Assembly (NCBI RefSeq): GCF_964213995.1
Contig: NC_135819.1
Coordinates: 1,426,001 to 1,490,000 of the forward strand
DNA from: Mustelus asterias
Taxonomy: Eukaryota
Direction: 5' to 3'
DNA: 64,000 nt
Shown here: positions 1 through 64,000 of the stretch, piece by piece
Numbering within the stretch: position 1 is the stretch's first letter
Layout of the letters: each line of letters begins with the position of its first letter
Notes under the pieces: model-generated
What the model saw: the letters and a program-made list of their open reading frames with translations, nothing else
What the model was told of the DNA's origin: nothing
Databases searched by the model: none
Position numbers and translations under genes: made by a program

Positions 1-46
1 CCAATAATGGATTCCAAATTGCTGTAGGACATAAAGGCGAGTAGAG
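1..46 (-). CDS. ADGRE1-like: ADGRE-like GAIN exon, partial ([16 protein letters not shown])
   Basis: Acceptor cactgccag at 47-48, phase 1. Matches the AVAF(I/V)SY..(L/M)ES(I/V) motif of ADGRE GAIN domains. Confidence 0.8.
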
Positions 47-3000
47 CTGGCAGTGCAGAATAGAAACCGATAAAGATCAGATCAGTAATGCAAAATGAAA
101 TCGCACAGGGAGCCGTTACTCAAACCCAAAACCCAAAACCCCGCTGCTGTGCTTGTTGACCTGTGTTGGATTCTGATCAAGCTCAACATAGCAACTGGAA
201 GCAGGAGGAGGCCATTGGGCCCTTCGAGTCTGCTCCGTCATTCATTAAGATCATGGTTGATCATCAAATTCAATCCTGATATACAATAAAAAAACAAATC
301 AAATTTCACAACATTAAACATGATGTATAAATGCAAGCTGGAATGAACAGATGAATTTGGTGTGCATTTACTCTGGATGGTGTGATAAACATGTGGAGGG
401 AATTCTACTCAAGACAACAATATTTGCAGGGGGTCTTGGCTGCCTGTCACTGATCGGAAGTGGTCCCTGCTCTAATCTGCCTTTAAGGCACATCTGCATG
501 ACATCACTAAAAGGGGCATGTGTCATGTAACCCTGCCTTAGTTTCACCATTGCTTTGAGCAGAGCACACACACATACAGCTGCTCTCACCCTGTGCGGAA
601 GGTGATTAGGTGAGGGGGTGGGGAGAGAGGGTGTTGGATCTGGACATTAATAGGTCCAGACAACAGGTGGTCAAAGGGGTCATGTCTCCTGACGTCTGCT
701 CCCTCTTCTGTGACTAAATTCGCTGCCGGGTGACCCTGGAAAGGGAGCATGGGGGTGGACACCAGCAAAACTGCGACCGTCCGTGTCCAATGGACCCCCA
801 ACCCCGAGGACTCGGATGTTTCAATCGACCCCTTTAATCACATTATAAGTTTCTTTTGAGGTTGCAATGTCCTCACGATGTCAGGGATTGTGGGTTTTAC
901 ACAAAAAGAAAAAAAGCTGGGGTTTACAGTTGTAGGGTCTTGTTTTCTTCTTCAGAATAAACTTGAGCATGACTGGTTCGAAGTAAATACTCCTTTATTT
1001 AAGCGTCTTTTATGAGCATTTTACAGAAAGCGAAATAAGGATTACTTAAGAGAGAGAGAGAGAAGCAAAAGCCAGCTAGCATTGTGCTGGTCAAAAACTC
1101 AAAGCATAATCTGGATCAAACGCTGGCATCTCCACATCATGCCTGTACAGAACAGAGATCAAAACTACAGCCTGTGACAAACCTCAATGACATCACCATC
1201 AAACCATGTGATCAGCTCTCAAATTATTCATGCAAACCTTTTAAATATACAACAGAGATTCTGTTTATGTTGCTACAGTAGCCCTTCAAGTGGCTGCATT
1301 TTAATTTATCCCTCAATTCGCTGATTTAGTTTATTTCAATAACACTAAAGAACCACAGCTCTGATGCTTTCGAGCTTTCTAGCTGTATATAAAAGCGTTC
1401 TCACATGCCTAGTCTTAATAAATTAAACCATAACGTGTTTATCCAATCACCAACAACCTGTCCTGATCCCTCCACGCTGACGCGATCGTTAAGAAAGCCC
1501 ACCAACACCTTTACATTCTCAGGAGGCTACGGAAATTTAGCATGTCCACTATGACTCTCACCAATTTTTTCAGATGCACCATAGAAAGCATTCTTGGTTT
1601 GGCTCCTGCTCTGACCAAGACTGCAAGAAACTACAAAGGTAGCCCAGTCCATCACGCAAACCAGCCTCCCATCCATTGACTCTGTCTACACATCCCGCTG
1701 CCTCAAAAAAGCAGCCAGCATAATCAAGGGCTCCACGTACCCCGGACATTCTCTCTTCCGCCTTCTTCCATCAGGAAAAAGATACAAAAGTCTGAGAACA
1801 AGTGCCAACGGACTCAAGAACAGCTTCTTCCCTGCTGCCATCAGACCTTTGAATGGTTCTATCACACATTAAGCTGATCTTTCTCTACACTCTAGCTGTG
1901 ACTGTAACACTACATTCGGCACCCTCGCCTTTCCTTCTGCCCTGTGTACTCTATGAACAGTATGCTTTGTCTGTATAGCACGCAAGAATCAATACTTTTC
2001 ACCGTATCCGTTTACATGTGACAATAATAAATCAAATCAAAACCAAATCAATCCCTGATGAGTGATTGGTGTCTTGTACAGCCAATAAGCCCAAGGTATT
2101 ATATCATTGTAATAACACAACACCTGGGAAAGTTTGGAAGTTATTTGTGTAATACTCACTCACAATTGCAGGTAAATAAAGTGGAAACATACCAGAGTCC
2201 TTGTCGCCAATAATTGTGCTGGAGTACACATTCAAGGTGTTTCCTTTGGCTTGTAATGTCATCATGTCACTCCCAGTGATGTTGCCCCTTTCAATGAAAC
2301 CTATTTGAAGATCTGGTGGGAATAAGCAAAGAAGATTTGAAAATCACATCATGCCTGAGGCTGGTATCTCTCCATTGCTCCATAAGATGCAATGCCGGGA
2401 ATGATCCTTCAGTGGGCATTGCTGCTGGACCCCTGGACCATAAGACCATAAGATATAGGAGCAGAATTAGGCCATTCGGCCCATTGAGTCTACTCTGCCA
2501 TTCAATCATGGCCGATATGTTTCTCAACAGCCATTCTCCCACCTTTTCCCCACAACCTTTGACCCCCTTACCAATCAGGAACCTACCTATCTCTGTCTTA
2601 AATACACTCAGTGACCTGGCCTCCACAGCCTTCTGCGGCAATGAATTCCATAGATTCACCAATCTCTGGCTGAAGAAATTCCTCCTCATCTCGGTTCTAA
2701 AGGGTTACTCTGAGGCTGTGCCCTCGATTCTTAGTCTCTCCTACTAATGGAAACATCTTCCCCACGTCCACTCTATCCAGGCCATCTGTAAGTTTCAATG
2801 AGATCCCTCCTCATCCTTCTAAACTCCATCAAGCACAGACCCAGCATCCTCAGATGCTCCTCAAACATTAAGCTTTTCATTTCCGGGATCATTCTCGTGA
2901 ACCTCCTCTGGTCCCTCCCCAGGGCCAGCACATCCTTCCATAGATACGGGGCCCACAATTGTTCACAATATTCCAAATGTGGTCTGACCAGAGCCTTGTA

Positions 3001-6000
3001 AAACCTTAACATCCCTGTTTTTGTATTCTAGTCCTCTTGAAATCAATGCTAATATCCTATTTGCCTTCCTAACTACATGGGCATGCGTGAATGGGTGGGA
3101 TTGGAGTCACAAGGAGGGATCACCAGTGATGGAGATGGCGGGGGAAGTGGGAGGGCACGGGTTCAGATGCCAAGACAGGAGGTTGCCTTTCAGTGACACC
3201 GCTCCCCTGCCCCCTCATCACCCCACCATGCTAGGCCCCTTGATCGGGCACTGAGTGCTGGTCAAAGAGGGATGAACCCCACCTCACCCCACTGAGGCCT
3301 AAGGAAATTCCGGCAGGGGGCCCGATTTTAACAAGTTGGTAAAGTCGGGCGTGAGGCGAGTAGCGCGATCCGCGACCGCCTCCACGCCTGTTCCCCCTTT
3401 CCCAAGCACCCAAAATGGCCGCGATCGGCATAAGACATAGGAGCAGAATTAGGCCACTCGGCCCATCGAGTCTGCTCCGCCATTCAATCATGGCTGATAT
3501 TTTTCTCATCCCCATTCTCCTGCCTTTTCCCCATAACCCCTGATCCCCTTATTAATCAAGAGTTTAGAATGATGAGGGGGGGATCTCATTGAAACCTGCA
3601 GAATACTGAAAGGCCCGGATAGAGTGGACATGGGGAAGATGTTTCCATTAGTAGAAAGACTAGGATCCGAGGGCACAGCCTCAGAGTAAAGGGATGACCC
3701 TTTAGAACCGAGAGGAGGAGGAATTTCTGCAACCAGTGGGTGGCGAATCTGTGGAATTCATTGCCACAGAAGGCTGTGGAGTCCAGGTCATTGAATGCAT
3801 TTCAGACTGAGATAAATAGGTTCTTGATTGGTGAGGGGATCAAAGGTTACGGAGAAAAGACAGGAGACTGGAGTTGAGAAACATATCAGCCATGATTGAA
3901 TGGCGGAGATGATTCGATGGACTGAATGGCCTGATTCTGCTCCTATAACTTATGGTCTGGCGGGGGGGGGGGGGGGGGCGGGGGGGTGGAAGCGGGGGTT
4001 GGAGGGGGGGGTGCAGCCATTAGAGGATCAGGTTTTATTCTCTCTTGTGTTGGGTCCAGTACATCTGGAGCGTTCTCTGTTTGTGAGGTAGATGCAGAGC
4101 TTTACCTAAGGTAGGGGTTGTCCAATTTGTGTTTCCTGCTTTGCGTAAGCCCAGAGCAGCTGCTACCACAGCGCTTTCCATATTTTCCAGGAATTGGCTG
4201 GCTACTTTGTGTTTCTCTGTATCGCTTGCATTTTTCCAATCCGTTACATTGCTGAGTAGACCTTCTGCAAAATGAAGAACCGTCTGCCGAGTAAAGCAAT
4301 GCGTTATTTTTGAGTGAAGGCAGAAATAAATTTTTTTCAACACATTCAAGAAAGAAATATTGTTCTTCTGAATAACATTGAACAGTCATGTGAATAAATG
4401 GCACGCCGGTAAAGATCGGAATAATCACACACAAACTAATGTTACTTGCTTTATTACTATTAGGGCGGCATGGTGGCACAGTGGTTAGTGCTGCTGCCTC
4501 ACAGCGCCAGGGACCCGAGTTCAATTTTGGCCTCGGGTGACTGTCTGTGTGGAGTCCACATGTTCTCCCTGTGTCTGCGTGGGTTTTCTCTGGGGGTTCC
4601 GGTTTCTTTCCACACTCCAAAGATGTGTAGGTTAGATGGATTGGCCATGCTAAATTGCCCCTTAGTGTCCAAAGATGTGTGGGTTAGCTGGATTGGCCAT
4701 GCTAAATTGCCCCTTAGTGTCCAAAGATGTGTGGGTTAGCTGGATTGGCCATGCTAAATTGTCCCTTAGTGTCCAAAGATGTGTGGGTTAGCTGGATTGG
4801 CCATGCTAAATTGTCCCTTAGTGTCCAAAGATGTGTGGGTTAGCTGGATTGGCCATGCTAATTGCCTCTTACTATCGAAAGATGTGTGGGTTAGGTTGAG
4901 TGGCCATGCTAAATTGACCCTTAGTGTAGGGGGACTAGCAGGTTGAATACATGCGGGGAGAGGGCCGGGGTGGGATAGTTGTTGGTGTAGGCTTGATGAG
5001 CCAAATGGCCTCTTTCTGCACTGTAGGGATTCTATGGATTACTCCCACAGTTTTCTTTCTTCACGACACAAATTAAAAAAAACTGTTCAAAATGAATAAA
5101 AGGAGATCTGAACAGATCAGGTACAGTGTGATAGGCTAGAGTTATTTTCCTTAGAGGAGAGGAGGCTAAGGGGTTGACCTAATTGAGGTGTATATCACAT
5201 CTCGGCCTTTTGGCCAAAATCAAGCTTCAGATCAAGTCCAAGATGGGACTTATCTTGTCAACTTGGATCATGTTGTCTCTCTTGGGGGGCGGCCATGAAT
5301 TGGAAATAGAATTGGAGCAAGCAAAGAGATGGACTCAGATATGCACGATCCACACTTAACATTGGCTTTGTAACTTTAAGAATGGAGTAAAAATTTAAAT
5401 TAAAAATTGAAGTGTATGATATTATGAACGGCCCAGACAGGATAGACAGGAAAGATTACAGCCGGCACAGCAGCACAGTGGTTAGCACTGCTGCCTCTCA
5501 GCGCCAGGGACCAGGGAGGCGCCAGTGCTAACCACTGTGCCACTGTGCCACCCAACAATTTCTTCTACCACTCTGACAAAGGATCATCCAGACTCGAAAC
5601 GTTCTCTCTCCACAGATGCTATCAGGCCTGCTGAGAATTTCCAGCATTTTCTGCTCATTGCAGTGTTCATGTCAGCCTACTTGCGACACTAATATAAAAA
5701 CTTTAAACTTTTTGCTGCGTTACAATGAGTGGCAAATTTTTTTTCTCTCTTCTTTGGCCGGGGCAGCCACGATGGGCTGAATGGTTCCTTTCCTATCCCT
5801 GTAACCGCATGTATTCACCTTGCTAATCCCCCTTTCTGCAGTGTAACCTGTCCATGGTTCCATCTGTGACTGGCTAAAGCTTGTCATTAATCTCCCAAGG
5901 AGTATTACCAGACTAAATAATTCACAGCAAGAAGCCAAGGGAGGAGATTTTTGTAAAATAGATGCTGCAGATACAAATTCAAAATAAAAACAGAAAATAC

Positions 6001-9000
6001 TGGAAAAACTCAGCAGGTCTGGCAGTGTCTGTGGAGCGAGAAACAGAGTCAATGTTTTGAGTCCCTACGACTCTTCTACAGAGTTCAAGCGAGGTAGAGG
6101 TGTGGCAGGTTTTATGCTGAGGCGATTTTAGGACTGATATGCAAAAAGAACTTGGTCAAATCAGCAGATTTTAAGGAACATGTTAAAGGAGGACAGGGAC
6201 AGACTGAGAGACTGAGAGGTTTACAAAGGGAATTCCAGAGCTTAGGGCAAACACATCATCAATGGTGAGGCAAGGGGAATCAGGGATGCAAAGTAGGCCT
6301 AAAATAGAGGGATACAGAGTTCTCAACAAACATAATATCGTCATTGGCAGCAAGGGAAGCGAACATCGTTTGTGAAAGTGGTGGCGTTGGAGGCAGTTTA
6401 GAGGAGGTTCACCAGACTGATTCTGGGGATGAAAGAACAAAGAAAATTACAACACAGGGACAGGCCCTTTGACCCTCCAAGCCTGCACTGAAAGGGTTGT
6501 TGTATGAGGAGAGATTAAACAGTTTGGGCTTATACTCGCTGGAGTTTAGAAGGATGAGAGGGGATCTGATCGAGGAATATAAAATACTAAAAGGGATTGA
6601 TAACAGTAAATGTAGATCAAATGTTTCCCCGTGTGGGGAACCTCGAACAAGAGGCCACGGGTATAGGTTGAGAGGCGGTAGATTTAAAACTGAGATGAGG
6701 AAGAACTACTTGTGGCAGAGGGTGGTGAATTTGTGGGACTCGCTGCCCCATCGCGCGGGGGAGTCTGAATCATTGAATGGTTTCAAGAAGGAGATAGATA
6801 TAGAGATAGATTTTTTTTTAAAAACAGGTTAAAGGGAGATGGGGAACAGGTGGGGAGGTGGATTTGAGACCAGGGAGAGATCAGCCATGATCTGATTGAA
6901 TGGAGGAGCAGGCTCAAGGTGCTGATTCCTTTGACTCCCTTTGGACCCCATCACTCGCTGAGGTCAGCAACATCACCACTACTTTCTGTCAATAAGAGCT
7001 CTGCTGGTAAAATGTTCCTCATAATTAGACATGAATTAGACTTTGCCTTTGAGAATTCAGCACGGGTAAAGGATTCCGAGACTCACCTGCACAGGAACAA
7101 CAGCTCCAGCATCGTTGCACACCTTCTTGTCTAAGATTGTGGACTGATTCATGAAGCGACAGATCAGGGAATCAGCATTCTGTTTGTTTAACACAAAACA
7201 TTGAACACCTGAAGAAACTGCGGCACCATTGACAGTTTTTTCAACGCCACACAAAAAAAATTGGACCAGCATGTGGGTGGTCCACCGCAATGGAGATACA
7301 GATAGATCAAACATTCATCACATCTCTCTCCATGCACCCCCCTCCCCCCCACCCCCCCACACCACCACCTCTTCCATCGAATGACAAAGGGAGCGGCTTG
7401 GGATAATTGATGGGAGATGGGGAGGATGCTTCATCGATACCACAACAGAGAACAACAGAGCCTCTTCCAAGGCATGACGCTGAGCAGAAATAAAACAGCA
7501 ATCTCCTCAAGCTGTCAATCATTTCAGACTGTCATTCCCCTCAGGCTGTCAATCCCCTCACCCCAGACATTCTCTCTTCCGCCTCCTTCCGCCGAGAGAA
7601 AGATACAAATGTCGGAGGTCACGTATCAACTGACTCAAGCACAGCTTCTTCCCTGCTGCTGTCAGACTTTTGAATGGACCCATCACACATTAAGCTGATC
7701 TTCCTCTACGCCCAGGACCCGATTTTACCATTGCGTTGCGCCCTATTTCGGGCGCAAAAACTTGGTAAAATCGGGCGTGAGGCGAGTAGCATAATCCGCG
7801 CCCACCTCCGCGCTGGTTCCCCCCTTACCAAGACCCGAAAATGGCCACGATTGGGACTTTTTTGCATGCATTTAAATTGACTTAATGGGCTGCACGCCCA
7901 ACCTTACCGGCACTTCCCCTTTCCCACGCATTCGCCCAACCAGAGTCGGCGCGAAACAGACATGGCAGATTCGGGCGCTCCAGTTATTGAGGAGTAAGTG
8001 CCGAGCGTCCGATGGCTCTCTGCTTGAGATCGGAGTAGGAGGAAGGTGGGGTCCGCTGCCAGTCTGCCTGAGATTGGTGAGGGGGAAAGGGGGGTCCGCT
8101 GCCACTCTGCCTGAGATCGGTGAGGGGGAAAGGGGGGTCCGCTACCACTCTGCCTGAGATCAGTGAGGGGGAAAGGGGGGGTCCGCTGCCACTCTGCCTG
8201 AGATCGGTGAGGGGGGAAGGGGGTGTCCGCTACCACTCTGCCTGAGATCAGTGAGGGGGACAGGGGGGTCCACTGCCACTCTGCCTGAGATCAGTGAGGG
8301 GGAAAGGGGGATCCACTGCCACTCTGCCTGAGATCAGTGAGGGGGAAAGGGGGGTCCACTGCCACTCTGCCCGAGATCAGTGAGGGGGAAAGGGGGGGTC
8401 CGCTGCCACTCTGCCTGAGGTCAGTGAGGGGGAAAGGGGGGTCCGCTACCACTCTGCCTGAGATCAGTGAGGGGGAAAGGGGGGTCCACTGCCACTCTGC
8501 CTGAGATCAGTGAGGGGGAAAGGGGGGTCCACTGCCACTCTGCCTGAGATCAGTGAGGGGGAAAGGGGGGTCCGCTGCCACTCTGCCTGAGATCAGTGAG
8601 GGGGAAAGGGGGGTCCACTGCCACTCTGCCCGAGATCAGTGAGGGGGAAAGGGGGGGTCCGCTGCCACTCTGCCTCAGGTCAGTGAGGGGGGGAAGGGGG
8701 TGTCCGCTACCACTCTGCCTGAGATCGGTGAGGGGGAAAGGGGGGTCCGCTACCACTCTGCCTGAGATCAGTGAGGGGGGAAAGGAGGGTCCGCTGCCAC
8801 TCTGCCTGAGATCGGAGGGAGAAAGGGGGGTCCGCTGCCACTCTGCCTGAGATCGGTGAGGGGGAAAGGGGGAGTCCGCTGCCACTCTGCCTGAGATCGG
8901 AGGGGGAAAGAGGGGTCCGCTACCACTCTGCCTGAGGTCAGTGAGGGGGAAAGGGGGGTCCGCTACCATTCTGCCTGAGATTGGTGAAGGGGGAAGGGGG

Positions 9001-12000
9001 TCACAATCGGTCTGGGTGGCAGGGGTGTGGGGGCGATAAGGGGGTCAGTAATGTTGTGTGGGTGGGGCAGTGTCTGTGGGGGTCAGGGGGAGGCATTATC
9101 CGGCCCAGGAGGGAGGTGGTAGGGGAGCAGCATTCTATGCGCAGTTGGAGGCGCCGATTGGTGCTGCAGGATTTCGGGCATGTTAAGCCCCGCCCACAGG
9201 TTTCTGCAGGATGATTGGGAATCGCTGGTATTTTTTCAGGCAGAGTGTGTATGGGAACGCCGGAGAACAGGTCGACACTCCCAGTTTCAAGTCCGCCCAG
9301 CACTTCGAATGAAAATGGTAAATTAGGTCCCCCTATCTGACTGTAACATTACATTCTGCACCCTCTCCTTTCCTTCTCCCCAATGTACTCTATGAAAGGT
9401 ATTTTTGACACTTTTCATCGCAAACCAACACGTGACAATAATAAATCAAATCAAAGAATGTTACAGAGACTGAACAGCAGCAGTTTAGATTAGTTTAGAT
9501 CAGTGTAGATTGCGGTCTGGTTTTACAGCAGCCATTTTACTCTGAATGTCTTCGCAGCCACTGTAACTTGTAGACTGAGTGGTCATGTGACGTCACGACG
9601 ACAAAAGGGTCATGTGACGGGAGCGTGGGAGTTCTCCCTCAGCACAGCACAAGCACTGGAGTAGTGGCTCAGCAAGTGAAGAAAGTATCGCTTGTAACAA
9701 GTCCTTGGCTGCCATTGTTTCAGGAATGATGTGGAGATGCCAGCGTTGGACTGGGGTAAACACAGTAAGAGGTTTAACAACACCAGGTTAAAGTCCAACA
9801 GGTTTATTTGGTAGCAAAAGCCACACAAGCTTTCGGAGCTCCAAGCCCCTTCTTCAGGTGAATGGGAATTCTGTTCACAAACAGGGCATATAAAGACACA
9901 AACTCAATTTACAGAATAATGATTGGAATGTGAATACTTACAGCTAATCAAGTCTTTAAGATACAAACAATGTGAGTGGAGAGAGCATTAAGACAGGTTA
10001 AAGAGATGTTTATTGTCTCCAGACAGGACAGCCAATGAGACTCTGCAGATCCAGGCAAGTTGTGGGGATTACAGATAGTGTGACATGAATCCAATATCCC
10101 GGTTGAGGCTGTCCTCACGTGTGCGGAACTTGGCTATCAGTCTCTGCTCAGCGACTCTGCGCCATCATGTGTCATGAAGACCGCCTCGGAGAACGCTTAC
10201 CCAAATATCAGAATGCCCGTGACCGCTGAAGTGTTCCCTAACAGGAAGAGAACTGTCTTGCCTGGTGATTGTCCAGCGGTGTTCATTCATCTATTGTCGC
10301 AGCATCTGCATAGTTTCCCCAATGTACCATGCCTCGGGACATCCTTTCCTGCAGCGTATCAGGTAGACAACGTTGGCCGAGTTGCAAGAGTATGTACCGT
10401 GTACCTGGTGGATGGTGTTCTCATGTGAGATGATGGCATCTGTGTCGATGATCCGGCATGTCTTGCAGAGGTTGCTGTGGCAGGGTTGTGTGGTGTCGTG
10501 GTCACTGTTCTCCTGAAGGCTGGGTAGTTTGCTGCGGACAATGGTCTGTTTGAGGTTGCGTGGTTGTTTGAAGGCAAGAAGTGGGAGTGTGGGGATGGCC
10601 TTGGCGAGATGTTAATCTTCATCAATGACATGTTGAAGGCTCCGGAGGAGATGCCGTAGCTTCTCCGCTCCGGGGAAGTACTGGACGACGAAGGGTACTC
10701 TGACCACCGTGTCCCGTGTTTGTCTTCTGAGGAGGTCGGTGCGGTTTTTCGCTGTGGCGCGTCGGAACTGTTGATCAATGAGTCGAGCGCTATATCCTGT
10801 TCTTATGAGGGCATCTTTCAGCGTCTGGAGGTGTCTGTTGCGATCCTCCTCATCCGAGCAGATCCTGTGTATACGGACGGCTTGTCCGTAGGGGATGGCT
10901 TCTTTAACGTGTTTAGGATGGAAGCTGGAGAAGTGGAGCATTGTGAGGTTATCCGTGGGCTTGCGGTATAGCGAGGTGCTGAGGTGACCGTCCTTGATGG
11001 AGATGCGTGTGTCCAAGAATGCAACCGAGTAGTCCACGCTGAGTCTGATGGTGGGATGGAACTTGTTGATGTCATCATATAGTTGTTTCAGCTCCTCCGG
11101 AGCCTTCAACATGTCATTGATGAAGACGAACATCTTGCCAAGGCCATCCCCACACCCCCACTTCTTGACTTCAAACAACCGCACAACCTCAAACAGACCA
11201 TTGTCCGCAGCAAACTACCCAGCCTTCAGGAGAACAATGACCACGACATCACACAACCCTGCCACAGCAACCTCTGCAAGACGTGCCGGATCATCGACAC
11301 AGATGCCATCATCTCACATGAGAACACCATCCACCAGGTACACAGTACATATTCTTGCAACTCGGCCAACGTTGTCTACCTGATACGCTGCAGGAAAGGA
11401 TGTCCCGAGGCATGGTACATTGGGGAAACCATGCAGACGCTGCGACAACGGATGAATGAACACCGCTCGACAATCACCAGGCAAGACTGTTCTCTTCCTC
11501 TTAGGGAGCACTTCAGCGGTCACAGGCATTCGGCCTCTGATATTCGGGTAAGCGTTCTCCAAGGCGGCCTTCACGACACATGACGGCGCAGAGTCGCTGA
11601 GCAGAAACTGATAGCCAAGTTCCACACACATGAGGACGGCCTCAACCGGGATATTGGATTCATGTCACACTATCTGTAATCCCCACAACTTGCCTAGAGC
11701 TGCAGAGTCTCACTGGCTGTCCTGTCTGGAGACAATAAACATCTCTTTAACCTGTCTTAATGCTCTCTCCACTCACATTGTTTGTATCTTAAAGACTTGA
11801 TTAGCTGTAAGTATTCACATTCCAACCATTATTCTGTAAATTGAGTCTGTGTCTTTATATGCCCTGTTTGTGAACAGAATTCCCATTCACCTGAAGAAGA
11901 GGCTTAAGGCTCCGAAAGCTTGTGGCTTTTGCTAACAAATAAACCTGTTGGACTTTAACCTGGTGTTGTTAAACTTCTTACATTGTTTCAGGAATCCAGT

Positions 12001-15000
12001 GCCTCTCCAATATCTGAAAAGCCGAGGGGTTCAAAATTCGTTCTGTGCCATTTTTTTTCGCTTTTGGTTGGGTGGGCAGGAATCGCGACTCACAACCGAC
12101 CCACATCCAGTGAAGTGGAGGGAGCCAAGGCACAATATTGACCTTGTTCAACTGATAGTCCCCTCGGGCCAACCTGCTGGCAACATCTGTGCCCAGGAAA
12201 GCATTTGGCATCAGTAGCACCATCTGCGGCGGTACAACAGATCTCAATTCTCCCTCACCCGCACCTCCACAAGATACTAAATGTGTAGAACTGGGAGATA
12301 AAGCAGCTTAAGCATGAACATGGAAAACTCTTACCGACTGGCATTCTGCAGCAGAGTCAAGAGTTCCATTATCCGAAAGACATTTAAAAGGACGATCTGA
12401 AAACACAAACCAGATATTTAACCTCCCAAATTTCCAATGGGTAAGTAATTAGCCATAGTCCCCAATAGAACAGAGGCACCTCGCTCTAATGCAGGATGGA
12501 TGCAATATGGAAAGCACCCTTCCCGGATGTATCACTGCTTGGTCTGGCTCCTGCTCTGTCCAAGGCCGCAAGAAACTACAGAGGGTTGTGAATGTAGTCC
12601 AGTCCATCACGCAAACCAGCCTCCCATCCATTGACTCTGTCTACACTTCCCGCTATCTCGGAAATGCAGCCAACATAATCAAGGACCCCATGCACCCCAG
12701 ACATTCTCTCTTCCACCTTCATCCATCAGGAAAGAGATACAAAAGTCTGAGATCACGTACCAACCGATTCAAGAACAGCTTTTTCCCTGCTGCCATCAGA
12801 CTTTTGAATGGACCTACCTTGCATTAAGTTGATCTTTCTCTACGCCCTAGCTACGACTGTAACACTACATTCTGCTTTCCCTCTCCCCTATGTACTCTAT
12901 GAATGGAATTCTTTTTCTGTATAGCGCGCAAGAAACAATACTTTTCACTGTATCCCAAAACATGTGACAATAATAAATCAAACCAAATCAAATCAAAAAA
13001 AGCTTGAGGGGCATCATTTTGCAATCATGGGGCAAGGCAAGGAGGCTTCCTTGAGCTATCACAGCCGATCCGGGGATTGAACCCATGCCACTGGCATCGT
13101 ACACCAACCACCTGATCCAAACAACACCCAGTTGGTAATGGACATTAAGGAGAACTTTGTTCCTGGGAAAGGAGTATTGTGTACAGTTCTGGGTGCCACA
13201 CTATAGGAACCCCATAGAACCCCACTAAAAATTCCATCGAGTCTGCACCAACTAATTCCAGCCTTGGATCACTGACTGTGTGGAGTGTGCACGTTCTCCC
13301 CGTGTCTGCCTGAGTTTCCATCGGGTGCTCCTGTTTCCTCCCACAGTCCAAAGATGTACTGGTTAGGTGGATTGGCCATGCTAATTTGTCACTTAAAGTC
13401 CAAAGAGGTGCAGGTTAGGTGGATTGGCCACGGTAAATGCACGGGGCTAGGGGGATAGGATGGTAAGGGGGTGGGCCTGGGTAAGATGCTCTTTTGGGGA
13501 GTCGGTGCTGTCGCAATGGGCCGAATGGCACTGTAGGGATTCTATGGATTCAGCAGTGAATTGTGAAATATAGGAAGACAAAGTCAGTCACTGAAAATCA
13601 GATCAATTGTATGAACTCACCGTCCTTAACGCTGAGGATTATATCTTCTTTCTTGTTATTACCTCCGCTATATTCTACCCGGCAGCAGTACGGACCCTCA
13701 TCTCCCATGGTCACATTGTGTATAGTGAGAGAGACGTTACCTCGCTCAATGTCCCCAGACATGCTGTATTTTGTGTTTAAACGATAGATGATATTTTTCC
13801 CATCAGTTTTAAGCAACACTTTGCTGCAGGAAAATGCAGACATATCACAACACCCGTCTTGACCCCAACACATTGCAGCTAAACCATAATAGGTAACGTT
13901 GTAGGTGCAAGGCAGGCTGACCGAGGATCTCAACTTCCCACTGATCTGCAATGCCTCTGCAAAAAGGAATGGAAATTACATTCAGAGTCTGTCATATGGA
14001 GGAGGACATGTTTCCAAAGCAGCTGAATCACAACAACTGAATCAGAACACTTTTAAGATTAGTGTCTGCAGATTTAACCCGAAGAATGTGGAGTTGCAAA
14101 ATTAAGCGGCTGCTGCTGTTGTGGAACAGGGGGGCAGGAGAAAGCCAGTTACCCCCTCAAGCCAATATAGAAAGCATCTTGTCCGGATGTATCACAGCTT
14201 GGTATGGCTCCTGCTCTGAACAAGATCGCAAGAAACTACAAAGGCTTGGGATCGTAGCCCAGTCCATCACGCAAACCAGCCTCCCATCCATTGACTGGGT
14301 CTACACTTCCCGCTGCCTTGGAAAAGCAGCCAGCATAATCAAGGATCCCACGCATCCTGGACATTTTCTCTTCTACCTTTCCCCGTTGGGAAAAAGATAC
14401 AAAAGTCTGAGGTCCTGTACCAACCGACTCGAGAACAGCTTCTTCCCTGCTGCTGTCAGACTTTTGAATGGACCTACCTTGCATTAAGTTGATCTTTCTC
14501 TGCGCCCTAGCGATGGTAAAAGCACGGGGCTAGGGGGATAGGATGGCAAGGGGGTGGGTGTGGGTAAGATGCTCTTTCTGGGAGTCGGTGCTGACTCAAT
14601 GAGCCGAATGGCACTGCAGGGATTCTATGGATTCAGCAGTGAATTGTGAAATATAGGAAGACAAACTCAGTCACTGAAAATCAGATCAATTGCATGAACT
14701 CACCGTCCTTAACGCTGAGGATTATATCTTCTTTCTTGTTATTACCTCCGCTATATTCTACCCAGCAGCAGTACGGACCCTCATCTCCCATGGTCAAATT
14801 GTGTATAGTGAGAGAGACGTCACCTCGCTCAATGTCCCCAGACAAGTTGTATCTTCTTTTCAAATCATACGTGATTTTTTTCCCAACAGTTGCAAACAAC
14901 ACGTTGGAACAGAAAAGTGCAGACATTTCAGAGCACCCGCCTTGACCCCAACACATTGCAGCTAAACCATAATAGGTAACGTTGTAGGTGCAAGGCAGGC

Positions 15001-18000
15001 TGACCGAGGATCTCAACTTCCCACTGATCCGCAATGCCTCTGCAAAAAGGAATGGAAATTACATTCAGAGTCTGTCATATGGAGGAGGACATGTTTCCAA
15101 AGCAGCTGAATCACAACAACTGAATCAGAACACTTTTAAGATTAGTGTCTGCAGATTTAACCCGAAGAATGTGGAGTTGCAAAATTAAGCAGCTGCTGCT
15201 GTTGTGGAACAGGGGGGCAGGAGAAAGCCAGTTACCCCCTCAAGCCAATATAGAAAGCATCTTGTCCGGATGTATCACAGCTTGGTATGGCTCCTGCTCT
15301 GAACAAGATCGCAAGAAACTACAAAGGCTTGGGATCGTAGCCCAGTCCATCAGTCAAACCAGCCTCCCGTCCATTGACTCTGTCTACACTTCCCGCTGCT
15401 TCGGAAAAGCAGCCAGCATAATCAAGGACCCCACGCACCCCGGACATTCTCTCTTCAACCTTCTTCCGTTGGGAAAAAGATACAAAAGTCTGAATGGAGC
15501 TACCTCGCATTAAGTTGATCTTTCTCTACGCCCAAGCTATGACTGTAAGACTACATTCTGCACTCTCTCCTTTCCTTCACCCCTATGTACTCTATGAATG
15601 GTATGCTTTTTCTGTGTAGTGCGCAAGAAACAATACTTTCCACTGTATCCCAAAACATGTGACAATAATAAATCCAATCAAAAAAAGCTTGAGGGGCATC
15701 ATTTTGCAATCATGGGGCAAGGCAAGGAGGCTTCCTTGAGCTATCACAGCCGATCCGAGGATTGAACCCATGCCACTGGCATCGTACACCAGCCAGCTGA
15801 TCCAAACAACACCCAGTTGGACATTCAGGAGAACATAGTTACTGGGAAAGGAGTATTGTGTACAGTTCTGGGTGCCACAGTACAGGATTCCCGTAGAACC
15901 CCATAGAATCCCATAGAATCCTTACAGTGCCCGTCAAGTCTACACTAGCCAGTTCTGGCCTTGTGACTGTCCATGTGGAGTTAGCACATTCTCCCCATGT
16001 CTGCGTGCATTTCCTCCCCGTGCTCCAGTTTCCTCCCACACTCCAATGATGTGCAGGTTAGGTGGATTGACCATGGTAAGTTGTCCCTTAGTGTCCAAAG
16101 ATGTGCAGGTTAGGTGGATTAGCCATGCTAAATTGCCGCTTAGTGTCCAAATATGTGCAGGTTAGGTGAATTGGTCACACTAAGTTGCCCCTAAGTGTCC
16201 AATGAACAAAGAACAAAGAAAATTACAGCACAGGAACAGACCCTTCGGCCCTCCAAGCCTGCACCAACCATGCTGCCCGACTGAACTAAAACCCCTACTC
16301 TTCCGGGGACCATATCCCTCTATTCCCATCCTCTTTATGTATTTGTCCAGATGCCCCTTAAAAGTCACTATAATATCTGCTTCCACTACCTCCCCCGGCA
16401 TGCAAGTTCCAGGCACCCACCACCCTCTGTGTGAAAAACCTGCCTCGCACATCTCCTTTAAACCTTGCCCCTCGCACCTTAAACCTGTGCCCCCGAGTAA
16501 TTGACTCTTCCACCCTGGGAAAAAGCTTCTGACTATCCACTCTGTTCATGCCTCTCATAATCTTGTAGACTTCTATCAGGTCGCCCCTCAACCTCCGTCA
16601 TTCCAGCGAGAACAAACAAAGTTTCTCCAACCTCTCCTCCAAATCTTTTCTGTACCCTCTCCAAAGCCTCCACATTCTTCTGGTAGTGTGGCGACCAGAA
16701 TTGAACACTATATTCCAAGTGCGGCCTAACTTAGGTTCTATAAAGCTGCAACATGACTTGCCAATTTTTAAACTCAATGCCCCGGCCGATGAAGGCTAAC
16801 CGTCTTGACTACCTGATTCACCTGCATTGCCACTTTCAGTGACCTGTGTACCTGTACACCCAGATCCCTCTGCCTATCAATACTCTTAAGGGTTCTGCCA
16901 TTTACTGTATATTTCCCATCTGCATTAATCCTTCCAAAATGCATTACTTCACATTTGTCCGGATTAAACTCCAGCTGCCATCTTTCCTCCCCAAGTCTCC
17001 AACCGATCTATATCCTGCTGTATCCTCTGATGGTCCTCATCGCTTTCCGCAATTTCACCAACATTTGTGTCATCCACAAACTTACTAATCAAATCAATTA
17101 CATTTTCCTCCAAATCATTTATATATATTACAAACAGCAAAGGTCCCAGCGCTGATCCTTGAGGAATGCCACGAGTCGCAGCCCTCCATTCAGAAACACA
17201 CCCTTCCATTACTACCCTCTGTCTTCTATGACCAAGCCAGTCCTGTATCCACCTTGCTAGCTCACCTCTGGCCCATGCGACTTCACCTTCTGCCATGAGG
17301 GACCTTGTTAAAGGATTTACTGAAGTCCATGTAGACAACATCCATTGCCCTACCCTCATCAATCATCTTCGTCACTTCCTCGAAAAACTCGTTCAAGTTA
17401 GTGAGACACGACCTCCCCTTCACAAAACCATGCTGCCTCTCACTAATACGTCCACTTATTTCCAAGTGGGAGTAAATCCTGTCTCGAAGAATCCTGTCCA
17501 ATAATTTCCCTACCACTGATTTAAGGCTCACCAGCCTGTATTTACCTGGATTATCCTTGTTACCCTTCTTAAACAAAGGAACAACATTGGCTATTCTCCA
17601 ATCCTCTGGGACCTCCCCATAGCCAGTGAGGATACAAAGATTTCTCTCAAGGCCCCAGAAATTTCCTTCCGTGCCTCTCTCAGTATTCTGGGGTATATCC
17701 CATCAGACCCTGGGGACTTGTCTACCTTAATGTTTCTCAAGACCCCCAATACCTCTCTTTTTAATCTCAACATGACCCAAACTATCTACACATTCTTCCC
17801 CAGATTCATCATCCACCAAGTCTTTCTCTTCGGTGAATACCAACGCAAAGTATTCATTTAATACCTCGCCCATTTCCTCTGGCTCCACGCATTGATTCCC
17901 TCTCCTGTCCTTGAGTGGACCAGCCCTCTCCCTGGCTATCCTCTTGCTCTTTGTATATGTATAAAAAGCCTTGGGATTTTCCTTAATCCTGCTGGCCGAT

Positions 18001-21000
18001 GACTTTTCATGACCCCTTTTAGCCTTCCTGACTCCTGGCTTAAGCTTCTTTCTACTTTCCTTGTATTCCACACTTGCTTTGTGTGTTCCCAGCCTCCTAG
18101 CTTTGACAAATGCTTCCTTTTTCTTTTTGACTAGGCTCATAATATCTCTCATTATCCAGGGTTCCCGAAACTTGCCATACTTATCCTTCATCCTTACAGG
18201 AATGTGCCGGTCCTGAATTCCTATCAATTTACACTTGAATGCCTCCCACATGCCAGATGTTGGTTTGCTTTCAAACATCTGTCACCAATCTACACTTTCA
18301 GATAAAGCTCGGCACAACATCGTGGGCCGAAGGGCCTGTTCTGTGCTGTACTGTTCTATACATTCTTCAGTTCCTGCCTAATATTGTTGTAATTAGCCTT
18401 CCATCAATTTAGCACCTACACCCGAGGACTACCCTTATCTTTATCCATCAGTACCTTAAAGTTTACTGAATTGTGGCCACTGTTCCCAAACTGCCCCTCT
18501 ACTGAAACGTCGACCACCTGGCCGGGCTCATTCCCCAATACCAGGTCCAGTATGGCCCCTTCTCTAGCTAGACTACTCGACATACTGGATGCTGCTTACA
18601 AACTCTGCCCCAATCACGCCCCAAGTGGATCCCAGTCAATATAGGGGAAGTTAAAATCTCCCACCACAACAACCCTGTTACTTTTATACCTTGCCAAAAT
18701 CTGTTCCTCCATCTCCCGCTGGCTGTTGGGAGGCCTATAATAAACCCCCAACATTGTGACTACACCGTTCCTATTCCTGAGCTCTACCCATTTTGCCTCG
18801 CTGTATGAGCCCTCTGAGGTGTCCTCCCACAGTACAGCTGTTATATTCTCCTTAACCAGTCGTGCAACCCATTTTACTTCCACCTCTATCCCGCCTGAAA
18901 CATCTGTATCCTGGAACATTAAGCTGCCAATCCTGTCCTTCTCTTAACCAAGTCTCTGTAATGGCAAGAGACCTTACTGGACCTACTCTCTAGTTCCCCT
19001 TCAGTTAATTCACCTTTGCTTTGGTTCCCACTCCCCCCACCAAACTATTTAAATCCTCCCATGTGACACTGGCAAACCTCCCGGCCAGAATATTTATGCC
19101 CCTTCAGTTTAGAGGCAAACCGTCCTTTTTGTACAGGTCTCGCCTGCCCCGGAAGAGATCCCAATGGTCCAGATATTAGAAATCCCCTTCTACACCAGCT
19201 GTTTATCCACGTGTTGAGCTGTGTACCTTCCTATTTCTAGCCTCACTGGCACGTGGCACAGGGAGTAATCCTGGGATTACAACCCTAGAGGTCCTGCTTT
19301 TTAGCTTTCTACCTAACTCCCTAAACTGCTGCTGCAGGACCTCATCACTCTTCCTGCCTATGTCGTTAGAACATAAGAACATAAGAAATAGGAGCAGGAG
19401 TAGGCCATCTGGCCCTTCGAGCCTGCCCCGCCATTCAACAAGATCATGGCTGATCTGAAGCGAATCAGTTCCACTTACCCGCCTGCTCCCCATAACCCCT
19501 AATTCCCTTATCGATCAGAAAACTATCTACCCGTGATTTAAACATATTCAACGAGGAAGCCTCCACCACTTCAATGGGCAGAGAATTCCAGAGATTCACT
19601 ACCCTCTGAGAGAAGAAGTTCCCCCTCAACTCTGTTCTGAACCGGCCCCCCCTTATTTTGAGGCTGTGCCCTCTAGTTCTGGTTTCCCTTCTAAGTGGAA
19701 AAAATCTCTCCACCTCTACCCTATCCAGCCCCTTCATTATCTTATATGTCTCTATAATATCACCCCTCATCCTTCTAAACTCCAACGAGTACAGACCCAA
19801 TCTGTTTAATCTCTCCTCATAAGCTACACCCCTCATCTCCGGTATCAACCTGGTGAACCTTCTCTGCACTCCCTCCAAGGCCAATATATCCTTTCGCAAA
19901 TAAGGGGACCAAAACTGCACACAGTACTCCAGTTGCGGCCTCACCAGTGCCTTGTACAGTTGCAGCAAGACCTCCCTGCTTTTATATTCTATCCCCCTCG
20001 CGATAAAGGCCAACATTCCATTCGCCTTCTTGATCACCTGCTGCACCTGCAGACTGAGTTTTTGCGATTCGTGCACAAGGACCCCCAGGTCCCTCTGCAC
20101 AGTCACATGATGTAATTTTTCTCCATTTAAATAATATTCCAATTTACTATTATTTCTTCCAAAGTGGATAACCTCACATTTGCTAACGTTATATTCCATC
20201 TGCCAAATCCTCGCCCACTCGCTCAGCCTATCCAAATCTCTCTGCAGACTTTCTGCGTCCTCCACGCAATTCGCTTTCCCACTCACCTTCGTGTCATCAG
20301 CAAACTTGAATACCCTAGATTCAGTCCCCTCCTCCAGATCATCTATGTAAATGGTAAATGGTTAGTACCAATATGTACCACGACCTCTGGCTGCTCACCC
20401 TCTCCCTTCAGAATGCTTTCTGCCCATTCAGAGATATCCTGGACCCTGGCACCAGGGAGGCAACAGACCACCGTGGAGTCTCTCTCACGTCCACAGAGGT
20501 GTCTGTCTGTACCCCTAACTATAGAGTCCCCTATAACTATTGGTCTGGTGCTCTTTGTCCCTCCCTCCTTAACAACAGAGCCAGCCGTGGTGACACTGCT
20601 CTGGCTGCTGCTGCTGTTATCCCCGATAGGCCATCCACCCCGAACAGTATCCGAAACGGTCTGCTTGTTAGAGAGGGGGACGACCACAGGAGATTCCTGC
20701 ACTGACTGCCTGCCCCTTCTAGCGGTCACCCATCTATCTGCCTGCACCTTGGGTGTGACCACATCACTAAAACTCCTGCCTATGACGCTTTCCGCCACCT
20801 TCATGCTCCTAAGTGCATCCAACTGCCGATTCTTGGAAAAACCCATCCATGCAGTCTGTGAGGAGCTGCAATTGGGTGCACTTCCTGCAGACGGAGTCGT
20901 TCGAGACGCTGGAAGCGTCACGGATCTCCCACATCTCTCAAGTGCAGCAACCTCACTGACTGACATTTCTATCACCAATTCAATTATTTAAGAGCATTTA

Positions 21001-24000
21001 TTAAAAACTCTTACCTTCACTTATCGCTGCAGATACCCAAGGTGGGCCTTTAGATCACTTACCTTCCCAGGATGCTCTCCTTGCAGATTAACAGCTACCA
21101 AGCAAGAAGAAAGAAAACAAAACAAAAAGAGAAAAAGTACCTCCTCCCACACTGCACCGAATTACCACACTGTTTCAAATTACCAAGTTGCAATCCCATT
21201 CTGGCCACCTCACTCAGGCTGCGTCCCACTCACGTGCGCAAAGTTTACTGCTTCTCTCTTATATAGAACTGTTTATTTTTTTTATTTTGGCACTGGCTGG
21301 GCCAGCATTTATTGCCCATCCCTAGTTGCCCTTGGAGGGCAGTTGAGAGCCAACCACATTGCTGTGGCTCTGGAGTCACATGTAGGCCAGACTGGGTAAG
21401 GACGGCAGATTTCCTTCCCTAAAGGACATTAGTGAACCAGATGGGTTTTTCCAACAATCGACAATGGTCATCAGTAAATTCTTAACTTCAGATATTTTTT
21501 TTTGAATTCTAATTCCACCATCCACCACGGGATTCGAACCCAGGACCCCAGAATATTAGCTGAGTTTCTGGATTAATAGAACAAAGAACAAAGAAAATTA
21601 CAGCACAGGAACAGGCTCTTCGGCCCTCCAAGCCTGCACCGACCATGCTGCCCGACTTAACTAAAACCCCTACCCTTCCGGGGACCATATCCCTCTATTC
21701 CAATCCTATTCATGTATTTGTCAAGACGCTCCTTAAAAGTCACTACCGTATCCGCTGCCACTACCTCCCCCAGCAACGAGTTCCAGGCACCCACTACTCT
21801 CTGTGTAAAAAATCTGCCTCGTACATCTCCTTTAAACCTTGTCCCTCGCACCTTAAACCTGTGCCCCCAGTAATTGACTCTTCCACCCTGGGAAAAAGCT
21901 TCTGACTATCCACTCTGTTCATGCCTCTCATAATCTTGTAGACTTCTATCAGGTCGCCCCTCAACCTCCGTCATTCCAGTGAGAACAAACCAAGTTTCTC
22001 TAACCTCTCCTCATAGCTAATGCCCTCCATACCAGGCAACATCCTGGTAAATCTTTTCTGTACCCTCTCCAAAGCCTCCACATCCTTCTGCTAGTGTGGC
22101 GACCAGAATTGAACACTATATTCCAAGTGCGGCCAAACCAAGGTTCTATAAAGCTGCAACATGACTTGCCAATTTTTAAACTCAATGCCCCGGCCGATGA
22201 AAGCAAGCATGCCGTATGCCTTCTTGACTAACTTCTCCACCTGCATTGCCACTTTCAGTGACCTGTGTACCTGTACACCCAGATCCCTTTGCCTATCAAT
22301 ACTCTTAAGGGTTCTGCCATTTACTGTATATTTCCTATTTGTATTAGACCTTCCAGAATGCATTACCTCACATTTGTCCGGATTAAACTCCATCTGCCAT
22401 CTCTCCGCCCAAGTCTCCAACTGATCTATATCCTGCTGTATCCTCTGATGGTCCTCATCGCTATTGGCAAATCCACCAACCTTTGTGTCGTCCGCAAACT
22501 TACTAATCAAATCAGTTACATGTTCCTCCAAAGCATTTATATATGTAAGGGACTGAGGAAAATTTGTGGGGAAGACAGTTACCAGTGTTCTTTGTCCCTG
22601 GTGGGCTTCAGTGTCCTGTTTGCCGGGTGGGTGCTGTGAACAGGATGCTGTTGGTTGAGTGATGTGGGCTGGGCCAATGGGATTGCTCTGGGAGCGGGAG
22701 GAAAGAAAAAGGGCGCCAGGAAGTGAAGCAGGGCAGAGAGAGAGGCAGAGCTGGAGAGGCAGAGCTGGAGAGGCAGAGAGAGAGCTTTTTCCAGGCAGGG
22801 AGAATTCGGTTTGGAGTGAGAGGCAGCCAGGCGTTCCCCTGCCTGTTCTTTTCATTACTGCCGAGGAGGACAGCATTCAGCGCACTCGACCTATGTTGCT
22901 GCACGGATAGCTCGCGGCACCTCTGCCTCCTGCGGCATCATCTTCCACACGTGTGTCTCTCCTGGACTGTGTGTGGGTGTCGTGAGTAACTGGTGGGGAC
23001 TATACAGTCCAACTGGATCAGTATCTACGAATGTGTTACGGAGGATGAGTTTCCCCATATGTGCACCAATGGTTGAAGATCAGAGCTCACTGTTTTATGT
23101 CTGTTAATGATATGTGTTATTAAATTTATTTTTGATATTCCGACTTACAGTACTGACATTTATGGGTAAACAGGGAATTAGCCAAATCAACATCAACCGC
23201 TAGGAATTCGGGATCCTGTTGATTGAATATTTAAATAGTAGCCCCATATAGTGGTCAGCAGGGGGTTACATTTTTGGAGGCACCGCTGGGATCATTCCTG
23301 TTTACCCATAAGGTCAAATACAATTTTTTTTTTGTCAGTCAGTAACAGTTAACCCAGTAATTACAACAGGAAAAGTTTTACAGTGTTAGCAGCTCACTTA
23401 AGACAATGGATTTTTCTCAGGCTGCTGACTGGAGCCGCCAAAAGAATATCAGTCTTTCCCGTGGCATATTACTGAGCAATGTGCCAATAGATACTAGTGA
23501 GGAGACCATTGCTAGGGTCTTAAACACAGTGAAAGTCTTTGGTCGCACCAAGATTTGTGGTCGCCGTGGGGATTCTACTGGCACACAGTTGTTCATACTA
23601 GTGGAGACTAGCATTGATTTAACCCCTGACACTGTACCTCCAGATGTAGGTATTGAAGGAGAAGCTGGGCCATGGGCTGTGCATACGCTAGAAAGCCTTG
23701 TCACACAGGATGCTGTTCCTGAAGAGGACGTTTCCATCCAAAGCCGTTGTTACTACTACAACAGGAAGGCAAGTCGATGGAGGATTTTCAGGCCATAGTA
23801 TCAGAAAATCAAGCTCCCAAAGTGGATGTGAACATGGATTTAGTGACTGCTATTGGCAAACTGGTGGACAAGTGCAACCAAGTGTCTACCGATGGGCCTA
23901 GCTACAGAAAGCTGGGACTGTTTTCAGGACTGAAACCTGTACCCCCAGGTGAGGAAGAATACGATGCCTGGATGGAGCAGGCTACCCAGATGATGAATGA

Positions 24001-27000
24001 GTGGCAATGCACTGACGCCGCCAAGAGACAGCGTATAGTGGAGAGTTTAAAAGGGCCTGCTGCTGACATCGTTCGATTTTTGAAAGTTAGCACTCCCACT
24101 GCTACGGCCACCAATTATTTATCTGCTCTGGACACAGCTTATGGCACCACAGAGAGTGGAGCCGACATCTTGGCCAAGTTCAGACACACATACCAGGATG
24201 AAGGAGAAAACCTCTCTGCTTTTCTATATCGCCTTGACAAACTTCTCCATCGTGCTCTTCTTAAGGGAGGAATTACGGCTGCAGACATGAATCGAGCTCG
24301 GGTGGAACAGCTAGTCAAGGGTGCACTCACTCGAGACATGGTTGCTCTGCGTGTAAGGATGAGCCACACCCCGGACAAACCCCCTTCCTTCTTCCAGCTG
24401 ATGCGGGAGGTAAGAGAGGAAGAAAATTGGATTAGCGCCAGAGAAGGGGTGAAAGCTACTGCCACCGCAGCCCCCGCCAGTGTACCGCAGTCCTCAGTTA
24501 CGTCTGAGTTGAACAGCCTACGAAATGAGGTAAGGGAACTGACTTCTCAGGTGGTCAGACTGTTGAGCGCCGTTCCAGTTACCCCCACATCTGAAAGTAC
24601 GACAGCAAGGACTGGGTCCGTACAGCAAGCGCCAGAAGCTGCTGTTCGGGACGCGTCGCCCCGAGTGAAAATGTCCAAACCACTGCCAGCAGGAATCTTT
24701 TGCTACAGGTGTGGGCAAGATGGGCATACAAGGAGAGAGTGCAAAGAACTCGAGGATCTGAGGAAAGTGAATCAGAAGCTGATCAAAGCAAGCAGACAGC
24801 AGGGAAACTTCTCAGGAGCCATGTGAAGGAACGGTGCTTGGTTCCGTGTGAAATACGTTCCACCCACTGTCCACCCCCAGCGAAGCAAGGCTCAAAACAG
24901 TTACCTGCAGGATTAGTGGGGCCATCTCTGGTGTACCTGTGCAAATAGAAGGAGTTTATGCAAGAGCTTTGCTTGACAGTGGCTCCCAAGTAACCATTTT
25001 GTATCGCAACTTCTACGACACCTACCTGAAACACTTACCTCTCCAGCCACTTGAAGACCTGGAAATGTGGGGTTTAAGCTCTCACCAATACCCATATGAT
25101 GGCTACCTGTCCATACAACTCGAGTTCACTGCCACTGTAACCGGAGTGCCGCAGACAGTTGACACTTTGGCCTTAGTATGTCCTGACCCTGTGAAAGATA
25201 ACAACATTGCCGTGCTGGTGGGGACAAATACCCGGCTGGTGAGAGAGTTGGTGGAGTCCTGTAAAGAACAGGCGGGGGAACGCTTCTTGGGTACTTTGAC
25301 CATACACCCCGTCCTCCGGGAAGCTTATGAGACACTCACCCAGTCTGAAACAACAGAAGAGGTAGACAAGCATGGTACTGTGTGGTTTACCCAGCACAAG
25401 CCAATCACCTTGCAACCAGGACAAGTGTTTAAAGTCACTGGCCTCCCAAAGTTTCCTGGTGATTTCACAGACCAGCTAGCACTGATAGATCAGCCTATTG
25501 ATACTTTTTCCCCTGAAGAGTTGTGGGTGAGGCCTGAGGTTCATCTTGCATCAGTTGTTTCCAGCAGACGCATTACTGTGACTGTGAAGAACCTGTCATC
25601 CAGAGAAATCTCCTTGAAACGTGGGACTCCAGTAGCCCATATTTTTCCAGTAGCCCCTGTTTCTCTGCCGAGGATAAAGCTGCAATCGAACTGACCCCTT
25701 CCTCTTTTGATTTTGGAGCCTCTCCTATGCCAGAGGAGGCAAGGAGGTGTCTCTGTGAGAGAATGATGGAGAGGAAAGAGGTTTTCTCTCAGCACGAGTG
25801 GGATGTAGGTTGTTCTAAAAGTACCAGACATGAAATAAGACTGAAGGATGCAAGGCCCTTCCGAGAGAGGTCACGTCGCTTGTCGCCTGCTGACTTTGAG
25901 GATGTGCGCCAGCACCTACAGGAACTACAAAGCCATGGCATCATCTCTGAATCGCGTAGTCCCTACGCATCGCCAATAGTAGTCGTACGCAAGAAGTCAG
26001 GGAAGGTACGAATGTGCGTGGACTACCGAACCCTTAACCTTCGAACAATACCGGACCAGTACACTGTCCCAAGGATAGAAGACGCTCTTCACTGCTTGTC
26101 TGGGAGTAAATGGTTCACAGTCCTCGACCTGAAGAGCGGGTACTATCAAATACCCATGAGTGAGGCTGACAAGGAGAAGACCACTTTTATCTGCCCGTTG
26201 GGTTTTTATCAGTTCGAACGCATGCCTCAGGGAATTTCCGGAGCACCGGCCACTTTTCAGAGAGTCATGGAACATACTGTCGGCGACATGAACTTTCTGG
26301 AGGTGTTGGTGTACCTGGATGATCTCATTGTGTTTGGACGAACCCTCGAAGAACACGGGCGGCACGGTAGCACAGTGGTTAGCACTGCTGCTTCACAGCT
26401 CCAGGGACCTGGGTTCGATTCCCGGCTTGGGTCACTGTCTGTGTGGAGTTTGCACATTCTCCTCGTGTCTGCGTGGGTTTCCTCCGGGTGCTCCGGTTTC
26501 CTCCCACAGTCCAAAGATGTGCGGGTTAGGTTGATTGGCCATGCTAAAAATTGCCCTTAGTGTCCTGAGATGCGTAGGTTAGAGGGAATAGTGGGTAAAT
26601 ATGTAGGGATATGGGGGTAGGGCCTGGGTGGGATTGTGGTCGGTGCAGACTCGATGGGCCGAATGGCCTCTTTCTGTACTGTAGGGTTTCTATGATTTCT
26701 ATGATTTTCTATGAACACGAGGAGCGGTTGCTCAAAGTGCTTGACCGGCTCCAAGAAGAAGGTCTGAAGCTGTCGCTTGACAAGTGCCAGTTTGGCAGGA
26801 CTTCTGTCACCTACGTTGGACATGTAGTGTCGCAGGACGGAATAGCGACGGACCCATCCAAGGTAGAGGCTGTTGTCTCCTGGCCAAGACCCCAAACGGT
26901 GACAGAGCTCAGATCCTTCCTTGGATTTTGTGGCTACTATCGCCGCTTTGTCAAGGACTTCTCCAAACTCTGCCGTCCCCTCAACGGACTTCTTCAAGGA

Positions 27001-30000
27001 TATCCTCTCCGTCCCCGCTCCAAGGGGAGTCAGACTGCAAACTCACCTGACAAGACTTACTTCAAGCCTTCTGAACCCTTTGGCTCTCGGTGGAGTGAGC
27101 AATGCGAACATGCTTTCCAAGGACTCAAGACCCGGCTCACCAGAGCCCCTGTATTGGCATTCGCAGATCCACAGAGGCCTTACATTCTGCACGTGGATGC
27201 TAGCCTGGACGGACTAGGTGGTGTCTTATACCAAGAGCATGATGATGGTCTACGCCCAGTTGCATTCATCAGCAGAAGTCTCTCGCCATCTGAGAAAAAC
27301 TATCCAGCACACAAACTGGAGTTTTTAGCTCTCAAGTGGGCTATTGTGGATAAGCTACATGACTATCTTTACGGAGCTACTGTACAAGTCAGAACGGACA
27401 ACAATCCCCTGACCTACGTCACAACATCAGCTAAACTGGATGCCACTGGTCATCGTTGGCTCTCAGCACTGTCCACCTACAACTTTAGCCTTAAGTATAG
27501 ACCAGGCCGGCATAACCTTGACGCAAACTCGTTGTCTCGACGTCCACATGACAGCATGACACCAGATGATGAATGGCAAGAAATCCCAGTTCCAGGAGTG
27601 CGGGCTCTCTGTCAGACTGTGTCAAGTAGCACACGAGCAGGACACTCCTATCCATGTGTGATCGAACAAATAGGGGCTCATGTGTCTGCAGTTCCCAAGG
27701 CTTTCTGTCATACCGTTGCAGTAGTAGCTGATCAGCTGCCCACTTTCAGTCCAGCAGAGCTTCAAGCCGCTCAGAAAAGCGACCCGTGTATAGGAGAAAT
27801 ATGGCTGGCTGTCAATCAGAAGGCACCAGCAAGTCAAATACAGACAAACCATCCTGATCTTACACTTCTGAAACGAGAGTGGGGAAGTAGTCAATCGAGC
27901 AGGGTCTGCTTTACAGGACAGTCAAACAGTCTGACCTACGCTACGGCGACAGCTTGTGCTCCCCAAGCAGTTCCACCGTATGATTCTGAAGTCACTGCAT
28001 GGCAACAATGGACATCTGGGATTTGACAAGACCTATGTACTCGTCTGTGACAGATTCTTCTGGCCCCGCATGAAGCTAGACGTAGAGACATACTGCAAGA
28101 CATGTGAACGCTGCATTAAGAGAAAGACTCTGCCACAGAGAGCAGCACCACTTTCCCACATCCAAAGTTCAGGCCCTATGGATCTTGTCTGCATTGACTT
28201 TCTCTCCATAGAACCTGATTCCCGCAATGTGTGCAATGTGTTGGCACAAGCATTCCCAACCAAGGATCAGAGAGCCATAACGGTTGCCAGAACTCTATGG
28301 GAGAAATACTTCATTCACTACGGCCTACCAACTCGCATACATTCAGACCAGGGTCGGGATTTTGAAAGCCAGTTGGTGACAGAGATGTTGACCATGTTGG
28401 GTGTGAGGAAATCAAGAACTTCACCATACCACCCACAAGGTGACCCTCAACCAGAGAGGTTCAATAGAACCCTGTTGAACATGCTAGGAACTCTTGAGCC
28501 CAGTCAAAAGTCCAAGTGGAGTCAGCACATTGCACATCTGGTCCACGTGTACAACTGTACCCCAAATGAAGCTACCGGGTATTCGCCCTACTTTTTAATG
28601 TTCGGGAGGGAAGCCAGACTTCCTGTGGACATCTGCTTTGGCGTATCAGCGGATGGGACCTCAACAACTTCCCACTTGCAGTATGTGTCTAAGATGAAGA
28701 AAGAGCTGCAAGCAGCCTATCAGTTGGCCCAAGCCACTTCCGCTAAAATGAACCAAAGTAACAAGGAGAGGTATGACCAGAGAGTGCGCTACCATTGCTT
28801 GAAGCCTGGGGATAGAGTCCTCATTCGAAACCTTGGCCTGAAAGGGAAACAGAAGCTTGCTGATCGGTGGAGTGCAAATCCTTATGTGGTTGAGAGTCAA
28901 ATGTCTGATCTTCCTGTTTATCGTCTAAAGCCTGCAGATGGTTCGGGACCCATTAAGGTCATGCACCGAAATCATATTTTGCCCCTGGGACAAGAGGTCC
29001 AATTGAGCAGTGAGGTTGACTCAAAGCCTACTCCCTCTCCAAGAGCCCTCAGGCACAGAAAAGCAAAAGAAAGGAATCAAACTCCTGAGGTTCACAAAGA
29101 TGACTCCGCAGCTGATGTGCCCCTGGGAGATCAAAACTCTTCAGACTCAGAGTCAGAGTATGGACATTACCCAGAGGACTTGATCATTGACAATCCTGAG
29201 GAAATCTGTGAACAACCGGAACAGGATGTCATGCCTACAGAGTCCAATCCCCCCACAAATGCTACAGAAGTGACAGAAGTCGCAGCGAGCTCAGAATCTT
29301 CAGAAGGGCTACCTGTTGTGATAGAAGAGGTAGTAACTGAGCAAAGGGAAGTAGAATCAGACAGTTCTGTTGAGGGCACTTACACTACAGACACATCTAA
29401 CATAGCCAATCCAGAACCAGAGATAAGGAGATCACAGAGAGAGAGAAAGCCAGCAGACCGTTTCCATTATACAAAGCTGGGAGAGCCGTGTGCAAAGTCT
29501 GTAGTAGTAGGACATACAAGTGTTCACTCAGCTACGCCACCCACTAGGCATTTTCCTGAACACTGCAATAGTTGTCATACATGGTGGTGTAACTCCTTTG
29601 CTCAGTGCTCGTCATGTATAAATAAGGTACCACTCTTTTCACCCACTATTATAGCAGTCATCACACGATAAGGTACATGGTGTAATTGGTTAACTGGGTC
29701 CTATGTCATGTACTTCAGCATGGGGGCATGCTGTATTTTTGGTGGGGGGAGAATGTAAGGGACTGAGGAAAATTTGTGGGGAAGACAGTTACCAGTGTTC
29801 TTTGTCCCTGGTGGGCTTCAGTGTCCTGTTTGCCGGGTGGGTGCTGTGAACAGGATGCTGTTGGTTGAGTCATGTGGGCTAGGCCAATGGGATTGCTCTG
29901 GGGGCGGGAGGAAAGAAAAAGGGCGCCAGGAAGTGAAGCAGTGCAGAGAGAGAGGCAGAGCTGGAGAGGCAGAGCTGGAGAGGCAGAGAGAGAGCTTTTT

Positions 30001-33000
30001 CCAGGCAGGGAGAATTCGGTTTGGAGTGAGAGGCAGCCAGGCGTTCCCCTGCCTGTTCTTTTCATTACTGCCAAGGAGGACAGCATTCAGCGCACTCGAC
30101 CTACGTTGCTGCAAGGATAGCTCGCAGCACCTCTGCCTCCTGCGGCATCATCTTCCACACGTGTGTCTCTCCTGGACTGTGTGTGGGTGTCGTGAGTAAC
30201 TGGTGGGGACTATACAGTCCAACTGGATCAGTATCTACGAATGTGTTACGGAGGATGAGTTTCCCCATATGTGCACCAACGGTTGAAGATCAGAGCTCAC
30301 TGTTTTATGTCTGTTAATGATATGTGTTATTAAATTTATTTTTGATATTCCGACTTACAGTACTGACATTTATGGGTAAACAGGGAATTAGCCAAATCAA
30401 CATCAACCGCTAGGAATTCGGGATCCTGTTGATTGAATATTTAAATAGTAGCCCCATATAGTGGTCAGCAGGGGGTTACATATATATTACAAATATTATA
30501 ATAGCCTAGCAGTAAGACCACTAGGCCGTCACCTCCCCAACTCAACTGGGCTGAGATGACTCACACACCAGTTAGGCTTCAAACAGAAGAATGTAACTTA
30601 CAACGTTTGCTTCTAATCAGGCTTCAGGTGATTGACAGATAACCGCCACTCAGCTATTTGGGTGGGGGTAGTTCCTTTTTACCAACTAACTAGGCCACTA
30701 AACTTATAACTGAAAAAAACCCAGGAAAATTAGATTTATCACATAGCTCTTCAAATACCATCCTGCTCCAAATTACCAAATTTCAATCCCACTCTGGCAG
30801 TCTCACGCATGTGCGCAATGCTTACCAGTGATGTGCAGGTTGGGTGGATTAGCCATGGTAAATGTATGGGGTTAGAGGGATAGGGTGGCAAGGGTGTGGG
30901 CCTGGGTAAGATGCTCTTTCGGGGAGTTGGTGCAGATTCAATGGGCTGAATGGCCTCCTTCTGCACTGTAGGAATTCTGTAAAGTTAAAGTTTATTTATT
31001 AGTCACAAGTAGGCTGACATTAACACTGCAATGAAGTTACTGTGAAAATTCCTTAGTCGCCACAGTCTGGTGCCTGTTTGGGTCAATGCACCTAACCAGC
31101 ACGTCTTTCAGACTGTGAGAGGAAACCGGAGCACCCGGAGGAAACCCACGCAGACACTGGGAAAACGTGCAAACTCCGCACAGACAGTGATCCAAGCCAA
31201 GAATCGAGCCCAGGTCCCTGGCGCTGTGAAGCAACAGTGCTAACCATTGTTCTATCATGCCACCTCCTTGGTTTACCAGTGATGTGCAGGTTAGGTGGAT
31301 TAGCCATGGTAAATGCATGGGGTTAGAGGGATAGGGTGGCAAGGGGGTGGGTGTGGGTAAGATGCCTTTTCGGGGAGTTGGTGCTGACTCAATGGGCCGA
31401 ATGGCACTATCGGGATTCCATGTATTCAGCAGTGAATTGTGAAATATAGGAAGACAAATTCAGTCATAGGTCATCAGATCACTGCGTGAACTCACCCGGC
31501 TTAACGCTGAGGATTACATCTTCTTTCTTGTCATTGAACGGTCCGCTATATTCTACCCGGCAGCAGTACGGACCCTCATCTCCCATGGTCAAATTGTGTA
31601 TCGTGAGAGAGACGTCACCTCGCTCAATGTCCCCAGCCAAGTTGTATTTTGTGTTAACACGCGAGATGATACTTTTCCCATCAGTTTTAAGCAACTCGTT
31701 GCTACAGGAATATGCAGACATTTGAGAGCACCGGTCTCGAACCCAACACATTTCAGTTAAACCATAATAGGCAACGTTGTAGGTGCAAGGCAGGGTGACC
31801 AAGGATCTTAACTTCCCACTGATCCGCAATGCCTCTGCAAAAAGGAATGGAAATTACATTCAGAGTCTGTCATATGGAGGAGGACGTGTTTCCAAAGCAG
31901 CTGAATCACAACTGAATCAGAACACTTTTAAGATTAGTGTCTGCAGATTCAACCCAAAGAATGTGGAGGTGCAAAATTAAGCGGCCTCTGCTGTTGTGGA
32001 ACAGCGGGGACAGGAGAAACCCAGTTACCCCCCCTCAAGCCAATTCCACCAGTCCATGAAATCTTGGCTGAGCTTCAACCTAATTGCAAGGCCTCACCTT
32101 AACCTCATATCCCTTTGGTTAACGAAAAGCTATCAATCAATCCCCTAGTTAGAGGGGAGTTTTCCCCTCCCGCCCGCCACGGGAATCGTATCAGGTGGGA
32201 CAAAATCCCGCCCTTGCACCAATTGCCATTTGCATTCAAGAGTTCCAAACCTCGACATAGAAACATAGAAACTAGAAGCAGGCCCTTCGCGCCTGCTATG
32301 TCATTCATTTTGATCATGACTAATCATCCAATTCAATATCCTGATCCCGCCTTCTCCACATATCCCTTGATCCCTTCAGCCACAAGAGCTGTGGCCGGGA
32401 TTCTCCCAAAATAATTCTAAGTCCCCAGTGTGCAGAAAAAAGGGAGTAAACCCTGATTTTTTTTAGCATGATTTCCAAAAAGAATCTTCGCCACTCTGTG
32501 CATCACAGAATGCCTCAGCGGGATTCCCTCTGGAAATTTGTGGGCAATGCCTATTCCCACCCGGGAGGCTGGCACCATAGGGCTGAATGGAATATTGCGC
32601 ATGCGCCGATCTGTCAGTGCGAAGATTGACTCATGCACGGTGACCCTACATTGCCGGCCTCCCAATCACTGGCCAACCCTGCAACCGTCCCATCGCTGGC
32701 CTCCCCGACCTCCACCAGGCAGCCGCGATCTCCCCACCCCCTCGGGCAGACCCGATCTCCCGATCCCACCACCCCCCCGACAGTCCCGACCCTCCAGCAG
32801 CCCTGACCCACTCTCCATACCCGATCACCTCTTTCCACGCTCTCCCAGTCATCCCAATGCAGAAAGGCAATGGATCCCCCCATCCCCACCAATTGCCCCC
32901 CCCCATTAGGCCCTGCCCCCCAATAGGCCCTGCGCCCTCTGGCCCCACCCCCTTTGGCACTGCCAGTTTGCCCCTTGGGCAATGCCAGGGGCCAGGCTGG

Positions 33001-36000
33001 CACTGCCCAGAGAGCACCCCCCCTAACCTTCGACCTCCTGGGGGGGCCTCAATGGCCTCTCTTCCCTCCAGCGGAATAACCCCCTACATCTAATTCCTTC
33101 TTGAAATCACGCAACGTTTTGGCCTCAACCACTTTCTGTGGGAGTGAATTCCACACATTCGCCACTCTCTGGGTGAAGAAATTTCTCCTCACTTCAGTCC
33201 CACAAGGTTCTGGACTGCCCCGCCATCGGGAACAATTTTTATGTCAGGAGTGCTTCCAAATTTCACTCCTGAAAAGTGTGCCTCTAATCTTTTGACTCTA
33301 CCTCCTGATCCTAGACTCCTCCAACCAGCAGAAATAGTTTCTCTCTTTGTACACTGTCTGTTCCTTTTAATATCTTATTTAAGACTTAGATTAAATCTTC
33401 TAAATTCTGGCAAATGCAACCCTAACCTCCCCTGGTGGTGTAACAACAGGAGTCCAGCTCTCATTCTGGTAAATCGACATTGCACTTCCCCCTGGACCAT
33501 ATCCTTCCGAAAACTGCCCTCACTACTCTAGGTGTGGTCTATACTGTCACCACAGGCCCAGAGGCCCATGGGCTGCTCTCCCCTTTGAGGTGGTGAGAGC
33601 TGACTGGTGGTGATTTAACCTGAGGGTCACCACACCTCAGGCAGGGGGGGGGGGGGGGGGGGCAAGGTTGAGAAGGCCTTTATGGATAATCTCAGCCGGT
33701 ATGGGAATTGAACCCACGCTGTTGGTGTCATACTGCATCACTAACCAGCCATCCAGCCAACTGAGCTAACTGACCCCCAGGTATGGTCTAACCAGGGTTT
33801 TGTATAGTTGAAGCATGACCGCTACCTTGTATGTTTTTTTTTACTTGATTTGTAGGATGTGGGCATCACTGGATGGTTTCAAGCTTCTTGAGTGTTGTTG
33901 GAGCTTCACGTATCCAGGCATGTGGCGAGCATTCCATCACACTCCTGCCTTGTGGGCAGCACGGTGGCACAGTGGTCAGTGCTGTTGCCTTACAGTGCCA
34001 GAGACCTGGGTTCAATTCCCAGCCTCAGGTCACTGTCTATGCGGAGTCTGCACATTCTCCCCATGTCTGCGTGGGTTTCCTCCGGGTGCTCCAGTTTCCT
34101 CCCACAGTCCAAAGACGTGCTGGTTAGGGTGCATTGGCAATGCTAAATTCTCCCTCAGTGTACCCGAACAGGCGCCAGAGTGTGGCGACTAGGGGATTTT
34201 CACAGTAACTTCATTGCAGTGTTAATATAAGCCTACTTGTGGCACTAATAAATAAACCTAAACTTTAGATGGTGGACAGGCTTTGGGGAGTCCAGAAGTA
34301 ATTCAAAAAAGGCTTTTGCTTGCAGAGAATAGGTCCCTGTGTATGAATGTCTGTCACTCCAAGCAAATATAAACGAATCATGTTACAAGCTGGTTATTTT
34401 AAACTCAGGACTGTTCAGCAAGTGCTGCCTCATCATGAAATCATATCTAACAGTAGACCTTTTGGAGCACACCGTTGTATCCGTCCTGATTGAGTGCAGG
34501 GTGAAAAGTATCACCAACTTGTCTTTCTCTTCATCAATATGTATATGCATTTCACTGGAGGAACTACTCGGCTTTTGTGTGGAGACTTTTGCTGCAGTTC
34601 ACAGAGAATCTCTTTGAGTACACTGTTATAGTATAGTTATTTAAACAGCCTCCTGTTTGCCAAGTAAATGAACTGGTTTGCCGTAGTGCTCTGTGAGTCC
34701 CTCGGTAATCCCACCTTACCTCTGACCCACCGGCTGCCATGGTGGTGTCAATAGGCACTCTGATGAAGGCTCAGTGAGTTGTACAATGCCTGAGAATGTG
34801 GGTGAGGCCGATTCAAGTGTGGCGTTCAAATGGGAATTGGTTAAGTACTTGACATGGTAGAACAATATTGCAAGGCTGTGTGGGAGAGGGCGGGGGAATG
34901 GGGCGAGTTAAATTGTTCTTGCAGAGGGCTAGCACAGGAATAATGGCTGAATGGCCTCTTTGCTGTAACTATTCTATAAGTCTTTGAATTCTAAATGGGC
35001 ATGGAATTTTTTTTTTATTCATTCGTGAATGCTGGCCAGCATTTATTGCCCATCCCTAGTTGCCCCTTGAGAAGGTGGTGGTGAGCTGCCTTCTTGAATC
35101 GCTGCAGTCCGCGTGCTGTGGGTTGACCCACAATGCCATTAGGGAGGGAATTCCAGGATTTTGACCCAGCGACTGCAAAGGATCGGCGATATATTTCCAA
35201 GTCAGGATGGTGAGTGGCTTGGAGGGGAACTTGCAGGTGGTGGTGTCCCATGTATCTGCTGCCCTTGTCCTTCTAGATGGAAGTGATCGTGGGTTTGGTG
35301 CTGTCTAAGGATCTTTGGTGAATTGCTGCAGTGCATCTTGTAGATGGTACACACTGCTGCTACTGGGCGTCGGTGGTGGAGAGAGCAGGTGCTTGTGGAT
35401 GTGGTGCCAATCTAGCGGGGCTGCTTTGTCCTGGATGGTGTCGAGCTTCTTGAGTGTTGTTGGAGCTGCACCCATCCAGGCAAGTGGGGAGTATTCCATC
35501 ACACTCCTGACTTGTGCCTTGTCGATCTCCCTCGCTCTTTGTTAATTTAAAATACATACACAATATATCTGCCTTATTGAAAATTCTTGGTTACTAGGAA
35601 AGATTACCGGTATGAATTGGCTAATACACAGCAGATTGTGGAGTTATATTTATTGTTACAAGGTTGAGTATAATTGAGGAGTTGACTTAGGTAGATTGGC
35701 CGTGCTAAATTCTTTCTCAGTGTACCTGAACAGGCGCCGGAGTGTGGCGACTGGGGAATTTTCACAGTAACTTCATTGCAGTACTAATATAAGCCTACTT
35801 GTGACTAATAAATAATAAATAAATACAAATGCTTCATAACTTACCGGATTGGTGAATGTTTTGATTCCAAATGATCCAATGAAAAACAGCTAGGAAACAA
35901 AAAATTGTGATTCGCTTAGATTACGTGCAAACAGTTTTTTTTTGGAAATACATCAAGGCCAGGGTTTTCCCGCCCTTCACACCGGCTGGATCTTCCAGTC

Positions 36001-39000
36001 CCACTGTCGGCAACCCTCCGCCGTGGCTACCCCGGCGATGAGGGGTGCATTCAACGGGAAACTCTGTAGACAGTGGCGGGACCGGAAGATCCCGCCGCCA
36101 GCCAAAGGCGGGCCACCTCCACCGCTGTGGAACACACGATAATTTGCGTGGAAAATCCCGCCCCCAGGAGTTTTTGTTAAATTGGCAGAGATTCTCTACC
36201 TCCATTTTCAACGGACAGGAAAGCTGGCGGGGAGGACAATCCAATGGGAGTCCCCAGGAGTCTTTCACGCCAGCGGGATTTCCCATTCCGATTGTCCCAA
36301 TTACGCCAATGATGTATTAGCGTTCCCGCCATGAAAGGTCAGGAGATCATGGTGTCCATGGTAACCATACTCAGTTAAAACATGACAAAATTCCACCCAT
36401 TGAGTTTTTGGAGTTCACTGGAAAATTATCAAATAAAATTTGATACCAAGGCGCAAGATAACATAGCCATACATTAATACATCATTAGTGAGGCTTCCCA
36501 GTCTATTATCTCCCACATCACAATCAGGGTTTACAACACATCCTGATCACTGAGAACTGGCAAAGTGAATCTGTCGAGGGAGCGCAGGTAAGTACCCCTG
36601 TGGGGAGGGGGGGTTAGCAGTGAGGGTCAGACCCTTCCTCATTGCACACCCTTGTTGAACTGCATTACGGTGTGGAACGGCAGTCGCTCCATTTCTGACC
36701 GGAAAACTCTGCTGCCGGTAGTCAAAACTGCCCAATACATCACCCAGCTACCAGCCACCCAGGACATTTATCACAAACGCTGCCTGAGGAGATCTCTCAG
36801 CATTACTAGAGATTCCACCCATCCCAGCCACAGACTGTTTGCCCCCTCTGCCTTCTGGGAGGCGCTACAGATCCGTTCGAGCCCGTCAGACCAGGTTCAG
36901 GAACAGCTTCTTCCCCAGAGCTGTTACCCAGCTGCACTCTGTCCTTCAACATATTTCCAGGCGATGGGCATTGTGCAATATGCATGGACACACTTAATGA
37001 CTCGCGACACTATTTTATAATGACCACTTGCATTTGCTTTTTTTTTTGTATCTCAGGAACCTGCAAGCTCACTTTCCGTTAGATTCGTATTTGTGCACCT
37101 TACAATGACAATAAAGCTGAACTGAATTCCCCAGGCACTATTAGGGTACTGCCGGGGGTGGGTGGGAGGAGTGGCGGGGGGGGGCGGGGGGGGGGCAGTG
37201 CTGGGGTAGCCATCTTCAAGTGGGGAGGTCAATACATGGGGGAATGGTTCCCTGTGCCCATTGTGTGGGTGGTGCTTCCTGTAGGGAAGGGATGGGTAGG
37301 GATTTCCTTGAGTGTGAAGGAGGGGGTGAGGAGCCTCATGTCCATGGAGGAAGGGGGGGGAACGTGTGTGGGGGGGGACGTGCGGGGGTGGGAACGTCTG
37401 GGGGTGGGAACGTCTGGGGGTGGGAACGTGTGGGGGTGGGAATGTGTGGGGGTGGGAACGTGTGGGGGTGGGAAAGTGTGGGGGTGGGAACGTGTGTTGG
37501 GGTGGAAACGTGTGGGGGTGGGAACGTGTGGGGGTGGGAATGTGTGGGGGTGGGAACGTGTGGGGGTGGGAAAGTGTGGGGGTGGGAACATGTGGGGGTG
37601 GGAACGTGCGGGGGTGGGAACGTGTGGGGGTGGGAACGTGTGTTGGGGTGGAAACGTGTGGGGGTGGGAACGTGTGGGGGTGGGAACGTGTGGGGGTGGG
37701 AAAGTGTGGGGGTGGGAACATGTGGGGGTGGGAACGTGTGGGGGTGGGAACGTGTGGGGGTGGGAATGTGTGGGGGTGGGAACGTGTGGGGGTGGGAAAG
37801 TGTGGGGGTGGGAACATGTGGGGGTGGGAACGTGTGGGGGTGGGAAAGTGTGGGGGTGGGAACATGTGGGGGTGGGAACGTGTGGGGGTGGGAACGTGTG
37901 GGGGTGGGAACGTGTGGGGGTGGGAACGTGCGGGGTGGGGACATGCGTGGGGAGAACGTGCATGGGGGAGACGTGTGGGGGTGGGAATGTCTGGGGGTGG
38001 GAACGTCTGGGGGTGGGAACGTGTGGGGGTGGGAACGTGTGTTGGGGTGGGAACGTGTGGGGGTGGGAACGTGTGGGGGTGGGAACGTGTGGGGGTGGGA
38101 ACGTGCATGGGGGGAACTTGCGTGGGGGGAATGTGTGGGGGGGGGGAAACGTGTGGGGAGGGACGTGCGTGGGGGGGGGGGGAACATGCCGGGGGGGGGG
38201 GGGGGGGTCCTTTTGTTTCTTTTTCTTTTATTTTGATCAGGGCTCCTTTTAAAAACAACACCATGATCTCCTGAAGTCCGAGGTTGTTGCTGGGGAGGAG
38301 GCTTTTTTAGAACCCGCCCTACATCGTGCCACCCATCACCGAGAGCATTTATCTTTAACTAAGTTTAAGGAGAAATGGCGGGACAATCCAGCAGTGCAGT
38401 TGGCGGGCGACACACACCTTTTCCCCGCCCAAGTTGACAAAGTTAAAACATGACAAAATTCCACCCATTGAGTTATTGGAGTTCACTGGAGAATTACCAA
38501 ATAAAATTTGAAATCAAGACACAAAACACGACATCAGGACCGACAGGCTTTAGGAAGGGAAAGTTAGAGTGGGAATTTTCTTTTTTTCATTTATTCTTTC
38601 ACAGGTTGGCACAGTGGTGAGTACCGCTGCCTCACAGCGCCAGGGACCCAGGTTCAATTCCGGCCTTGGGTCACTGTCTGTGTGAAGTTTGCACGTTCTC
38701 CTGTGTCTGCGTGGGTTTCCTCCGGGTGCTCCGGTTTCCTCCAACACTCCAAAGATGTGTGGGTTCGGTTGATTGGTCTTGCTAAATTGACCCTTAGTGT
38801 TAGGGCAACCAGCAGGGTAAATAGGTGGGGTTGGGGGGATAGGGCCTGGGTGGGATTGTGGTCGGTGCAGACTCGATGAGCCGAATGGCCTCCTTCTGCA
38901 CTGTAGGGATTCTACGATAAGGTTGTTGGTATCACTGGCCAGGTCAGCATTTGTTGCCCATTCCTAATTGCCCCTTGGGATCAAGATGAATCTGGATAGA

Positions 39001-42000
39001 TATGTGAATAGGCAGGGAACAGAGGAATATGGACAATGCAGAGGCAAGAAAATATTAGATTAGAGAGGCAAAAGTGTCGGCACAGATCTGTTGGGCCAAA
39101 GGGCCTGTTCCTGTGCTGTACTGTTCTTTGTTCTTCTTTGAACCGCTGCAGTCCCTGTGGTGTAGGCCCACCCACAGTCTGTTAGGGAGGGAATTCCAGG
39201 ATTTTGACTCAGTGGCAGTGAAGGAACGGCCGATCTATTTCCAATTCAGGATTGTGTGTGTGAGGGGAACTTCCAGATGGTGGTGTTCCCATGTGTCTAC
39301 TGCCCCTGTCTTTCCAGGTGGTAGATGCCGTGGGTTTGGAAGGTGCTGCCGAAGGAACCTTGGTGAGTTGCTGCAATGCATCTTGTAGATGGTACACACT
39401 GCTCCCACTGTGCACAACAGTCACACAGAGGCCAGACCAGGAAGGAATGGCAGATTTCCATCCCAAAGCAAATCAATGAACAAAATGGGTTTAAATGACA
39501 ACAGGTAATGGTCACCATTACCGAGACTAATTTTATTGATTGAATTTAAATTCCACCAACCACCATGGTAGGATTTGAACTCATGTCCCCAGAGCATTAA
39601 CCAGGACTTCTGGACTACTAGTCCAGCAAGGTTACCACCACCTTCTCGGGGCAGCATGGTGGCACAGTTGTTAGCACTGCTGCCTCACAGCTCCAGGGAC
39701 CCAAGTTCAATTCCAGCCTTGGGTCACTGTCTGTGTGGAATTTGCACGTGCTCCCTGTGTCTGCCTGGGTTTCCTCCGGGTGCTCCGGTTTCCTCCCACT
39801 GTCCAAAGATGCGCAGGTTAGGTGGATTGGCCATGCTAAATTGCCCCTTAGTGTCCAAAGATGTGTGGGTTAGTTGGATTAGCCATGTTAAATTGCCCCT
39901 TCGTGTCCAAAGATGTGCAGGTTAGGTAGATTGGCCATGCTAAATTGCCCCTTAGTGTCCAAAGATGTGCCGGTTAGGTGGATTAGCCATGTTAAATTGC
40001 CCCTTAATGTCAGGGGGATTAGCAGGGTAAATACGTGGGGTTATGGGGATAGGACCTGGGTGAGATTGTTGTCGGTGCACACCCGACGGGTCGAATGATC
40101 CCATAGGGACTGCAGTGGTTCAAGAGGATGGCTTAGTGCCACCTTCTCAAGGGACAATTAGGGATGGGCAACAAGAATTGGCCTAGCCAATGACACCAAC
40201 AACCTGTGAAAGAACAAATGAGGGAAACAAGTTTCCCGCTCTAACTCTCCCTTCTGCACTGTTGGGATTCTATGCTAACGTAGAATCATATTACACTGAA
40301 GGCTTGTGTGGCCCAGCTTGGTTGTTCCAGTTCCCTGGAAGGACCATGTTCATTGTTTCCATCGCTGTGTGATAGAGTGTGAAAATACTGTCAACACAAT
40401 TATTATCAAATCCTTGCCTCATGATATTTTTGTTTTTTCCGCTCGTTATCAGCACTTTGCAATGCCTACAGAAGCTGCATTTCTTCCCCTTTATTCTCTG
40501 GTTAGAAATGATTCAGGCAGATAGGCTTCCTCTGGGTGCAATCAGATACCACATTGCACAACACCATACAGCTAGCATCGTGAAAAGAAGGAACCTTTCT
40601 CACAACTTGTCTTCCAAGAAAACTCTGTGTCACACTCTGTAGATTCAACTGTTCAATTCAATAAACAGTTCTTGCATTCTGTCCCAGCTTCATTTACGGG
40701 GTGTGGGCGTTGCTGGTTAGGCCAGCATTTATTGCTCATCCCTAATTGCCCCTTGAGAAGGTGGAGGTGAGCCGCCTTCTTAAGCCGCTGCAGACCCTGT
40801 GGTGTAGGTACACTCACAGTGCTGTTAGGGAGGGAGTTCCAGGATTTTGACCCAGCCACAGTGAAGGAACGGCCGATATATTTCCAAGTCAAGTGGCTTT
40901 GATGGGAGGCGCTAGGTGGTGTTCCCATGGGTCTTTGTCCTTCTAGGTGGGTATGGAAGGTGCTGCCTAAGGAACTTTGGTGAGGTGCTGCAGTGCATCT
41001 TGTAGATGGTACACACGACTGCCACTGTGCGTCGGTGGTGGAGGGAGTCAATATTTGTAGAGAGGGTGCCAATCAAGCGGGGCTGCTTTGTCCTGGATGG
41101 TGCCGAGCTTCTTGAGCGTAGTTGGAGCTGCACCCATCCAGACAAGTGGAGAGCATTCCATCACACTCCTGACTTGTGCTTTGTAGATGGTGGACAGTTT
41201 TTGGGGAATCAGGAGGTGACTTCATGCAGGATTCCCAGCCTCTGACCTGCTCATGTCATTTGCTGACAGCGAATAGTACAGAGACTTGTGAAGTTGAGAT
41301 TGACCTCCTTGGAGAAGAAGGGGGAAAGAGAAGATCAAATAGGGGTTCGAAGCGTAATGAGGGTTTTGGGAGAGCAAATAAGGAAAAATTGCTTCCAGTG
41401 GAAGGAGGGTCAGAGGTCACAGGTTTAAGGTGATTGGCAGAAGAACCAAAATCAACCGTTTCTTTTTACTCAACGTGTTGTCACAATCTGGAATGTGTTG
41501 CCTGAAAGAATGGTGGAAGCAGATTCCAAATTAACTTTCAAAAGAGGATTGATTCTAAGCCTAAAAATGAAAATTTTGCAAGGTAACGGACAACAATTCC
41601 TGTGAGGCTAACTGAAGAGTTCTTCCAAAGGACCAGCATCAGCACAATGGGGTGAATGGTCTCCTTGTGCACTGTACGATTTTATGAAATGGAATGATAT
41701 TCACAAATTACCAATGTGTTGGTGGCATTACCACTTCCAATAGTGTGGGCCCCTACTCTGAAACTTACTAAAGGACATACCATCAGATATTACTCCAACG
41801 CATCCACTTATTGTTCAGAATCATAGAATCCCTACAGTGCAGAAGGAGACCATTCGGCCCATTGAGTCTGTATCAACCACAATCCCACCCAGGCCATATT
41901 CCCGTAAGCCCGCATATCCCTCGACACTAGGGTCAATTTAGCATGGCCAATCAGCCTAACCTGCACATCTTTGGAGTGAGAGAGGAAACCGGAGCACCCG

Positions 42001-45000
42001 GAGGGAACCCACACAGACACGGGGAGAATGTGCAAACTCCACACAGACAGTGACTCGAGGCTAGAAATGAACCCAGCTCCCTGGCGCTGTGAGGCAGCAG
42101 TGCTAACCACTGTGCCACCGTGTCACCCCGTATCGTCTACGGTACACCTTATGTGGCTGAGATCGTTCATTTTACAACAGTGATCCCAGTCATCTTCACA
42201 CCTCTGAGTATTGTAAAGGAAAATCACAATCAAGGAAGTCCTCTAAACATCTGTACCATTTCTCCGTTGCGAACGTGCAGTCACTCGTTATTCCACCCAT
42301 GCAGAGGAGATTGACAAGAATGTTGCCAGGGGCTGTGATGCACTATCAATCAAGCAAAGACTAGTTTGTGTGCGAGAACAAATAGGCTTTTATTCGCAAA
42401 AGACTTGGCGCACACCCATGCCGATGAACTGGTCCAGAGACTGAGGCAGGGGGTGGGGAGCAGTCACCTTTATACCTGGACCAGGGGGGAGGAGTACCAG
42501 GCTGGGCCAGCAGGGGCATGTCCAGGCATGTCACACACACACACACAGGCAATAAGCTAACAGTGGTTTACCACAGGCTGAAAATTTCTGCAATGAGGAG
42601 AGATTGGATAGGCCGGGGTTGTTTCCTTTAGAACAGAGGCAGCTCAGGGTTGACCTAATGAGGGGGCTAGACAGGGTAGACGGGTAAAACTTGTTTCCCC
42701 CTAGCTGAGGGGTCTATTACCAGGGGGTATAGACTTAAGGTGATTGGTAGAAGGATTAGAGGGGACATGAGGAAAAATGTTTTCATCCAGAGGGTGGTGG
42801 GCATCTGGAATTCACTGCCTAAGTTGGTGATTGAGGCTGAAATGCTCAACTCATTGAACAGGTACCTGGATCTGTATCTGAAACCTGCGAGGCTACAAAG
42901 AACAAAACAAAGTACAGCACAGGAACAGGCCCTTCAGCCTCCAAGACCGAGCCGATCATGATGCCCTAACTAAACTAAATAAAACCTTCTGCCCTTACCT
43001 GGCCCGTATCCCTCCATCCCCTCCCTATTCATGGACCCATCCGGATGCCTCTTAAATGTTGCTAATGTGCCTGCTTCCACCACCTCCTCTGGCAGCATGT
43101 TCCAGGCACCACCATTCTCTGCGTGAACAACTTCCCCCGCACATCTCCTTTAAACTTACACCCTCTCACTTTGAGCCTGTGCCCCCTTGTAATGGACACT
43201 TCCACCCTGGGGAAAAAAGCCTCTGATTATCCACACTGCATACACCTCTCATAATTTTGTGGACCTCTATCAAGTCTCCCCTCAGCCTCCGTCTTTCCAG
43301 TGAAAACAATCCTAGTTTATTCTTTGCACTCTCTCCAAAGCTTCCACGTCCTTCTGGTAGTGTGGTGACCAGAACTACACGCAATACTCCAAATGCGGCC
43401 TCACCAAGGTTTTATATAGCTGCAACATGATTTCCCAACTCTTGTACTCAATGTCCAAAAGCATTGCCCAAGTAATGCCCAAATGGACCAGGTGCTGGAA
43501 AGTGGCATTAAAATAAGCAACAATTTCTATTTTTGCTATTTTAGCTGGCACAGACACGATGGGTTGAATGGTCTCGTTCTGGCTGTCGCTTTGCCAAGGT
43601 TGTCAGGGGACATTGTACAGTTAGCATCTCAGTTGAAAAGTGTGCAGTGAGGAGAAAACAAAGGAAGAAATTGCATTTACATTATTTTAATTTTCATTTT
43701 TGAGTCGTGGGCGTTGCTGGCTGGCCGGTATTTGTTGAAAATCTCGAGTTGCCTTTGGAAGGCCACATTTCCGTGGCTCTTGAGGTCACATGTAGGCCAG
43801 ACTGGGTAAGGATGACAAATTTCCTTCCCTAAAGGACATTAGTGAACCAGATGGGTTTTTCCGACAATCGACAATGGTTTCAAGGTCATCAGTAGATTCT
43901 TAATACCAGATATTTTTTATTGAATTCAAATTCCACCATCTGCCGTGGCAGGATTCGAACCCAGGTCCCCAGAACATCAGCTGAGTTTCAGGGCTAATAT
44001 TCTAGTGATAATACCTCTACACCATCGCCTCCCCTTAGCACCTTTCACAATCACAGGCCACCTAAAAGAGCATTGCAACCAGTGAAGTACTTTTGAAGTC
44101 TAGTCACTGTTTCAACATCGGCAATGAGGGAGACAATATGTGCACAGCAAGATCCCATAGCCAGCACTGACATATTGACTGGATAATCTAGGACCGCAGT
44201 ACTGGTTGAGGGTGAAGGGACCCTAAATCCACTGTGAAAAGCGAATACCAAATGTGGAGAGCTTTATACTCAATGTATGTAAGGATCTAGGTGATAATCT
44301 CTTCGGAAATTCATGATGCAATAATCTTTCAATCACCTTTGCACTCCTCCGGCACCATAGAATCATAGAATCCCTACAGTGCAGAAGGAGGCCATTCAGC
44401 CCATCAAGTCTGCACTGACCACAATTCCACCCAGGCTCTATCCCCATAGCCCCATGCATTTACCCCAGCTCGTCCCCCTGACACTAAGAGGCAATTTAGC
44501 ATGGCCAATCCACCTAACCTGCACATCTTTGGACACTAAGAGGCAATTTAGCATGGCCAATCCACCTAACCTGCACATCTTTGGACACTAAGAGGCAATT
44601 TAGCATGGCCAATCCACTTAACCTGCACATCTTTGGACACTAAGGGGCAATTTAGCGTGGCCAATCCACCTAACCTGCACACCTTTGGACACTAAGGGAC
44701 AATTTAGCATGGCCAATCCACCTAACCCGCACATCTTTGGACATTAAGGGGCAATTTAGCATGGCCAATCCACCTAACCCGCACATCTTTGGATATTAAG
44801 GGGCAATTTAGCATGGCCAATGCACCTAACCTGCATATCTTTTGACATTGGGAGGAAACTCTCAATCGGGTGGACTCTCAGAAGCTTTTTCCCAGGGTGG
44901 AAATGGCTGCTACGAGAGGACACAGGTTTAAGGCGCTGGGGTGTAGGTACAGGGGAAATGTTAGGGGGAAGTTTTTCACACAGAGGGTGGTGGGCGAGTG

Positions 45001-48000
45001 GAATCGGCTGCCATCAGTGGTGGTGGAGGCAAACTCAATAGGGTCTTTTAAGAGACTCCTGGATGAGTACATGGGACTTAATAGGATAGAGGGTTATAGG
45101 TAGGCCTAAAAGGTAGGGATATGTTCGGCACAACTTGTGGGGCCGAAGGGCCTGTTTTGTGCTGTAGCTTTCTATGTTTCTATGTTTCTAAACTGGAGCA
45201 TCTGGAAGAAACCCACGGAGACGTAAGGAGAACGTGCAAACTCCACACAGAGAGTCACTCAAGGCCACAAATGAAACCCGGTCCCTAGAGCTGTGAGGCA
45301 GCACTGCTAACCACTGTGCCATCCCAACCTGAAAATCCTTCCAAACATGCCAATGGCTGGCAGTAAGAGCGGGAGAGACTCCTGGCCATGCTTGGTGTGG
45401 AGTGGCACTCCCTCAAGCCAAAAGTCTCTGGTGACAGACTAGCAACCTGTTCCGGGAATGACTAGCTATGGAGACAGAAGAAAGCCAGCCTTAGTGCGCC
45501 ACTAGATGCGGGAAGGGAATTGGGCATTTCTAATTCACCACCTGAATAAAAGGTAAGGCCACCAATAAAAGCCAGCTGCCCAGCAGCCATTTTATGCTGG
45601 AAGCAGAGTTCATTGGTTGAGGATGGGACTTCCACCCAGAGCAGCCAGCCAGTCTGATTGGCCAGCCGCTCTGTAATCTCAGCAGCGCCAGGTTGGAGTG
45701 GTGGCCACCGCTGGGACTGCAGGCAATTCTCAAAGGGGAGGAGGTTCATGCCAGTGGGGAACTGTCAAATCCAGCCCCGTGTTTCAGGTGGACAACCTTT
45801 CATCAGAATGGGAAGAAGAGGCAAGGAAAGGGGGGAGGATGGGATGCACACATGGGAATGTGTATGATAGGGTGGAAGGCAGGGGAAATCAAATGACAAA
45901 AGGGCAGATGGTGCAAGGAATAGGGAGAATTCAAATAAGTCTGGTGTATCTGCTGGACCTGTCCGGGAGACTCTTGGGGGGAGGGGGGTGGGGGGGGGGG
46001 GGGGGGGTCAGTCTTGGGCGACCAAAGGTTGAGAGTTAAAGATGGAGTATGACCTTGGGAGTAGGGTGTAACCAATGGGAACAACAGGAAGATCATCAAA
46101 GGGGCCCCCTTATCCTCAAACTATGACCCCCTAGTTCTGGGCTCCCCGACCATCGGGAACATTCTTTCTGAATCTACCCTGTCTAACCTTGTTAGAATTT
46201 TATAAGTTTCTGTGAGATCCCCTCTCACTCTTCCAAGCTCCAATGAATACAATCCTAACCGACTTAGACTCTCCTTATTTGACAGACCTGCCATCCCAGC
46301 TATCAGTCTGGTAAACCTTCACTGCGCTCCCTCTGAAGCAAGGACATCCTTTCTCAGATAAGGACACCAAAACTGCACACAATGTTCCGGGTGTGGCCTC
46401 ATCAGTTGCAGCAAAACATCTCTTTTCTGAAACTCAAACTGGGAGTAGGACAGAGAATTAAAATAGCCGGTGACAGAAGCTCAGGGTCACATGCTTGCTC
46501 GCACCTAGGCGAACACGTTCTCATATTGAGCGATTTCTCCTTTGATGCCTGTTACTTCCTCTAAATAAAAAGCATTACAATAGGAACCTGTCTGTGTCCG
46601 AGCTACACCTGCTTTTTAGAGGCCATATAGAACATGCTTTTTTCCAATCCTACTAAGGTCCCCTCCATCACCAATTCCAGTGGACAGAAGATTCTATTGG
46701 TGATGATTCCTGTTCTTGCCTCAAATTGGAAAATGTCATCAAATTTCACCCCTTCCCTCCCTTTTGTGTGGCCCACCTCTGACTCTCCCCTGCCCTACTT
46801 TGACTTCTTCCCCTCCATTACTGGGTTTAGGCGGTCAACAAATATTTGTCAACAGGCCACAGATTCTCACAGCTACTTCGATCACATTCCCTCACACTCC
46901 CCCCTTCCTGTAAAAACTCCATCCTCCCAGTTTCCCTGGTCTCCTTCATGTCTGTTCAACATCAGCGCCTCTGATACTGAGGATTCCCTTGCACCACCAT
47001 CACCTCGACCCTGTTCGTTCCATTTCCTGCCCTCACCCCTTCCATGTTTTCCCAGAACAACGGCTCCCCTTGTCCTCACTCTCTGTCCCAAACAGCCTCG
47101 TAATCACTGGATCATCCTCCATCGATTCCATCACCACCAATGTGAGGACACCACCAAACCCACCCATCGGTTAGCACTGCTGCCTCACAGCGCCAGGGAC
47201 ACGGGTTCAATTCCAGCCTTGGCTCACTGTCTGTGTGGAGTCTGCATATTCTCCCCGTGTCTGCGTGGGTTTCCTCCGGGTGCTCCGGTTTCCTCATACA
47301 GTCTGAAAGACGTGCTGGTTAGGGTGCATTGGCCATGCTAAATTCTCTCTCAGTGTACCCGAACAGGCGCCGGAGTGTGGCGAATAGGGGATTTTCACAG
47401 TAACTTCATTGCAGCGTTAATGCAAGCTTACACTAATAAATAAACTGAAACTTCCCATCCATTTCCCATTTTAGCAAGGGGGGGGTGATGGCGTAGTGAT
47501 ATTGTCACTGGACTAGTGACCCAATGTAATCTTCCAAGACCACGGCAGATAGTGAAATTTGAATTCAATAAACAGCAAACCTGAATTTAAAAAAGTCGAC
47601 TGGTGACCATGAAACCATTGTTGATTCTTGTAAAAACCCATCTGGTTCACTCATGCACCTTTAGGGAAGGGAATCTGCCGTCCTTACCCGGTCTGGCCTC
47701 CATGTGACTCTAGAGCAATGTGGGTGACCCTCAACAGCCCTCGGGCAACTAGGGATGGGCAATAAATGCTGTAAGAAGTCTCACAACACCAGGTTAAAGT
47801 CCAACAGGTTAAACCTGTTGGACTTTAACCTGGTGTTGTGAGACTTCTTACTGTGCTTACCCCAGTCCAACGCCGGCATCTCCACATCAATAAATGCTGG
47901 CCAGCCAGAGACGCCTGTGTCCCACGAATGAATTTTTAAAAAAGCTACACACCACCCTGACTTGGAAATATATCTCCGTTCCTTCCCTGACATTGGGTCA

Positions 48001-48380
48001 AAACTCAGAAACTCCCTCCCTGGCAACACTGTGGGTGCGCCTATAGCAGATTGACTGCGATGTTTTAAGAAGCGTTCTCACCTTCCCAATTACGGACAGC
48101 TCGGGATGGGCAATAAATATCGAAATGTAAACATTGACCCTGCACGCCACAAATGAATAAAGAGAAACAGTTCCATGAGCAGGGATTACAATTCAAACTC
48201 CAATTCAAGAAAGGCTACAACACTAAAAGGACAAGGTTAATGGCTCTTAACTTCTTACTCAGGTAAATGTATTAAAACAGTTATAAAAATGAACATTCAT
48301 TATATTATGCATAAACTTGTACATACAAAGGTAATCATGCCAAACTCACCATGAAACACCAAACAATGCCGAGTCTTCAT
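1..48380 (-). CDS. ADGRE1-like: Multi-exon ADGRE/EMR-family adhesion GPCR-like gene with three N-terminal TIM-type IgV domains; 3' partial (rest of GAIN, GPS and 7TM lie left of the window)
   Basis: Ten coding exons with canonical AG/GT splice sites and compatible phases (1,1,1,1,1,0,0,1,1) give one open frame: [25 protein letters not shown]/IgV/IgV/Ig[57 protein letters not shown]. The C-terminal exons align by eye to the EMR1 stalk and GAIN region. Family is well supported; orthology is not established. Confidence 0.8.
1457..2052 (+). mobile_element. Rex1/Babar-type LINE 3' fragment
   Basis: Degenerate [20 protein letters not shown]-terminus and (AAATC)n tail. Confidence 0.8.
2193..2312 (-). 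CDS. ADGRE1-like: ADGRE-like GAIN exon ([40 protein letters not shown])
   Basis: 120 bp, phase 1-1, ttattcccaccag / gtatgt. Resembles EMR1 DIESKVI..LDLVAKGDKMKIGCSTI. Confidence 0.85.
2437..3075 (-). mobile_element. CR1 LINE 3' fragment
   Basis: [12 protein letters not shown] and [15 protein letters not shown] motifs, short tandem tail. Confidence 0.85.
3430..3958. mobile_element. CR1 3' fragments in opposite orientations (3430-3560 minus, 3562-3958 plus)
   Basis: CR1 3' UTR and degenerate [10 protein letters not shown] sequence. Confidence 0.7.
4106..4283 (-). CDS. ADGRE1-like: ADGRE-like GAIN subdomain-A exon ([59 protein letters not shown])
   Basis: 178 bp, phase 0-1, actcggcag / gtaaag. 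Contains W....E...A..FLE..ES as in EMR1 and CD97. Confidence 0.88.
4463..5040 (+). mobile_element. HE1/V-SINE-type tRNA SINE with an expanded internal ~52-bp tandem array (about 6 copies)
   Basis: A/B-box head GGCACAGTGGTTAG..GTTCAATT. Repeated unit GATGTG..GGTTAG.TGGATTGGCCATGCTAAATTGCCCCTTAGTGTCCAAA. Confidence 0.85.
5197..5405 (+). mobile_element. Diverged U2-snRNA-related repeat, related to the 52987-54476 element
   Basis: CATCTCGGCCTTTTGGCCAAAATCAAG resembles the U2 5' end. The body AGATCAAG..TCTTGTCA.CT.GGA is shared with the 53-kb element. Confidence 0.5.
6390..6918 (+). mobile_element. CR1 LINE 3' fragment
   Basis: [31 protein letters not shown]. Confidence 0.85.
7087..7179 (-). CDS. 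ADGRE1-like: ADGRE-like stalk exon ([31 protein letters not shown])
   Basis: 93 bp, phase 0-0, aaacaaacag / gtgagt. Resembles EMR1 FCAQINNIFSVLDKVCENKTTVVSLK. Confidence 0.8.
7715..9330. mobile_element. Non-autonomous Harbinger-like DNA element inserted in a Rex fragment
   Basis: Imperfect terminal inverted repeats GGACCCGATTTTACCA / TGGTAAATTAGGTCC. Its 5' part is homologous to 3317-3430 and to the transposase-bearing copy at 51250. Confidence 0.65.
8020..9000. repeat. G-rich minisatellite, ~44-45-bp unit, about 21 copies
   Basis: Unit GAGATCAGTGAGGGGGAAAGGGGGGTCCGCTGCCACTCTGCCT. Confidence 0.95.
9728..11980. mobile_element. Penelope-like element as a palindromic insertion (RT C-terminus and GIY-YIG endonuclease)
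   Basis: Minus-strand [17 protein letters not shown]. Plus-strand [24 protein letters not shown]. Arms ~9765-10650 and 11092-11980 are inverted copies. 15-bp TSD CATTGTTTCAGGAAT. Confidence 0.92.
11888..11924 (+). ncRNA. Minimal hammerhead ribozyme motif in the Penelope repeat; inverted copy at ~9824-9860
   Basis: CAC-CTGAAGA-stem II-GAAAGC-TT-GTG. Stem II is imperfect in this copy. Confidence 0.6.
12335..12396 (-). CDS. ADGRE1-like: ADGRE-like stalk exon ([21 protein letters not shown])
   Basis: 62 bp, phase 1-0, tgtgttttcag / gtaaga. Resembles the post-EGF segment of EMR1 (RVLFKC...QQCQ). Confidence 0.78.
12507..12996 (+). mobile_element. Rex1/Babar LINE 3' fragment; duplicated copies at 14167-14510 and 15250-15680
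   Basis: [42 protein letters not shown]. Confidence 0.88.
13621..13956 (-). CDS. TIM/HAVCR-like IgV domain exon, domain 3 (membrane-proximal)
   Basis: 336 bp, phase 1-1, cctttttgcag / gtgagt. TIM signature LPC.Y..MCWG..C...C..VSLTI..D.G.YCCRVE. Has seven Cys. Confidence 0.92.
14704..15039 (-). CDS. TIM/HAVCR-like IgV domain exon, domain 2
   Basis: 336 bp, phase 1-1, intact splice sites. Six-Cys TIM pattern with RGDVSLTI. Confidence 0.92.
18297..18358 (+). mobile_element. Very short CR1 3'-end insertion
   Basis: Matches the 3' terminus of the CR1 at 54395-54458. Flanked by TACA(C/T)T. Confidence 0.7.
19370..20360 (-). mobile_element. Young 5'-truncated CR1 inserted into CR1 ORF1
   Basis: Open RT C-terminal frame (19465-20286), (AGAACATA)n tail, TSD GTTAG. 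Confidence 0.92.
23275..23292 (+). promoter_or_regulatory. Primer-binding site, tRNA-Thr(AGU)
   Basis: TGGAGGCACCGCTGGGAT is complementary to the 3' end of vertebrate tRNA-Thr(AGU) (..AUCCCAGCGGUGCCUCCA). Confidence 0.85.
23406..24826 (+). pseudogene. gag: Gypsy gag, PNMA/MOAP1-like, with one frameshift near 23730
   Basis: [23 protein letters not shown]....[13 protein letters not shown]. Zinc knuckle [14 protein letters not shown]. Confidence 0.9.
24830..29671 (+). pseudogene. pol: Gypsy pol (protease, dUTPase-like spacer, RT, RNase H, integrase), disrupted
   Basis: [27 protein letters not shown] motif, [14 protein letters not shown]. Several frameshifts and a SINE inside RT. Confidence 0.93.
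26358..26712 (+). mobile_element. Full-length young HE1-type SINE inside the Gypsy RT
   Basis: TSD GAACACG (26351-26357 and 26713-26719), (TCTATGATT)n tail. Confidence 0.95.
30985..31262 (-). mobile_element. tRNA-derived V-SINE variant with a CACTAATAAATAAAC tail; similar copies at 33954-34266, 47169-47450 and 50911-51215
   Basis: HE1-like head and core with a different 3' tail. Confidence 0.75.
31496..31834 (-). CDS. TIM/HAVCR-like IgV domain exon, domain 1 (N-terminal)
   Basis: 339 bp, phase 1-1. [13 protein letters not shown] resembles the TIM-1/TIM-4 FG-loop motif [12 protein letters not shown] as in TIM-4. Confidence 0.93.
32392..33085. mobile_element. Probable Harbinger-type non-autonomous element inserted in a CR1 fragment
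   Basis: GC-rich body with ends GGCCGGGATTCTCC / GGAATAACCCCC. The CR1 fragment resumes on both sides. Confidence 0.45.
35015..35522 (-). mobile_element. CR1/L2-group LINE 3' fragment; related pieces at 39140-39412 and 40690-41255
   Basis: [27 protein letters not shown]. Confidence 0.75.
35845..35889 (-). CDS. Second leader exon ([15 protein letters not shown])
   Basis: 45 bp, phase 1-1, ttgtttcctag / gtaagt, in non-repetitive DNA. Completes a hydrophobic leader ending in S-E-A. Confidence 0.65.
36655..37130 (+). mobile_element. Rex1/Babar LINE 3' fragment, second subfamily
   Basis: [31 protein letters not shown]. Confidence 0.75.
37358..38190. repeat. G-rich minisatellite, 16-bp unit GGGAACGTGTGGGGGT, about 45-50 copies
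   Basis: Direct tandem array. The long Pro/His and Gly/Trp ORFs here are artefacts of the repeat. Confidence 0.95.
38607..40097 (+). mobile_element. Cluster of HE1-type SINEs (38607-38918, 39649-40097) and LINE fragments
   Basis: tRNA-like heads and 52-bp internal repeats. Confidence 0.75.
41817..42128 (-). mobile_element. HE1-type SINE
   Basis: Complete head to tail on the minus strand. Confidence 0.85.
42336..42575 (-). mobile_element. Solo LTR, Mag-type Gypsy related
   Basis: TGTGGTAAACCAC...GCATCA termini resemble the LTR at 59388. TATA and AATAAA present. 5-bp TSD GGCTG. Confidence 0.85.
42895..43455 (-). mobile_element. CR1 3' fragment
   Basis: [14 protein letters not shown] and [11 protein letters not shown]. 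Confidence 0.8.
44357..45322 (-). mobile_element. HE1-type SINE with about 7 copies of the 52-bp unit, interrupted by a plus-strand CR1 3' end (44867-45189)
   Basis: Tandem array at 44480-44848. CR1 [14 protein letters not shown] and (TTTCTATG)n tail. Confidence 0.85.
46600..47165 (+). mobile_element. Highly degenerate Penelope-like RT remnant
   Basis: Remnants of SLP(F/Y)xD..STNI..TDSHSY.D...SH and PLVLT... Confidence 0.5.
47772..47888. mobile_element. Tiny hairpin Penelope-terminus insertion inside a SINE
   Basis: ~39-bp inverted arms. TSD AATAAATGCTG. Confidence 0.88.
48350..48380 (-). CDS. First coding exon, start of signal peptide ([10 protein letters not shown]); whole exon 48350-48418 including 5' UTR
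   Basis: ATG with A at -3, donor gtgagt in phase 1, acceptor tgtgcacag at 48419-48420. Confidence 0.68.
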
Positions 48381-48665
48381 CTTTCTGGTGTGCTTTAGAT
48401 CGAAGCAGCCCCAGAAACCTGTGCACATTTGAGAAGAGAATTATGATTACACTCGCGTCTGCAATGTTAAGATGAATTGATGGTGTGAGCTGATTAGCCC
48501 TTCAACTTAGCCCGTGGCTCAGTGGGCTGGTTCTCCCGTCCCTGGACTGTGGGTTTCAGCTCCACTCCAGAGATCTGAGCGCATCCTCGAGGTTGGGCCT
48601 CAGGAACAGTCCAGAGAGAGTGCCTCTGGAGGTCCTATCGACCCTCTCAGGCAGATGTGAAAGAT

Positions 48666-48908
48666 GATGTGGAGATGCCGGCGTTGGACTGGGGTAAACA
48701 CAGTAAGAGTTTTAACAACACCAGGTTAAAGTCCATCAGGTTTATTTGGTAGCAAATGCCATTAGCTTTCCTACCATTATTCCTGCCATTTATCTGCCAT
48801 TAGCAGATATCCACTCCATCTGACGAAGGAGCAGCGCTCCGAAAGCTAATGGCATTTGCTACCAAATAAACCTGTTGGGACTTCAACCTGGTGTTGTTAA
48901 AACTCTTA
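48666..48908. mobile_element. Short palindromic Penelope insertion with a hammerhead motif (48816-48852)
   Basis: TSD GATGTGAAAGAT. CCAT-CTGACGA-A-GGAGC agc GCTCC-GAAAGC-TA-ATGG. Confidence 0.88.
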
Positions 48909-49519
48909 GATGTGAAAGATGCCAGGGCAATATTTCAAAGAGGACAGGGGAATTCTCATTGGTATCCTGGTCAATTTGCCCCTTAACCATTGCCGAACGC
49001 AGATTATTTGGACACTATCACATTGTTCTTTGCCCAAACACATGTTAGATTTGCGTTAGATTGGCCGCTGTGTTTCCCACAGCACAGCAATACCACAAAA
49101 AGTAATTATCTGGCTGTAAAATCCTTTGCGACGTCCTGAGGTTGTAACAGGTGCTGTATAAAATGCAAGAACTTTGTTTCATTAAAAGAATCGAATATGC
49201 AAAGGGAAACGTTCCTCCTTTGCCATTTTCACCTCGTTCCTGACAGCACAAGCCTCTCTGTTCTATGAGTGGAAGTTTAGCATCTCATCATGTAAGCAGG
49301 AGCCCAGCTAACCTGCAAAGGGTACCCCTCCTCAAACTAGAGGGCTAACAATTAAACGGGCGCCACTCCATAATCAGCACAATTCTTGTGTGTTGGGGGG
49401 GGGGGGGGAGGGGGGGAGGGGGTGTGGGGGAGTGGGGGGGGAGGGGGGAGGTCTGGGGGAGTGGGGGGTGGGGGGGGGGCGCGGAGGGAGAGAAAAATCA
49501 AGTACCAGCAATGACTTAC

Positions 49520-49800
49520 AGTTTTGTGAATGAACTGGACTTCTGGGTCAGTCACCCAATGTCTTCTGAGAAGAGATTCCTTCTTGCCGCACTTGGTGGG
49601 AGGAAATGGGAAGGATTCCTGTGAACTCTATCCATGCATTTGCACTGAGTGCAATGGGACATCAATCCGACAGATATATTAGTCACACTCGTGATGTGAC
49701 CAGAGTACAACTCAGATAAGGAAACAAGAAGTGAACGATGATGCAAGTTTATTTATGGTTGTGGAAAGGATGATGTCAATGCTTTCTCGTCCAAATTAAA
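49520..49800 (-). promoter_or_regulatory. Possible non-coding first exon and promoter of the IgV-ADGRE gene
   Basis: Consensus donor gtaagt at 49514-49519 in an island of unique DNA with several GGAA (ETS-like) cores. The 5' end is undefined. Confidence 0.35.
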
Positions 49801-49930
49801 CAGAGTTTAATAGTGGACAAATATTATGCAGATTTCACAGAATGAAAGCAACCGTGACCACCTTTAGTTCTAACCTTCCAGTCAACATTTTATTCAGTGA
49901 CACTCCATTCCGAGTGTGCTTGTGTAGGTC

Positions 49931-50825
49931 CATAGAATAGAATCCCTTGCAGAAGGAGTACATTCGGCCCATCGAGTCTGCACTGACTCTTCAACAGGGC
50001 ACCTTACCCAGGCACTATCCCAATAACCCAACATATTTACCCCACTAATTCCCCTAATCCACACATCCTGGGACATGAAGGGGAAACTTCCCATGGCCAA
50101 TCCACCTAATCTGCATATCTTTGGAAATTAAGGGGCAATTTAGCATGGCCAATCTACCTAACCTGCATGTCTTTGGACACTAAGGGGCAATTTACCATGG
50201 CCAATCCACCTAACCTCCAAATCTTTGGACATTAAGGGATAATTTAGCATGGCCAATGTACCTAACCTACACATCTTTGGACACTGTGGGGCAACTTAGC
50301 AAGGCCAATCCACCTAACCTACACATCTTTGGACACTAAGAGGCAATTTAGCATGGCTAATCCACCTCACCTGCACATCTGTGGACACTAAGGGGCAATT
50401 TAGCATGGCTAATCCTGCACATGTTTGGACACTAAGGGGCAATTCAGCATTGCCAATCCACCTAACCTGCGCATCTTTGGGCACAATTTAGCATGGCTAG
50501 TATTGCTGCCTCACAGCACCAGGGACCCGGGTTCAATTCCCGGCTCCAGGTCACTGTCTGCGTGGAGTCTGCATGCTCTTCCCGTGTCTGCGTGGGTTTC
50601 CTTCGGGTGCTCCGGTTTCCTCCAACACTCCAAAGATGTGTGCGTTAGGTTGATTGGTCTTGCTAAATTGCCCCTTAGTGCCCAAAGATATATGTAGGTT
50701 AGGAGGATCAGCGGAATAAAATATGTGTGGTTACAGGGGATAGGGTTCCAGGGATAGGAAGTGAGATTTGATGCAGACCCGATGGGCCGAATAGCCTCCT
50801 CTTACACTTTTGGGGTTCAATGATC
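49931..50825. mobile_element. Head-to-head HE1-type SINEs; the minus copy has about 8 copies of the 52-bp unit
   Basis: Array at 50085-50495. Plus copy at 50490-50825. Confidence 0.8.
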
Positions 50826-51249
50826 TTAGAAGGTTTTTTTCACTAATCATTTTTGCCTTTGTTCTTTTCTGGGGTGTGAAATTGCTGACAAGGTCAACAT
50901 TTGGCCATGAGGGTGGCACAGTGGTTAGCAATGCACCCTCACAGAGCCAAGGATCTGGGTTTGATTTCTGGCTTGGGTCACTGTCTGTGTGAAGTCTGCA
51001 TGTTCTCCCCGTGTCTGCATGGGTTTCCTCCGGATGCTCCAGTTTCCTCCCACAGTCCAAAGGACGTGCTGGTTAGGTGCTTTTGGCCATGCTAAATTCT
51101 CCCTCAGTGTACCTGAACAGGTGCCGAAGTGTGGCGACTAGGGGATTTTCACAGTAACTTCATTGCAGTGTGAATGTAAGCCTACCTCTGACACTAATAA
51201 ATAAATAAATAAGCAAATAAAAAGATGATGGCTGATCTAACACTCACCT

Positions 51250-52565
51250 GGGGGCGAGTTTCCAATGCATTGCACCCATTTTCGAGCATGAAAACTTGGT
51301 AGAGTTGGCATGAGGCGAGTAGCGCGATCCGTGCCCACCACTGCGCCGGTTCCCCCTTTGCCAAGGCCTGAAAGTGGCCGTGATCGGGATCACGCCCAAA
51401 ACAGGCGCGATGTCTATTTAAATATATTTGCATTGATTTCAATACACTTAACGAGCTGCACGCCTCACTTTACCGGCACATCCCCTTTTACCACCGTGTT
51501 CACCCAATCTGGAATCGGCCTGGAACAGACGTGCTCGATGAAAGTCCGATTTGGGCACTCCATCAGTGAGGGTTATTGAGGAGGTAAGTGCCTCCCGTCG
51601 GACAGCTCCGTGCTGCTCACGGGGAGTCGTTTCATGGTGGCCAATTTGAATGTTGGGCCGGGGGGACTCTGTGAGTGTGTGAGGGGGTGGGAGGGGCTGT
51701 TGTTCAGCAGGGTGTCCGATGTCTGATTTGCAGCAGGGACCCGGGTCTCAGCACTGACCTCGGGTCTTGTGGATGCTGCTGGATCCTAGTGCACTCAGCA
51801 CTCTTCCAGCTGAAGGATGTGCACAAAGCCCTTGCACATTGCACTGCTGTAGCATCTCAACTTTTCAAGGAGCTGTGTTGCTGGGGGGCATGTGGTGGGG
51901 AATAGGGAGCTGTGTTGCTGGGGGCCATGTGGGTGGGGGAATAGGGAGCTGTGTTGCTGGGGGCCATGTGGTGGGGAATGGGGAGCTGTGTTGCTGGGAG
52001 CATGTGCATGGGGGGAATGGGCAGTATGGGCAGTGTGTGTGGCTGGGCTAGGGGCAAGCAGCGTTCCTTAACCTCTATATGTGTTTCTCTCTTCTCCAAC
52101 ATCCCCACTCCCCACCCCCCACCATTCAGATTGACAAGATGGCTTTTGCGATGCAACAAATCAATCTTGCTGTTCTTTTGGTTGCTCCTGGAGCTGAGGA
52201 GGAGGAGCAGGAGCAAGAATTGCGAGCACAGGAGGCCCAGGCCTTACAACTTGTAGGAGTAGAGGGAGACAGCCACCAGAGGCAGGGTGTGGCCACCATT
52301 CACCCAGAGGGAGGCGCAGGAGAAGGAGGGAGCGGAGACTCCGGCAGTTCCACACACGAGTTGTCGTTTGAACAGATGTCGGATACTGTGTGCCGTCGAC
52401 GTCAATGTGGTCACGGATGTCCTGTAGGCCCAGGCTGGGCAGTACATCAAATTTATTCTGGACCAGGCCCATCCGGAAGCTTGGGCTGCAGGATTTGTGG
52501 CCATTGCGGGGATGCCTAATGTACAGAGGGCCATCGACGGCACCCATGTCACCCTCAAGGTCCCC
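51250..52565 (+). mobile_element. Harbinger/PIF DNA transposon remnant with a transposase fragment
   Basis: GFVAIAGMPNVQRAIDGTHVTLK at ~52490-52560 matches the HARBI1-like AIDGTH motif. The 5' end is homologous to the 7715 element. Confidence 0.75.
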
Positions 52566-52986
52566 CTGGGGCAAGTGGGGTGGGGGAGAGGAGGGAATCG
52601 CTCGTGGGTTCTGGGGAACCAATGGCTTCATTTTCTCAGTGACACAGCATTGAGTGGCCTCCCCAACTGAAAGAAGCAAGAGGTTTTTGTCTCTCTCTCT
52701 CTCTCACTCTCTCTGGAGGCTGCTGTTTAAGTGTCAGAAGACAGGCGTCTCTCTGTATCTCTCTCCAGAAGTGTTAAAGCCCTCCAGGACTGCTAACAAG
52801 TAAAAGCACAGAAGCCTGTGTTGTTTGCTAACGGATTTTGAAGAGGGGTTTAAGTCTATAAGAGGAAAATTGCTTGAACTGGACCTAGTAGACATAGGTT
52901 AGCAATTAAGAATTGTAGCTTGTCATGTTTAAGTACTTCAAGTAGTAAAAGTTAAGTTAAATCATTTATGTTTTTTGTTTATATAT

Positions 52987-54476
52987 CCAATTCAATTCGA
53001 TCAAAGTACAATTCAAAGTCTCAGCAAGTGAGACATTCCAGGTCCGAGCTGACAAGACAGGCTCGCCGCTTCCTGTCCTGGGCTTGATCTACATGATCCA
53101 AGCTGATTGGAGCAGGCATTGCACCTCCTCCAAGGCTCGATCTCATTTGCATCTTAGTCAAAAGGCTGAGATGCCGCTTGAAAAAATTGCTTCAAATGAA
53201 GCCTTAGTGTAACCTCATGACTTCAACCAAGTGCAAGATGTCGATACTACACTTGATCTTAGCCAAAAGGCCGAGAAGGTAGGGCGGTTGATGTCATATA
53301 CATGGATTTTAGTAAGGCGTTTGATAAGGTCCCCCATGGTCGGCTTATGATGAAAGTGAGGAGGTGTGGGATAGAGGGAAGGTTGGCCGATTGGATAGGT
53401 AACTGGCTGTCTGATCGAAGACAGAGGGTGGCGGTGGATGGAAAATTTTCGGATTGGAGGCAGGTTGCTAGCGGAGTGCCGCAGGGATCAGTGCTTGGTC
53501 CTCTGCTCTTTGTGATTTTTATTAATGACTTAGAGGAGGGGGCTGAAGGGTGGATCAGTAAATTTGCTGATGACACCAAGATTGGTGGAGTAGTGGATGA
53601 GGTGGAGGGCTGTTGTAGGCTGCAAAGAGACATAGATAGGATGCAAAGCTGGGCTGAAAAATGGCAAATGGAGTTTAACCCTGATAAATGTGAGGTGATT
53701 CATTTTGGTAGGACTAATTTAAATGTGGATTACAGGGTCAAAGGGAGGGTTCTGAAGACTGTGGAGGAACAGAGAGATCTTGGGGTCCATATCCACAGAT
53801 CTCTAAAGGTTGCCACTCAAGTGGATAGAGCTGTGAAGAAGGCCTATAGTGTGTTAGCTTTTATTAACAGGGGGTTGGAGTTTAAGAGCCATGGAGTTAT
53901 GCTGCAACTGTACAGGACCTTGGTGAGACCACATTTGGAATATTGTGTGCAGTTCTGGTCACCTCACTATAAGAAGGATGTGGAAGCGCTGGAAAGAGTG
54001 CAGAGGAGATTTACCAGGATGCTGCCTGGTTTGGAGGGTAGGTCTTATGAGGAAAGGTTGAGGGAGCTAGGGCTGTTCTCTCTGGAGCGGAGGAGGCTGA
54101 GGGGAGGCTTAATAGAGGTTTATAAAATGATGAAGGGGATAGATAGAGTGAACATTCAAAGACTATTTCCTTGGGTGGATGGAGCTATTACAAGGGGGCA
54201 TAACTATAGGGTTCCTGGTGGGAGATATAGGAAGGATATCAGAGGTAGGTTCTTTACGCAGAGAGTGGTTGGGGTGTGGAATGGACTGCCTGCAGTGATA
54301 GTGGAGTCAGACACTTTAGGAACATTTAAGCGGTTATTGGATAGGCACATGGAGCACACCAGGATGATAGGGAGTGGGATAGCTTGATCTTCGTTTCAGA
54401 TAAAGCTCGGCACAACATCGTGGGCCGAAGGGCCTGTTCTGTGCTGTACTGTTCTATGTTCTATGTTCTAAGCGAT
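52987..54476 (-). mobile_element. U2 snRNA-headed SINE-like element (~300 bp), split by a CR1
   Basis: U2 nt 1-40 reconstruct exactly from 54473-54476 plus 53243-53278. Second degenerate U2 head at ~53150-53173. (TTGAA)n-like tail. Flanking ATATAT duplication. Confidence 0.75.
53279..54469 (+). mobile_element. Young 5'-truncated CR1 LINE with an uninterrupted RT frame (53302-54387)
   Basis: DFSKAFDKVPH, GVPQGSVLGP, FADD, (TTCTATG)n tail. Confidence 0.95.
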
Positions 54477-55714
54477 ATATTTAAACTATTGTTAAAATAA
54501 AGTTCGTTTTGATAAAAGCTTCCTCGTATGTCAATAAAATCACGCCTTGAGTAAAACACTTTATGTTTTTCACACTGATGCCAAAACATAAAAAATACTT
54601 GGGATCTAGTCTAACTTCATAATATAACTTGGGGCGTCTGATCGGGTCCCTAATGGGTCAGATTTTGATACAGAACCAGGTGACAACAAGGTTATTGGCA
54701 TTATAAACATCAAGCTGACTGCAGCTTTGAAATGCCAAGCCATAGTACTGGACTGGAGAGTGGGTAGATCTTCCTTTAGAAGGAACATTACATAAAATTT
54801 CCTGTAACTTCTATATATAAAGTACCACAAATTAACCCCTTTTTCCATGAAAAACAAACTGAGCTTGCACAGAAGGGAGCAAGAATGCAGAAGTGGCTTG
54901 AAATAATTTAAGGATCTAATTTCACTCAACTTCACAGCTGCCAAATTTAAGGATGTTACCGCCACAGAGGGAGTATGATGGAGGTTCACCAGACTTATTC
55001 AGGGGATGGGGGGGGACTGTCTTATGAAGAAAGATTGGGCTCAACTGGGCCTGACTTTCAAAGAGTGAGAGGTGATCTCATTGAAAGCTACATAACACTG
55101 AAAGGAATAGACAGGGTAGCTCACAGAATCATTGGATCCTGACACTGCAGAAAGTGGTCATTCGGCCCATTGAGCCCATATTGACAACAATCCCACCCAG
55201 GCCCCGTTCCCACATACTCACCCTGATAATCCTCCAGACACTAAGGGGCAATTTACCATGGCCAGTCCGCCTAACCCGCACATCTTTGGACACTAAGGGG
55301 CAATTTAGCATGGCCAATCCACCAATCCTGGCTCATAGTGCCAGGGACCTGGGTTCGATTCCTGCCTTGGGTGACTCCTTGGGTGTGGAGTTTGCACAAT
55401 CCCCCCGTGTCTGCGTGGGCTTCCTCCGGGTGCTCTGGTTCCCTCACACAGGATGTGCAGGTTAGGTGGATTGGCCACGCTAAATTACACCTTAGTATCC
55501 AGTGCATTCCAGATCTGAACCATTCATAGCACATTAAAAAAGCAATCTCCTCCAATTTTCTTTGGTGAGTATCTTAAATCTGCTTCCTCAGCGACTGACC
55601 TTCGCTGGAAGCAGTTTCTCCTCATTTATCCCGGCAAATTCATTCGTAGTTTTCGTAATGTCCTAATTATGTTTGTGTGCTTTACACAAAATAAGGGACA
55701 TGATTTGCACACGT

Positions 55715-56830
55715 AGGGGGCGATCTTCCCCAAAAGATTCTAATGGCGTGGTCTTACCAGCTCACCGCCCTAGTCGATTGGCACAGCGAGCAGTAAGATG
55801 GCATACTGATCGAAAAATTGTCCATTTTCACGCAGTTACCGGCACTGTTTTGACAGCAGGATTGGTTTTGTATCTTAATGACATGCGAATGAGTCACGCA
55901 CAGCATCATCTAGCCTCAGCAGCACTTACCTCCACGTCAGTCAGTCCTCAGACCAGCGAGAATCACTGCTGGTCTCCACGAGCGGTAACCAGACGTGATG
56001 GCCTTGCTGGGAGTTTGGGAGGCCATTGAACCCCCCCCCCCACCCCCCACCCCCGGGTGATCAAAGGCATGGCTGGGCAGTGCAGTGCCAATCTGGCAAC
56101 CTGGCACTGCCCACCGGGCACCATAAATGTGCCAAGGGCAGTGCCAAAAGGGTGGGGCCTGAGTAGGTGTGGGGCTATGACAGGGCAAGGGGGGGAGCTC
56201 TGCAGTGGGAGAGGCAAGGGGAGGTTTCTGCAAGGGGAAAGCAAGGGGGAGCTCTAAAATTGGGGAGAGATGTGCTGATGGGAGGGGGGGTGATCACAGG
56301 GAGGGGGGGTGGTTATGGGGTTATGCCAGGGGGGATGATTGGCAGAGAGGGTGTGCAAGGTGTGATGATCGACAGGGGGTAATATGCAAGGGGCTGTGAT
56401 AAGAACAAAGAACAAAGAAAGGTACAGCATAGGAACAGATCCTTCGGCCCTCCAAGGCTGCACCGATCATGATGCCTGCCTAAACTAAAACCGTAAAGAA
56501 CAAAGAAAAGTAAAGATGATATGCAAGGGACCAGGGGGAGACTGGCACAGGGAGCGATTGGCAGAGGGTATAGACTGCACAGAGGGTCATGACAGGGGAC
56601 TCATTAAGAGGGGCCCAGTGCCTGGATGTTGACGACCTATGTTGCCATGGGTGGGACAGGGGGGTTTACACTGCTGCTGATGATAGGGATGAGGGTGTCT
56701 GTGGGGGAGGTGAGGGGGAGGTCTCCCAGTTCAATGGGGGATCAGGCCGCCTGCTCAATGGTGACCCGAGCAGCCTGCAGCCGGCTTCCCGGCGAGCTTC
56801 CCCCTGCCGGTGAGAACTGCTGTTCTACTT
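55715..56830. mobile_element. Probable Harbinger-type non-autonomous element with a short CR1 tail insertion
   Basis: Start GGGGGCGATCTTCCCCAAAAGATTCTAA resembles the 32392 element. GC-rich body. Confidence 0.4.
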
Positions 56831-57664
56831 TTCACTCATTCTGCTGCACACAGATGAAGGTAAATTCGCCATCGTCCCAGCTGACCAGAGGCTGTTCACC
56901 CTTTGAGAGGGAGAGCGGACTGATGGTAATTTAACCACACCTCAGGCAAGGGACAAGGTTGAGATGGCGCAGCCTTCGTGAACAACCTCAGCCGCGACAG
57001 GAATTGAACCCACGCTGTTGGCATCGCTCTGCATCACTAACCAGCCGTCCAGGCAACTGAGCTGAAGCAGCCCCCATGCACATGTGCACAGCTGAGAGCA
57101 ATGGGCAGCTTTATAAACTGCATGTTCAACATCATCTGTATTGGTTAACCAGTTTATCAAAATAGCAATGATCAACAAACTTCCCTTTCCAACATAGTTC
57201 TCCAATTCTGCAACTAAAGGCAAATGAGTCTCAAACCAAAGACTCAAAGAGATTTTTTTTTTAACCACAACTTGCAAATGTCATGATTTAATAAAATCTG
57301 TCTCCAGCAGCCCCTGGGCGAGGACATACGCAGAAACTACAAACTGAGAGACTAAAAGGAAGACAAAGCTCGAGGCAAAATGCAATCTCTATCCTGGACC
57401 AACCTCCTCAGTAAGTCATTAATACTGAACATCAATGTCTATTGATCAATGTGGAAAATGTTTTGAAATACAATATGCAGTTCTGATGTAAACAGCTCCT
57501 CCGACACGGATAGGATGGCACAGTGGTTAGCACTGCTGCCTCGCAGCACCAAGGACCCAGGTTTAATTCTGGCCTTGGGTGACTGTCTGTGTGGAGTTTA
57601 CACGTTATCACTGTGTCTGTGTGGGTTTCCTTCGGGTGCTCGTTTTGTTCCCACAGTCTAAGAT

Positions 57665-58808
57665 GGCAGACTGGTGCAGAAGGTGAAGTCGCATGGGATC
57701 AGAGGTGAGCTGGCAAGGTGGATACAAAACTGGCTCGGTCAAAGAAGACAGAGGGTAGCAGTGGAAGGGTGCATTTCTGAATGGAGGGCTGTGACAAGTG
57801 GCGTTCCTCAGGGATCAGTGCTGGGACCTTCGCTGTTTGTAATATATATAAATGATTTAGAGGAAAATGTAATTGGTTTGATTAGTAAGTTTGCGGACGA
57901 CACAAAGGTTAGTGGATTTGCGGATAGCGATGAGGATAGCGATCAGAGGATACAGCAGGATATAGATCGGTTAGAGACTTGGGCGGAGAGATGGCAGATG
58001 GAGTTTAATCCGGACAAATGTGAGGTAATGCATTTTGGAAGGTCTCATACAGATAGAAAATATACAGTAAATGGCAGAACCCTTAAGAGTATTGATAGGC
58101 AAAGGGATCTGGGTGTACAGGTACACAGGTCACTGAAAGTGGCAATGCAGATGGAGGAGGTAGTCAAGAAGGCATACGGCATGCTTGCCTTCATCGGCCA
58201 GGGCATTGAGTTTAAAAATTGGCAAGTCATGTTGCAGCTTTATAGAACCTTAGTTAGGCCGCATTTGGAATATACTGTTCAATTCTGGTCGCCACACTAC
58301 CAGACGGATGTGGAGGCTTTGGAGAGGGTACAGAAAAGATTTACCAGGATGTTGTCTGGTATGGAGGGCATTGGCTATGAGGAGAGGTTGGAGAAACTTT
58401 GTTTGTTCTCAGTGGAACAACGGAGATTGAGGTGCGACCTGATAGAAGTCTGCAAGATTATGAGAGGCATGGACAGAGTGGATAGTCAGGAGCTTTTTCC
58501 CAAGGTGGAAAAGTCAATTACTCGGGGGCACAGGTTTAAGGTGCAAGGGGCAAGGTTTAAAGGAGATGTACGAGGCAGATTTTTTACACAGGGTGGTGGG
58601 TGCCTGGAACTTATTGCCGGGGGAAGTAGTGGAAGCGGATACGGTAGTGACTTTTAAGGGGCGTCTGGACAAATACATGAACAGGATGGGAATAGAGGGA
58701 TATGGTCCCTGGGAGGGTAGGGGGTTTTAGTTCAGTCAGGCAGCATGGTCGATGCAGGTTTAGAGGGTCAAAGGGCCTGTTCCTGTGCTGTAATTTTCTT
58801 TGTTCTTT
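57665..58808 (+). mobile_element. 5'-truncated CR1 inside an HE1-type SINE (57514-58898)
   Basis: [19 protein letters not shown], (TTCTTTG)n tail. Confidence 0.92.
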
Positions 58809-59001
58809 GCTGGGTGGATTGGCCATGCTAAATTGCGCTTTAGTGTCCAAAGATGTGAATGGCCTCCTTTTGCACTGTAGGACTTCTATGATTCTATGAC
58901 AAACACCAACCTACCTTCTCTTACTTGTTGCGTTACATTTCTTTTGCTCCAGAATCTATCTACTCATTCATTCAACTTTTCATCAGGATTATTTTTATTC
59001 T

Positions 59002-59127
59002 CACCTGATGAAGGGGCAGCGCACCGAAAGCTTGTGCTACCAAATAAACCTGTTGGACTTTAACCTGGTGTTGTGAGACTACTTACTGTGCCCTACTCCA
59101 GTCCAACACTGGCATCTCCACATCATC
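59002..59127 (+). mobile_element. Short Penelope terminus with a hammerhead motif
   Basis: TSD ATTATTTTTATTCT. CAC-CTGATGA..GAAAGC-TT-GTG. Confidence 0.85.
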
Positions 59128-59758
59128 ATTATTTTTATTCTGAGCATTCCACTTTCCACAGCTAGACTTCAAGCAAGTCTCAGTCCGGTGTGGGTTTGGT
59201 TGTCATTAACTCAGTTTTGTATTGCATTGGATCTTATGATAGTTGAAGCATTGGAGGGTTTTCAACGTCTTCTGTTGTGCCAGCTCTTTGCATGAGGAAT
59301 TTGGTTAGTCCCACTTCTCCACCTATTTTTCATAGCTTGCAACTTTTCTTCGTATCTCCAGATGTTATCCAATTCTCTTTTGAAGGCTGTGGTGAACCAT
59401 CGTTGGTTCCCACTGGATAGTACTGAGCCAGGGTCTGGCCAGTACTACAAGTATGTACATATGTTACTGTTGGGTTAGGGATGGGTTGTGCTACTTGTTG
59501 CTGTTGGGGTTAGGGTGGGGTTGTTACACCTTTGTATGATAGTGTTGTGGTACATCCCAGTCGGGCTCCGCCTCCTGGGAGAGGTATAAAGGTCCCTGCT
59601 CTGGCCGGGACCCCTTCAGTCTGGGATCGTGTATATAATTGATAGCTGCCTTGTTACAGCAAATAAAAGCCTTTATTTCCTGAGCATCAAGCCTCGTGTA
59701 TGATAACGCGCATCAATTTTATTTGCTCTAAATAAACTCTCGACAAAAAAAAGAGAGT

Positions 59759-60772
59759 ATGGAGCAGATACTGAAGCCGGAACGCCTTACACTAGATCCA
59801 CGTGCGGTGGGCGCCTCTAACACCTTCGACCACTGGCTGAAGTGTTTCGAAGACTACCTGGCAGCCTCCGCAGCGGTCACCACAGCTGATGACAGACTCC
59901 GGGTCCTCCACGCGAGGGTAAGCGACACTGTCTACCTCGCGATCCGTGCGGCCACCGATTACACAAAGGCCCTCGAGCTTCTGAAGAAGCGTTATATCAA
60001 ACTGCCCAACGAAATACACGCTCGTTACCTCTTAGCCACTCAACGACGGCAGTCCGGCGAAACGATGGAGGAATACGCGAACGAGCTCCTACAGCTAGCC
60101 AGGGGCTGTAACTGCAAAGCTGTGTCAGCTGAGCAGAGTATGAACGACCTCGCCCGAGATGCGTTTGTGGCGGGAGTTGGATCGTCGTACATTCGACTCA
60201 AACTACTGGAGAAAGGTAACCTTGACCTCACCCAGGCAATAGAACTAGCGGAGATGCTGGAGACGACCTCCAAAAGCCTAGTATTGTATCCTGAAGACCA
60301 CGTGGAGACAACGTGGCAGGAGCAGTCGCCAATCCCTCCTCGTCCCTCGGGTTCGAAATGCTGTGTAATGGCGTGCTCACACTCGGGCCAGACGACGGCA
60401 GCAGCTCCGGGCGGCCCACGGTGTTACTTCTGTGGGGGAGCGAAGCATACTCGGCAACGGTGACCCGCTAAAGCTGTGTTGTGCTCCGCCTGCGGTAAGA
60501 AGGGGCACTATTCGAAAGTGTGCCGATCCAAATCTAGGAATAGCAGTGCGGCCTGCGATTCCTCAGAGCCCGGTTCTTCGTCGTCGAAATCGTCGAGGGT
60601 TTCGTCCACGTGCGAGGCCAGGATGACGCCATTACGGTCGACGGAGTCGGAGATGTGTGACCACCAGGGGTCGCTGAGTTTGGCGCCATCACCCACGTGC
60701 CACCTATGGGAGCGGCCATGTTGGTCGGCACCGACAGCGAACAACCAGCAGTGCCTGCAGTGGCGCTCATGA
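59759..60772 (+). pseudogene. gag: Gypsy gag with a premature stop at 60461
   Basis: F.HWL.CFE.YL..QSGETMEEY..L..LA..C..RDAFVAG. CYFCGG.KH and CSACGKKGHYSKVC. Confidence 0.85.
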
Positions 60773-60779
60773 ACCAACG

Positions 60780-63083
60780 GTGGCGTCGATCATCCTGGAC
60801 CAGGCCAAGCCTCATAGACTTGACAAATCTATGATGGACATTAAGGTAAATGACCACTTGATTTATTGTCTGTTTGACAGCGGGAGCACTGAGAGCTTTA
60901 TCCATCCAGACGCTGTGAAGCGGTGTGGACTCCGGATTCAACCTGTCAAACAGACAATTTCTATGGCATCGAGGTCCCGGTCTGTCACCGTGCGAGTGAG
61001 TTGCGTGGTAACTTTAATGGTGCAAGGCACAGTTTACGAGCGTTTCAAGCTCCTAGTGTTGCTGCACCTTTGCGCGCCAATACTTCTCGGACTAAACTTC
61101 ATGGTCCACTTGAGGAGTGTAACCCTACAGTACGGTGGGCCACTCCCTTCGCTTTCAGTGGGAGAACAGCAGCCTCCAAATTGCCCAACGCGCCCCGCCC
61201 GTAGCCTCTCGACGCTGAAGATCACCACACCCTCCCTGTTCCAGAATCTTGTGCCAGGCTGCAAGCCCATTGCGACTAAGAGTAGGCGTTACAGCGCTGA
61301 GGATCGGATCTTCATTCGATCTGAAGTTCAGCGGCTCCTCAAGGAAAGGATCATACAACCTAGCGCTAGTCCGTGGAGAGCGCAGGTCGTGGTGGTCAAG
61401 AGCGGGAACAAACCCCGGATGGTCATTGACTATAGTCAGACCATTAATCGTTACACGCAGCTGGATGCGTATCCCCTCCCGCGCATATCTGACATGGTCA
61501 ATCAGATTGCGCAGTACCGGGTGTTCTCCACCATAGACCTCAAGTCTGCCTACCACCAACTCCCCATTCGCCCAGAGGACCGACAGTACACGGCTTTTGA
61601 GGCGGATAGTCGCTTGTATCACTTTCTCAGGGTTCCCTTTGGTGTCACCAATGGGGTCTCGGTCTTCCAGCGTGCTATGGACCGAATGGTGGACCAGAAC
61701 GGGCTGCGGGCTACCTTCCCGTACCTGGATAATGTCACCATCTGCGGCCATGACCAGCAGGACCACGACACGAATCTCCTGAATTTCCTACGCACTGCAT
61801 CTCACCTGAACCTGACCTACAACAGGGAGAAGTGTGTGTTTCGTACGCGCCGTTTAGCCATCCTAGGATACGTGGTGGAAAACGGGGTCATTGGCCCTGA
61901 TCCAGACCGTATGCACCCCCTTTCTGAACTTCCCCTGCCCACTAGTGCAAACTAACAACGGATGAATGAACACCGCTCGACAATCACCAGGCAAGACTGT
62001 TCTCTTCCTGTTGGGGAGCACTTCAGCGGTCACGGGCATTCGGCCTCTGATATTCGGGTAAGCATTCTCCAAGGCGGCCTTCGCGACACACGACAGCGCA
62101 GAGTCGCGGAGCAGAAACTGATAGCCAGGTTCCGCACACACAAGGACGGCCTCAACCGGGATATTGGGTTTATGTCACACTATTTCACATAAATATTTCT
62201 GCTTTTTTCCTCCTGAGTCTTTATCATGCGATCCTAGAATCAGAATTTATGTCACACTATTTGTAACTCCCACAGTTGCGTGGACCTGCAGAGTTTCACT
62301 GGCTGTCTTGTCTGGAGACAATACACATCTTTTAGCCTGTCTTGATGCTCTCTCCACTCCCATTGTTTTGTTTCTTAAAGACTGGATTAGTTGTAAGTAT
62401 TCGCATTCCAACCATTATTCATGTAAATTGAGTCTGTGTCTTATAAGTTCTGTTTGTGAACAGAATTCCCACTCACCTGAAGAAGGGGCTCAGAGCCTCG
62501 AAAGCTTGTGTGGCTTTTGCTACCAAATAAACCTGTTGGACTTTAACCTGGTGTTGTTAAACTTCTTACTAGTGCAAAAGCACTGAGAAGATGCTTAGGC
62601 TTCTTCTCTTATTATGCGCAGTGGGTTCCCAATTACGCGGACAAAGCCCGTCCGCTCATTAAGTCCACTACTTTTCCCCTAACGCCGGAGGCCCGATTGG
62701 CCTTTGATAAATTGAAAGCCGACATCGCGAAAGCTACGATGCACGCGGTTGATGAGTCCATCCCCTTTCAGGTGGAGAGCGATGCATCTGATTTCGCCCT
62801 GGCCGCCACACTTAACCAGGCGGGCAGGTCCGTCGCATTTTTTTCCCGCACCCTCCAAGGCCCCGAAATTCAGCATTCAGCAGTGGAAAAGGAGGACCAG
62901 GCCATTGTGGAGGCCGTCAGGCACTGGCGCCATTACTTGGTGGGAAAACGGTTCACCCTGATCACGGACCAGCGGTCCGTGGCGTTCATGTTTAATAACA
63001 CACAGAGGGGCAAGATCAAGAATGACAAGATCTTGCGGTGGAGAATTGAACTCTCCACCTATAACTATGACATCATGTATCGT
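60780..63083 (+). pseudogene. pol: Gypsy pol (PR-RT-RH) interrupted by a Penelope fragment
   Basis: ORF 60780-61955 resumes in RT/RNase H sequence after 62578. Confidence 0.9.
61952..62567 (+). mobile_element. Penelope 3' fragment with a hammerhead motif (62474-62510)
   Basis: [28 protein letters not shown]. Confidence 0.92.
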
Positions 63084-64000
63084 GGATATGGAATGGATTA
63101 ACAGACCCTCCAATTAAATCCTAATTTGGTGTCAATTATTCAATCGAAGTCACTGATATATAAAGGAGTTACAGTGGCACTGGGTGTTGGTGGAAAATTA
63201 TATCTGGAGTTGGATTAAAGAAATAAAGGTCGTTTATGAAGGAGCTGAACTCATGTCTCCATTTCTGAACTACAACCGAGAAGCTCAAACAGTGGTAGCA
63301 GAGGATGGTTACTGGTTCCAAGTAAAGGGCTGCAAGTTATGACTTCTTCAAAAAATAGGGCAAGACTTCACTCAAATTCTAATCAACAAAGGAGTGAGTA
63401 GGAGACAACAAAATGGCTGAACCGAGAGTAAAGGTGTCAGGATATGACTAGCCACCATTATTCTCAGACAGTCAACATTATGACCAATAGAAAAGTGAAG
63501 TCACCATATGGACTAAGGTAACTGGTTTGGGGAAGAGAAAACAAGGAATGGTTTTGGCTCTTTCTTTTCCAGAGAGAAGTCAAATTGGACGCAAAGTATT
63601 TTCCAAATTAGAGTTGGAACATTTGGACTCGGAGGAAGGTCTGGACACCTTATTAACCTTTATGGATAAGATCCATCAGAAAGATGGCTTCCTGAGTGTG
63701 TATGAAGCGTGGTTAGATTTTGGAAATCAGAGGAGATTTTTATAGAGGAACATGTGGTGGAATTTAGCAGACGATATAAAAGGCTGCAAAAACATGCCTG
63801 GAAATTCCACAGTCCGTGTTGGCATTTAAGTTACTGGACTGTGTGAAAATTATAAGTATGGATAGGCTCCTGGTTTTGACAGGAGTTAAGTTTGTAGACA
63901 AACACATCTTATATGATCAAATGTCAGAGGCCTTAAAACATTTTTTTTTAGGGAAACATTCTATCCCTGTGGCTTTTATGACACAAATGGGTCAGTCAGT
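63084..64000 (+). mobile_element. GalEa-like Ty1/Copia element 5' end (partial LTR, iMet primer-binding site, degenerate gag)
   Basis: LTR ends in CA at 63291. PBS TGGTAGCAGAGGATGGTT (63293-63310). gag from ATG 63413: PPLFS..Y..KSEV.IW....KQGMVLALSFPE..KVFS....GLDTLL.FMD. Confidence 0.75.

What the first reader, a model, noticed from the sequence alone, without database searches (positions are those of the whole stretch)
1..48418. Chimeric receptor: TIM-type IgV domains spliced onto an ADGRE/EMR adhesion-GPCR stalk in place of EGF repeats
Seen: one minus-strand exon chain with compatible phases runs from a two-exon leader through three six/seven-Cys IgV exons into exons resembling the EMR1 stalk and GAIN region. 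The 1.2 kb between the last IgV exon (13621) and the first ADGRE-type exon (12396) is almost all repeat. I found no mucin, transmembrane or terminal exon there, and no EGF exon anywhere. Known: ADGRE (EGF-TM7) proteins carry phase 1-1 EGF exons after a split leader, while TIM proteins are IgV-mucin-TM single-pass phosphatidylserine receptors. Inference: phase 1-1 exon shuffling put a TIM ligand-binding module on a 7TM signalling backbone, giving a possible apoptotic-cell or pathogen-sensing GPCR in shark leukocytes. I do not know this architecture from the literature, but I could not search.
Basis: partly seen in the sequence, partly recalled or inferred. Interest (0 to 1): 0.93.

Follow-up and report, generated by a model that had tools for sequence, protein, structure and literature searches.

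The report
Shark adhesion GPCR carrying TIM-type IgV domains
This stretch of a smooth-hound shark genome holds the front half of a real gene for a cell-surface signalling receptor of the EMR/CD97 kind whose usual EGF repeats are replaced by one to three antibody-like domains of the type that TIM proteins use to recognise dying cells.

Summary
Ten minus-strand exons (48380 down to the left edge) match residues 1-528 of Mustelus asterias XP_078090958.1, "adhesion GPCR E3-like isoform X1", at 100%, exon by exon.

- **Architecture:** the 953-aa model has 3 V-set domains, GAIN, GPS and 7tm_2. The GPS and 7TM exons lie beyond the left edge of the window.
- **Isoforms:** X2 and X3 differ from X1 by whole phase 1-1 IgV exons.
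- **IgV type:** IgV-A is TIM-type. Its 15 best PDB sequence hits and its first 18 listed fold matches are all TIM-1 to TIM-4.
- **Backbone:** the GAIN-7TM part sits among ADGRE proteins. All 10 IgV-bearing rows form one group with 100/100 support.
- **Spread:** the architecture occurs in models from 11 elasmobranch species. The window has no EGF exon.

Phosphatidylserine sensing is inferred from a conserved FG-loop ND motif. Ten literature searches found no description, so this is an annotated but undescribed variant of a known receptor kind. The scan's index holds no similar finding on other DNA.

The parts
48350..48380 (-). Coding exon 1: start codon and first half of a split leader ([10 protein letters not shown] plus 1 base); ends in phase 1; donor GTGAGT
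   Evidence: 100% match to P0268 residues 1-10. The same ten residues open the Cetorhinus model P0034.
35845..35889 (-). Coding exon 2: second half of the leader ([15 protein letters not shown]); 45 nt; phase 1-1
   Evidence: 100% match to P0268 residues 11-25. The motif WIIWNQNIH is conserved in orthologous models.
31496..31834 (-). IgV-A exon (339 nt, phase 1-1): TIM-type V-set domain with six cysteines and an FG-loop GPFND motif
   Evidence: Pfam V-set E 3.5e-13. The 15 best PDB sequence hits are all TIM-1/2/3/4, E 4.3e-25 to 2.1e-18, and the next hit is at 4.9e-7. AlphaFold model pLDDT 93.6; the first 18 listed Foldseek matches (ranks 1-19) are all TIM IgV, TMq 0.75-0.90. 100% match to P0268 residues 26-138.
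14704..15039 (-). IgV-B exon (336 nt, phase 1-1): TIM-type V-set domain; FG loop reads GGNN (aspartate lost, one residue shorter); CCW in place of CCR
   Evidence: Pfam V-set E 4.4e-13. 100% match to P0268 residues 139-250. Motifs.
13621..13956 (-). IgV-C exon (336 nt, phase 1-1): TIM-type V-set domain with seven cysteines; FG loop reads GGNN. Recent tandem copy of IgV-B: a 669-nt unit including intron is 93.9% identical
   Evidence: Pfam V-set E 9.8e-12. 100% match to P0268 residues 251-362. Duplication unit.
12335..12396 (-). Stalk exon 1 (62 nt; [21 protein letters not shown]); starts in phase 1, ends in phase 0
   Evidence: 100% match to P0268 residues 363-383. Conserved in shark orthologues at 50-71% identity (38% in Pristis).
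7087..7179 (-). Stalk exon 2 (93 nt; [31 protein letters not shown]); phase 0-0
   Evidence: 100% match to P0268 residues 384-414.
4106..4283 (-). GAIN exon 1 (178 nt; [16 protein letters not shown]...NWTTPTL); starts in phase 0, ends in phase 1
   Evidence: Taken alone it gives a weak Pfam GAIN hit (E 0.025). In the whole model P0268, GAIN scores E 2.2e-8 over residues 416-554.
2193..2312 (-). GAIN exon 2 (120 nt; [40 protein letters not shown]); phase 1-1
   Evidence: 100% match to P0268 residues 475-513.
1..46 (-). Start of GAIN exon 3 ([15 protein letters not shown]...), which runs off the left edge of the window. The rest of GAIN, the GPS, the 7TM and the tail (P0268 residues 529-953) lie outside the window
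   Evidence: 100% match to P0268 residues 514-528.

Best explanation
The window holds the 5' two thirds of the coding exons of one gene of the starry smooth-hound, Mustelus asterias. The gene encodes an adhesion GPCR of the ADGRE (EMR/CD97) clade in which TIM-type IgV domains take the place of the EGF repeats.

Shown here: a split leader, three phase 1-1 IgV cassette exons, two short cysteine-bearing stalk exons and the first GAIN exons. The database model continues into a GPS with an intact HL/SS cleavage motif, a Stachel-like SSFAVLMAL sequence and a secretin-type 7TM. RefSeq lists isoforms with three, two (B+C) or one (A) IgV. The gene is one orthologue group conserved across sharks and a sawfish.

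Inferred mechanism:
- The receptor is cleaved at the GPS and held together non-covalently, like other ADGREs.
- IgV-A is the N-terminal (membrane-distal) domain. It keeps all six TIM cysteines and the FG-loop asparagine-aspartate pair. I recall that this pair coordinates calcium in the TIM ligand pocket. It therefore probably binds phosphatidylserine or a similar anionic ligand on dying cells, vesicles or enveloped particles.
- Engagement then exposes or repositions the tethered agonist and triggers G-protein signalling.
- My odds: about 0.9 that this is one gene with this architecture, and about 0.45 that the ligand is phosphatidylserine.

Inferred origin: an IgV exon of a TIM-like gene entered a duplicated ADGRE gene between the leader and the stalk before sharks and rays split. 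Lineage-specific IgV exon duplications followed.
For: One gene with this architecture:
- All ten exons match XP_078090958.1 at 100% over residues 1-528.
- Pfam on the model gives 3 V-set, GAIN, GPS and 7tm_2.
- Isoforms of 953, 840 and 729 aa differ by 113 and 224 aa, which are whole IgV exons.
- V-set together with GPS and/or 7tm_2 occurs in models from 11 elasmobranch species. The full V-set + GPS + 7tm_2 set is present in 8; 3 are cut short.
- Two of those models come from a pipeline other than RefSeq: GCB80667.1 (Scyliorhinus torazame) and chiPu_0018170 (Chiloscyllium punctatum).

TIM-type IgV:
- The 15 best PDB sequence hits are all TIM family.
- The first 18 listed fold matches (ranks 1-19) are all TIM IgV.
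- Six cysteines and G98/N101 are invariant across 26 aligned TIM-like IgVs.
- An FG-loop ND is kept in at least one IgV in 10 of the 11 species.

ADGRE-type backbone:
- PDB ranking of the 7TM half: ADGRE1 281.5 bits, ADGRL2 236, ADGRE5 233.5, ADGRL3 about 227, ADGRL4 196, ADGRD1 155.
- In a tree of 42 GAIN-7TM rows, all 10 IgV-bearing rows form one group (ultrafast bootstrap 100, SH-aLRT 100) among EGF-bearing shark and bony-vertebrate ADGRE rows.

Other points:
- The window has no EGF exon.
- The GPS motif HLSSFAVL is intact in Mustelus.
- The leader opening MKTRHC resembles EGF-type shark ADGRE N-termini such as METRHS, MVTQHC and MKTCRC. This is weak evidence.
Against: - No listed run is on record as RNA.
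- Two protein searches aimed at transcript-derived ORFs crossing the IgV-stalk junction found none.
- The join therefore rests on gene models, which could in principle repeat one systematic error.
- GPS and 7TM are outside the window.
- Against a classical TIM pocket: all three Mustelus IgVs carry a 3-residue insertion between the third and fourth cysteine relative to the 23 other TIM-like IgVs aligned. This lies about where I recall the CC' loop to be, so pocket geometry may differ.
- IgV-B and IgV-C have lost the aspartate.
- The Chiloscyllium punctatum partial model has no ND.
- The GPS histidine is replaced in the Pristis and Rhincodon models.
- The tree has no non-ADGRE outgroup, so it is unrooted.
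Confidence: 0.8

Rival explanations
1. The receptor is real, but the IgV domains bind something other than phosphatidylserine. Candidates are a protein or glycan partner on another cell (I recall such non-lipid partners for TIM-3 and TIM-1) or a pathogen surface. The pocket motif would then be a family inheritance rather than the working site.
For: - A 3-residue insertion between the third and fourth cysteine is found only in the Mustelus IgVs among 26 aligned.
- IgV-B and IgV-C lack the aspartate, yet remain intact exons and are modelled as included.
- IgV-B and IgV-C differ by 25.5 replacement against 3.5 silent changes (pN/pS about 2). The changes cluster in the middle of the domain, while the 144 nt of upstream intron are identical. 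That pattern fits changing protein or pathogen ligands. The counts are small.
Against: - ND is kept in at least one IgV in 10 of 11 species across more than one elasmobranch superorder, which argues for selection on that site.
- The predicted fold superposes on TIM-4 and TIM-3 structures solved with phosphatidylserine at TMq 0.85-0.86.
Confidence: 0.35
2. There are two neighbouring genes: a TIM-like IgV gene and an ADGRE-like gene. Gene-prediction software fused them wrongly because their phases happen to fit.
For: - I saw no transcript.
- All support for the join comes from predicted models.
- Several models of the family are cut or have odd N-termini: Carcharodon, Rhincodon and Heptranchias.
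Against: - No mucin, TM, tail or terminal exon follows the IgV exons. The 1.2 kb before stalk exon 1 is 85% repeat.
- No other leader or EGF exon precedes the stalk.
- All 10 rows of this GAIN-7TM orthologue group carry IgV and none carries EGF, across 10 species.
- Two different annotation pipelines agree.
- RefSeq gives three isoforms that all join an IgV exon to the same stalk exon.
- The two-exon leader is conserved in front of the IgV in most species.
Confidence: 0.05
3. The locus is a decaying pseudogene or a pile of exon debris, and the models read through damage.
For: - The introns are crowded with repeats, including a Ty3/Gypsy-like element between IgV-A and IgV-B.
- IgV-B has CCW in place of the conserved CCR.
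Against: - All ten exons are open. Their flanking bases are canonical and they match the model at 100% with no frameshift or stop.
- The orthologue group is conserved with intact 7tm_2 scores of E 1e-52 to 1e-57 in seven species.
Confidence: 0.03

Closest known systems
ADGRE1 (EMR1, F4/80) and the ADGRE1-4 group of adhesion GPCRs
   Same: - Best PDB match for the 7TM half: 281.5 bits over 282 residues.
- GAIN, a GPS with HL/SS, and an SSFAVLMA-type tethered-agonist sequence.
- On the same side of the tree's deepest split as bony-vertebrate 'E1'-named rows.
- Split leader followed by phase 1-1 cassette exons for the adhesive repeats. The exon plan of the mammalian genes is recalled, not tested here.
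   Different: There are no EGF or calcium-binding EGF repeats at all. One to three TIM-type V-set domains stand in their place.
ADGRE5 (CD97)
   Same: - The GAIN and 7TM align to CD97 structures: 8ikj at 258 bits, 7ydh at 233.5 bits, and the 9mqr ectodomain over query residues 180-412.
- Variable numbers of N-terminal repeats arise by splicing. The review passage read states this for EGF domains of ADGRE2 and ADGRE5.
   Different: - CD97-type shark and bony-fish proteins form a separate, strongly supported group in the tree (100/100).
- The ligand module is EGF, not IgV.
TIM family (HAVCR1/TIM-1, TIM-2, HAVCR2/TIM-3, TIMD4/TIM-4)
   Same: - The IgV domain has six conserved cysteines and an FG-loop G-x-F-N-D motif.
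- E 4.3e-25 to TIM-4 and 1.2e-24 to TIM-1.
- Predicted fold TMq up to 0.90, rmsd 1.3 A to TIM-1.
   Different: - There is no mucin stalk, no single-pass TM and no TIM cytoplasmic tail. The IgV is followed by GAIN-GPS-7TM.
- There are up to three IgVs in tandem.
- The Mustelus copies carry a 3-residue insertion between the third and fourth cysteine.
ADGRB1 (BAI1), a phosphatidylserine-recognising adhesion GPCR
   Same: It may work alike: an adhesion GPCR that senses phosphatidylserine on apoptotic cells. The 2026 review lists phosphatidylserine as a ligand of B1 through its thrombospondin repeats, and of G1 (passages read).
   Different: - The ligand module (thrombospondin repeats) is unrelated, and the aGPCR family is different.
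- No binding has been shown for the shark receptor.
Ig-bearing adhesion GPCRs of mammals (ADGRF5/GPR116 'Ig-Hepta', ADGRA2/3). Recalled, not tested here
   Same: They have immunoglobulin-superfamily domains on an adhesion GPCR.
   Different: By my recollection those are C2/I-set domains combined with SEA or LRR modules, in other aGPCR families. Here the domains are V-set of the TIM type, in the ADGRE clade.

Membership tests
Adhesion GPCR (class B2) | Secretin-type seven-transmembrane domain | tested here: met
   Pfam 7tm_2 E 1.3e-52 at residues 643-881 of P0268, the RefSeq model whose residues 1-528 the window encodes. The 7TM exons themselves lie outside the window and I did not see their DNA.
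Adhesion GPCR (class B2) | GAIN domain with a GPS motif directly before TM1 | tested here: met
   GAIN E 2.2e-8 (residues 416-554) and GPS E 9.5e-13 (residues 587-628) in P0268. The motif CSCSHLSSFAVLMA is present. Three GAIN exons are in the window.
Adhesion GPCR (class B2) | Autoproteolysis at the GPS and activation by the tethered agonist | not testable with these tools
   Only the HL/SS motif can be read. Cleavage and signalling need experiments.
ADGRE (EGF-TM7) family | GAIN-7TM sequence groups with ADGRE proteins | tested here: met
   - The named relatives are ADGRE1/2/3/5 or CD97-like.
- PDB ranking puts ADGRE1 first for the 7TM.
- The tree places the group among ADGRE rows.
- No non-ADGRE outgroup was in the tree.
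ADGRE (EGF-TM7) family | N-terminal tandem EGF / calcium-binding EGF repeats | tested here: not met
   - No EGF family appears in Pfam scans of the models of 10 species, scanned at E<=0.001 or 0.0001.
- No EGF exon is in the window.
- By domain definition this is therefore not an EGF-TM7 protein, although its backbone belongs to that clade.
ADGRE (EGF-TM7) family | Leukocyte-restricted expression | not tested
TIM family | IgV domain with six cysteines (two extra disulfides) | tested here: met
   C17, C30, C36, C44, C91 and C92 of IgV-A are invariant or nearly invariant in a 26-sequence alignment. All six align with the TIM-4 cysteines.
TIM family | FG-loop asparagine-aspartate of the metal-ion-dependent ligand site (the role of these residues is recalled) | tested here: met
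   IgV-A reads GPFND, aligned to GWFND of TIM-4 and TIM-1. This is not met in IgV-B and IgV-C, which read GGNN.
TIM family | Mucin-like stalk, single-pass TM and cytoplasmic tail after the IgV | tested here: not met
   The IgV is followed by a 51-residue cysteine-bearing stalk and then GAIN-GPS-7TM. No such exon lies between IgV-C and stalk exon 1. The gene is therefore not a TIM family member; it carries a TIM-type domain.
TIM family | Calcium-dependent phosphatidylserine binding | not testable with these tools
   Needs a binding assay. The only support is fold similarity to TIM-4 and TIM-3 structures solved with phosphatidylserine (TMq 0.85-0.86).

The most novel reading that the evidence does not exclude
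Elasmobranchs may use this receptor as their main, or only, TIM-type sensor. It would be a G-protein-coupled phosphatidylserine or enveloped-particle detector, conserved since before sharks and rays split, with cassette IgV exons that duplicate and diverge by lineage. In the boldest form, the TIM-type IgV first worked on this adhesion-GPCR backbone, and the mucin-anchored TIM proteins of bony vertebrates are the derived arrangement. My evidence does not exclude this. None of the ten non-GPCR relatives of the IgV that I could name came from a cartilaginous fish: nine were from frogs, mammals and a mormyrid fish, and the tenth carried no name. However, 140 of the 150 listed hits stayed unnamed, and the tree is unrooted.
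Probability: 0.12. Interest if true: 0.82.

Novelty: new variant of a known kind. Interest (0 to 1): 0.62.

Why it matters
- **A new module on ADGRE receptors.** Adhesion GPCRs are defined by the adhesive modules on a common GAIN-7TM engine. ADGRE receptors are known as EGF-TM7 proteins of immune cells, mostly with few or unknown ligands. Here the same engine has carried a different, well-understood ligand module (the TIM IgV) for the whole history of sharks and rays.
- **A concrete, testable ligand hypothesis.** Calcium-dependent phosphatidylserine binding is an unusually specific prediction for an orphan-type receptor.
- **A natural experiment.** It shows how a lipid-binding Ig domain might drive tethered-agonist signalling.
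- **A clean case of phase 1-1 exon shuffling.** It was followed by lineage-specific cassette duplication: three IgVs in Mustelus and in Pristis, two in Scyliorhinus canicula, one elsewhere.
- **A naming problem.** Automatic names such as 'ADGRE3-like' hide a distinct architecture in public annotation.

Tried and rejected
- **Transcript-derived ORFs as a substitute.**
  - A search scored on residues 26-330 of P0267 found 9 proteins, all from genome annotation.
  - A profile of junction-spanning parts of four orthologues found 3 proteins. One was a Logan ORF (P0275, 394 aa on a 2019-nt contig) that covers only the IgV part. The second was the Chiloscyllium punctatum partial model. The third was a frog HAVCR1 homologue. 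None crosses the junction from a transcript.
  - Both searches see only proteins of 0.55-1.75 times the query length.
- **EGF exons.** None found.
- **One GAIN exon alone in Pfam.** The hit was below the cut-off. I relied on the whole model and on exon-by-exon identity instead.
- **Literature.** Ten counted searches listed no paper on an IgV- or TIM-bearing ADGRE.
  - In PMC8584163 I read passages only. It has 0 occurrences of 'shark', 'cartilaginous', 'immunoglobulin' and 'chimer', and one of 'Ig domain' that was not among the passages shown.
  - In PMC13197933 I read passages of the first 300,000 of 412,533 characters. It has 0 occurrences of 'shark', 'cartilaginous', 'V-set' and 'elasmobranch'.
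  - I did not ask for supplements. Suppl. Figure S1E and Table S1 of PMC8584163 list all the ADGRE sequences used there and could bear on the claim that this is undescribed.
- **Tree rows.** Of the 48 proteins I chose, 6 were dropped because my pattern found no GPS to cut at: P0169, P0170, P0225, P0159, P0186 and P0187. That left 42 rows. There was no outgroup.
- **Teleost model P0263 (Diretmus).** It has I-set Ig plus EGF plus 7TM, but it hit no exon of the window. I set it aside as a different combination, or possibly a fused model.
- **Earlier findings of the scan.** There is none on other DNA. The only notes are on this same stretch.


Full report
**What is in the window.** They are phase 1-1 exons of 339, 336 and 336 nt with canonical flanking bases. 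A search of 1.84 billion representative proteins with IgV-C alone returned long proteins with the IgV at their N-terminus. Pfam showed that four of them combine V-set with GAIN, GPS and 7tm_2. They are RefSeq models from Pristis pectinata, Cetorhinus maximus, Heptranchias perlo and Rhincodon typus, named 'adhesion G protein-coupled receptor E2/E3-like' or 'uncharacterized'.

These are a second leader exon at about 35.9 kb, a second stalk exon at about 7.1 kb, and a GAIN exon that runs off the left edge.

**Identity of the locus.** A word-indexed search with the Cetorhinus protein brought in a Mustelus asterias model that matches the window's exons at 100%. Its cluster holds three isoforms: X1 of 953 aa, X2 of 840 aa and X3 of 729 aa. 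Taken one exon at a time, the window's ten exons equal residues 1-528 of X1 without a mismatch.

X1 reads leader, IgV-A, IgV-B, IgV-C, stalk, GAIN, GPS and 7TM. Pfam on X1 gives 3 V-set, GAIN (E 2.2e-8), GPS (E 9.5e-13) and 7tm_2 (E 1.3e-52). The GPS and 7TM exons lie outside the window.

**Is the join real?** I could not see RNA. I left that part out of everything afterwards. Two searches for transcript-derived ORFs across the junction found none.

The join therefore rests on indirect evidence, which I judge strong:
- No mucin, TM, tail or EGF exon lies between the IgV exons and the stalk. 1044 of the 1224 intron bases there are repeats.
- The phases fit only with the conserved stalk exons.
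- Models from 11 elasmobranch species show V-set with GPS and/or 7tm_2. Two come from a non-RefSeq pipeline.
- In a tree of the GAIN-7TM part alone (42 rows; 6 of the 48 chosen were dropped for lack of a recognisable GPS), all 10 IgV-bearing rows form one group with 100/100 support. Its inner branching is compatible with species relationships. A prediction artefact would not pick out one orthologue group in every species.
- From my own knowledge, RefSeq isoforms are normally called only with transcript support. I could not check this.

**What kind of IgV.** IgV-A's 15 best PDB sequence hits are TIM-4, TIM-1, TIM-3 and TIM-2, at E 4.3e-25 to 2.1e-18. The next hit, CEA, is at 4.9e-7. All six TIM cysteines align. 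The FG loop reads GPFND against GWFND in TIM-4 and TIM-1.

An AlphaFold model built from a 26-sequence alignment has pLDDT 93.6. Its first 18 listed Foldseek matches (ranks 1-19; rank 14 was not listed) are all TIM IgV structures, including TIM-4 and TIM-3 solved with phosphatidylserine. They score TMq 0.75-0.90. CD300 follows at 0.74. The alignment was rich in TIM-like sequences, so this fold result is not independent of the sequence result.

An FG-loop ND is kept in at least one IgV in 10 of the 11 species. In Mustelus only IgV-A keeps it. All three Mustelus IgVs have a 3-residue insertion between the third and fourth cysteine that none of the 23 other aligned IgVs has.

**What kind of backbone.**
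- By bit score against PDB chains that hold only the 7TM part: ADGRE1 281.5, ADGRL2 236, ADGRE5 233.5, ADGRL3 about 227, ADGRL4 196, ADGRD1 155.
- Of the 120 relatives listed, 12 carry V-set: 11 elasmobranch models and one teleost model with a different Ig type. Most of the other 108 carry calcium-binding EGF and are named ADGRE or CD97.
- The tree's deepest split separates a CD97-like group from a group holding the 'E1'-named tetrapod rows and three sturgeon rows, other shark ADGREs and the IgV group. It is unrooted.
- The leader's opening residues resemble those of EGF-type shark ADGREs. This fits an IgV exon entering an ADGRE gene, but the evidence is weak.

**Dynamics of the IgV cassettes.** IgV-B and IgV-C are a recent tandem copy. 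A 669-nt unit including intron is 93.9% identical, and IgV-A's unit is 89.3% identical. Between B and C the exon differs at 29 of 333 bases, with 25.5 replacement and 3.5 silent changes. The 144 intron bases upstream are identical, and 12 of the 189 downstream differ. The counts are small, but they point the way the scan's note s1-891945 says. Pristis has three near-identical IgVs of its own, and S. canicula has two. The cassette number therefore changed independently in several lineages.

**How it most likely works.** The domain order and the intact motifs are shown. The rest is inferred. The receptor is cleaved at HL/SS. Its N-terminal fragment presents one to three TIM-type IgVs. IgV-A binds phosphatidylserine or a similar ligand through its calcium site. 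Engagement then frees or repositions the SSFAVLMAL tethered agonist.

Phosphatidylserine-sensing adhesion GPCRs are known with other modules: ADGRB1 through thrombospondin repeats, and ADGRG1 (passages read). This would be a third, independent solution.

**Novelty.** The sequences are public and automatically named. Ten literature searches and passages of the two most relevant papers gave no description of the architecture. I could not see supplementary files. I rate it a new variant of a known kind. It is interesting to adhesion-GPCR and comparative-immunology specialists, but it is not a new principle.

Noticed in passing
window 22091-30114, + strand: A Ty3/Gypsy-like LTR retrotransposon sits in the intron between IgV-A and IgV-B. 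It has long gag-, protease-, RT-, RNase H- and integrase-like ORFs (23747-24826, 24939-25694, 25727-26560, 26611-28026, 27956-29671). It is flanked by similar ORF-bearing ends at about 22.1-22.9 kb and 29.7-30.1 kb. The RT ORF runs into a SINE-like sequence near 26.3-26.6 kb.
   Followed up: no
window 7900-9050: A tandem array lies in the stalk 1 to stalk 2 intron. Its stop-free stretches recur at 43-nt offsets in rotating frames (...[29 protein letters not shown]...). GC reaches 0.56 with strong G skew on the + strand.
   Followed up: no
window 37050-38270: A long low-complexity tandem repeat in intron 1 is open in several frames on both strands ([16 protein letters not shown]... on the minus strand, [16 protein letters not shown]... 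on the plus strand). GC is 0.57.
   Followed up: no
window 44400-44900 and 4500-5040: Arrays of a 52-nt unit ([41 protein letters not shown] in rotating frames) look derived from a SINE-like element. Single copies of that element are scattered through the window.
   Followed up: no
window 16000-21000, - strand: LINE-type reverse-transcriptase and endonuclease-like ORFs (16964-17576, 17727-18278, 18614-18919, 19465-20286, 20343-20978) lie in the same intron as the Gypsy-like element.
   Followed up: no
window 13622-15037 (IgV-B against IgV-C): The two recent IgV copies differ by 25.5 replacement and 3.5 silent changes (pN/pS about 2). 21 of 111 residues differ, clustered at domain positions 33-66. 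The 144 nt upstream of each exon are identical.
   Followed up: partly
P0005 (Pristis pectinata) and P0038 (Rhincodon typus): The GPS histidine is replaced in these two orthologous models (CSCSSLSS and CSCRVLSS against CSCSHLSS elsewhere). These receptors may therefore not self-cleave.
   Followed up: no
P0263 (Diretmus argenteus, KAM3864607.1): This teleost 'ADGRE5-like' model combines three I-set Ig domains, calcium-binding EGF repeats, GPS and 7tm_2. It is a different Ig-plus-ADGRE combination, or possibly a fused gene model. It hit none of the window's exons.
   Followed up: partly
P0275 and cluster (Logan ORFs, 394 aa on contigs of 2.0-2.5 kb): These are transcript-sized contigs from an unnamed organism. 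They encode several tandem TIM-like V-set domains, 62% identical to the shark IgV over the part compared, with no GAIN part.
   Followed up: no
window 31497-31835, 14705-15040, 13622-13957: All three Mustelus IgVs carry three extra residues between the third and fourth cysteine (CSQMSAYSC). None of the 23 other aligned TIM-like IgVs has them, and neither do the orthologous models whose sequences I read.
   Followed up: partly

Follow-up and report, generated by a model that had tools for sequence, protein, structure and literature searches.

Known TIM and adhesion receptors

Adhesion GPCRs signal, but most of them are orphans. The ADGRE1-5 subfamily (EMR1-4 and CD97, the EGF-TM7 receptors) carries tandem N-terminal EGF domains, which are described in PMC8584163 as varied by splicing in E2 and E5. 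Two members of other subfamilies, BAI1 (ADGRB1) and GPR56 (ADGRG1), are reported in PMC13197933 to bind phosphatidylserine (PS). They do so through TSRs and GAIN, not a TIM IgV, and PS binding by GPR56 is described as dependent on the splice form. TIM-1, TIM-3 and TIM-4 (HAVCR1, HAVCR2 and TIMD4) present a six-Cys IgV domain, encoded by a phase 1-1 exon, on a mucin stalk followed by a single TM and a TIM cytoplasmic tail, and a Gly-x-x-Asn-Asp motif in the FG loop forms their site for Ca2+ and PS. For human TIM-3, PMC6269442 describes four Ca2+-ligand positions, Ca2+ binding via I-M-N-D without the Trp, PS binding, and binding of CEACAM1 with the same IgV face. Substitutions of D115 and N114 impair the function of human TIM-1 (PMC9611583), and TIM-4 has been described as a tether dependent on partner receptors for signaling (PMC8224564, PMC7408610).

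Tandem TIM IgVs are known from chicken TIM4L, where they arose by exon duplication and are alternatively spliced (PMC4913284), and from multi-IgV TIM-like proteins of amphibians, reptiles and fish. These are single-pass proteins without GAIN or 7TM. The joining of a TIM PS-binding domain to a foreign signaling part is known from engineered TIM-4 chimeric engulfment receptors, whose function requires WFND (PMC9720250).

The locus described here lies in a 64,000-nucleotide stretch of Mustelus asterias DNA (the window). It shares with TIM-1, TIM-3 and TIM-4 the six-Cys IgV, the TIM fold, the phase 1-1 exon and, in the first of its three IgV domains (D1, D2 and D3), a putative Ca2+/PS site, but it has a GAIN-7TM part rather than a mucin stalk, single TM and TIM tail, lies off the TIM-cluster contig, and carries Pro in place of the Trp. 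With ADGRE1-5 it shares the GPS, the 7tm_2 domain, a place in an ADGRE cluster and tandem N-terminal modules that splicing is predicted to vary; here the modules are TIM IgVs instead of EGF domains, and this also sets the gene apart from BAI1 and GPR56. As in chicken TIM4L and its relatives, the tandem IgVs have lost the Asn-Asp pair in some copies. The engineered TIM-4 chimeras are artificial and have TLR-type tails, whereas the shark fusion is natural and a GPCR.

No TIM-ADGRE fusion was found described in the literature searched, including that on shark TIM and ADGRE. None appears in the available portions of PMC13197933, PMC8584163, PMC11788884, PMC8455134 and PMC4302439, whose supplementary ortholog and domain-pair tables could list these genes, and the available portion of the vertebrate adhesion GPCR survey (PMC8584163) gives 0 matches for shark, chondrichthy or cartilaginous. 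The reading favored here, to which we assign a probability of about 0.6 from the sequence, is that an ADGRE-class adhesion GPCR common to sharks and rays (signal peptide, three IgVs, GAIN/GPS, 7TM) carries the TIM-type IgVs at its outer end, and that D1 likely binds PS via Ca2+ and D2 and D3 likely cannot.

Gene layout in the window

Six-frame translation and splice-site reading confirm three TIM-type IgV exons on the minus strand, D1 at 31496-31834, D2 at 14704-15039 and D3 at 13621-13956; positions 13621 and 31834 are the outer ends of the D3 and D1 exons. All three are symmetric (phase 1-1) and bounded by AG and GT, and each intron checked within the window has GT-AG ends and matching phases. 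Upstream on the same strand, coding exon 1 (48350-48380) holds the ATG and the first 10 signal-peptide codons, ends at a GT donor in phase 1, and agrees with the N-terminus of all three RefSeq models; coding exon 2 (35845-35889, phase 1-1) supplies the remainder of the signal peptide. D1 (339 nt) has six Cys, a CCR and the FG loop SGPFNDKK at 31524-31547. D2 (336 nt) has six Cys, a CCW and the FG loop SGGNNKK at 14732-14752, its C'-C'' region being the most diverged. D3 (336 nt) has seven Cys, the extra one in the CC' loop, a CCR and the FG loop SGGNNKK at 13649-13669.

Also on the minus strand are a short stalk exon with a Cys (12335-12396, phase 1-0, not mucin-like), a second stalk or GAIN-entry exon (7087-7179, phase 0-0), the helical part of the GAIN domain (4106-4283), another GAIN exon (2193-2312) and the start of a further one (1-49). 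The gene runs on to the left of the window via the GPS (HL↓SSFAVLM), 7TM and tail, ending about 30 kb past the window edge (to ~1,395,660). The three RefSeq models (953, 840 and 729 aa) match the window exons at 100% from D1 on, then continue with GAIN, GPS and 7tm_2; D1 is their N-terminal, membrane-distal domain. RefSeq isoform X2 lacks D1, and isoform X3 lacks D2 and D3.

The host gene

Judged by its sequence, the host gene is an ADGRE1-4-type adhesion GPCR and not a TIM gene. Pfam finds GAIN (2e-8), GPS (1e-12) and 7tm_2 (1e-52) in the RefSeq model, and the PDB matches are ADGRL3, ADGRE1 and CD97. The GPS is intact, with HLSSFAVLM at 621-629 of model P0003 giving a predicted H-L↓S/T cleavage motif and Stachel. 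In a GPS-7TM tree of 29 rows, all 7 fusions group in a single clade (100/100) within ADGRE, on the E1-E4 side, and the ADGRL rows form a separate single clade (100/100). The gene sits in an ADGRE cluster, with EGF-like exons near the flanking paralogues; no EGF domain was found in the Pfam scan of P0003 or within the 64-kb window.

A TIM gene with three IgVs was considered and rejected, given that GAIN, GPS and 7tm_2 follow the IgVs in place of a single TM and TIM cytoplasmic tail, and that there is no mucin stalk: the S/T/P fraction after the last IgV is 0.17, compared to 0.42-0.60 in five TIMs. The genome's true TIM cluster is on a different contig (C16), and its IgV exons are also phase 1-1. 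Comparison of the signal peptide for ADGRE versus TIM origin gave mean scores of 19.9 and 17.7, values that do not separate the two origins.

The IgV domains and the FG-loop pocket

All three domains score above the Pfam V-set cut-off (45-50 bits vs 26) and have Cys at 17, 30, 36, 44, 91 and 92. The best PDB sequence matches of D1 are TIM-1, TIM-4, TIM-3 and TIM-2 (E 1e-25 to 1e-18), with the next family at 1e-7. Foldseek likewise places TIM-1/2/3/4 at the top for the IgVs, with the six-Cys TIM fold and TM of 0.85-0.92. Structure prediction, which the first-pass annotation proposed as a check with superposition on TIM-4 IgV, gave D2 the TIM fold (pLDDT 92.5, TM 0.90 to TIM-1). According to these models D2 and D3 fold as TIM, with divergence mostly in the CC'-C'' region. 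The full-length AlphaFold model, built from 9 sequences, has a mean pLDDT of 45.8, is unreliable outside the IgV, and was used for the D1 fold only. In D1 the CC' loop exceeds that of most TIMs by three residues.

Translation and codon comparison bear out the first-pass reading of the loops, SGPFNDKK in D1 and the one-residue-shorter SGGNNKK in D2 and D3, as well as the change of CCR to CCW in D2. The shorter loops have GGT in place of CCG TTC, the Asp has become Asn (GAC to AAC), leaving Asn-Asn, and the Arg to Trp change in D2 (CGG to TGG) is a CpG transition. The proposed loss of the pocket from D2 and D3 holds for the Asp and the loop length, but only the Asp of the Asn-Asp pair is lost; the pocket Asn is retained. 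Similarly, the TIM pocket motif ascribed to D1 is there insofar as D1 retains all four Ca2+-ligand positions described for human TIM-3 in PMC6269442, but it reads PFND, not WFND, with Pro replacing Trp. The form G-P-F-N-D occurs commonly in nature (23 of the 183 ND-bearing segments among 222 examined), and the genome's own TIM IgVs are also without the Trp (GLFND, GFFND).

The idea that the outer domain may bind PS survives, although the TIM-protein frame that it implied does not, the gene being of ADGRE type. PS binding by D1 is plausible because all four Ca2+-ligand positions are kept and 12 of 16 fused domains across the orthologues retain the predicted pocket; the affinity could be low because of the Pro in place of Trp and the longer CC' loop. 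From the pocket residues, D1 likely still binds PS and the younger copies D2 and D3 likely do not.

Distribution and evolution in sharks and rays

Gene models with a V-set domain fused to GPS/7TM come from 11 species of sharks and rays: Mustelus, S. canicula, S. torazame, Cetorhinus, Carcharodon, Heterodontus, Rhincodon, Chiloscyllium (partial), Heptranchias, Pristiophorus and Pristis. A V-set was found in 11 of the best 120 of 197 matches, all 11 elasmobranch, with no bony-vertebrate or holocephalan fusion among those 120; the absence from holocephalans and bony fish is weak evidence because only the best 120 of 197 were covered. In the IgV tree, 15 fused domains fall into a single clade (99/93) that in turn groups with 8 shark TIM domains (98/85), and tandem copies cluster by species. 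On this phylogeny the fused IgVs have a single origin and are sister to shark TIMs, and tandem duplication took place independently in three lineages (Mustelus, S. canicula and Pristis).

The Asn-Asp pair is kept not only in the 12 fused domains mentioned above but in all 7 single-domain receptors with a complete IgV; the Chiloscyllium fragment is without it. The pair and the preceding Gly are retained across rays and sharks while neighbouring residues vary, and the Trp is absent from all 16 fused domains examined. The suggestion that the distal domain binds and the inner ones are spacers fails as a positional rule, because in the catshark S. canicula the distal copy has lost the motif and the proximal copy retains SGPFND, and in the sawfish Pristis all three copies have ND. 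The proposal of new ligands for the inner copies gains modest support from amino-acid changes in C-C'-C'', but fixed spacers do not: optional modules fit better, because isoform X2 drops D1 and isoform X3 drops D2 and D3.

The duplicated units include intron flanks, which are 87-99.5% identical. Of the 29 D2-D3 differences, 25 lie within 100 nt, a patch that gene conversion can explain. Amino-acid-changing sites in D2 and D3 are more divergent than the flanking intron (p 0.001-0.004), and these differences cluster in the C-C'-C'' region; dN exceeds dS weakly (Fisher p 0.03-0.07 for D1-D2, 0.22 for D2-D3). Both copies keep an open frame, splice sites and all six Cys. Across the 222 IgV segments, loss of the Arg and loss of ND co-occur (171/14/12/25, kinship ignored).

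Contigs from sequencing runs

No RNA run was listed among the holders of the sequence. Contigs of runs X20 and X21, which are one sample and may be data behind the RefSeq models, show 0 differences from D2 and D3 over the parts that they match, and D1-like contigs occur as well. Run X1, from another organism, contains a D2-like contig with 14 differences in 264 nt, as against 28 for D3. Runs X20, X21 and X1 give no cover on the unique intron flanks, whereas run X18 covers them, and in several contigs the match to the genome breaks off precisely at the D3 acceptor; the cover gap and these breaks provide a weak hint of spliced RNA. Among the exon joints listed (with 79 more beyond the list), none involves D1, D2 or D3, including D2-D3, and D1 and the stalk exon lay outside the comparison. 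Isoforms X1, X2 and X3 therefore rest on RefSeq predictions.

Proposed mechanism and alternatives

In the favored reading, a phase 1-1 TIM IgV exon was presumably shuffled into an ADGRE gene, replacing EGF exons, before the ray-shark split. In D1, Ca2+ would be coordinated by two backbone oxygens (Tyr96 and Gly98) and two side chains (Asn101 and Asp102; domain numbering), and the domain could dock on dying cells, vesicles or enveloped particles through their PS. Tension on the N-terminal fragment would then uncover the tethered agonist SSFAVLM and lead to G-protein signaling. D2 and D3 would extend the arm, their remodelled CC'-C'' face probably serving protein ligands, and exon skipping would generate PS-binding forms (isoforms X1 and X3) and a PS-blind form (isoform X2).

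Three other explanations compete with this one. The fusion could be real and its conserved Ca2+ pocket serve mainly a protein or glycan ligand, as when TIM-3 binds CEACAM1, or the EGF domains of ADGREs bind CD55 and dermatan sulfate; any PS binding would then be weak or incidental. The Trp missing from 16 of 16 fused domains, the longer Mustelus CC' loop, the focus of sequence change on the CC'-C'' face, the binding of CEACAM1 by human TIM-3 at the same face as the pocket (as described in PMC6269442), and the protein and glycan nature of the ADGRE ligands covered in PMC13197933 all point this way. We nonetheless consider it unlikely, as ND and its Gly persist while their neighbours vary, the genome's own TIM IgVs equally lack the Trp, and human TIM-3, which also lacks it, is a reported PS binder (PMC6269442). 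A distinctly smaller chance attaches to the idea that D1 is a working PS sensor while D2 and D3 are recent duplicates in neutral decay that are for the most part spliced out or act as mere spacers, an idea which departs from the favored reading in the role of D2 and D3 only. It would account for the high identity of the duplicated intron flanks, the joint loss of Arg and ND (kinship ignored) and the omission of both copies from isoform X3, and dN/dS near or above 1 can mean relaxed constraint. It fits poorly with the intact frames, splice sites and six Cys of both copies, the confident predicted fold of D2, the concentration of differences in 100 nt, the excess of coding change over the flanking intron, and the D2-like contig in run X1 of another organism.

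It is very improbable that the IgV exons are a separate TIM-like gene wrongly joined by annotation to the downstream ADGRE gene. The models of all 11 species have the same join; between D3 and GAIN there is neither a mucin nor a TM nor a TIM tail; the downstream GAIN has no alternative N-terminus or EGF exon within the window; and the IgV half and the GPS-7TM half each give a single fusion clade. On the other side, no IgV exon joint is among those listed, and fused TIM models do exist in databases (e.g. P0030, P0079).

A broader version of the favored reading is tentative, at somewhat less than even odds: sharks and rays may have an undescribed receptor class, a natural TIM-GPCR chimera that senses PS on dying cells and signals directly via G proteins, with a repeatedly duplicated TIM module and, in Mustelus, splicing that toggles between PS-binding forms and PS-blind forms with new ligands. 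For an ADGRE-type receptor, a lineage-wide natural fusion would, if true, provide a ligand that can be predicted and tested, and adhesion GPCRs would gain a third, independent way of sensing PS, beside BAI1 and GPR56. Cartilaginous fish would also offer a clear example of exons shuffled between two gene families of the immune system, with D1, D2 and D3 as a ready natural mutant series for the pocket.

Other observations

Some details of the orthologue models tell against the favored reading: four of them, from S. canicula, Rhincodon, Heptranchias and Chiloscyllium, break off in or ahead of the 7TM, and those of Pristis and Rhincodon lack the GPS His. Within the window, a Pro-Thr-His-rich ORF at 37053-38306 was considered as a mucin exon and rejected; it is a 16-bp tandem repeat and is absent from the models.

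An adhesion GPCR with TIM-type IgV domains

Six-frame translation recovered, on the minus strand, the three TIM-type IgV motifs that the first-pass annotation had described, in exons D1 (31496-31834), D2 (14704-15039) and D3 (13621-13956), each with symmetric phase (1-1) and AG/GT ends. All three are V-set domains by Pfam, and a DNA search of the genome gave at least three IgV copies, namely these. The solved structures closest to D1 by sequence are TIM-1, TIM-4, TIM-3 and TIM-2. A search for longer proteins yielded one match among 100 candidates, an 840-residue Mustelus asterias protein named 'adhesion GPCR E3-like' in RefSeq, whose cluster comprises three isoform models: X1 (D1+D2+D3, 953 aa), X2 (D2+D3, 840 aa) and X3 (D1 alone, 729 aa). 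From D1 onward, all are 100% identical to the minus strand of the window. Two signal-peptide exons match the gene model at 48350-48380 and 35845-35889 (minus strand); the IgVs are followed by two short stalk exons, the GAIN exons, and then GPS, 7TM and tail, which extend up to about 30 kb beyond the window's left edge.

The Pfam layout of the host protein is V-set (three times), GAIN, GPS and 7tm_2, and the scan found no EGF domain. A mucin stalk is absent, the S/T/P fraction being 0.17 in the 60 residues after D3 versus 0.42-0.60 in five TIMs. ADGRE-like genes lie on both sides of the locus, with EGF-like exons close by, and the genome's TIM cluster (five IgV copies) is on another contig, C16. 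Therefore, the three exons are the N terminus of an adhesion GPCR; a TIM gene with three IgVs is ruled out by GAIN/GPS/7tm_2, the missing mucin and the location of the TIM cluster. The locus thus almost certainly encodes a TIM IgV-adhesion GPCR fusion, and this fusion, not the motif difference that it underlies, is the interesting part. Lacking both mucin and a single TM, it falls outside the TIM family, and without EGF it also differs from EGF-TM7 receptors; by GAIN, GPS, 7TM and tree it belongs to the ADGRE lineage. The GPS motif HL|SSFAVLM is intact (residues 621-629 of X1).

In the main texts of the open-access papers searched, no report of a TIM-ADGRE fusion was found; the proteins already appear in RefSeq, named only generically. 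Among adhesion GPCRs, PS binding is known for BAI1 (via TSRs) and GPR56 (via GAIN; PMC13197933), and spliced TIMs with two IgVs are known in chicken (PMC4913284).

An inverted ~40-kb duplicate with 96-99.7% identity pairs ~1,377,000-1,418,100 (loci L021-L025) with 1,321,400-1,360,900 (L027-L030, L036) of the window's contig (G000:C19). It carries the host gene's 3' exons (aa 704-953 of X1, protein-identical) without the 5' part, downstream of a plus-strand ADGRE paralogue, and is either a recent segmental duplication or a retained haplotype.

Distribution and origin

NCBI/UniRef models with IgV plus GAIN/GPS, with or without 7TM, occur in Scyliorhinus canicula, S. torazame, Cetorhinus, Heterodontus and Rhincodon (seven of 42 matches), and the same layout is found in Pristis, Heptranchias, Carcharodon, Pristiophorus and Chiloscyllium punctatum (partial). 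With Mustelus, gene models of 11 species contain the fusion, a set spanning galeomorph and squalomorph sharks and one batoid. V-set is present in 11 of the best 120 of 197 matches, all 11 elasmobranch. In four orthologue models the sequence ends inside the 7TM or ahead of it, perhaps through annotation gaps or decay. Because the GPS catalytic His is missing (SL|SSF, VL|SSF), proteins P0053 (Pristis), P0015 (Rhincodon) and P0197 (Chiloscyllium) may stay uncleaved; in the latter two, both from carpet sharks, a Thr-rich insert additionally follows the IgV.

In an IgV tree of 63 domains and 105 columns, which leaves out the partial domain of Chiloscyllium, the 15 fused domains group as a single clade (99/93) that joins eight shark TIM domains (98/85) inside the vertebrate TIMs. 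Tandem copies cluster by species or genus, so the duplications in Mustelus (three copies), S. canicula (two) and Pristis (three) were separate. The GPS-7TM tree, built from 29 selected rows, unites the seven fusions in a single clade (100/100) and places it among the ADGRE rows, toward E1-E4 and apart from ADGRL. The TIM IgV exons on C16 are likewise phase 1-1. A single such exon may have entered an ADGRE gene, replacing its EGF exons, before rays and sharks diverged.

The C16 cluster (61.40-61.56 Mb, L004-L009) has five IgV exons, none with an FG-loop Trp; CCC and GLFNA (Asp lost) occur in one, another is frameshifted, and a third seemingly lacks its 5' part.

The predicted calcium and phosphatidylserine pocket

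The motif difference noted in the first-pass annotation is real by six-frame translation and codon comparison: D1 has SGPFNDKK and D2 and D3 have SGGNNKK, through CCG TTC to GGT and GAC to AAC, and the CCR to CCW change reflects CGG to TGG in D2 only. By itself the difference is ordinary, because multi-IgV TIM-like proteins often drop ND in one copy.

D1 (Tyr96, Gly98, Asn101, Asp102) matches the ligand spacing of hTIM-3, in which the Ca2+ ligands are two backbone oxygens (Ile114, Gly116) and two side chains (Asn119, Asp120); hTIM-3 has Ile-Met at the Trp site, and Trp is not required for its Ca2+ site (PMC6269442). ND is present in 183 of 222 distinct TIM-like F-G segments, pattern-picked from stored proteins and perhaps including non-TIM ones; 84 of the 183 have GWF, 41 GLF and 23 GPF. 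Substitutions of N114 and D115 lower PS-dependent function of hTIM-1 (PMC9611583), and TIM-4 chimeras are disabled when WFND is mutated (PMC9720250). Among 16 fused domains, Trp occurs in none and ND in 12, among them every one of the seven single-domain receptors whose IgV is complete; ND is missing from Mustelus D2 and D3, the S. canicula distal domain and the Chiloscyllium fragment. The S. canicula proximal domain retains SGPFND and Pristis has ND in all three domains, so position does not decide which copy retains the pocket; the proposal that the distal domain binds and inner copies are spacers thus fails as a rule. Judged by these motifs, D1 probably binds PS, and D2 and D3 have very probably lost this binding.

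Four or five TIM IgVs stand in tandem in a set of frog proteins (P0006-P0011, P0050-P0052), some of which are named 'polymeric immunoglobulin receptor-like'; several of these proteins have lost FND in the first domain, the reverse of the Mustelus order.

Divergence of the inner domains

The predicted D2 fold is confident (pLDDT 92.5, 81 sequences) and close to TIM-1 (TM 0.90, rmsd 1.3 A); in the full-length X3 model the IgV part resembles TIMs and the rest is poor. Pairwise dN/dS values are 0.159/0.065 (D1-D2), 0.115/0.090 (D1-D3) and 0.103/0.051 (D2-D3). The dN excess over synonymous sites is marginal (p 0.03-0.07 for D1-D2, 0.22 for D2-D3), and the amino-acid-changing excess over flanking intron is clearer (p 0.01 and 0.001-0.004). 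Of 29 D2-D3 differences, 25 fall within 100 nt spanning CC' to C''D (0/20,000 shuffles), and the upstream introns differ once in 204 nt. Gene conversion may contribute, because every D2-D3 synonymous difference also sits in this patch. The inner copies had been suggested to be spacers or binders of new ligands; the sequence pattern favours a remodelled ligand face, still unproven, over a plain spacer. Codon 37 of D3 (13846-13848), in the CC' loop, adds an unpaired Cys, the domain's seventh, through which an inter-chain or alternative disulfide might arise.

A possible mechanism

GPS cleavage and tethered-agonist activation are established for adhesion GPCRs (PMC13197933), and the fusion is proposed to couple a TIM-type sensor to the signalling core of an ADGRE receptor. 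D1 would bind PS of dying cells or vesicles via Ca2+, a pull on the N-terminal fragment would activate the 7TM, and splicing would determine how long the arm is and whether the receptor detects PS. We give a probability of roughly 0.6 to the whole reading, a PS-sensing ADGRE-type fusion receptor with D1 binding and loss in D2 and D3.

Expression data and repeats

Contigs from sequencing runs X20 and X21 (one sample, run type not on record) are identical to D2 and D3 over parts of these exons, and some contigs resemble D1; a D2-like contig occurs in run X1 of another organism. The isoforms stay predictions, because no joint between exons is among those listed for run contigs. One contig over 13794-13956 (X20/X21 records 20 and 27) shows 23 site differences and two gap letters relative to D3. 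It fits neither D1 nor D2, for which 19 and 15 differences would be expected, and may represent a fourth copy missing from the assembly or a divergent allele of D1.

Tandem repeats occupy 37353-38158, 8007-9000 and several 52-bp arrays. Long Pro-Thr-His frames of a 16-bp array mimic a mucin and are absent from the gene models. Two Ty3/Gypsy-like LTR retroelements, both interrupted by stops, frameshifts and insertions, lie at 23361-29671 (plus strand) and 59732-63101 (minus strand). The former, inside the D1-D2 intron, has 729-nt repeats (22543-23271 and 29753-30481, 98.8% identical) and a PNMA-like gag.

Follow-up and report, generated by a model that had tools for sequence, protein, structure and literature searches.

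Introduction

TIM receptors serve in the recognition of dying cells and of enveloped viruses; adhesion GPCRs translate binding and force into signalling through G proteins. A cleavable GPS consists of His-Leu followed by Ser or Thr, and then by a hydrophobic tethered-agonist stretch. In TIM proteins the MILIBS motif is described as WFND in the FG loop, TIM-1 is described as binding viral phosphatidylserine through this WFND pocket, and its BC, CC′ and FG loops as touching both viral glycoprotein and phosphatidylserine (PMC9611583). The loss of one aromatic residue is given as lowering phosphatidylserine binding by about 70% (PMC8484753). Two adhesion GPCRs, ADGRB1 (BAI1) and ADGRG1 (GPR56), are listed as phosphatidylserine binders, and CD97 is described as carrying three to five EGF repeats through splicing (PMC13197933). 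The ADGRE family is described as numerically unstable, with positive selection in some lineages (PMC8584163).

The window analysed here, a 64,000-nucleotide stretch of Mustelus asterias contig NC_135819.1 (positions 1,426,001 to 1,490,000), contains three IgV exons, termed D1, D2 and D3. The receptor to which they were assigned resembles ADGRE1-5 (EMR1-4, CD97) in its GAIN, GPS and 7TM regions and sits in an ADGRE-like cluster; unlike ADGRE1-5, which have EGF heads, it bears one to three TIM-fold IgV domains, a combination that the present searches turned up in sharks and rays alone. Its annotated isoforms vary in head-domain number, as CD97 does by splicing. With TIM-1/2/3/4 (HAVCR1, TIMD2, HAVCR2, TIMD4) it shares a six-Cys IgV domain, CC′ and FG loops and, in D1, the Asn-Asp pair, but it has neither the mucin stalk nor the single membrane pass, is GPCR-coupled and lacks the Trp of the FG motif. 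D2 and D3 further differ from the TIMs in lacking the pocket; mouse TIM-2 likewise is not known to have a phosphatidylserine pocket. For D1-bearing isoforms the predicted working model is that of ADGRB1 and ADGRG1, although these belong to other subfamilies and bind through thrombospondin repeats or GAIN rather than a TIM IgV domain. Turtle (PF17517) and caecilian (PF02140 plus PF00040) models, from annotation only, also join an ADGRE body to non-EGF heads, with other heads and in other lineages, which suggests that head swapping recurs in the ADGRE family. Literature searches returned no description of a TIM-IgV and ADGRE chimeric receptor, and this immune-type chimera is apparently undescribed.

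Results

Receptor identity and gene layout

D2 was found to be 100% identical to a segment of an 840-aa protein with two V-set domains, GAIN, GPS and 7tm_2. Pfam matches to GAIN (2e-8), GPS (8e-13) and 7tm_2 (1e-52) each exceeded the cut-off, and the GAIN domain adjoins a 7TM region of the secretin/adhesion class, as in adhesion GPCRs. As judged from sequence, D1-D3 almost certainly form the N-terminal head region of an adhesion GPCR of ADGRE type, with GAIN, GPS and 7TM; the join between IgV and 7TM regions is predicted from NCBI models in several species together with frame and phase. The original prediction had assigned the exons to a TIM gene. The mucin stalk, single transmembrane helix and short tail of that family were not found, and the IgV domains are instead followed by a Cys-containing stalk, GAIN and 7TM, so the gene is not a TIM family member.

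All exons are encoded on the minus strand. Using tblastn of protein P0001 and splice sites, coding exon 1 (ATG and leader codons 1-10, ending in a GT donor) was placed at 48350..48380, exon 2 with the remaining leader, a probable signal peptide, at 35845..35889, a stalk exon with two Cys following the IgV array at 12335..12396, and a stalk exon preceding the GAIN domain at 7087..7179. With Pfam in addition, GAIN-domain exons were placed at 4106..4283 and 2193..2312. Another GAIN-domain exon leaves the window (1..46), and GPS and 7TM exons continue in assembly G000 (G000:C19:1426047 to about 1401970), inside a cluster of many ADGRE-like genes. The IgV exons lie at 31496..31834 (D1; TIM fold, six Cys, Phe-Asn-Asp in the FG loop), 14704..15039 (D2; TIM fold, six Cys) and 13621..13956 (D3; seven Cys, the additional one in the CC′ loop). 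Each of the three is a phase 1-1 exon bounded by AG/GT and matches Pfam V-set above the cut-off, and splice sites at the receptor exons within the window are canonical. Three isoforms are annotated (D1; D2+D3; D1+D2+D3), among which splicing would choose the head set. His-Leu-Ser at the GPS, followed by an agonist-like stretch, was present in P0001-P0003 and in the orthologues read, and cleavage is predicted there.

No EGF family match was found by Pfam on P0001 or on the nine V-set-bearing relatives described below, and the receptor was therefore filed as a variant rather than as a canonical EGF-TM7 protein. The named entries among the 120 relatives listed were nearly all ADGRE or ADGRE-like. 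Among PDB chains, ADGRE1 matched with an E value of 1.5e-82 from the 7TM region alone, and full-length ADGRL3 chains scored slightly higher over a longer stretch. Given these ADGRL3 scores and a tree lacking an ADGRL outgroup, placement in the E/L group is firmer than placement with E1-4 or E5.

Distribution in sharks and rays

A first search for longer homologues gave one match among 101 candidates, which is weak alone. V-set together with 7tm_2 was seen in nine of the 120 7TM relatives listed (of 1105), from eight species, all elasmobranchs, and the combination was absent from the other 111. Two partial IgV and GAIN models added Heptranchias and Rhincodon, giving 10 shark and ray species with IgV on an ADGRE body, in all of which the order was leader-IgV-stalk-GAIN. 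In a midpoint-rooted 7TM tree of 33 hand-picked sequences, mostly from the 120 listed of 1105 and excluding partial models P0004, P0046 and P0048 and any ADGRL outgroup, the IgV-bearing receptors and one truncated skate model formed a single branch (SH-aLRT 100). In the IgV tree D1-D3 formed a clade (100/99) apart from the Scyliorhinus copies, and the three IgV copies of Pristis were near-identical to one another; expansion of the IgV exon is independent in three lineages. The receptor heads were not recovered as a single clade in this tree, whose bootstrap was unsettled and deep forks open and from which two Chelonia fragments of under 85 aa had been dropped, a result compatible with one origin.

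TIM fold and predicted phosphatidylserine pocket

The best 16 Foldseek matches listed were all TIM-1/2/3/4 (top TM 0.89, rmsd 1.4), with TM values of 0.80-0.89 to TIM structures, and TIM structures ranked first in a second search as well. As in the TIM family, whose IgV domain has four extra Cys that fix the CC′ loop, six Cys were present in D1, six in D2 and seven in D3. The FG loop of D1 reads Pro-Phe-Asn-Asp, a partial match to WFND; D2 and D3 lack the motif and share an identical FG loop that is one residue shorter and has neither Asp nor an aromatic residue. TIM-3, with Leu-Met-Asn-Asp, has a solved structure with phosphatidylserine. Of 15 domains, 12 retained Asn-Asp. These included the domains of all seven species with a single IgV, and each of the 10 species kept the pair at least once, the three losses all being in duplicated domains. 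As the Trp of WFND was absent from all domains compared, phosphatidylserine binding may be weak. On this sequence evidence D1 probably binds phosphatidylserine through a predicted Asn-Asp metal site, and the receptor is a predicted sensor of dying cells. The original prediction had appealed to TIM IgV domains as viral entry factors; because the pocket's Asp and aromatic residues are missing from D2 and D3, the viral phosphatidylserine route is unlikely as a pressure on these two domains, and that argument is weakened.

Tandem duplication, probable gene conversion and sequencing reads

D3 and D2 lie in homologous 979-bp units (13432-14410 and 14515-15493; span 13432..15493) offset by 1083 and differing at 57 positions. 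The report of a single difference in the adjacent intron of about 210 bp was reproduced (1/210 bases at 13957-14166 against the D2 unit). A near-identity tract at 13858..14269 (412 bases, two differences; partner 14941-15352) takes in this intron together with one third of the D3 exon, at its 5′ end, the permutation P being 5e-5 both overall and for non-coding sites alone, while the other flanks of the units are 6-10% divergent. The tract very probably reflects gene conversion, against which the original prediction had rightly cautioned. Being part of it, the intron was rejected as a neutral baseline and provides no neutral clock.

Contigs from run X1 matched the D3 block over 204 nt and the D2 block over 159 nt, and a contig from a second sample, run X3, matched D2 across 204 nt, with 0 differences in each case. 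The sample behind run X1 may be the one that was assembled; an assembly error at D2/D3 is unlikely. D2-like and D3-like contigs also occurred in runs labelled as other organisms, so the duplication is older than the 1/210 intron suggests and the description of the exons as recently duplicated is weak. Run X3 additionally contained a fourth IgV sequence that has no counterpart in the assembly, at a depth close to that of D1 and roughly half that of D2, and three of its listed variants were common to another organism's run. Read mapping covered 13560-15250, with 40 of 201 differences listed, and no IgV-IgV joint was seen among the 15 of 95 joints listed, which are dominated by a repeat in the mapped stretch.

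Distribution of D2-D3 differences

D2 and D3 were found to differ at 21 of 111 full codons at the amino-acid level and at 29 nucleotides across the exon, with four silent codons (35, 43, 59 and 44, the last a TCC/AGC Ser switch), in line with the original estimates of about 21 and 4. Seventeen of the 21 replacements fall within codons 33-65, which in the AlphaFold model of D2 (pLDDT 93) comprise the CC′ loop, C′, C″, the C″D loop and D; six are in the CC′ loop and none in strand C itself. In this model the differences map to loops and edge strands of the TIM-fold domain, as had been anticipated. The variable block (codons 31-66) lies at 14840..14947 in D2 and 13757..13864 in D3 (both minus strand), with 25 of 108 bases unlike. 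This clustering exceeds chance: the probability that any 108-nt window of the exon contains 25 differences was 1e-5 to 9e-4 at the 7.9-10% rate seen in the other flanks, rising to 0.014 at a rate of 12% and to 0.12 when the silent rate within the block (14.5%, 3.5/24) was used. CpG hypermutation was rejected as the cause, only 2/25 differences being CpG-type.

In nine non-Mustelus orthologue domains these columns were likewise more variable, with 3.6 residues per column against 2.8 (P 0.019; the test covered 22 columns, including one alignment-end artefact). Changes in D2 include orthologue-conserved columns (Leu, Asp, Lys and an Arg more than 90% conserved in TIM domains), the conserved F-strand Arg is Trp in D2, and double changes are present at four D2 codons. 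Neither D2 nor D3 has lost any of the six Cys or the Trp, and both frames are open.

Selection tests

Codon models were fitted to the three DNA sequences (D1-D3) with our own implementation rather than codeml. Across tests dN/dS was 2.1-2.7, above 1 as had been foreseen, with P values of 0.02-0.13. For D2 against D3 alone the excess was not significant (P 0.13 to 0.051, depending on kappa), and the three-domain M0 model gave omega 2.06-2.65 (LRT P 0.024-0.077). The D2 branch, which like the variable block was picked after data inspection, gave P 0.006-0.010 in the omega test and 17.5 replacement versus 0.5 silent changes by parsimony. M2a was preferred to M1a (P 0.028) in a degenerate fit (40% at 0, 60% at 4.3) whose one-tree assumption is broken by conversion, and because of the degeneracy the NEB site list was discarded. 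The binding face of D1 and D2 differed by 29 replacement versus 3 silent changes (P 0.010), and the block alone gave omega 2.6 (P 0.097).

These values were sensitive to codon 44. When its Ser switch was scored as silent, D2 against D3 gave pN/pS 1.4 (P 0.35), the pooled three-branch P rose from 0.02-0.08 to 0.07-0.24, and the D2-branch P became 0.22-0.37. Whole-exon replacement divergence (26/256) was not above that of the unconverted flanks (26/329; P 0.21), and the replacement excess therefore did not merit the term "strong". In TIM paralogues on C16, pN/pS was only 0.64-1.19 in six of six pairs. The loops carry about twice as many replacement as silent differences per site, likely through moderate positive selection, and such selection on D2 or the variable block is slightly favoured by the evidence. 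The signal is borderline and modest, and ordinary for an immune-type receptor. Of the proposed diversifying selection on a ligand-facing surface, the loop location, the dN/dS above 1 and the orthologue-variable columns held up, whereas the P values remained borderline.

Discussion

The data are probably best explained by gene conversion that homogenised the flanks and framework, combined with moderate positive selection that diversified the ligand-facing loops, in a GPCR with three TIM-fold heads. A less probable though substantial alternative is that D2 and D3 are redundant, neutrally drifting spacers under relaxed constraint, the block being an unconverted island. The conversion tract, the flank-like replacement rate of the whole exon, the similarly high silent rate of the block and the dependence of significance on one codon are all consistent with this, and decay would give the loss of pocket residues and the changes at conserved columns in D2. 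Every omega estimate nevertheless exceeded 1 despite intact Cys, Trp and reading frames, the block at 23% stood above the flank rate after scan correction, the C16 TIM paralogues did not show comparable ratios, and a D2-like block was present in a run of another organism.

It is improbable that the D2 or D3 block is a patch from an older paralogue or allele, its differences having been inherited rather than selected here. Such an origin would suit the 17 block sites at which D1 equals D3 but not D2 (6 such sites were counted in the other compared segments), the few columns with a D1=D3 state that orthologues lack, the doubly changed D2 codons and the fourth sequence of run X3. However, a protein search and a DNA search with the D2 block, in which the best candidates were scored, found no closer donor in G000 and only three close copies, which speaks against the distant-paralogue origin raised in the original prediction; the next IgV exons are TIM genes about 50% identical. 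A single D1-to-D3 conversion tract was rejected since D2=D3 sites are interleaved across the whole block, and D1-D2 silent divergence in the block (2/25.6, or 4/25.6 with the Ser switch) is similar to the 5-12% of the flanks.

Still less likely is the form first proposed, a TIM gene in an arms race with viruses entering via its IgV domain: the TIM fold is present and the CC′ loop, one of the virus contacts described for TIM-1, holds six of the 21 differences, but the gene encodes an adhesion GPCR with a Cys stalk and GAIN in place of mucin, and D2 and D3 share one FG loop devoid of pocket residues. An artefact, whether a tandem copy created by the assembly or a GPCR model that wrongly absorbed a nearby TIM fragment, would gain some room if run X1 were the assembled sample but is refuted in practice by the error-free contig matches, the D2 match in a second sample and the conserved domain order in 10 species, and is extremely unlikely.

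Under the favoured combination of conversion and selection, a phase 1-1 TIM exon would have taken the place of the EGF exons in an ADGRE gene, at a time preceding the shark-ray split. D1 would bind exposed phosphatidylserine on dying cells, vesicles or enveloped particles via its Asn-Asp metal site, and, by analogy with other adhesion GPCRs, a pull on the cleaved ectodomain would free the tethered agonist and activate G proteins. With D1 keeping the phosphatidylserine task, the extra copies could drop the pocket, D2 and D3 likely being retuned toward other, changing ligands, D2 the most. That pathogens drove the diversification is doubtful, and more doubtful still is the fuller scheme of a phosphatidylserine-sensing GPCR with a splice-selectable duplicated TIM cassette, pathogen-driven non-pocket copies and deep cross-species allelic lineages in D1.

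If a fusion has been kept since before the shark-ray split, the ligand of an orphan-type receptor would become predictable, namely phosphatidylserine, and activation by ligand and by force could be tested directly. The receptor also shows the ADGRE cluster evolving through swaps of head domains and recurrent duplication of exons.

Identity and distribution of the receptor gene

The three IgV exons D1 (31496-31834), D2 (14704-15039) and D3 (13621-13956), all on the minus strand, had originally been attributed to a TIM gene. Structure comparison confirmed a TIM fold for the IgV head; the gene itself proved to be of another kind, as D2 matched without a difference a segment of a protein annotated as adhesion GPCR E3-like, which contains two V-set domains, GAIN, GPS and 7tm_2. 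It has neither the mucin domain nor the single membrane pass of TIM members, nor the EGF domains by which ADGRE receptors are defined. The leader, stalk and GAIN exons lie inside the window with canonical splice sites, and the GPS and 7TM exons outside it, where ADGRE-like genes are clustered. The annotation gives three isoforms, which carry D1+D2+D3, D2+D3 or only D1. The alignments of two contigs from run X3, a sequencing run of unrecorded kind, break off at the IgV acceptor and leave 4 and 30 letters overhanging, a hint of spliced RNA.

V-set and 7tm_2 occurred together in 9 of 120 listed relatives, which represent 8 species of sharks and rays; none of the remaining 111 combined the two. 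An ADGRE body was found on 4 of the best 150 TIM-like representatives, with two further species added through partial models. The IgV-bearing receptors formed one 7TM branch (SH-aLRT 100), with a single IgV exon in the models of 7 species and separate expansions in Mustelus (3), Scyliorhinus canicula (2) and Pristis (3). Other head swaps were seen in ADGRE-like models (P0197, P0227 and similar) of turtles, with PF17517 heads, and caecilians, with PF02140+PF00040 heads.

Elsewhere in the assembly (G000), the 3' portion of the gene recurs in inverted orientation at G000:C19:1321379-1339725 (L022-L024), with exons for residues 464-702 of isoform P0002 and 89-99% identity in pieces; the sequence examined there held no GPS or upstream exons, and the copy is either a partial duplicate or a misplaced haplotype. 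A group of TIM-like IgV exons that share about 50% identity with D2 lies at G000:C16, 61.40-61.56 Mb (L004-L008, L010), where L008 and L010 look like one interrupted copy. L009 and L012-L018, on C20 and C192, form an array of V-set exons that resemble each other closely and are of a different, possibly Siglec-like, type. Several long uninterrupted GPS+7TM matches of about 31% identity (G000:C5, 78.87-79.28 Mb and 98.84 Mb) are apparently intron-poor adhesion GPCR genes. Within the window, positions 63253-63327 (plus strand) matched at 96% the first 25 residues of P0193, another model labelled ADGRE and one with an unusual-looking N-terminus, and minisatellites with units of 43, 16 and 52 bases occupy 7995-9043, 37289-38000, 44376-44987 and 49968-50527, the 52-base unit recurring at many dispersed repeats.

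Divergence and probable gene conversion along the duplicated unit

D2 and D3 reside in a tandem duplication (13432-14410 versus 14515-15493) with 57 differences in 979 bases. The counts in the original prediction were accurate: 29 base differences separate the exons, with 21 of 111 residues replaced and 4 codons changed silently, and the adjacent intron differs at 1 of 210 bases. When placed on an AlphaFold model of D2 (40-sequence alignment, pLDDT 93), the differences fell in the CC' loop (6), C' (3), C'' (3), the C''D loop (3), D (2) and elsewhere (4). Contigs of run X1 reproduced the variable block, codons 31-66, of both exons with 0 differences, and a contig of run X3 did so for D2. A seventh Cys in D3 (13847-13849) adjoins the CC' loop Cys.

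Along the unit, differences numbered 12/189 in the downstream intron, 3/136 in the 3' exon, 25/108 in the block, 1/92 in the 5' exon, 1/210 and then 1/104 in the upstream intron, and 14/140 far upstream. A 412-base stretch with two differences was much longer than random placement would give (P 5e-5), also at non-coding sites alone (P 5e-5), from which we infer gene conversion, as the original prediction had cautioned. Splicing-element constraint may contribute to the intron's near-identity, because the intron part is only 5% from D1 and close in other organisms' contigs. The fair neutral baseline is 6-10%, not the 1/210 of the intron. Against such a baseline the whole-exon replacement rate was not raised (26/256 versus 26/329, P 0.21); the divergence of the block was (scan-corrected P 1e-5 to 9e-4 at 7.9-10%), although P becomes 0.12 when the silent rate within the block is taken as the true rate.

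The duplication had been thought recent, but it is not very recent, because a contig from organism B over 144 bases is D2-like (11 letters from D2, 25 from D3, 32 from D1) and one from organism C over 216 bases is D3-like (11 from D3, 24 from D1, 27 from D2). A further IgV sequence, record 10 of run X3 (13794-13956), was distinct from all three exons, with 23 other letters and 2 gaps relative to D3, and shared three listed variants with the organism B contigs. Its depth was 5.1, that of D1 6.0 and that of D2 12.1; it may represent a diverged allele of D1, an additional copy or contaminating sequence.

Tests of selection on D2 and D3

The NG86 comparison of D2 and D3 gave 25.5 replacement and 3.5 silent differences (omega 2.27, P 0.13; P 0.09 at a transition bias of 1.6 and 0.051 at 3). 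Codon models in our own implementation, rather than codeml, on the three sequences gave an M0 omega of 2.06-2.65 (P 0.024-0.077 against omega = 1), zero inferred silent changes on the D2 branch (P 0.006-0.010) and P 0.028 for M2a versus M1a, with a degenerate fit. By parsimony, silent/replacement changes were 4.5/20.5 for D1, 0.5/17.5 for D2 and 2/8 for D3, with one codon ambiguous. The signal is fragile, because scoring the TCC/AGC Ser switch between D2 and D3 at codon 44 as silent lowers their ratio to 1.4 (P 0.35; pooled P 0.07-0.24). The diversifying selection originally proposed was partly supported: the point estimates exceed 1, at borderline P values of 0.02-0.13 that are sensitive to codon 44, and the block exceeds the baseline.

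Mild independent support came from the orthologues: the D2/D3 variable columns are also more variable across 9 orthologue domains (P 0.019), and they coincide in part with the positions at which the two catshark domains differ (8/22 versus 24/115, P 0.049). The block was the least conserved ectodomain part in 15/15 species pairs. Counting against selection, D2 changes strike conserved columns, including an Arg more than 90% conserved in TIM domains, and the main rival explanation is that D2 and D3 drift as spacers. Overall, we put positive selection at slightly better than even. A block copied from a distant paralogue is disfavoured, since protein and DNA searches of the assembly found no donor among the best candidates scored and its silent divergence from D1 (2/25.6) is not deep. 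Pairwise pN/pS among the C16 TIM-like exons was 0.64-1.19.

Predicted ligand binding and relation to known receptors

TIM-1 binds phosphatidylserine through a WFND motif in the FG loop (PMC9611583, in excerpt); removal of one aromatic lowers binding by about 70%, and removal of both abolishes it (PMC8484753, in excerpt). The Asn-Asp was present in 12 of 15 shark and ray domains, with at least one such domain in every species, and its loss was confined to duplicates (D2, D3 and one catshark copy), as was loss of the F-strand Arg (3 of 8 duplicates). An odd Cys occupies that Arg position in one catshark and one sawfish duplicate, and L005 on C16 has the same Arg-to-Cys change together with Asp loss. 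Contigs of organisms B and C (runs X5 and X9) carry an extra FG-loop codon (13660-13662, 14740-14746), and most contig depth in organism B keeps the FG-loop Asp; loss of the pocket in D2 and D3 may be recent, with conversion spreading it between them.

No description of a TIM-headed adhesion GPCR was found among the titles and abstract openings of the literature searched, mostly non-subscription. 'Shark' and 'immunoglobulin' had 0 matches in the main text of a vertebrate adhesion GPCR survey (PMC8584163), whose supplementary accession table could list such genes, and the first 300,000 of 412,554 characters of a 2026 review (PMC13197933) likewise contained no 'shark', 'TIM' or 'IgV'. Databases already list these proteins under generic ADGRE names. 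D2 and D3 belong to a TIM-headed form of ADGRE receptor in sharks and rays that is apparently undescribed and that varies its head set by isoforms as CD97 does (PMC13197933, same portion).

Given that the Asn-Asp is kept in each species and lost only in duplicates, the prediction for D1 is that it binds phosphatidylserine, though binding may be weak. Adhesion GPCRs are generally activated through the GPS and a tethered agonist, and D1 binding would activate the receptor through these intact elements, by analogy with the phosphatidylserine-binding adhesion GPCRs BAI1 and GPR56 (PMC13197933, same portion). D2 and D3, judged by their residues, would be unable to use this pocket and are probably evolving to recognise other ligands, with pathogens a plausible driver of the change.
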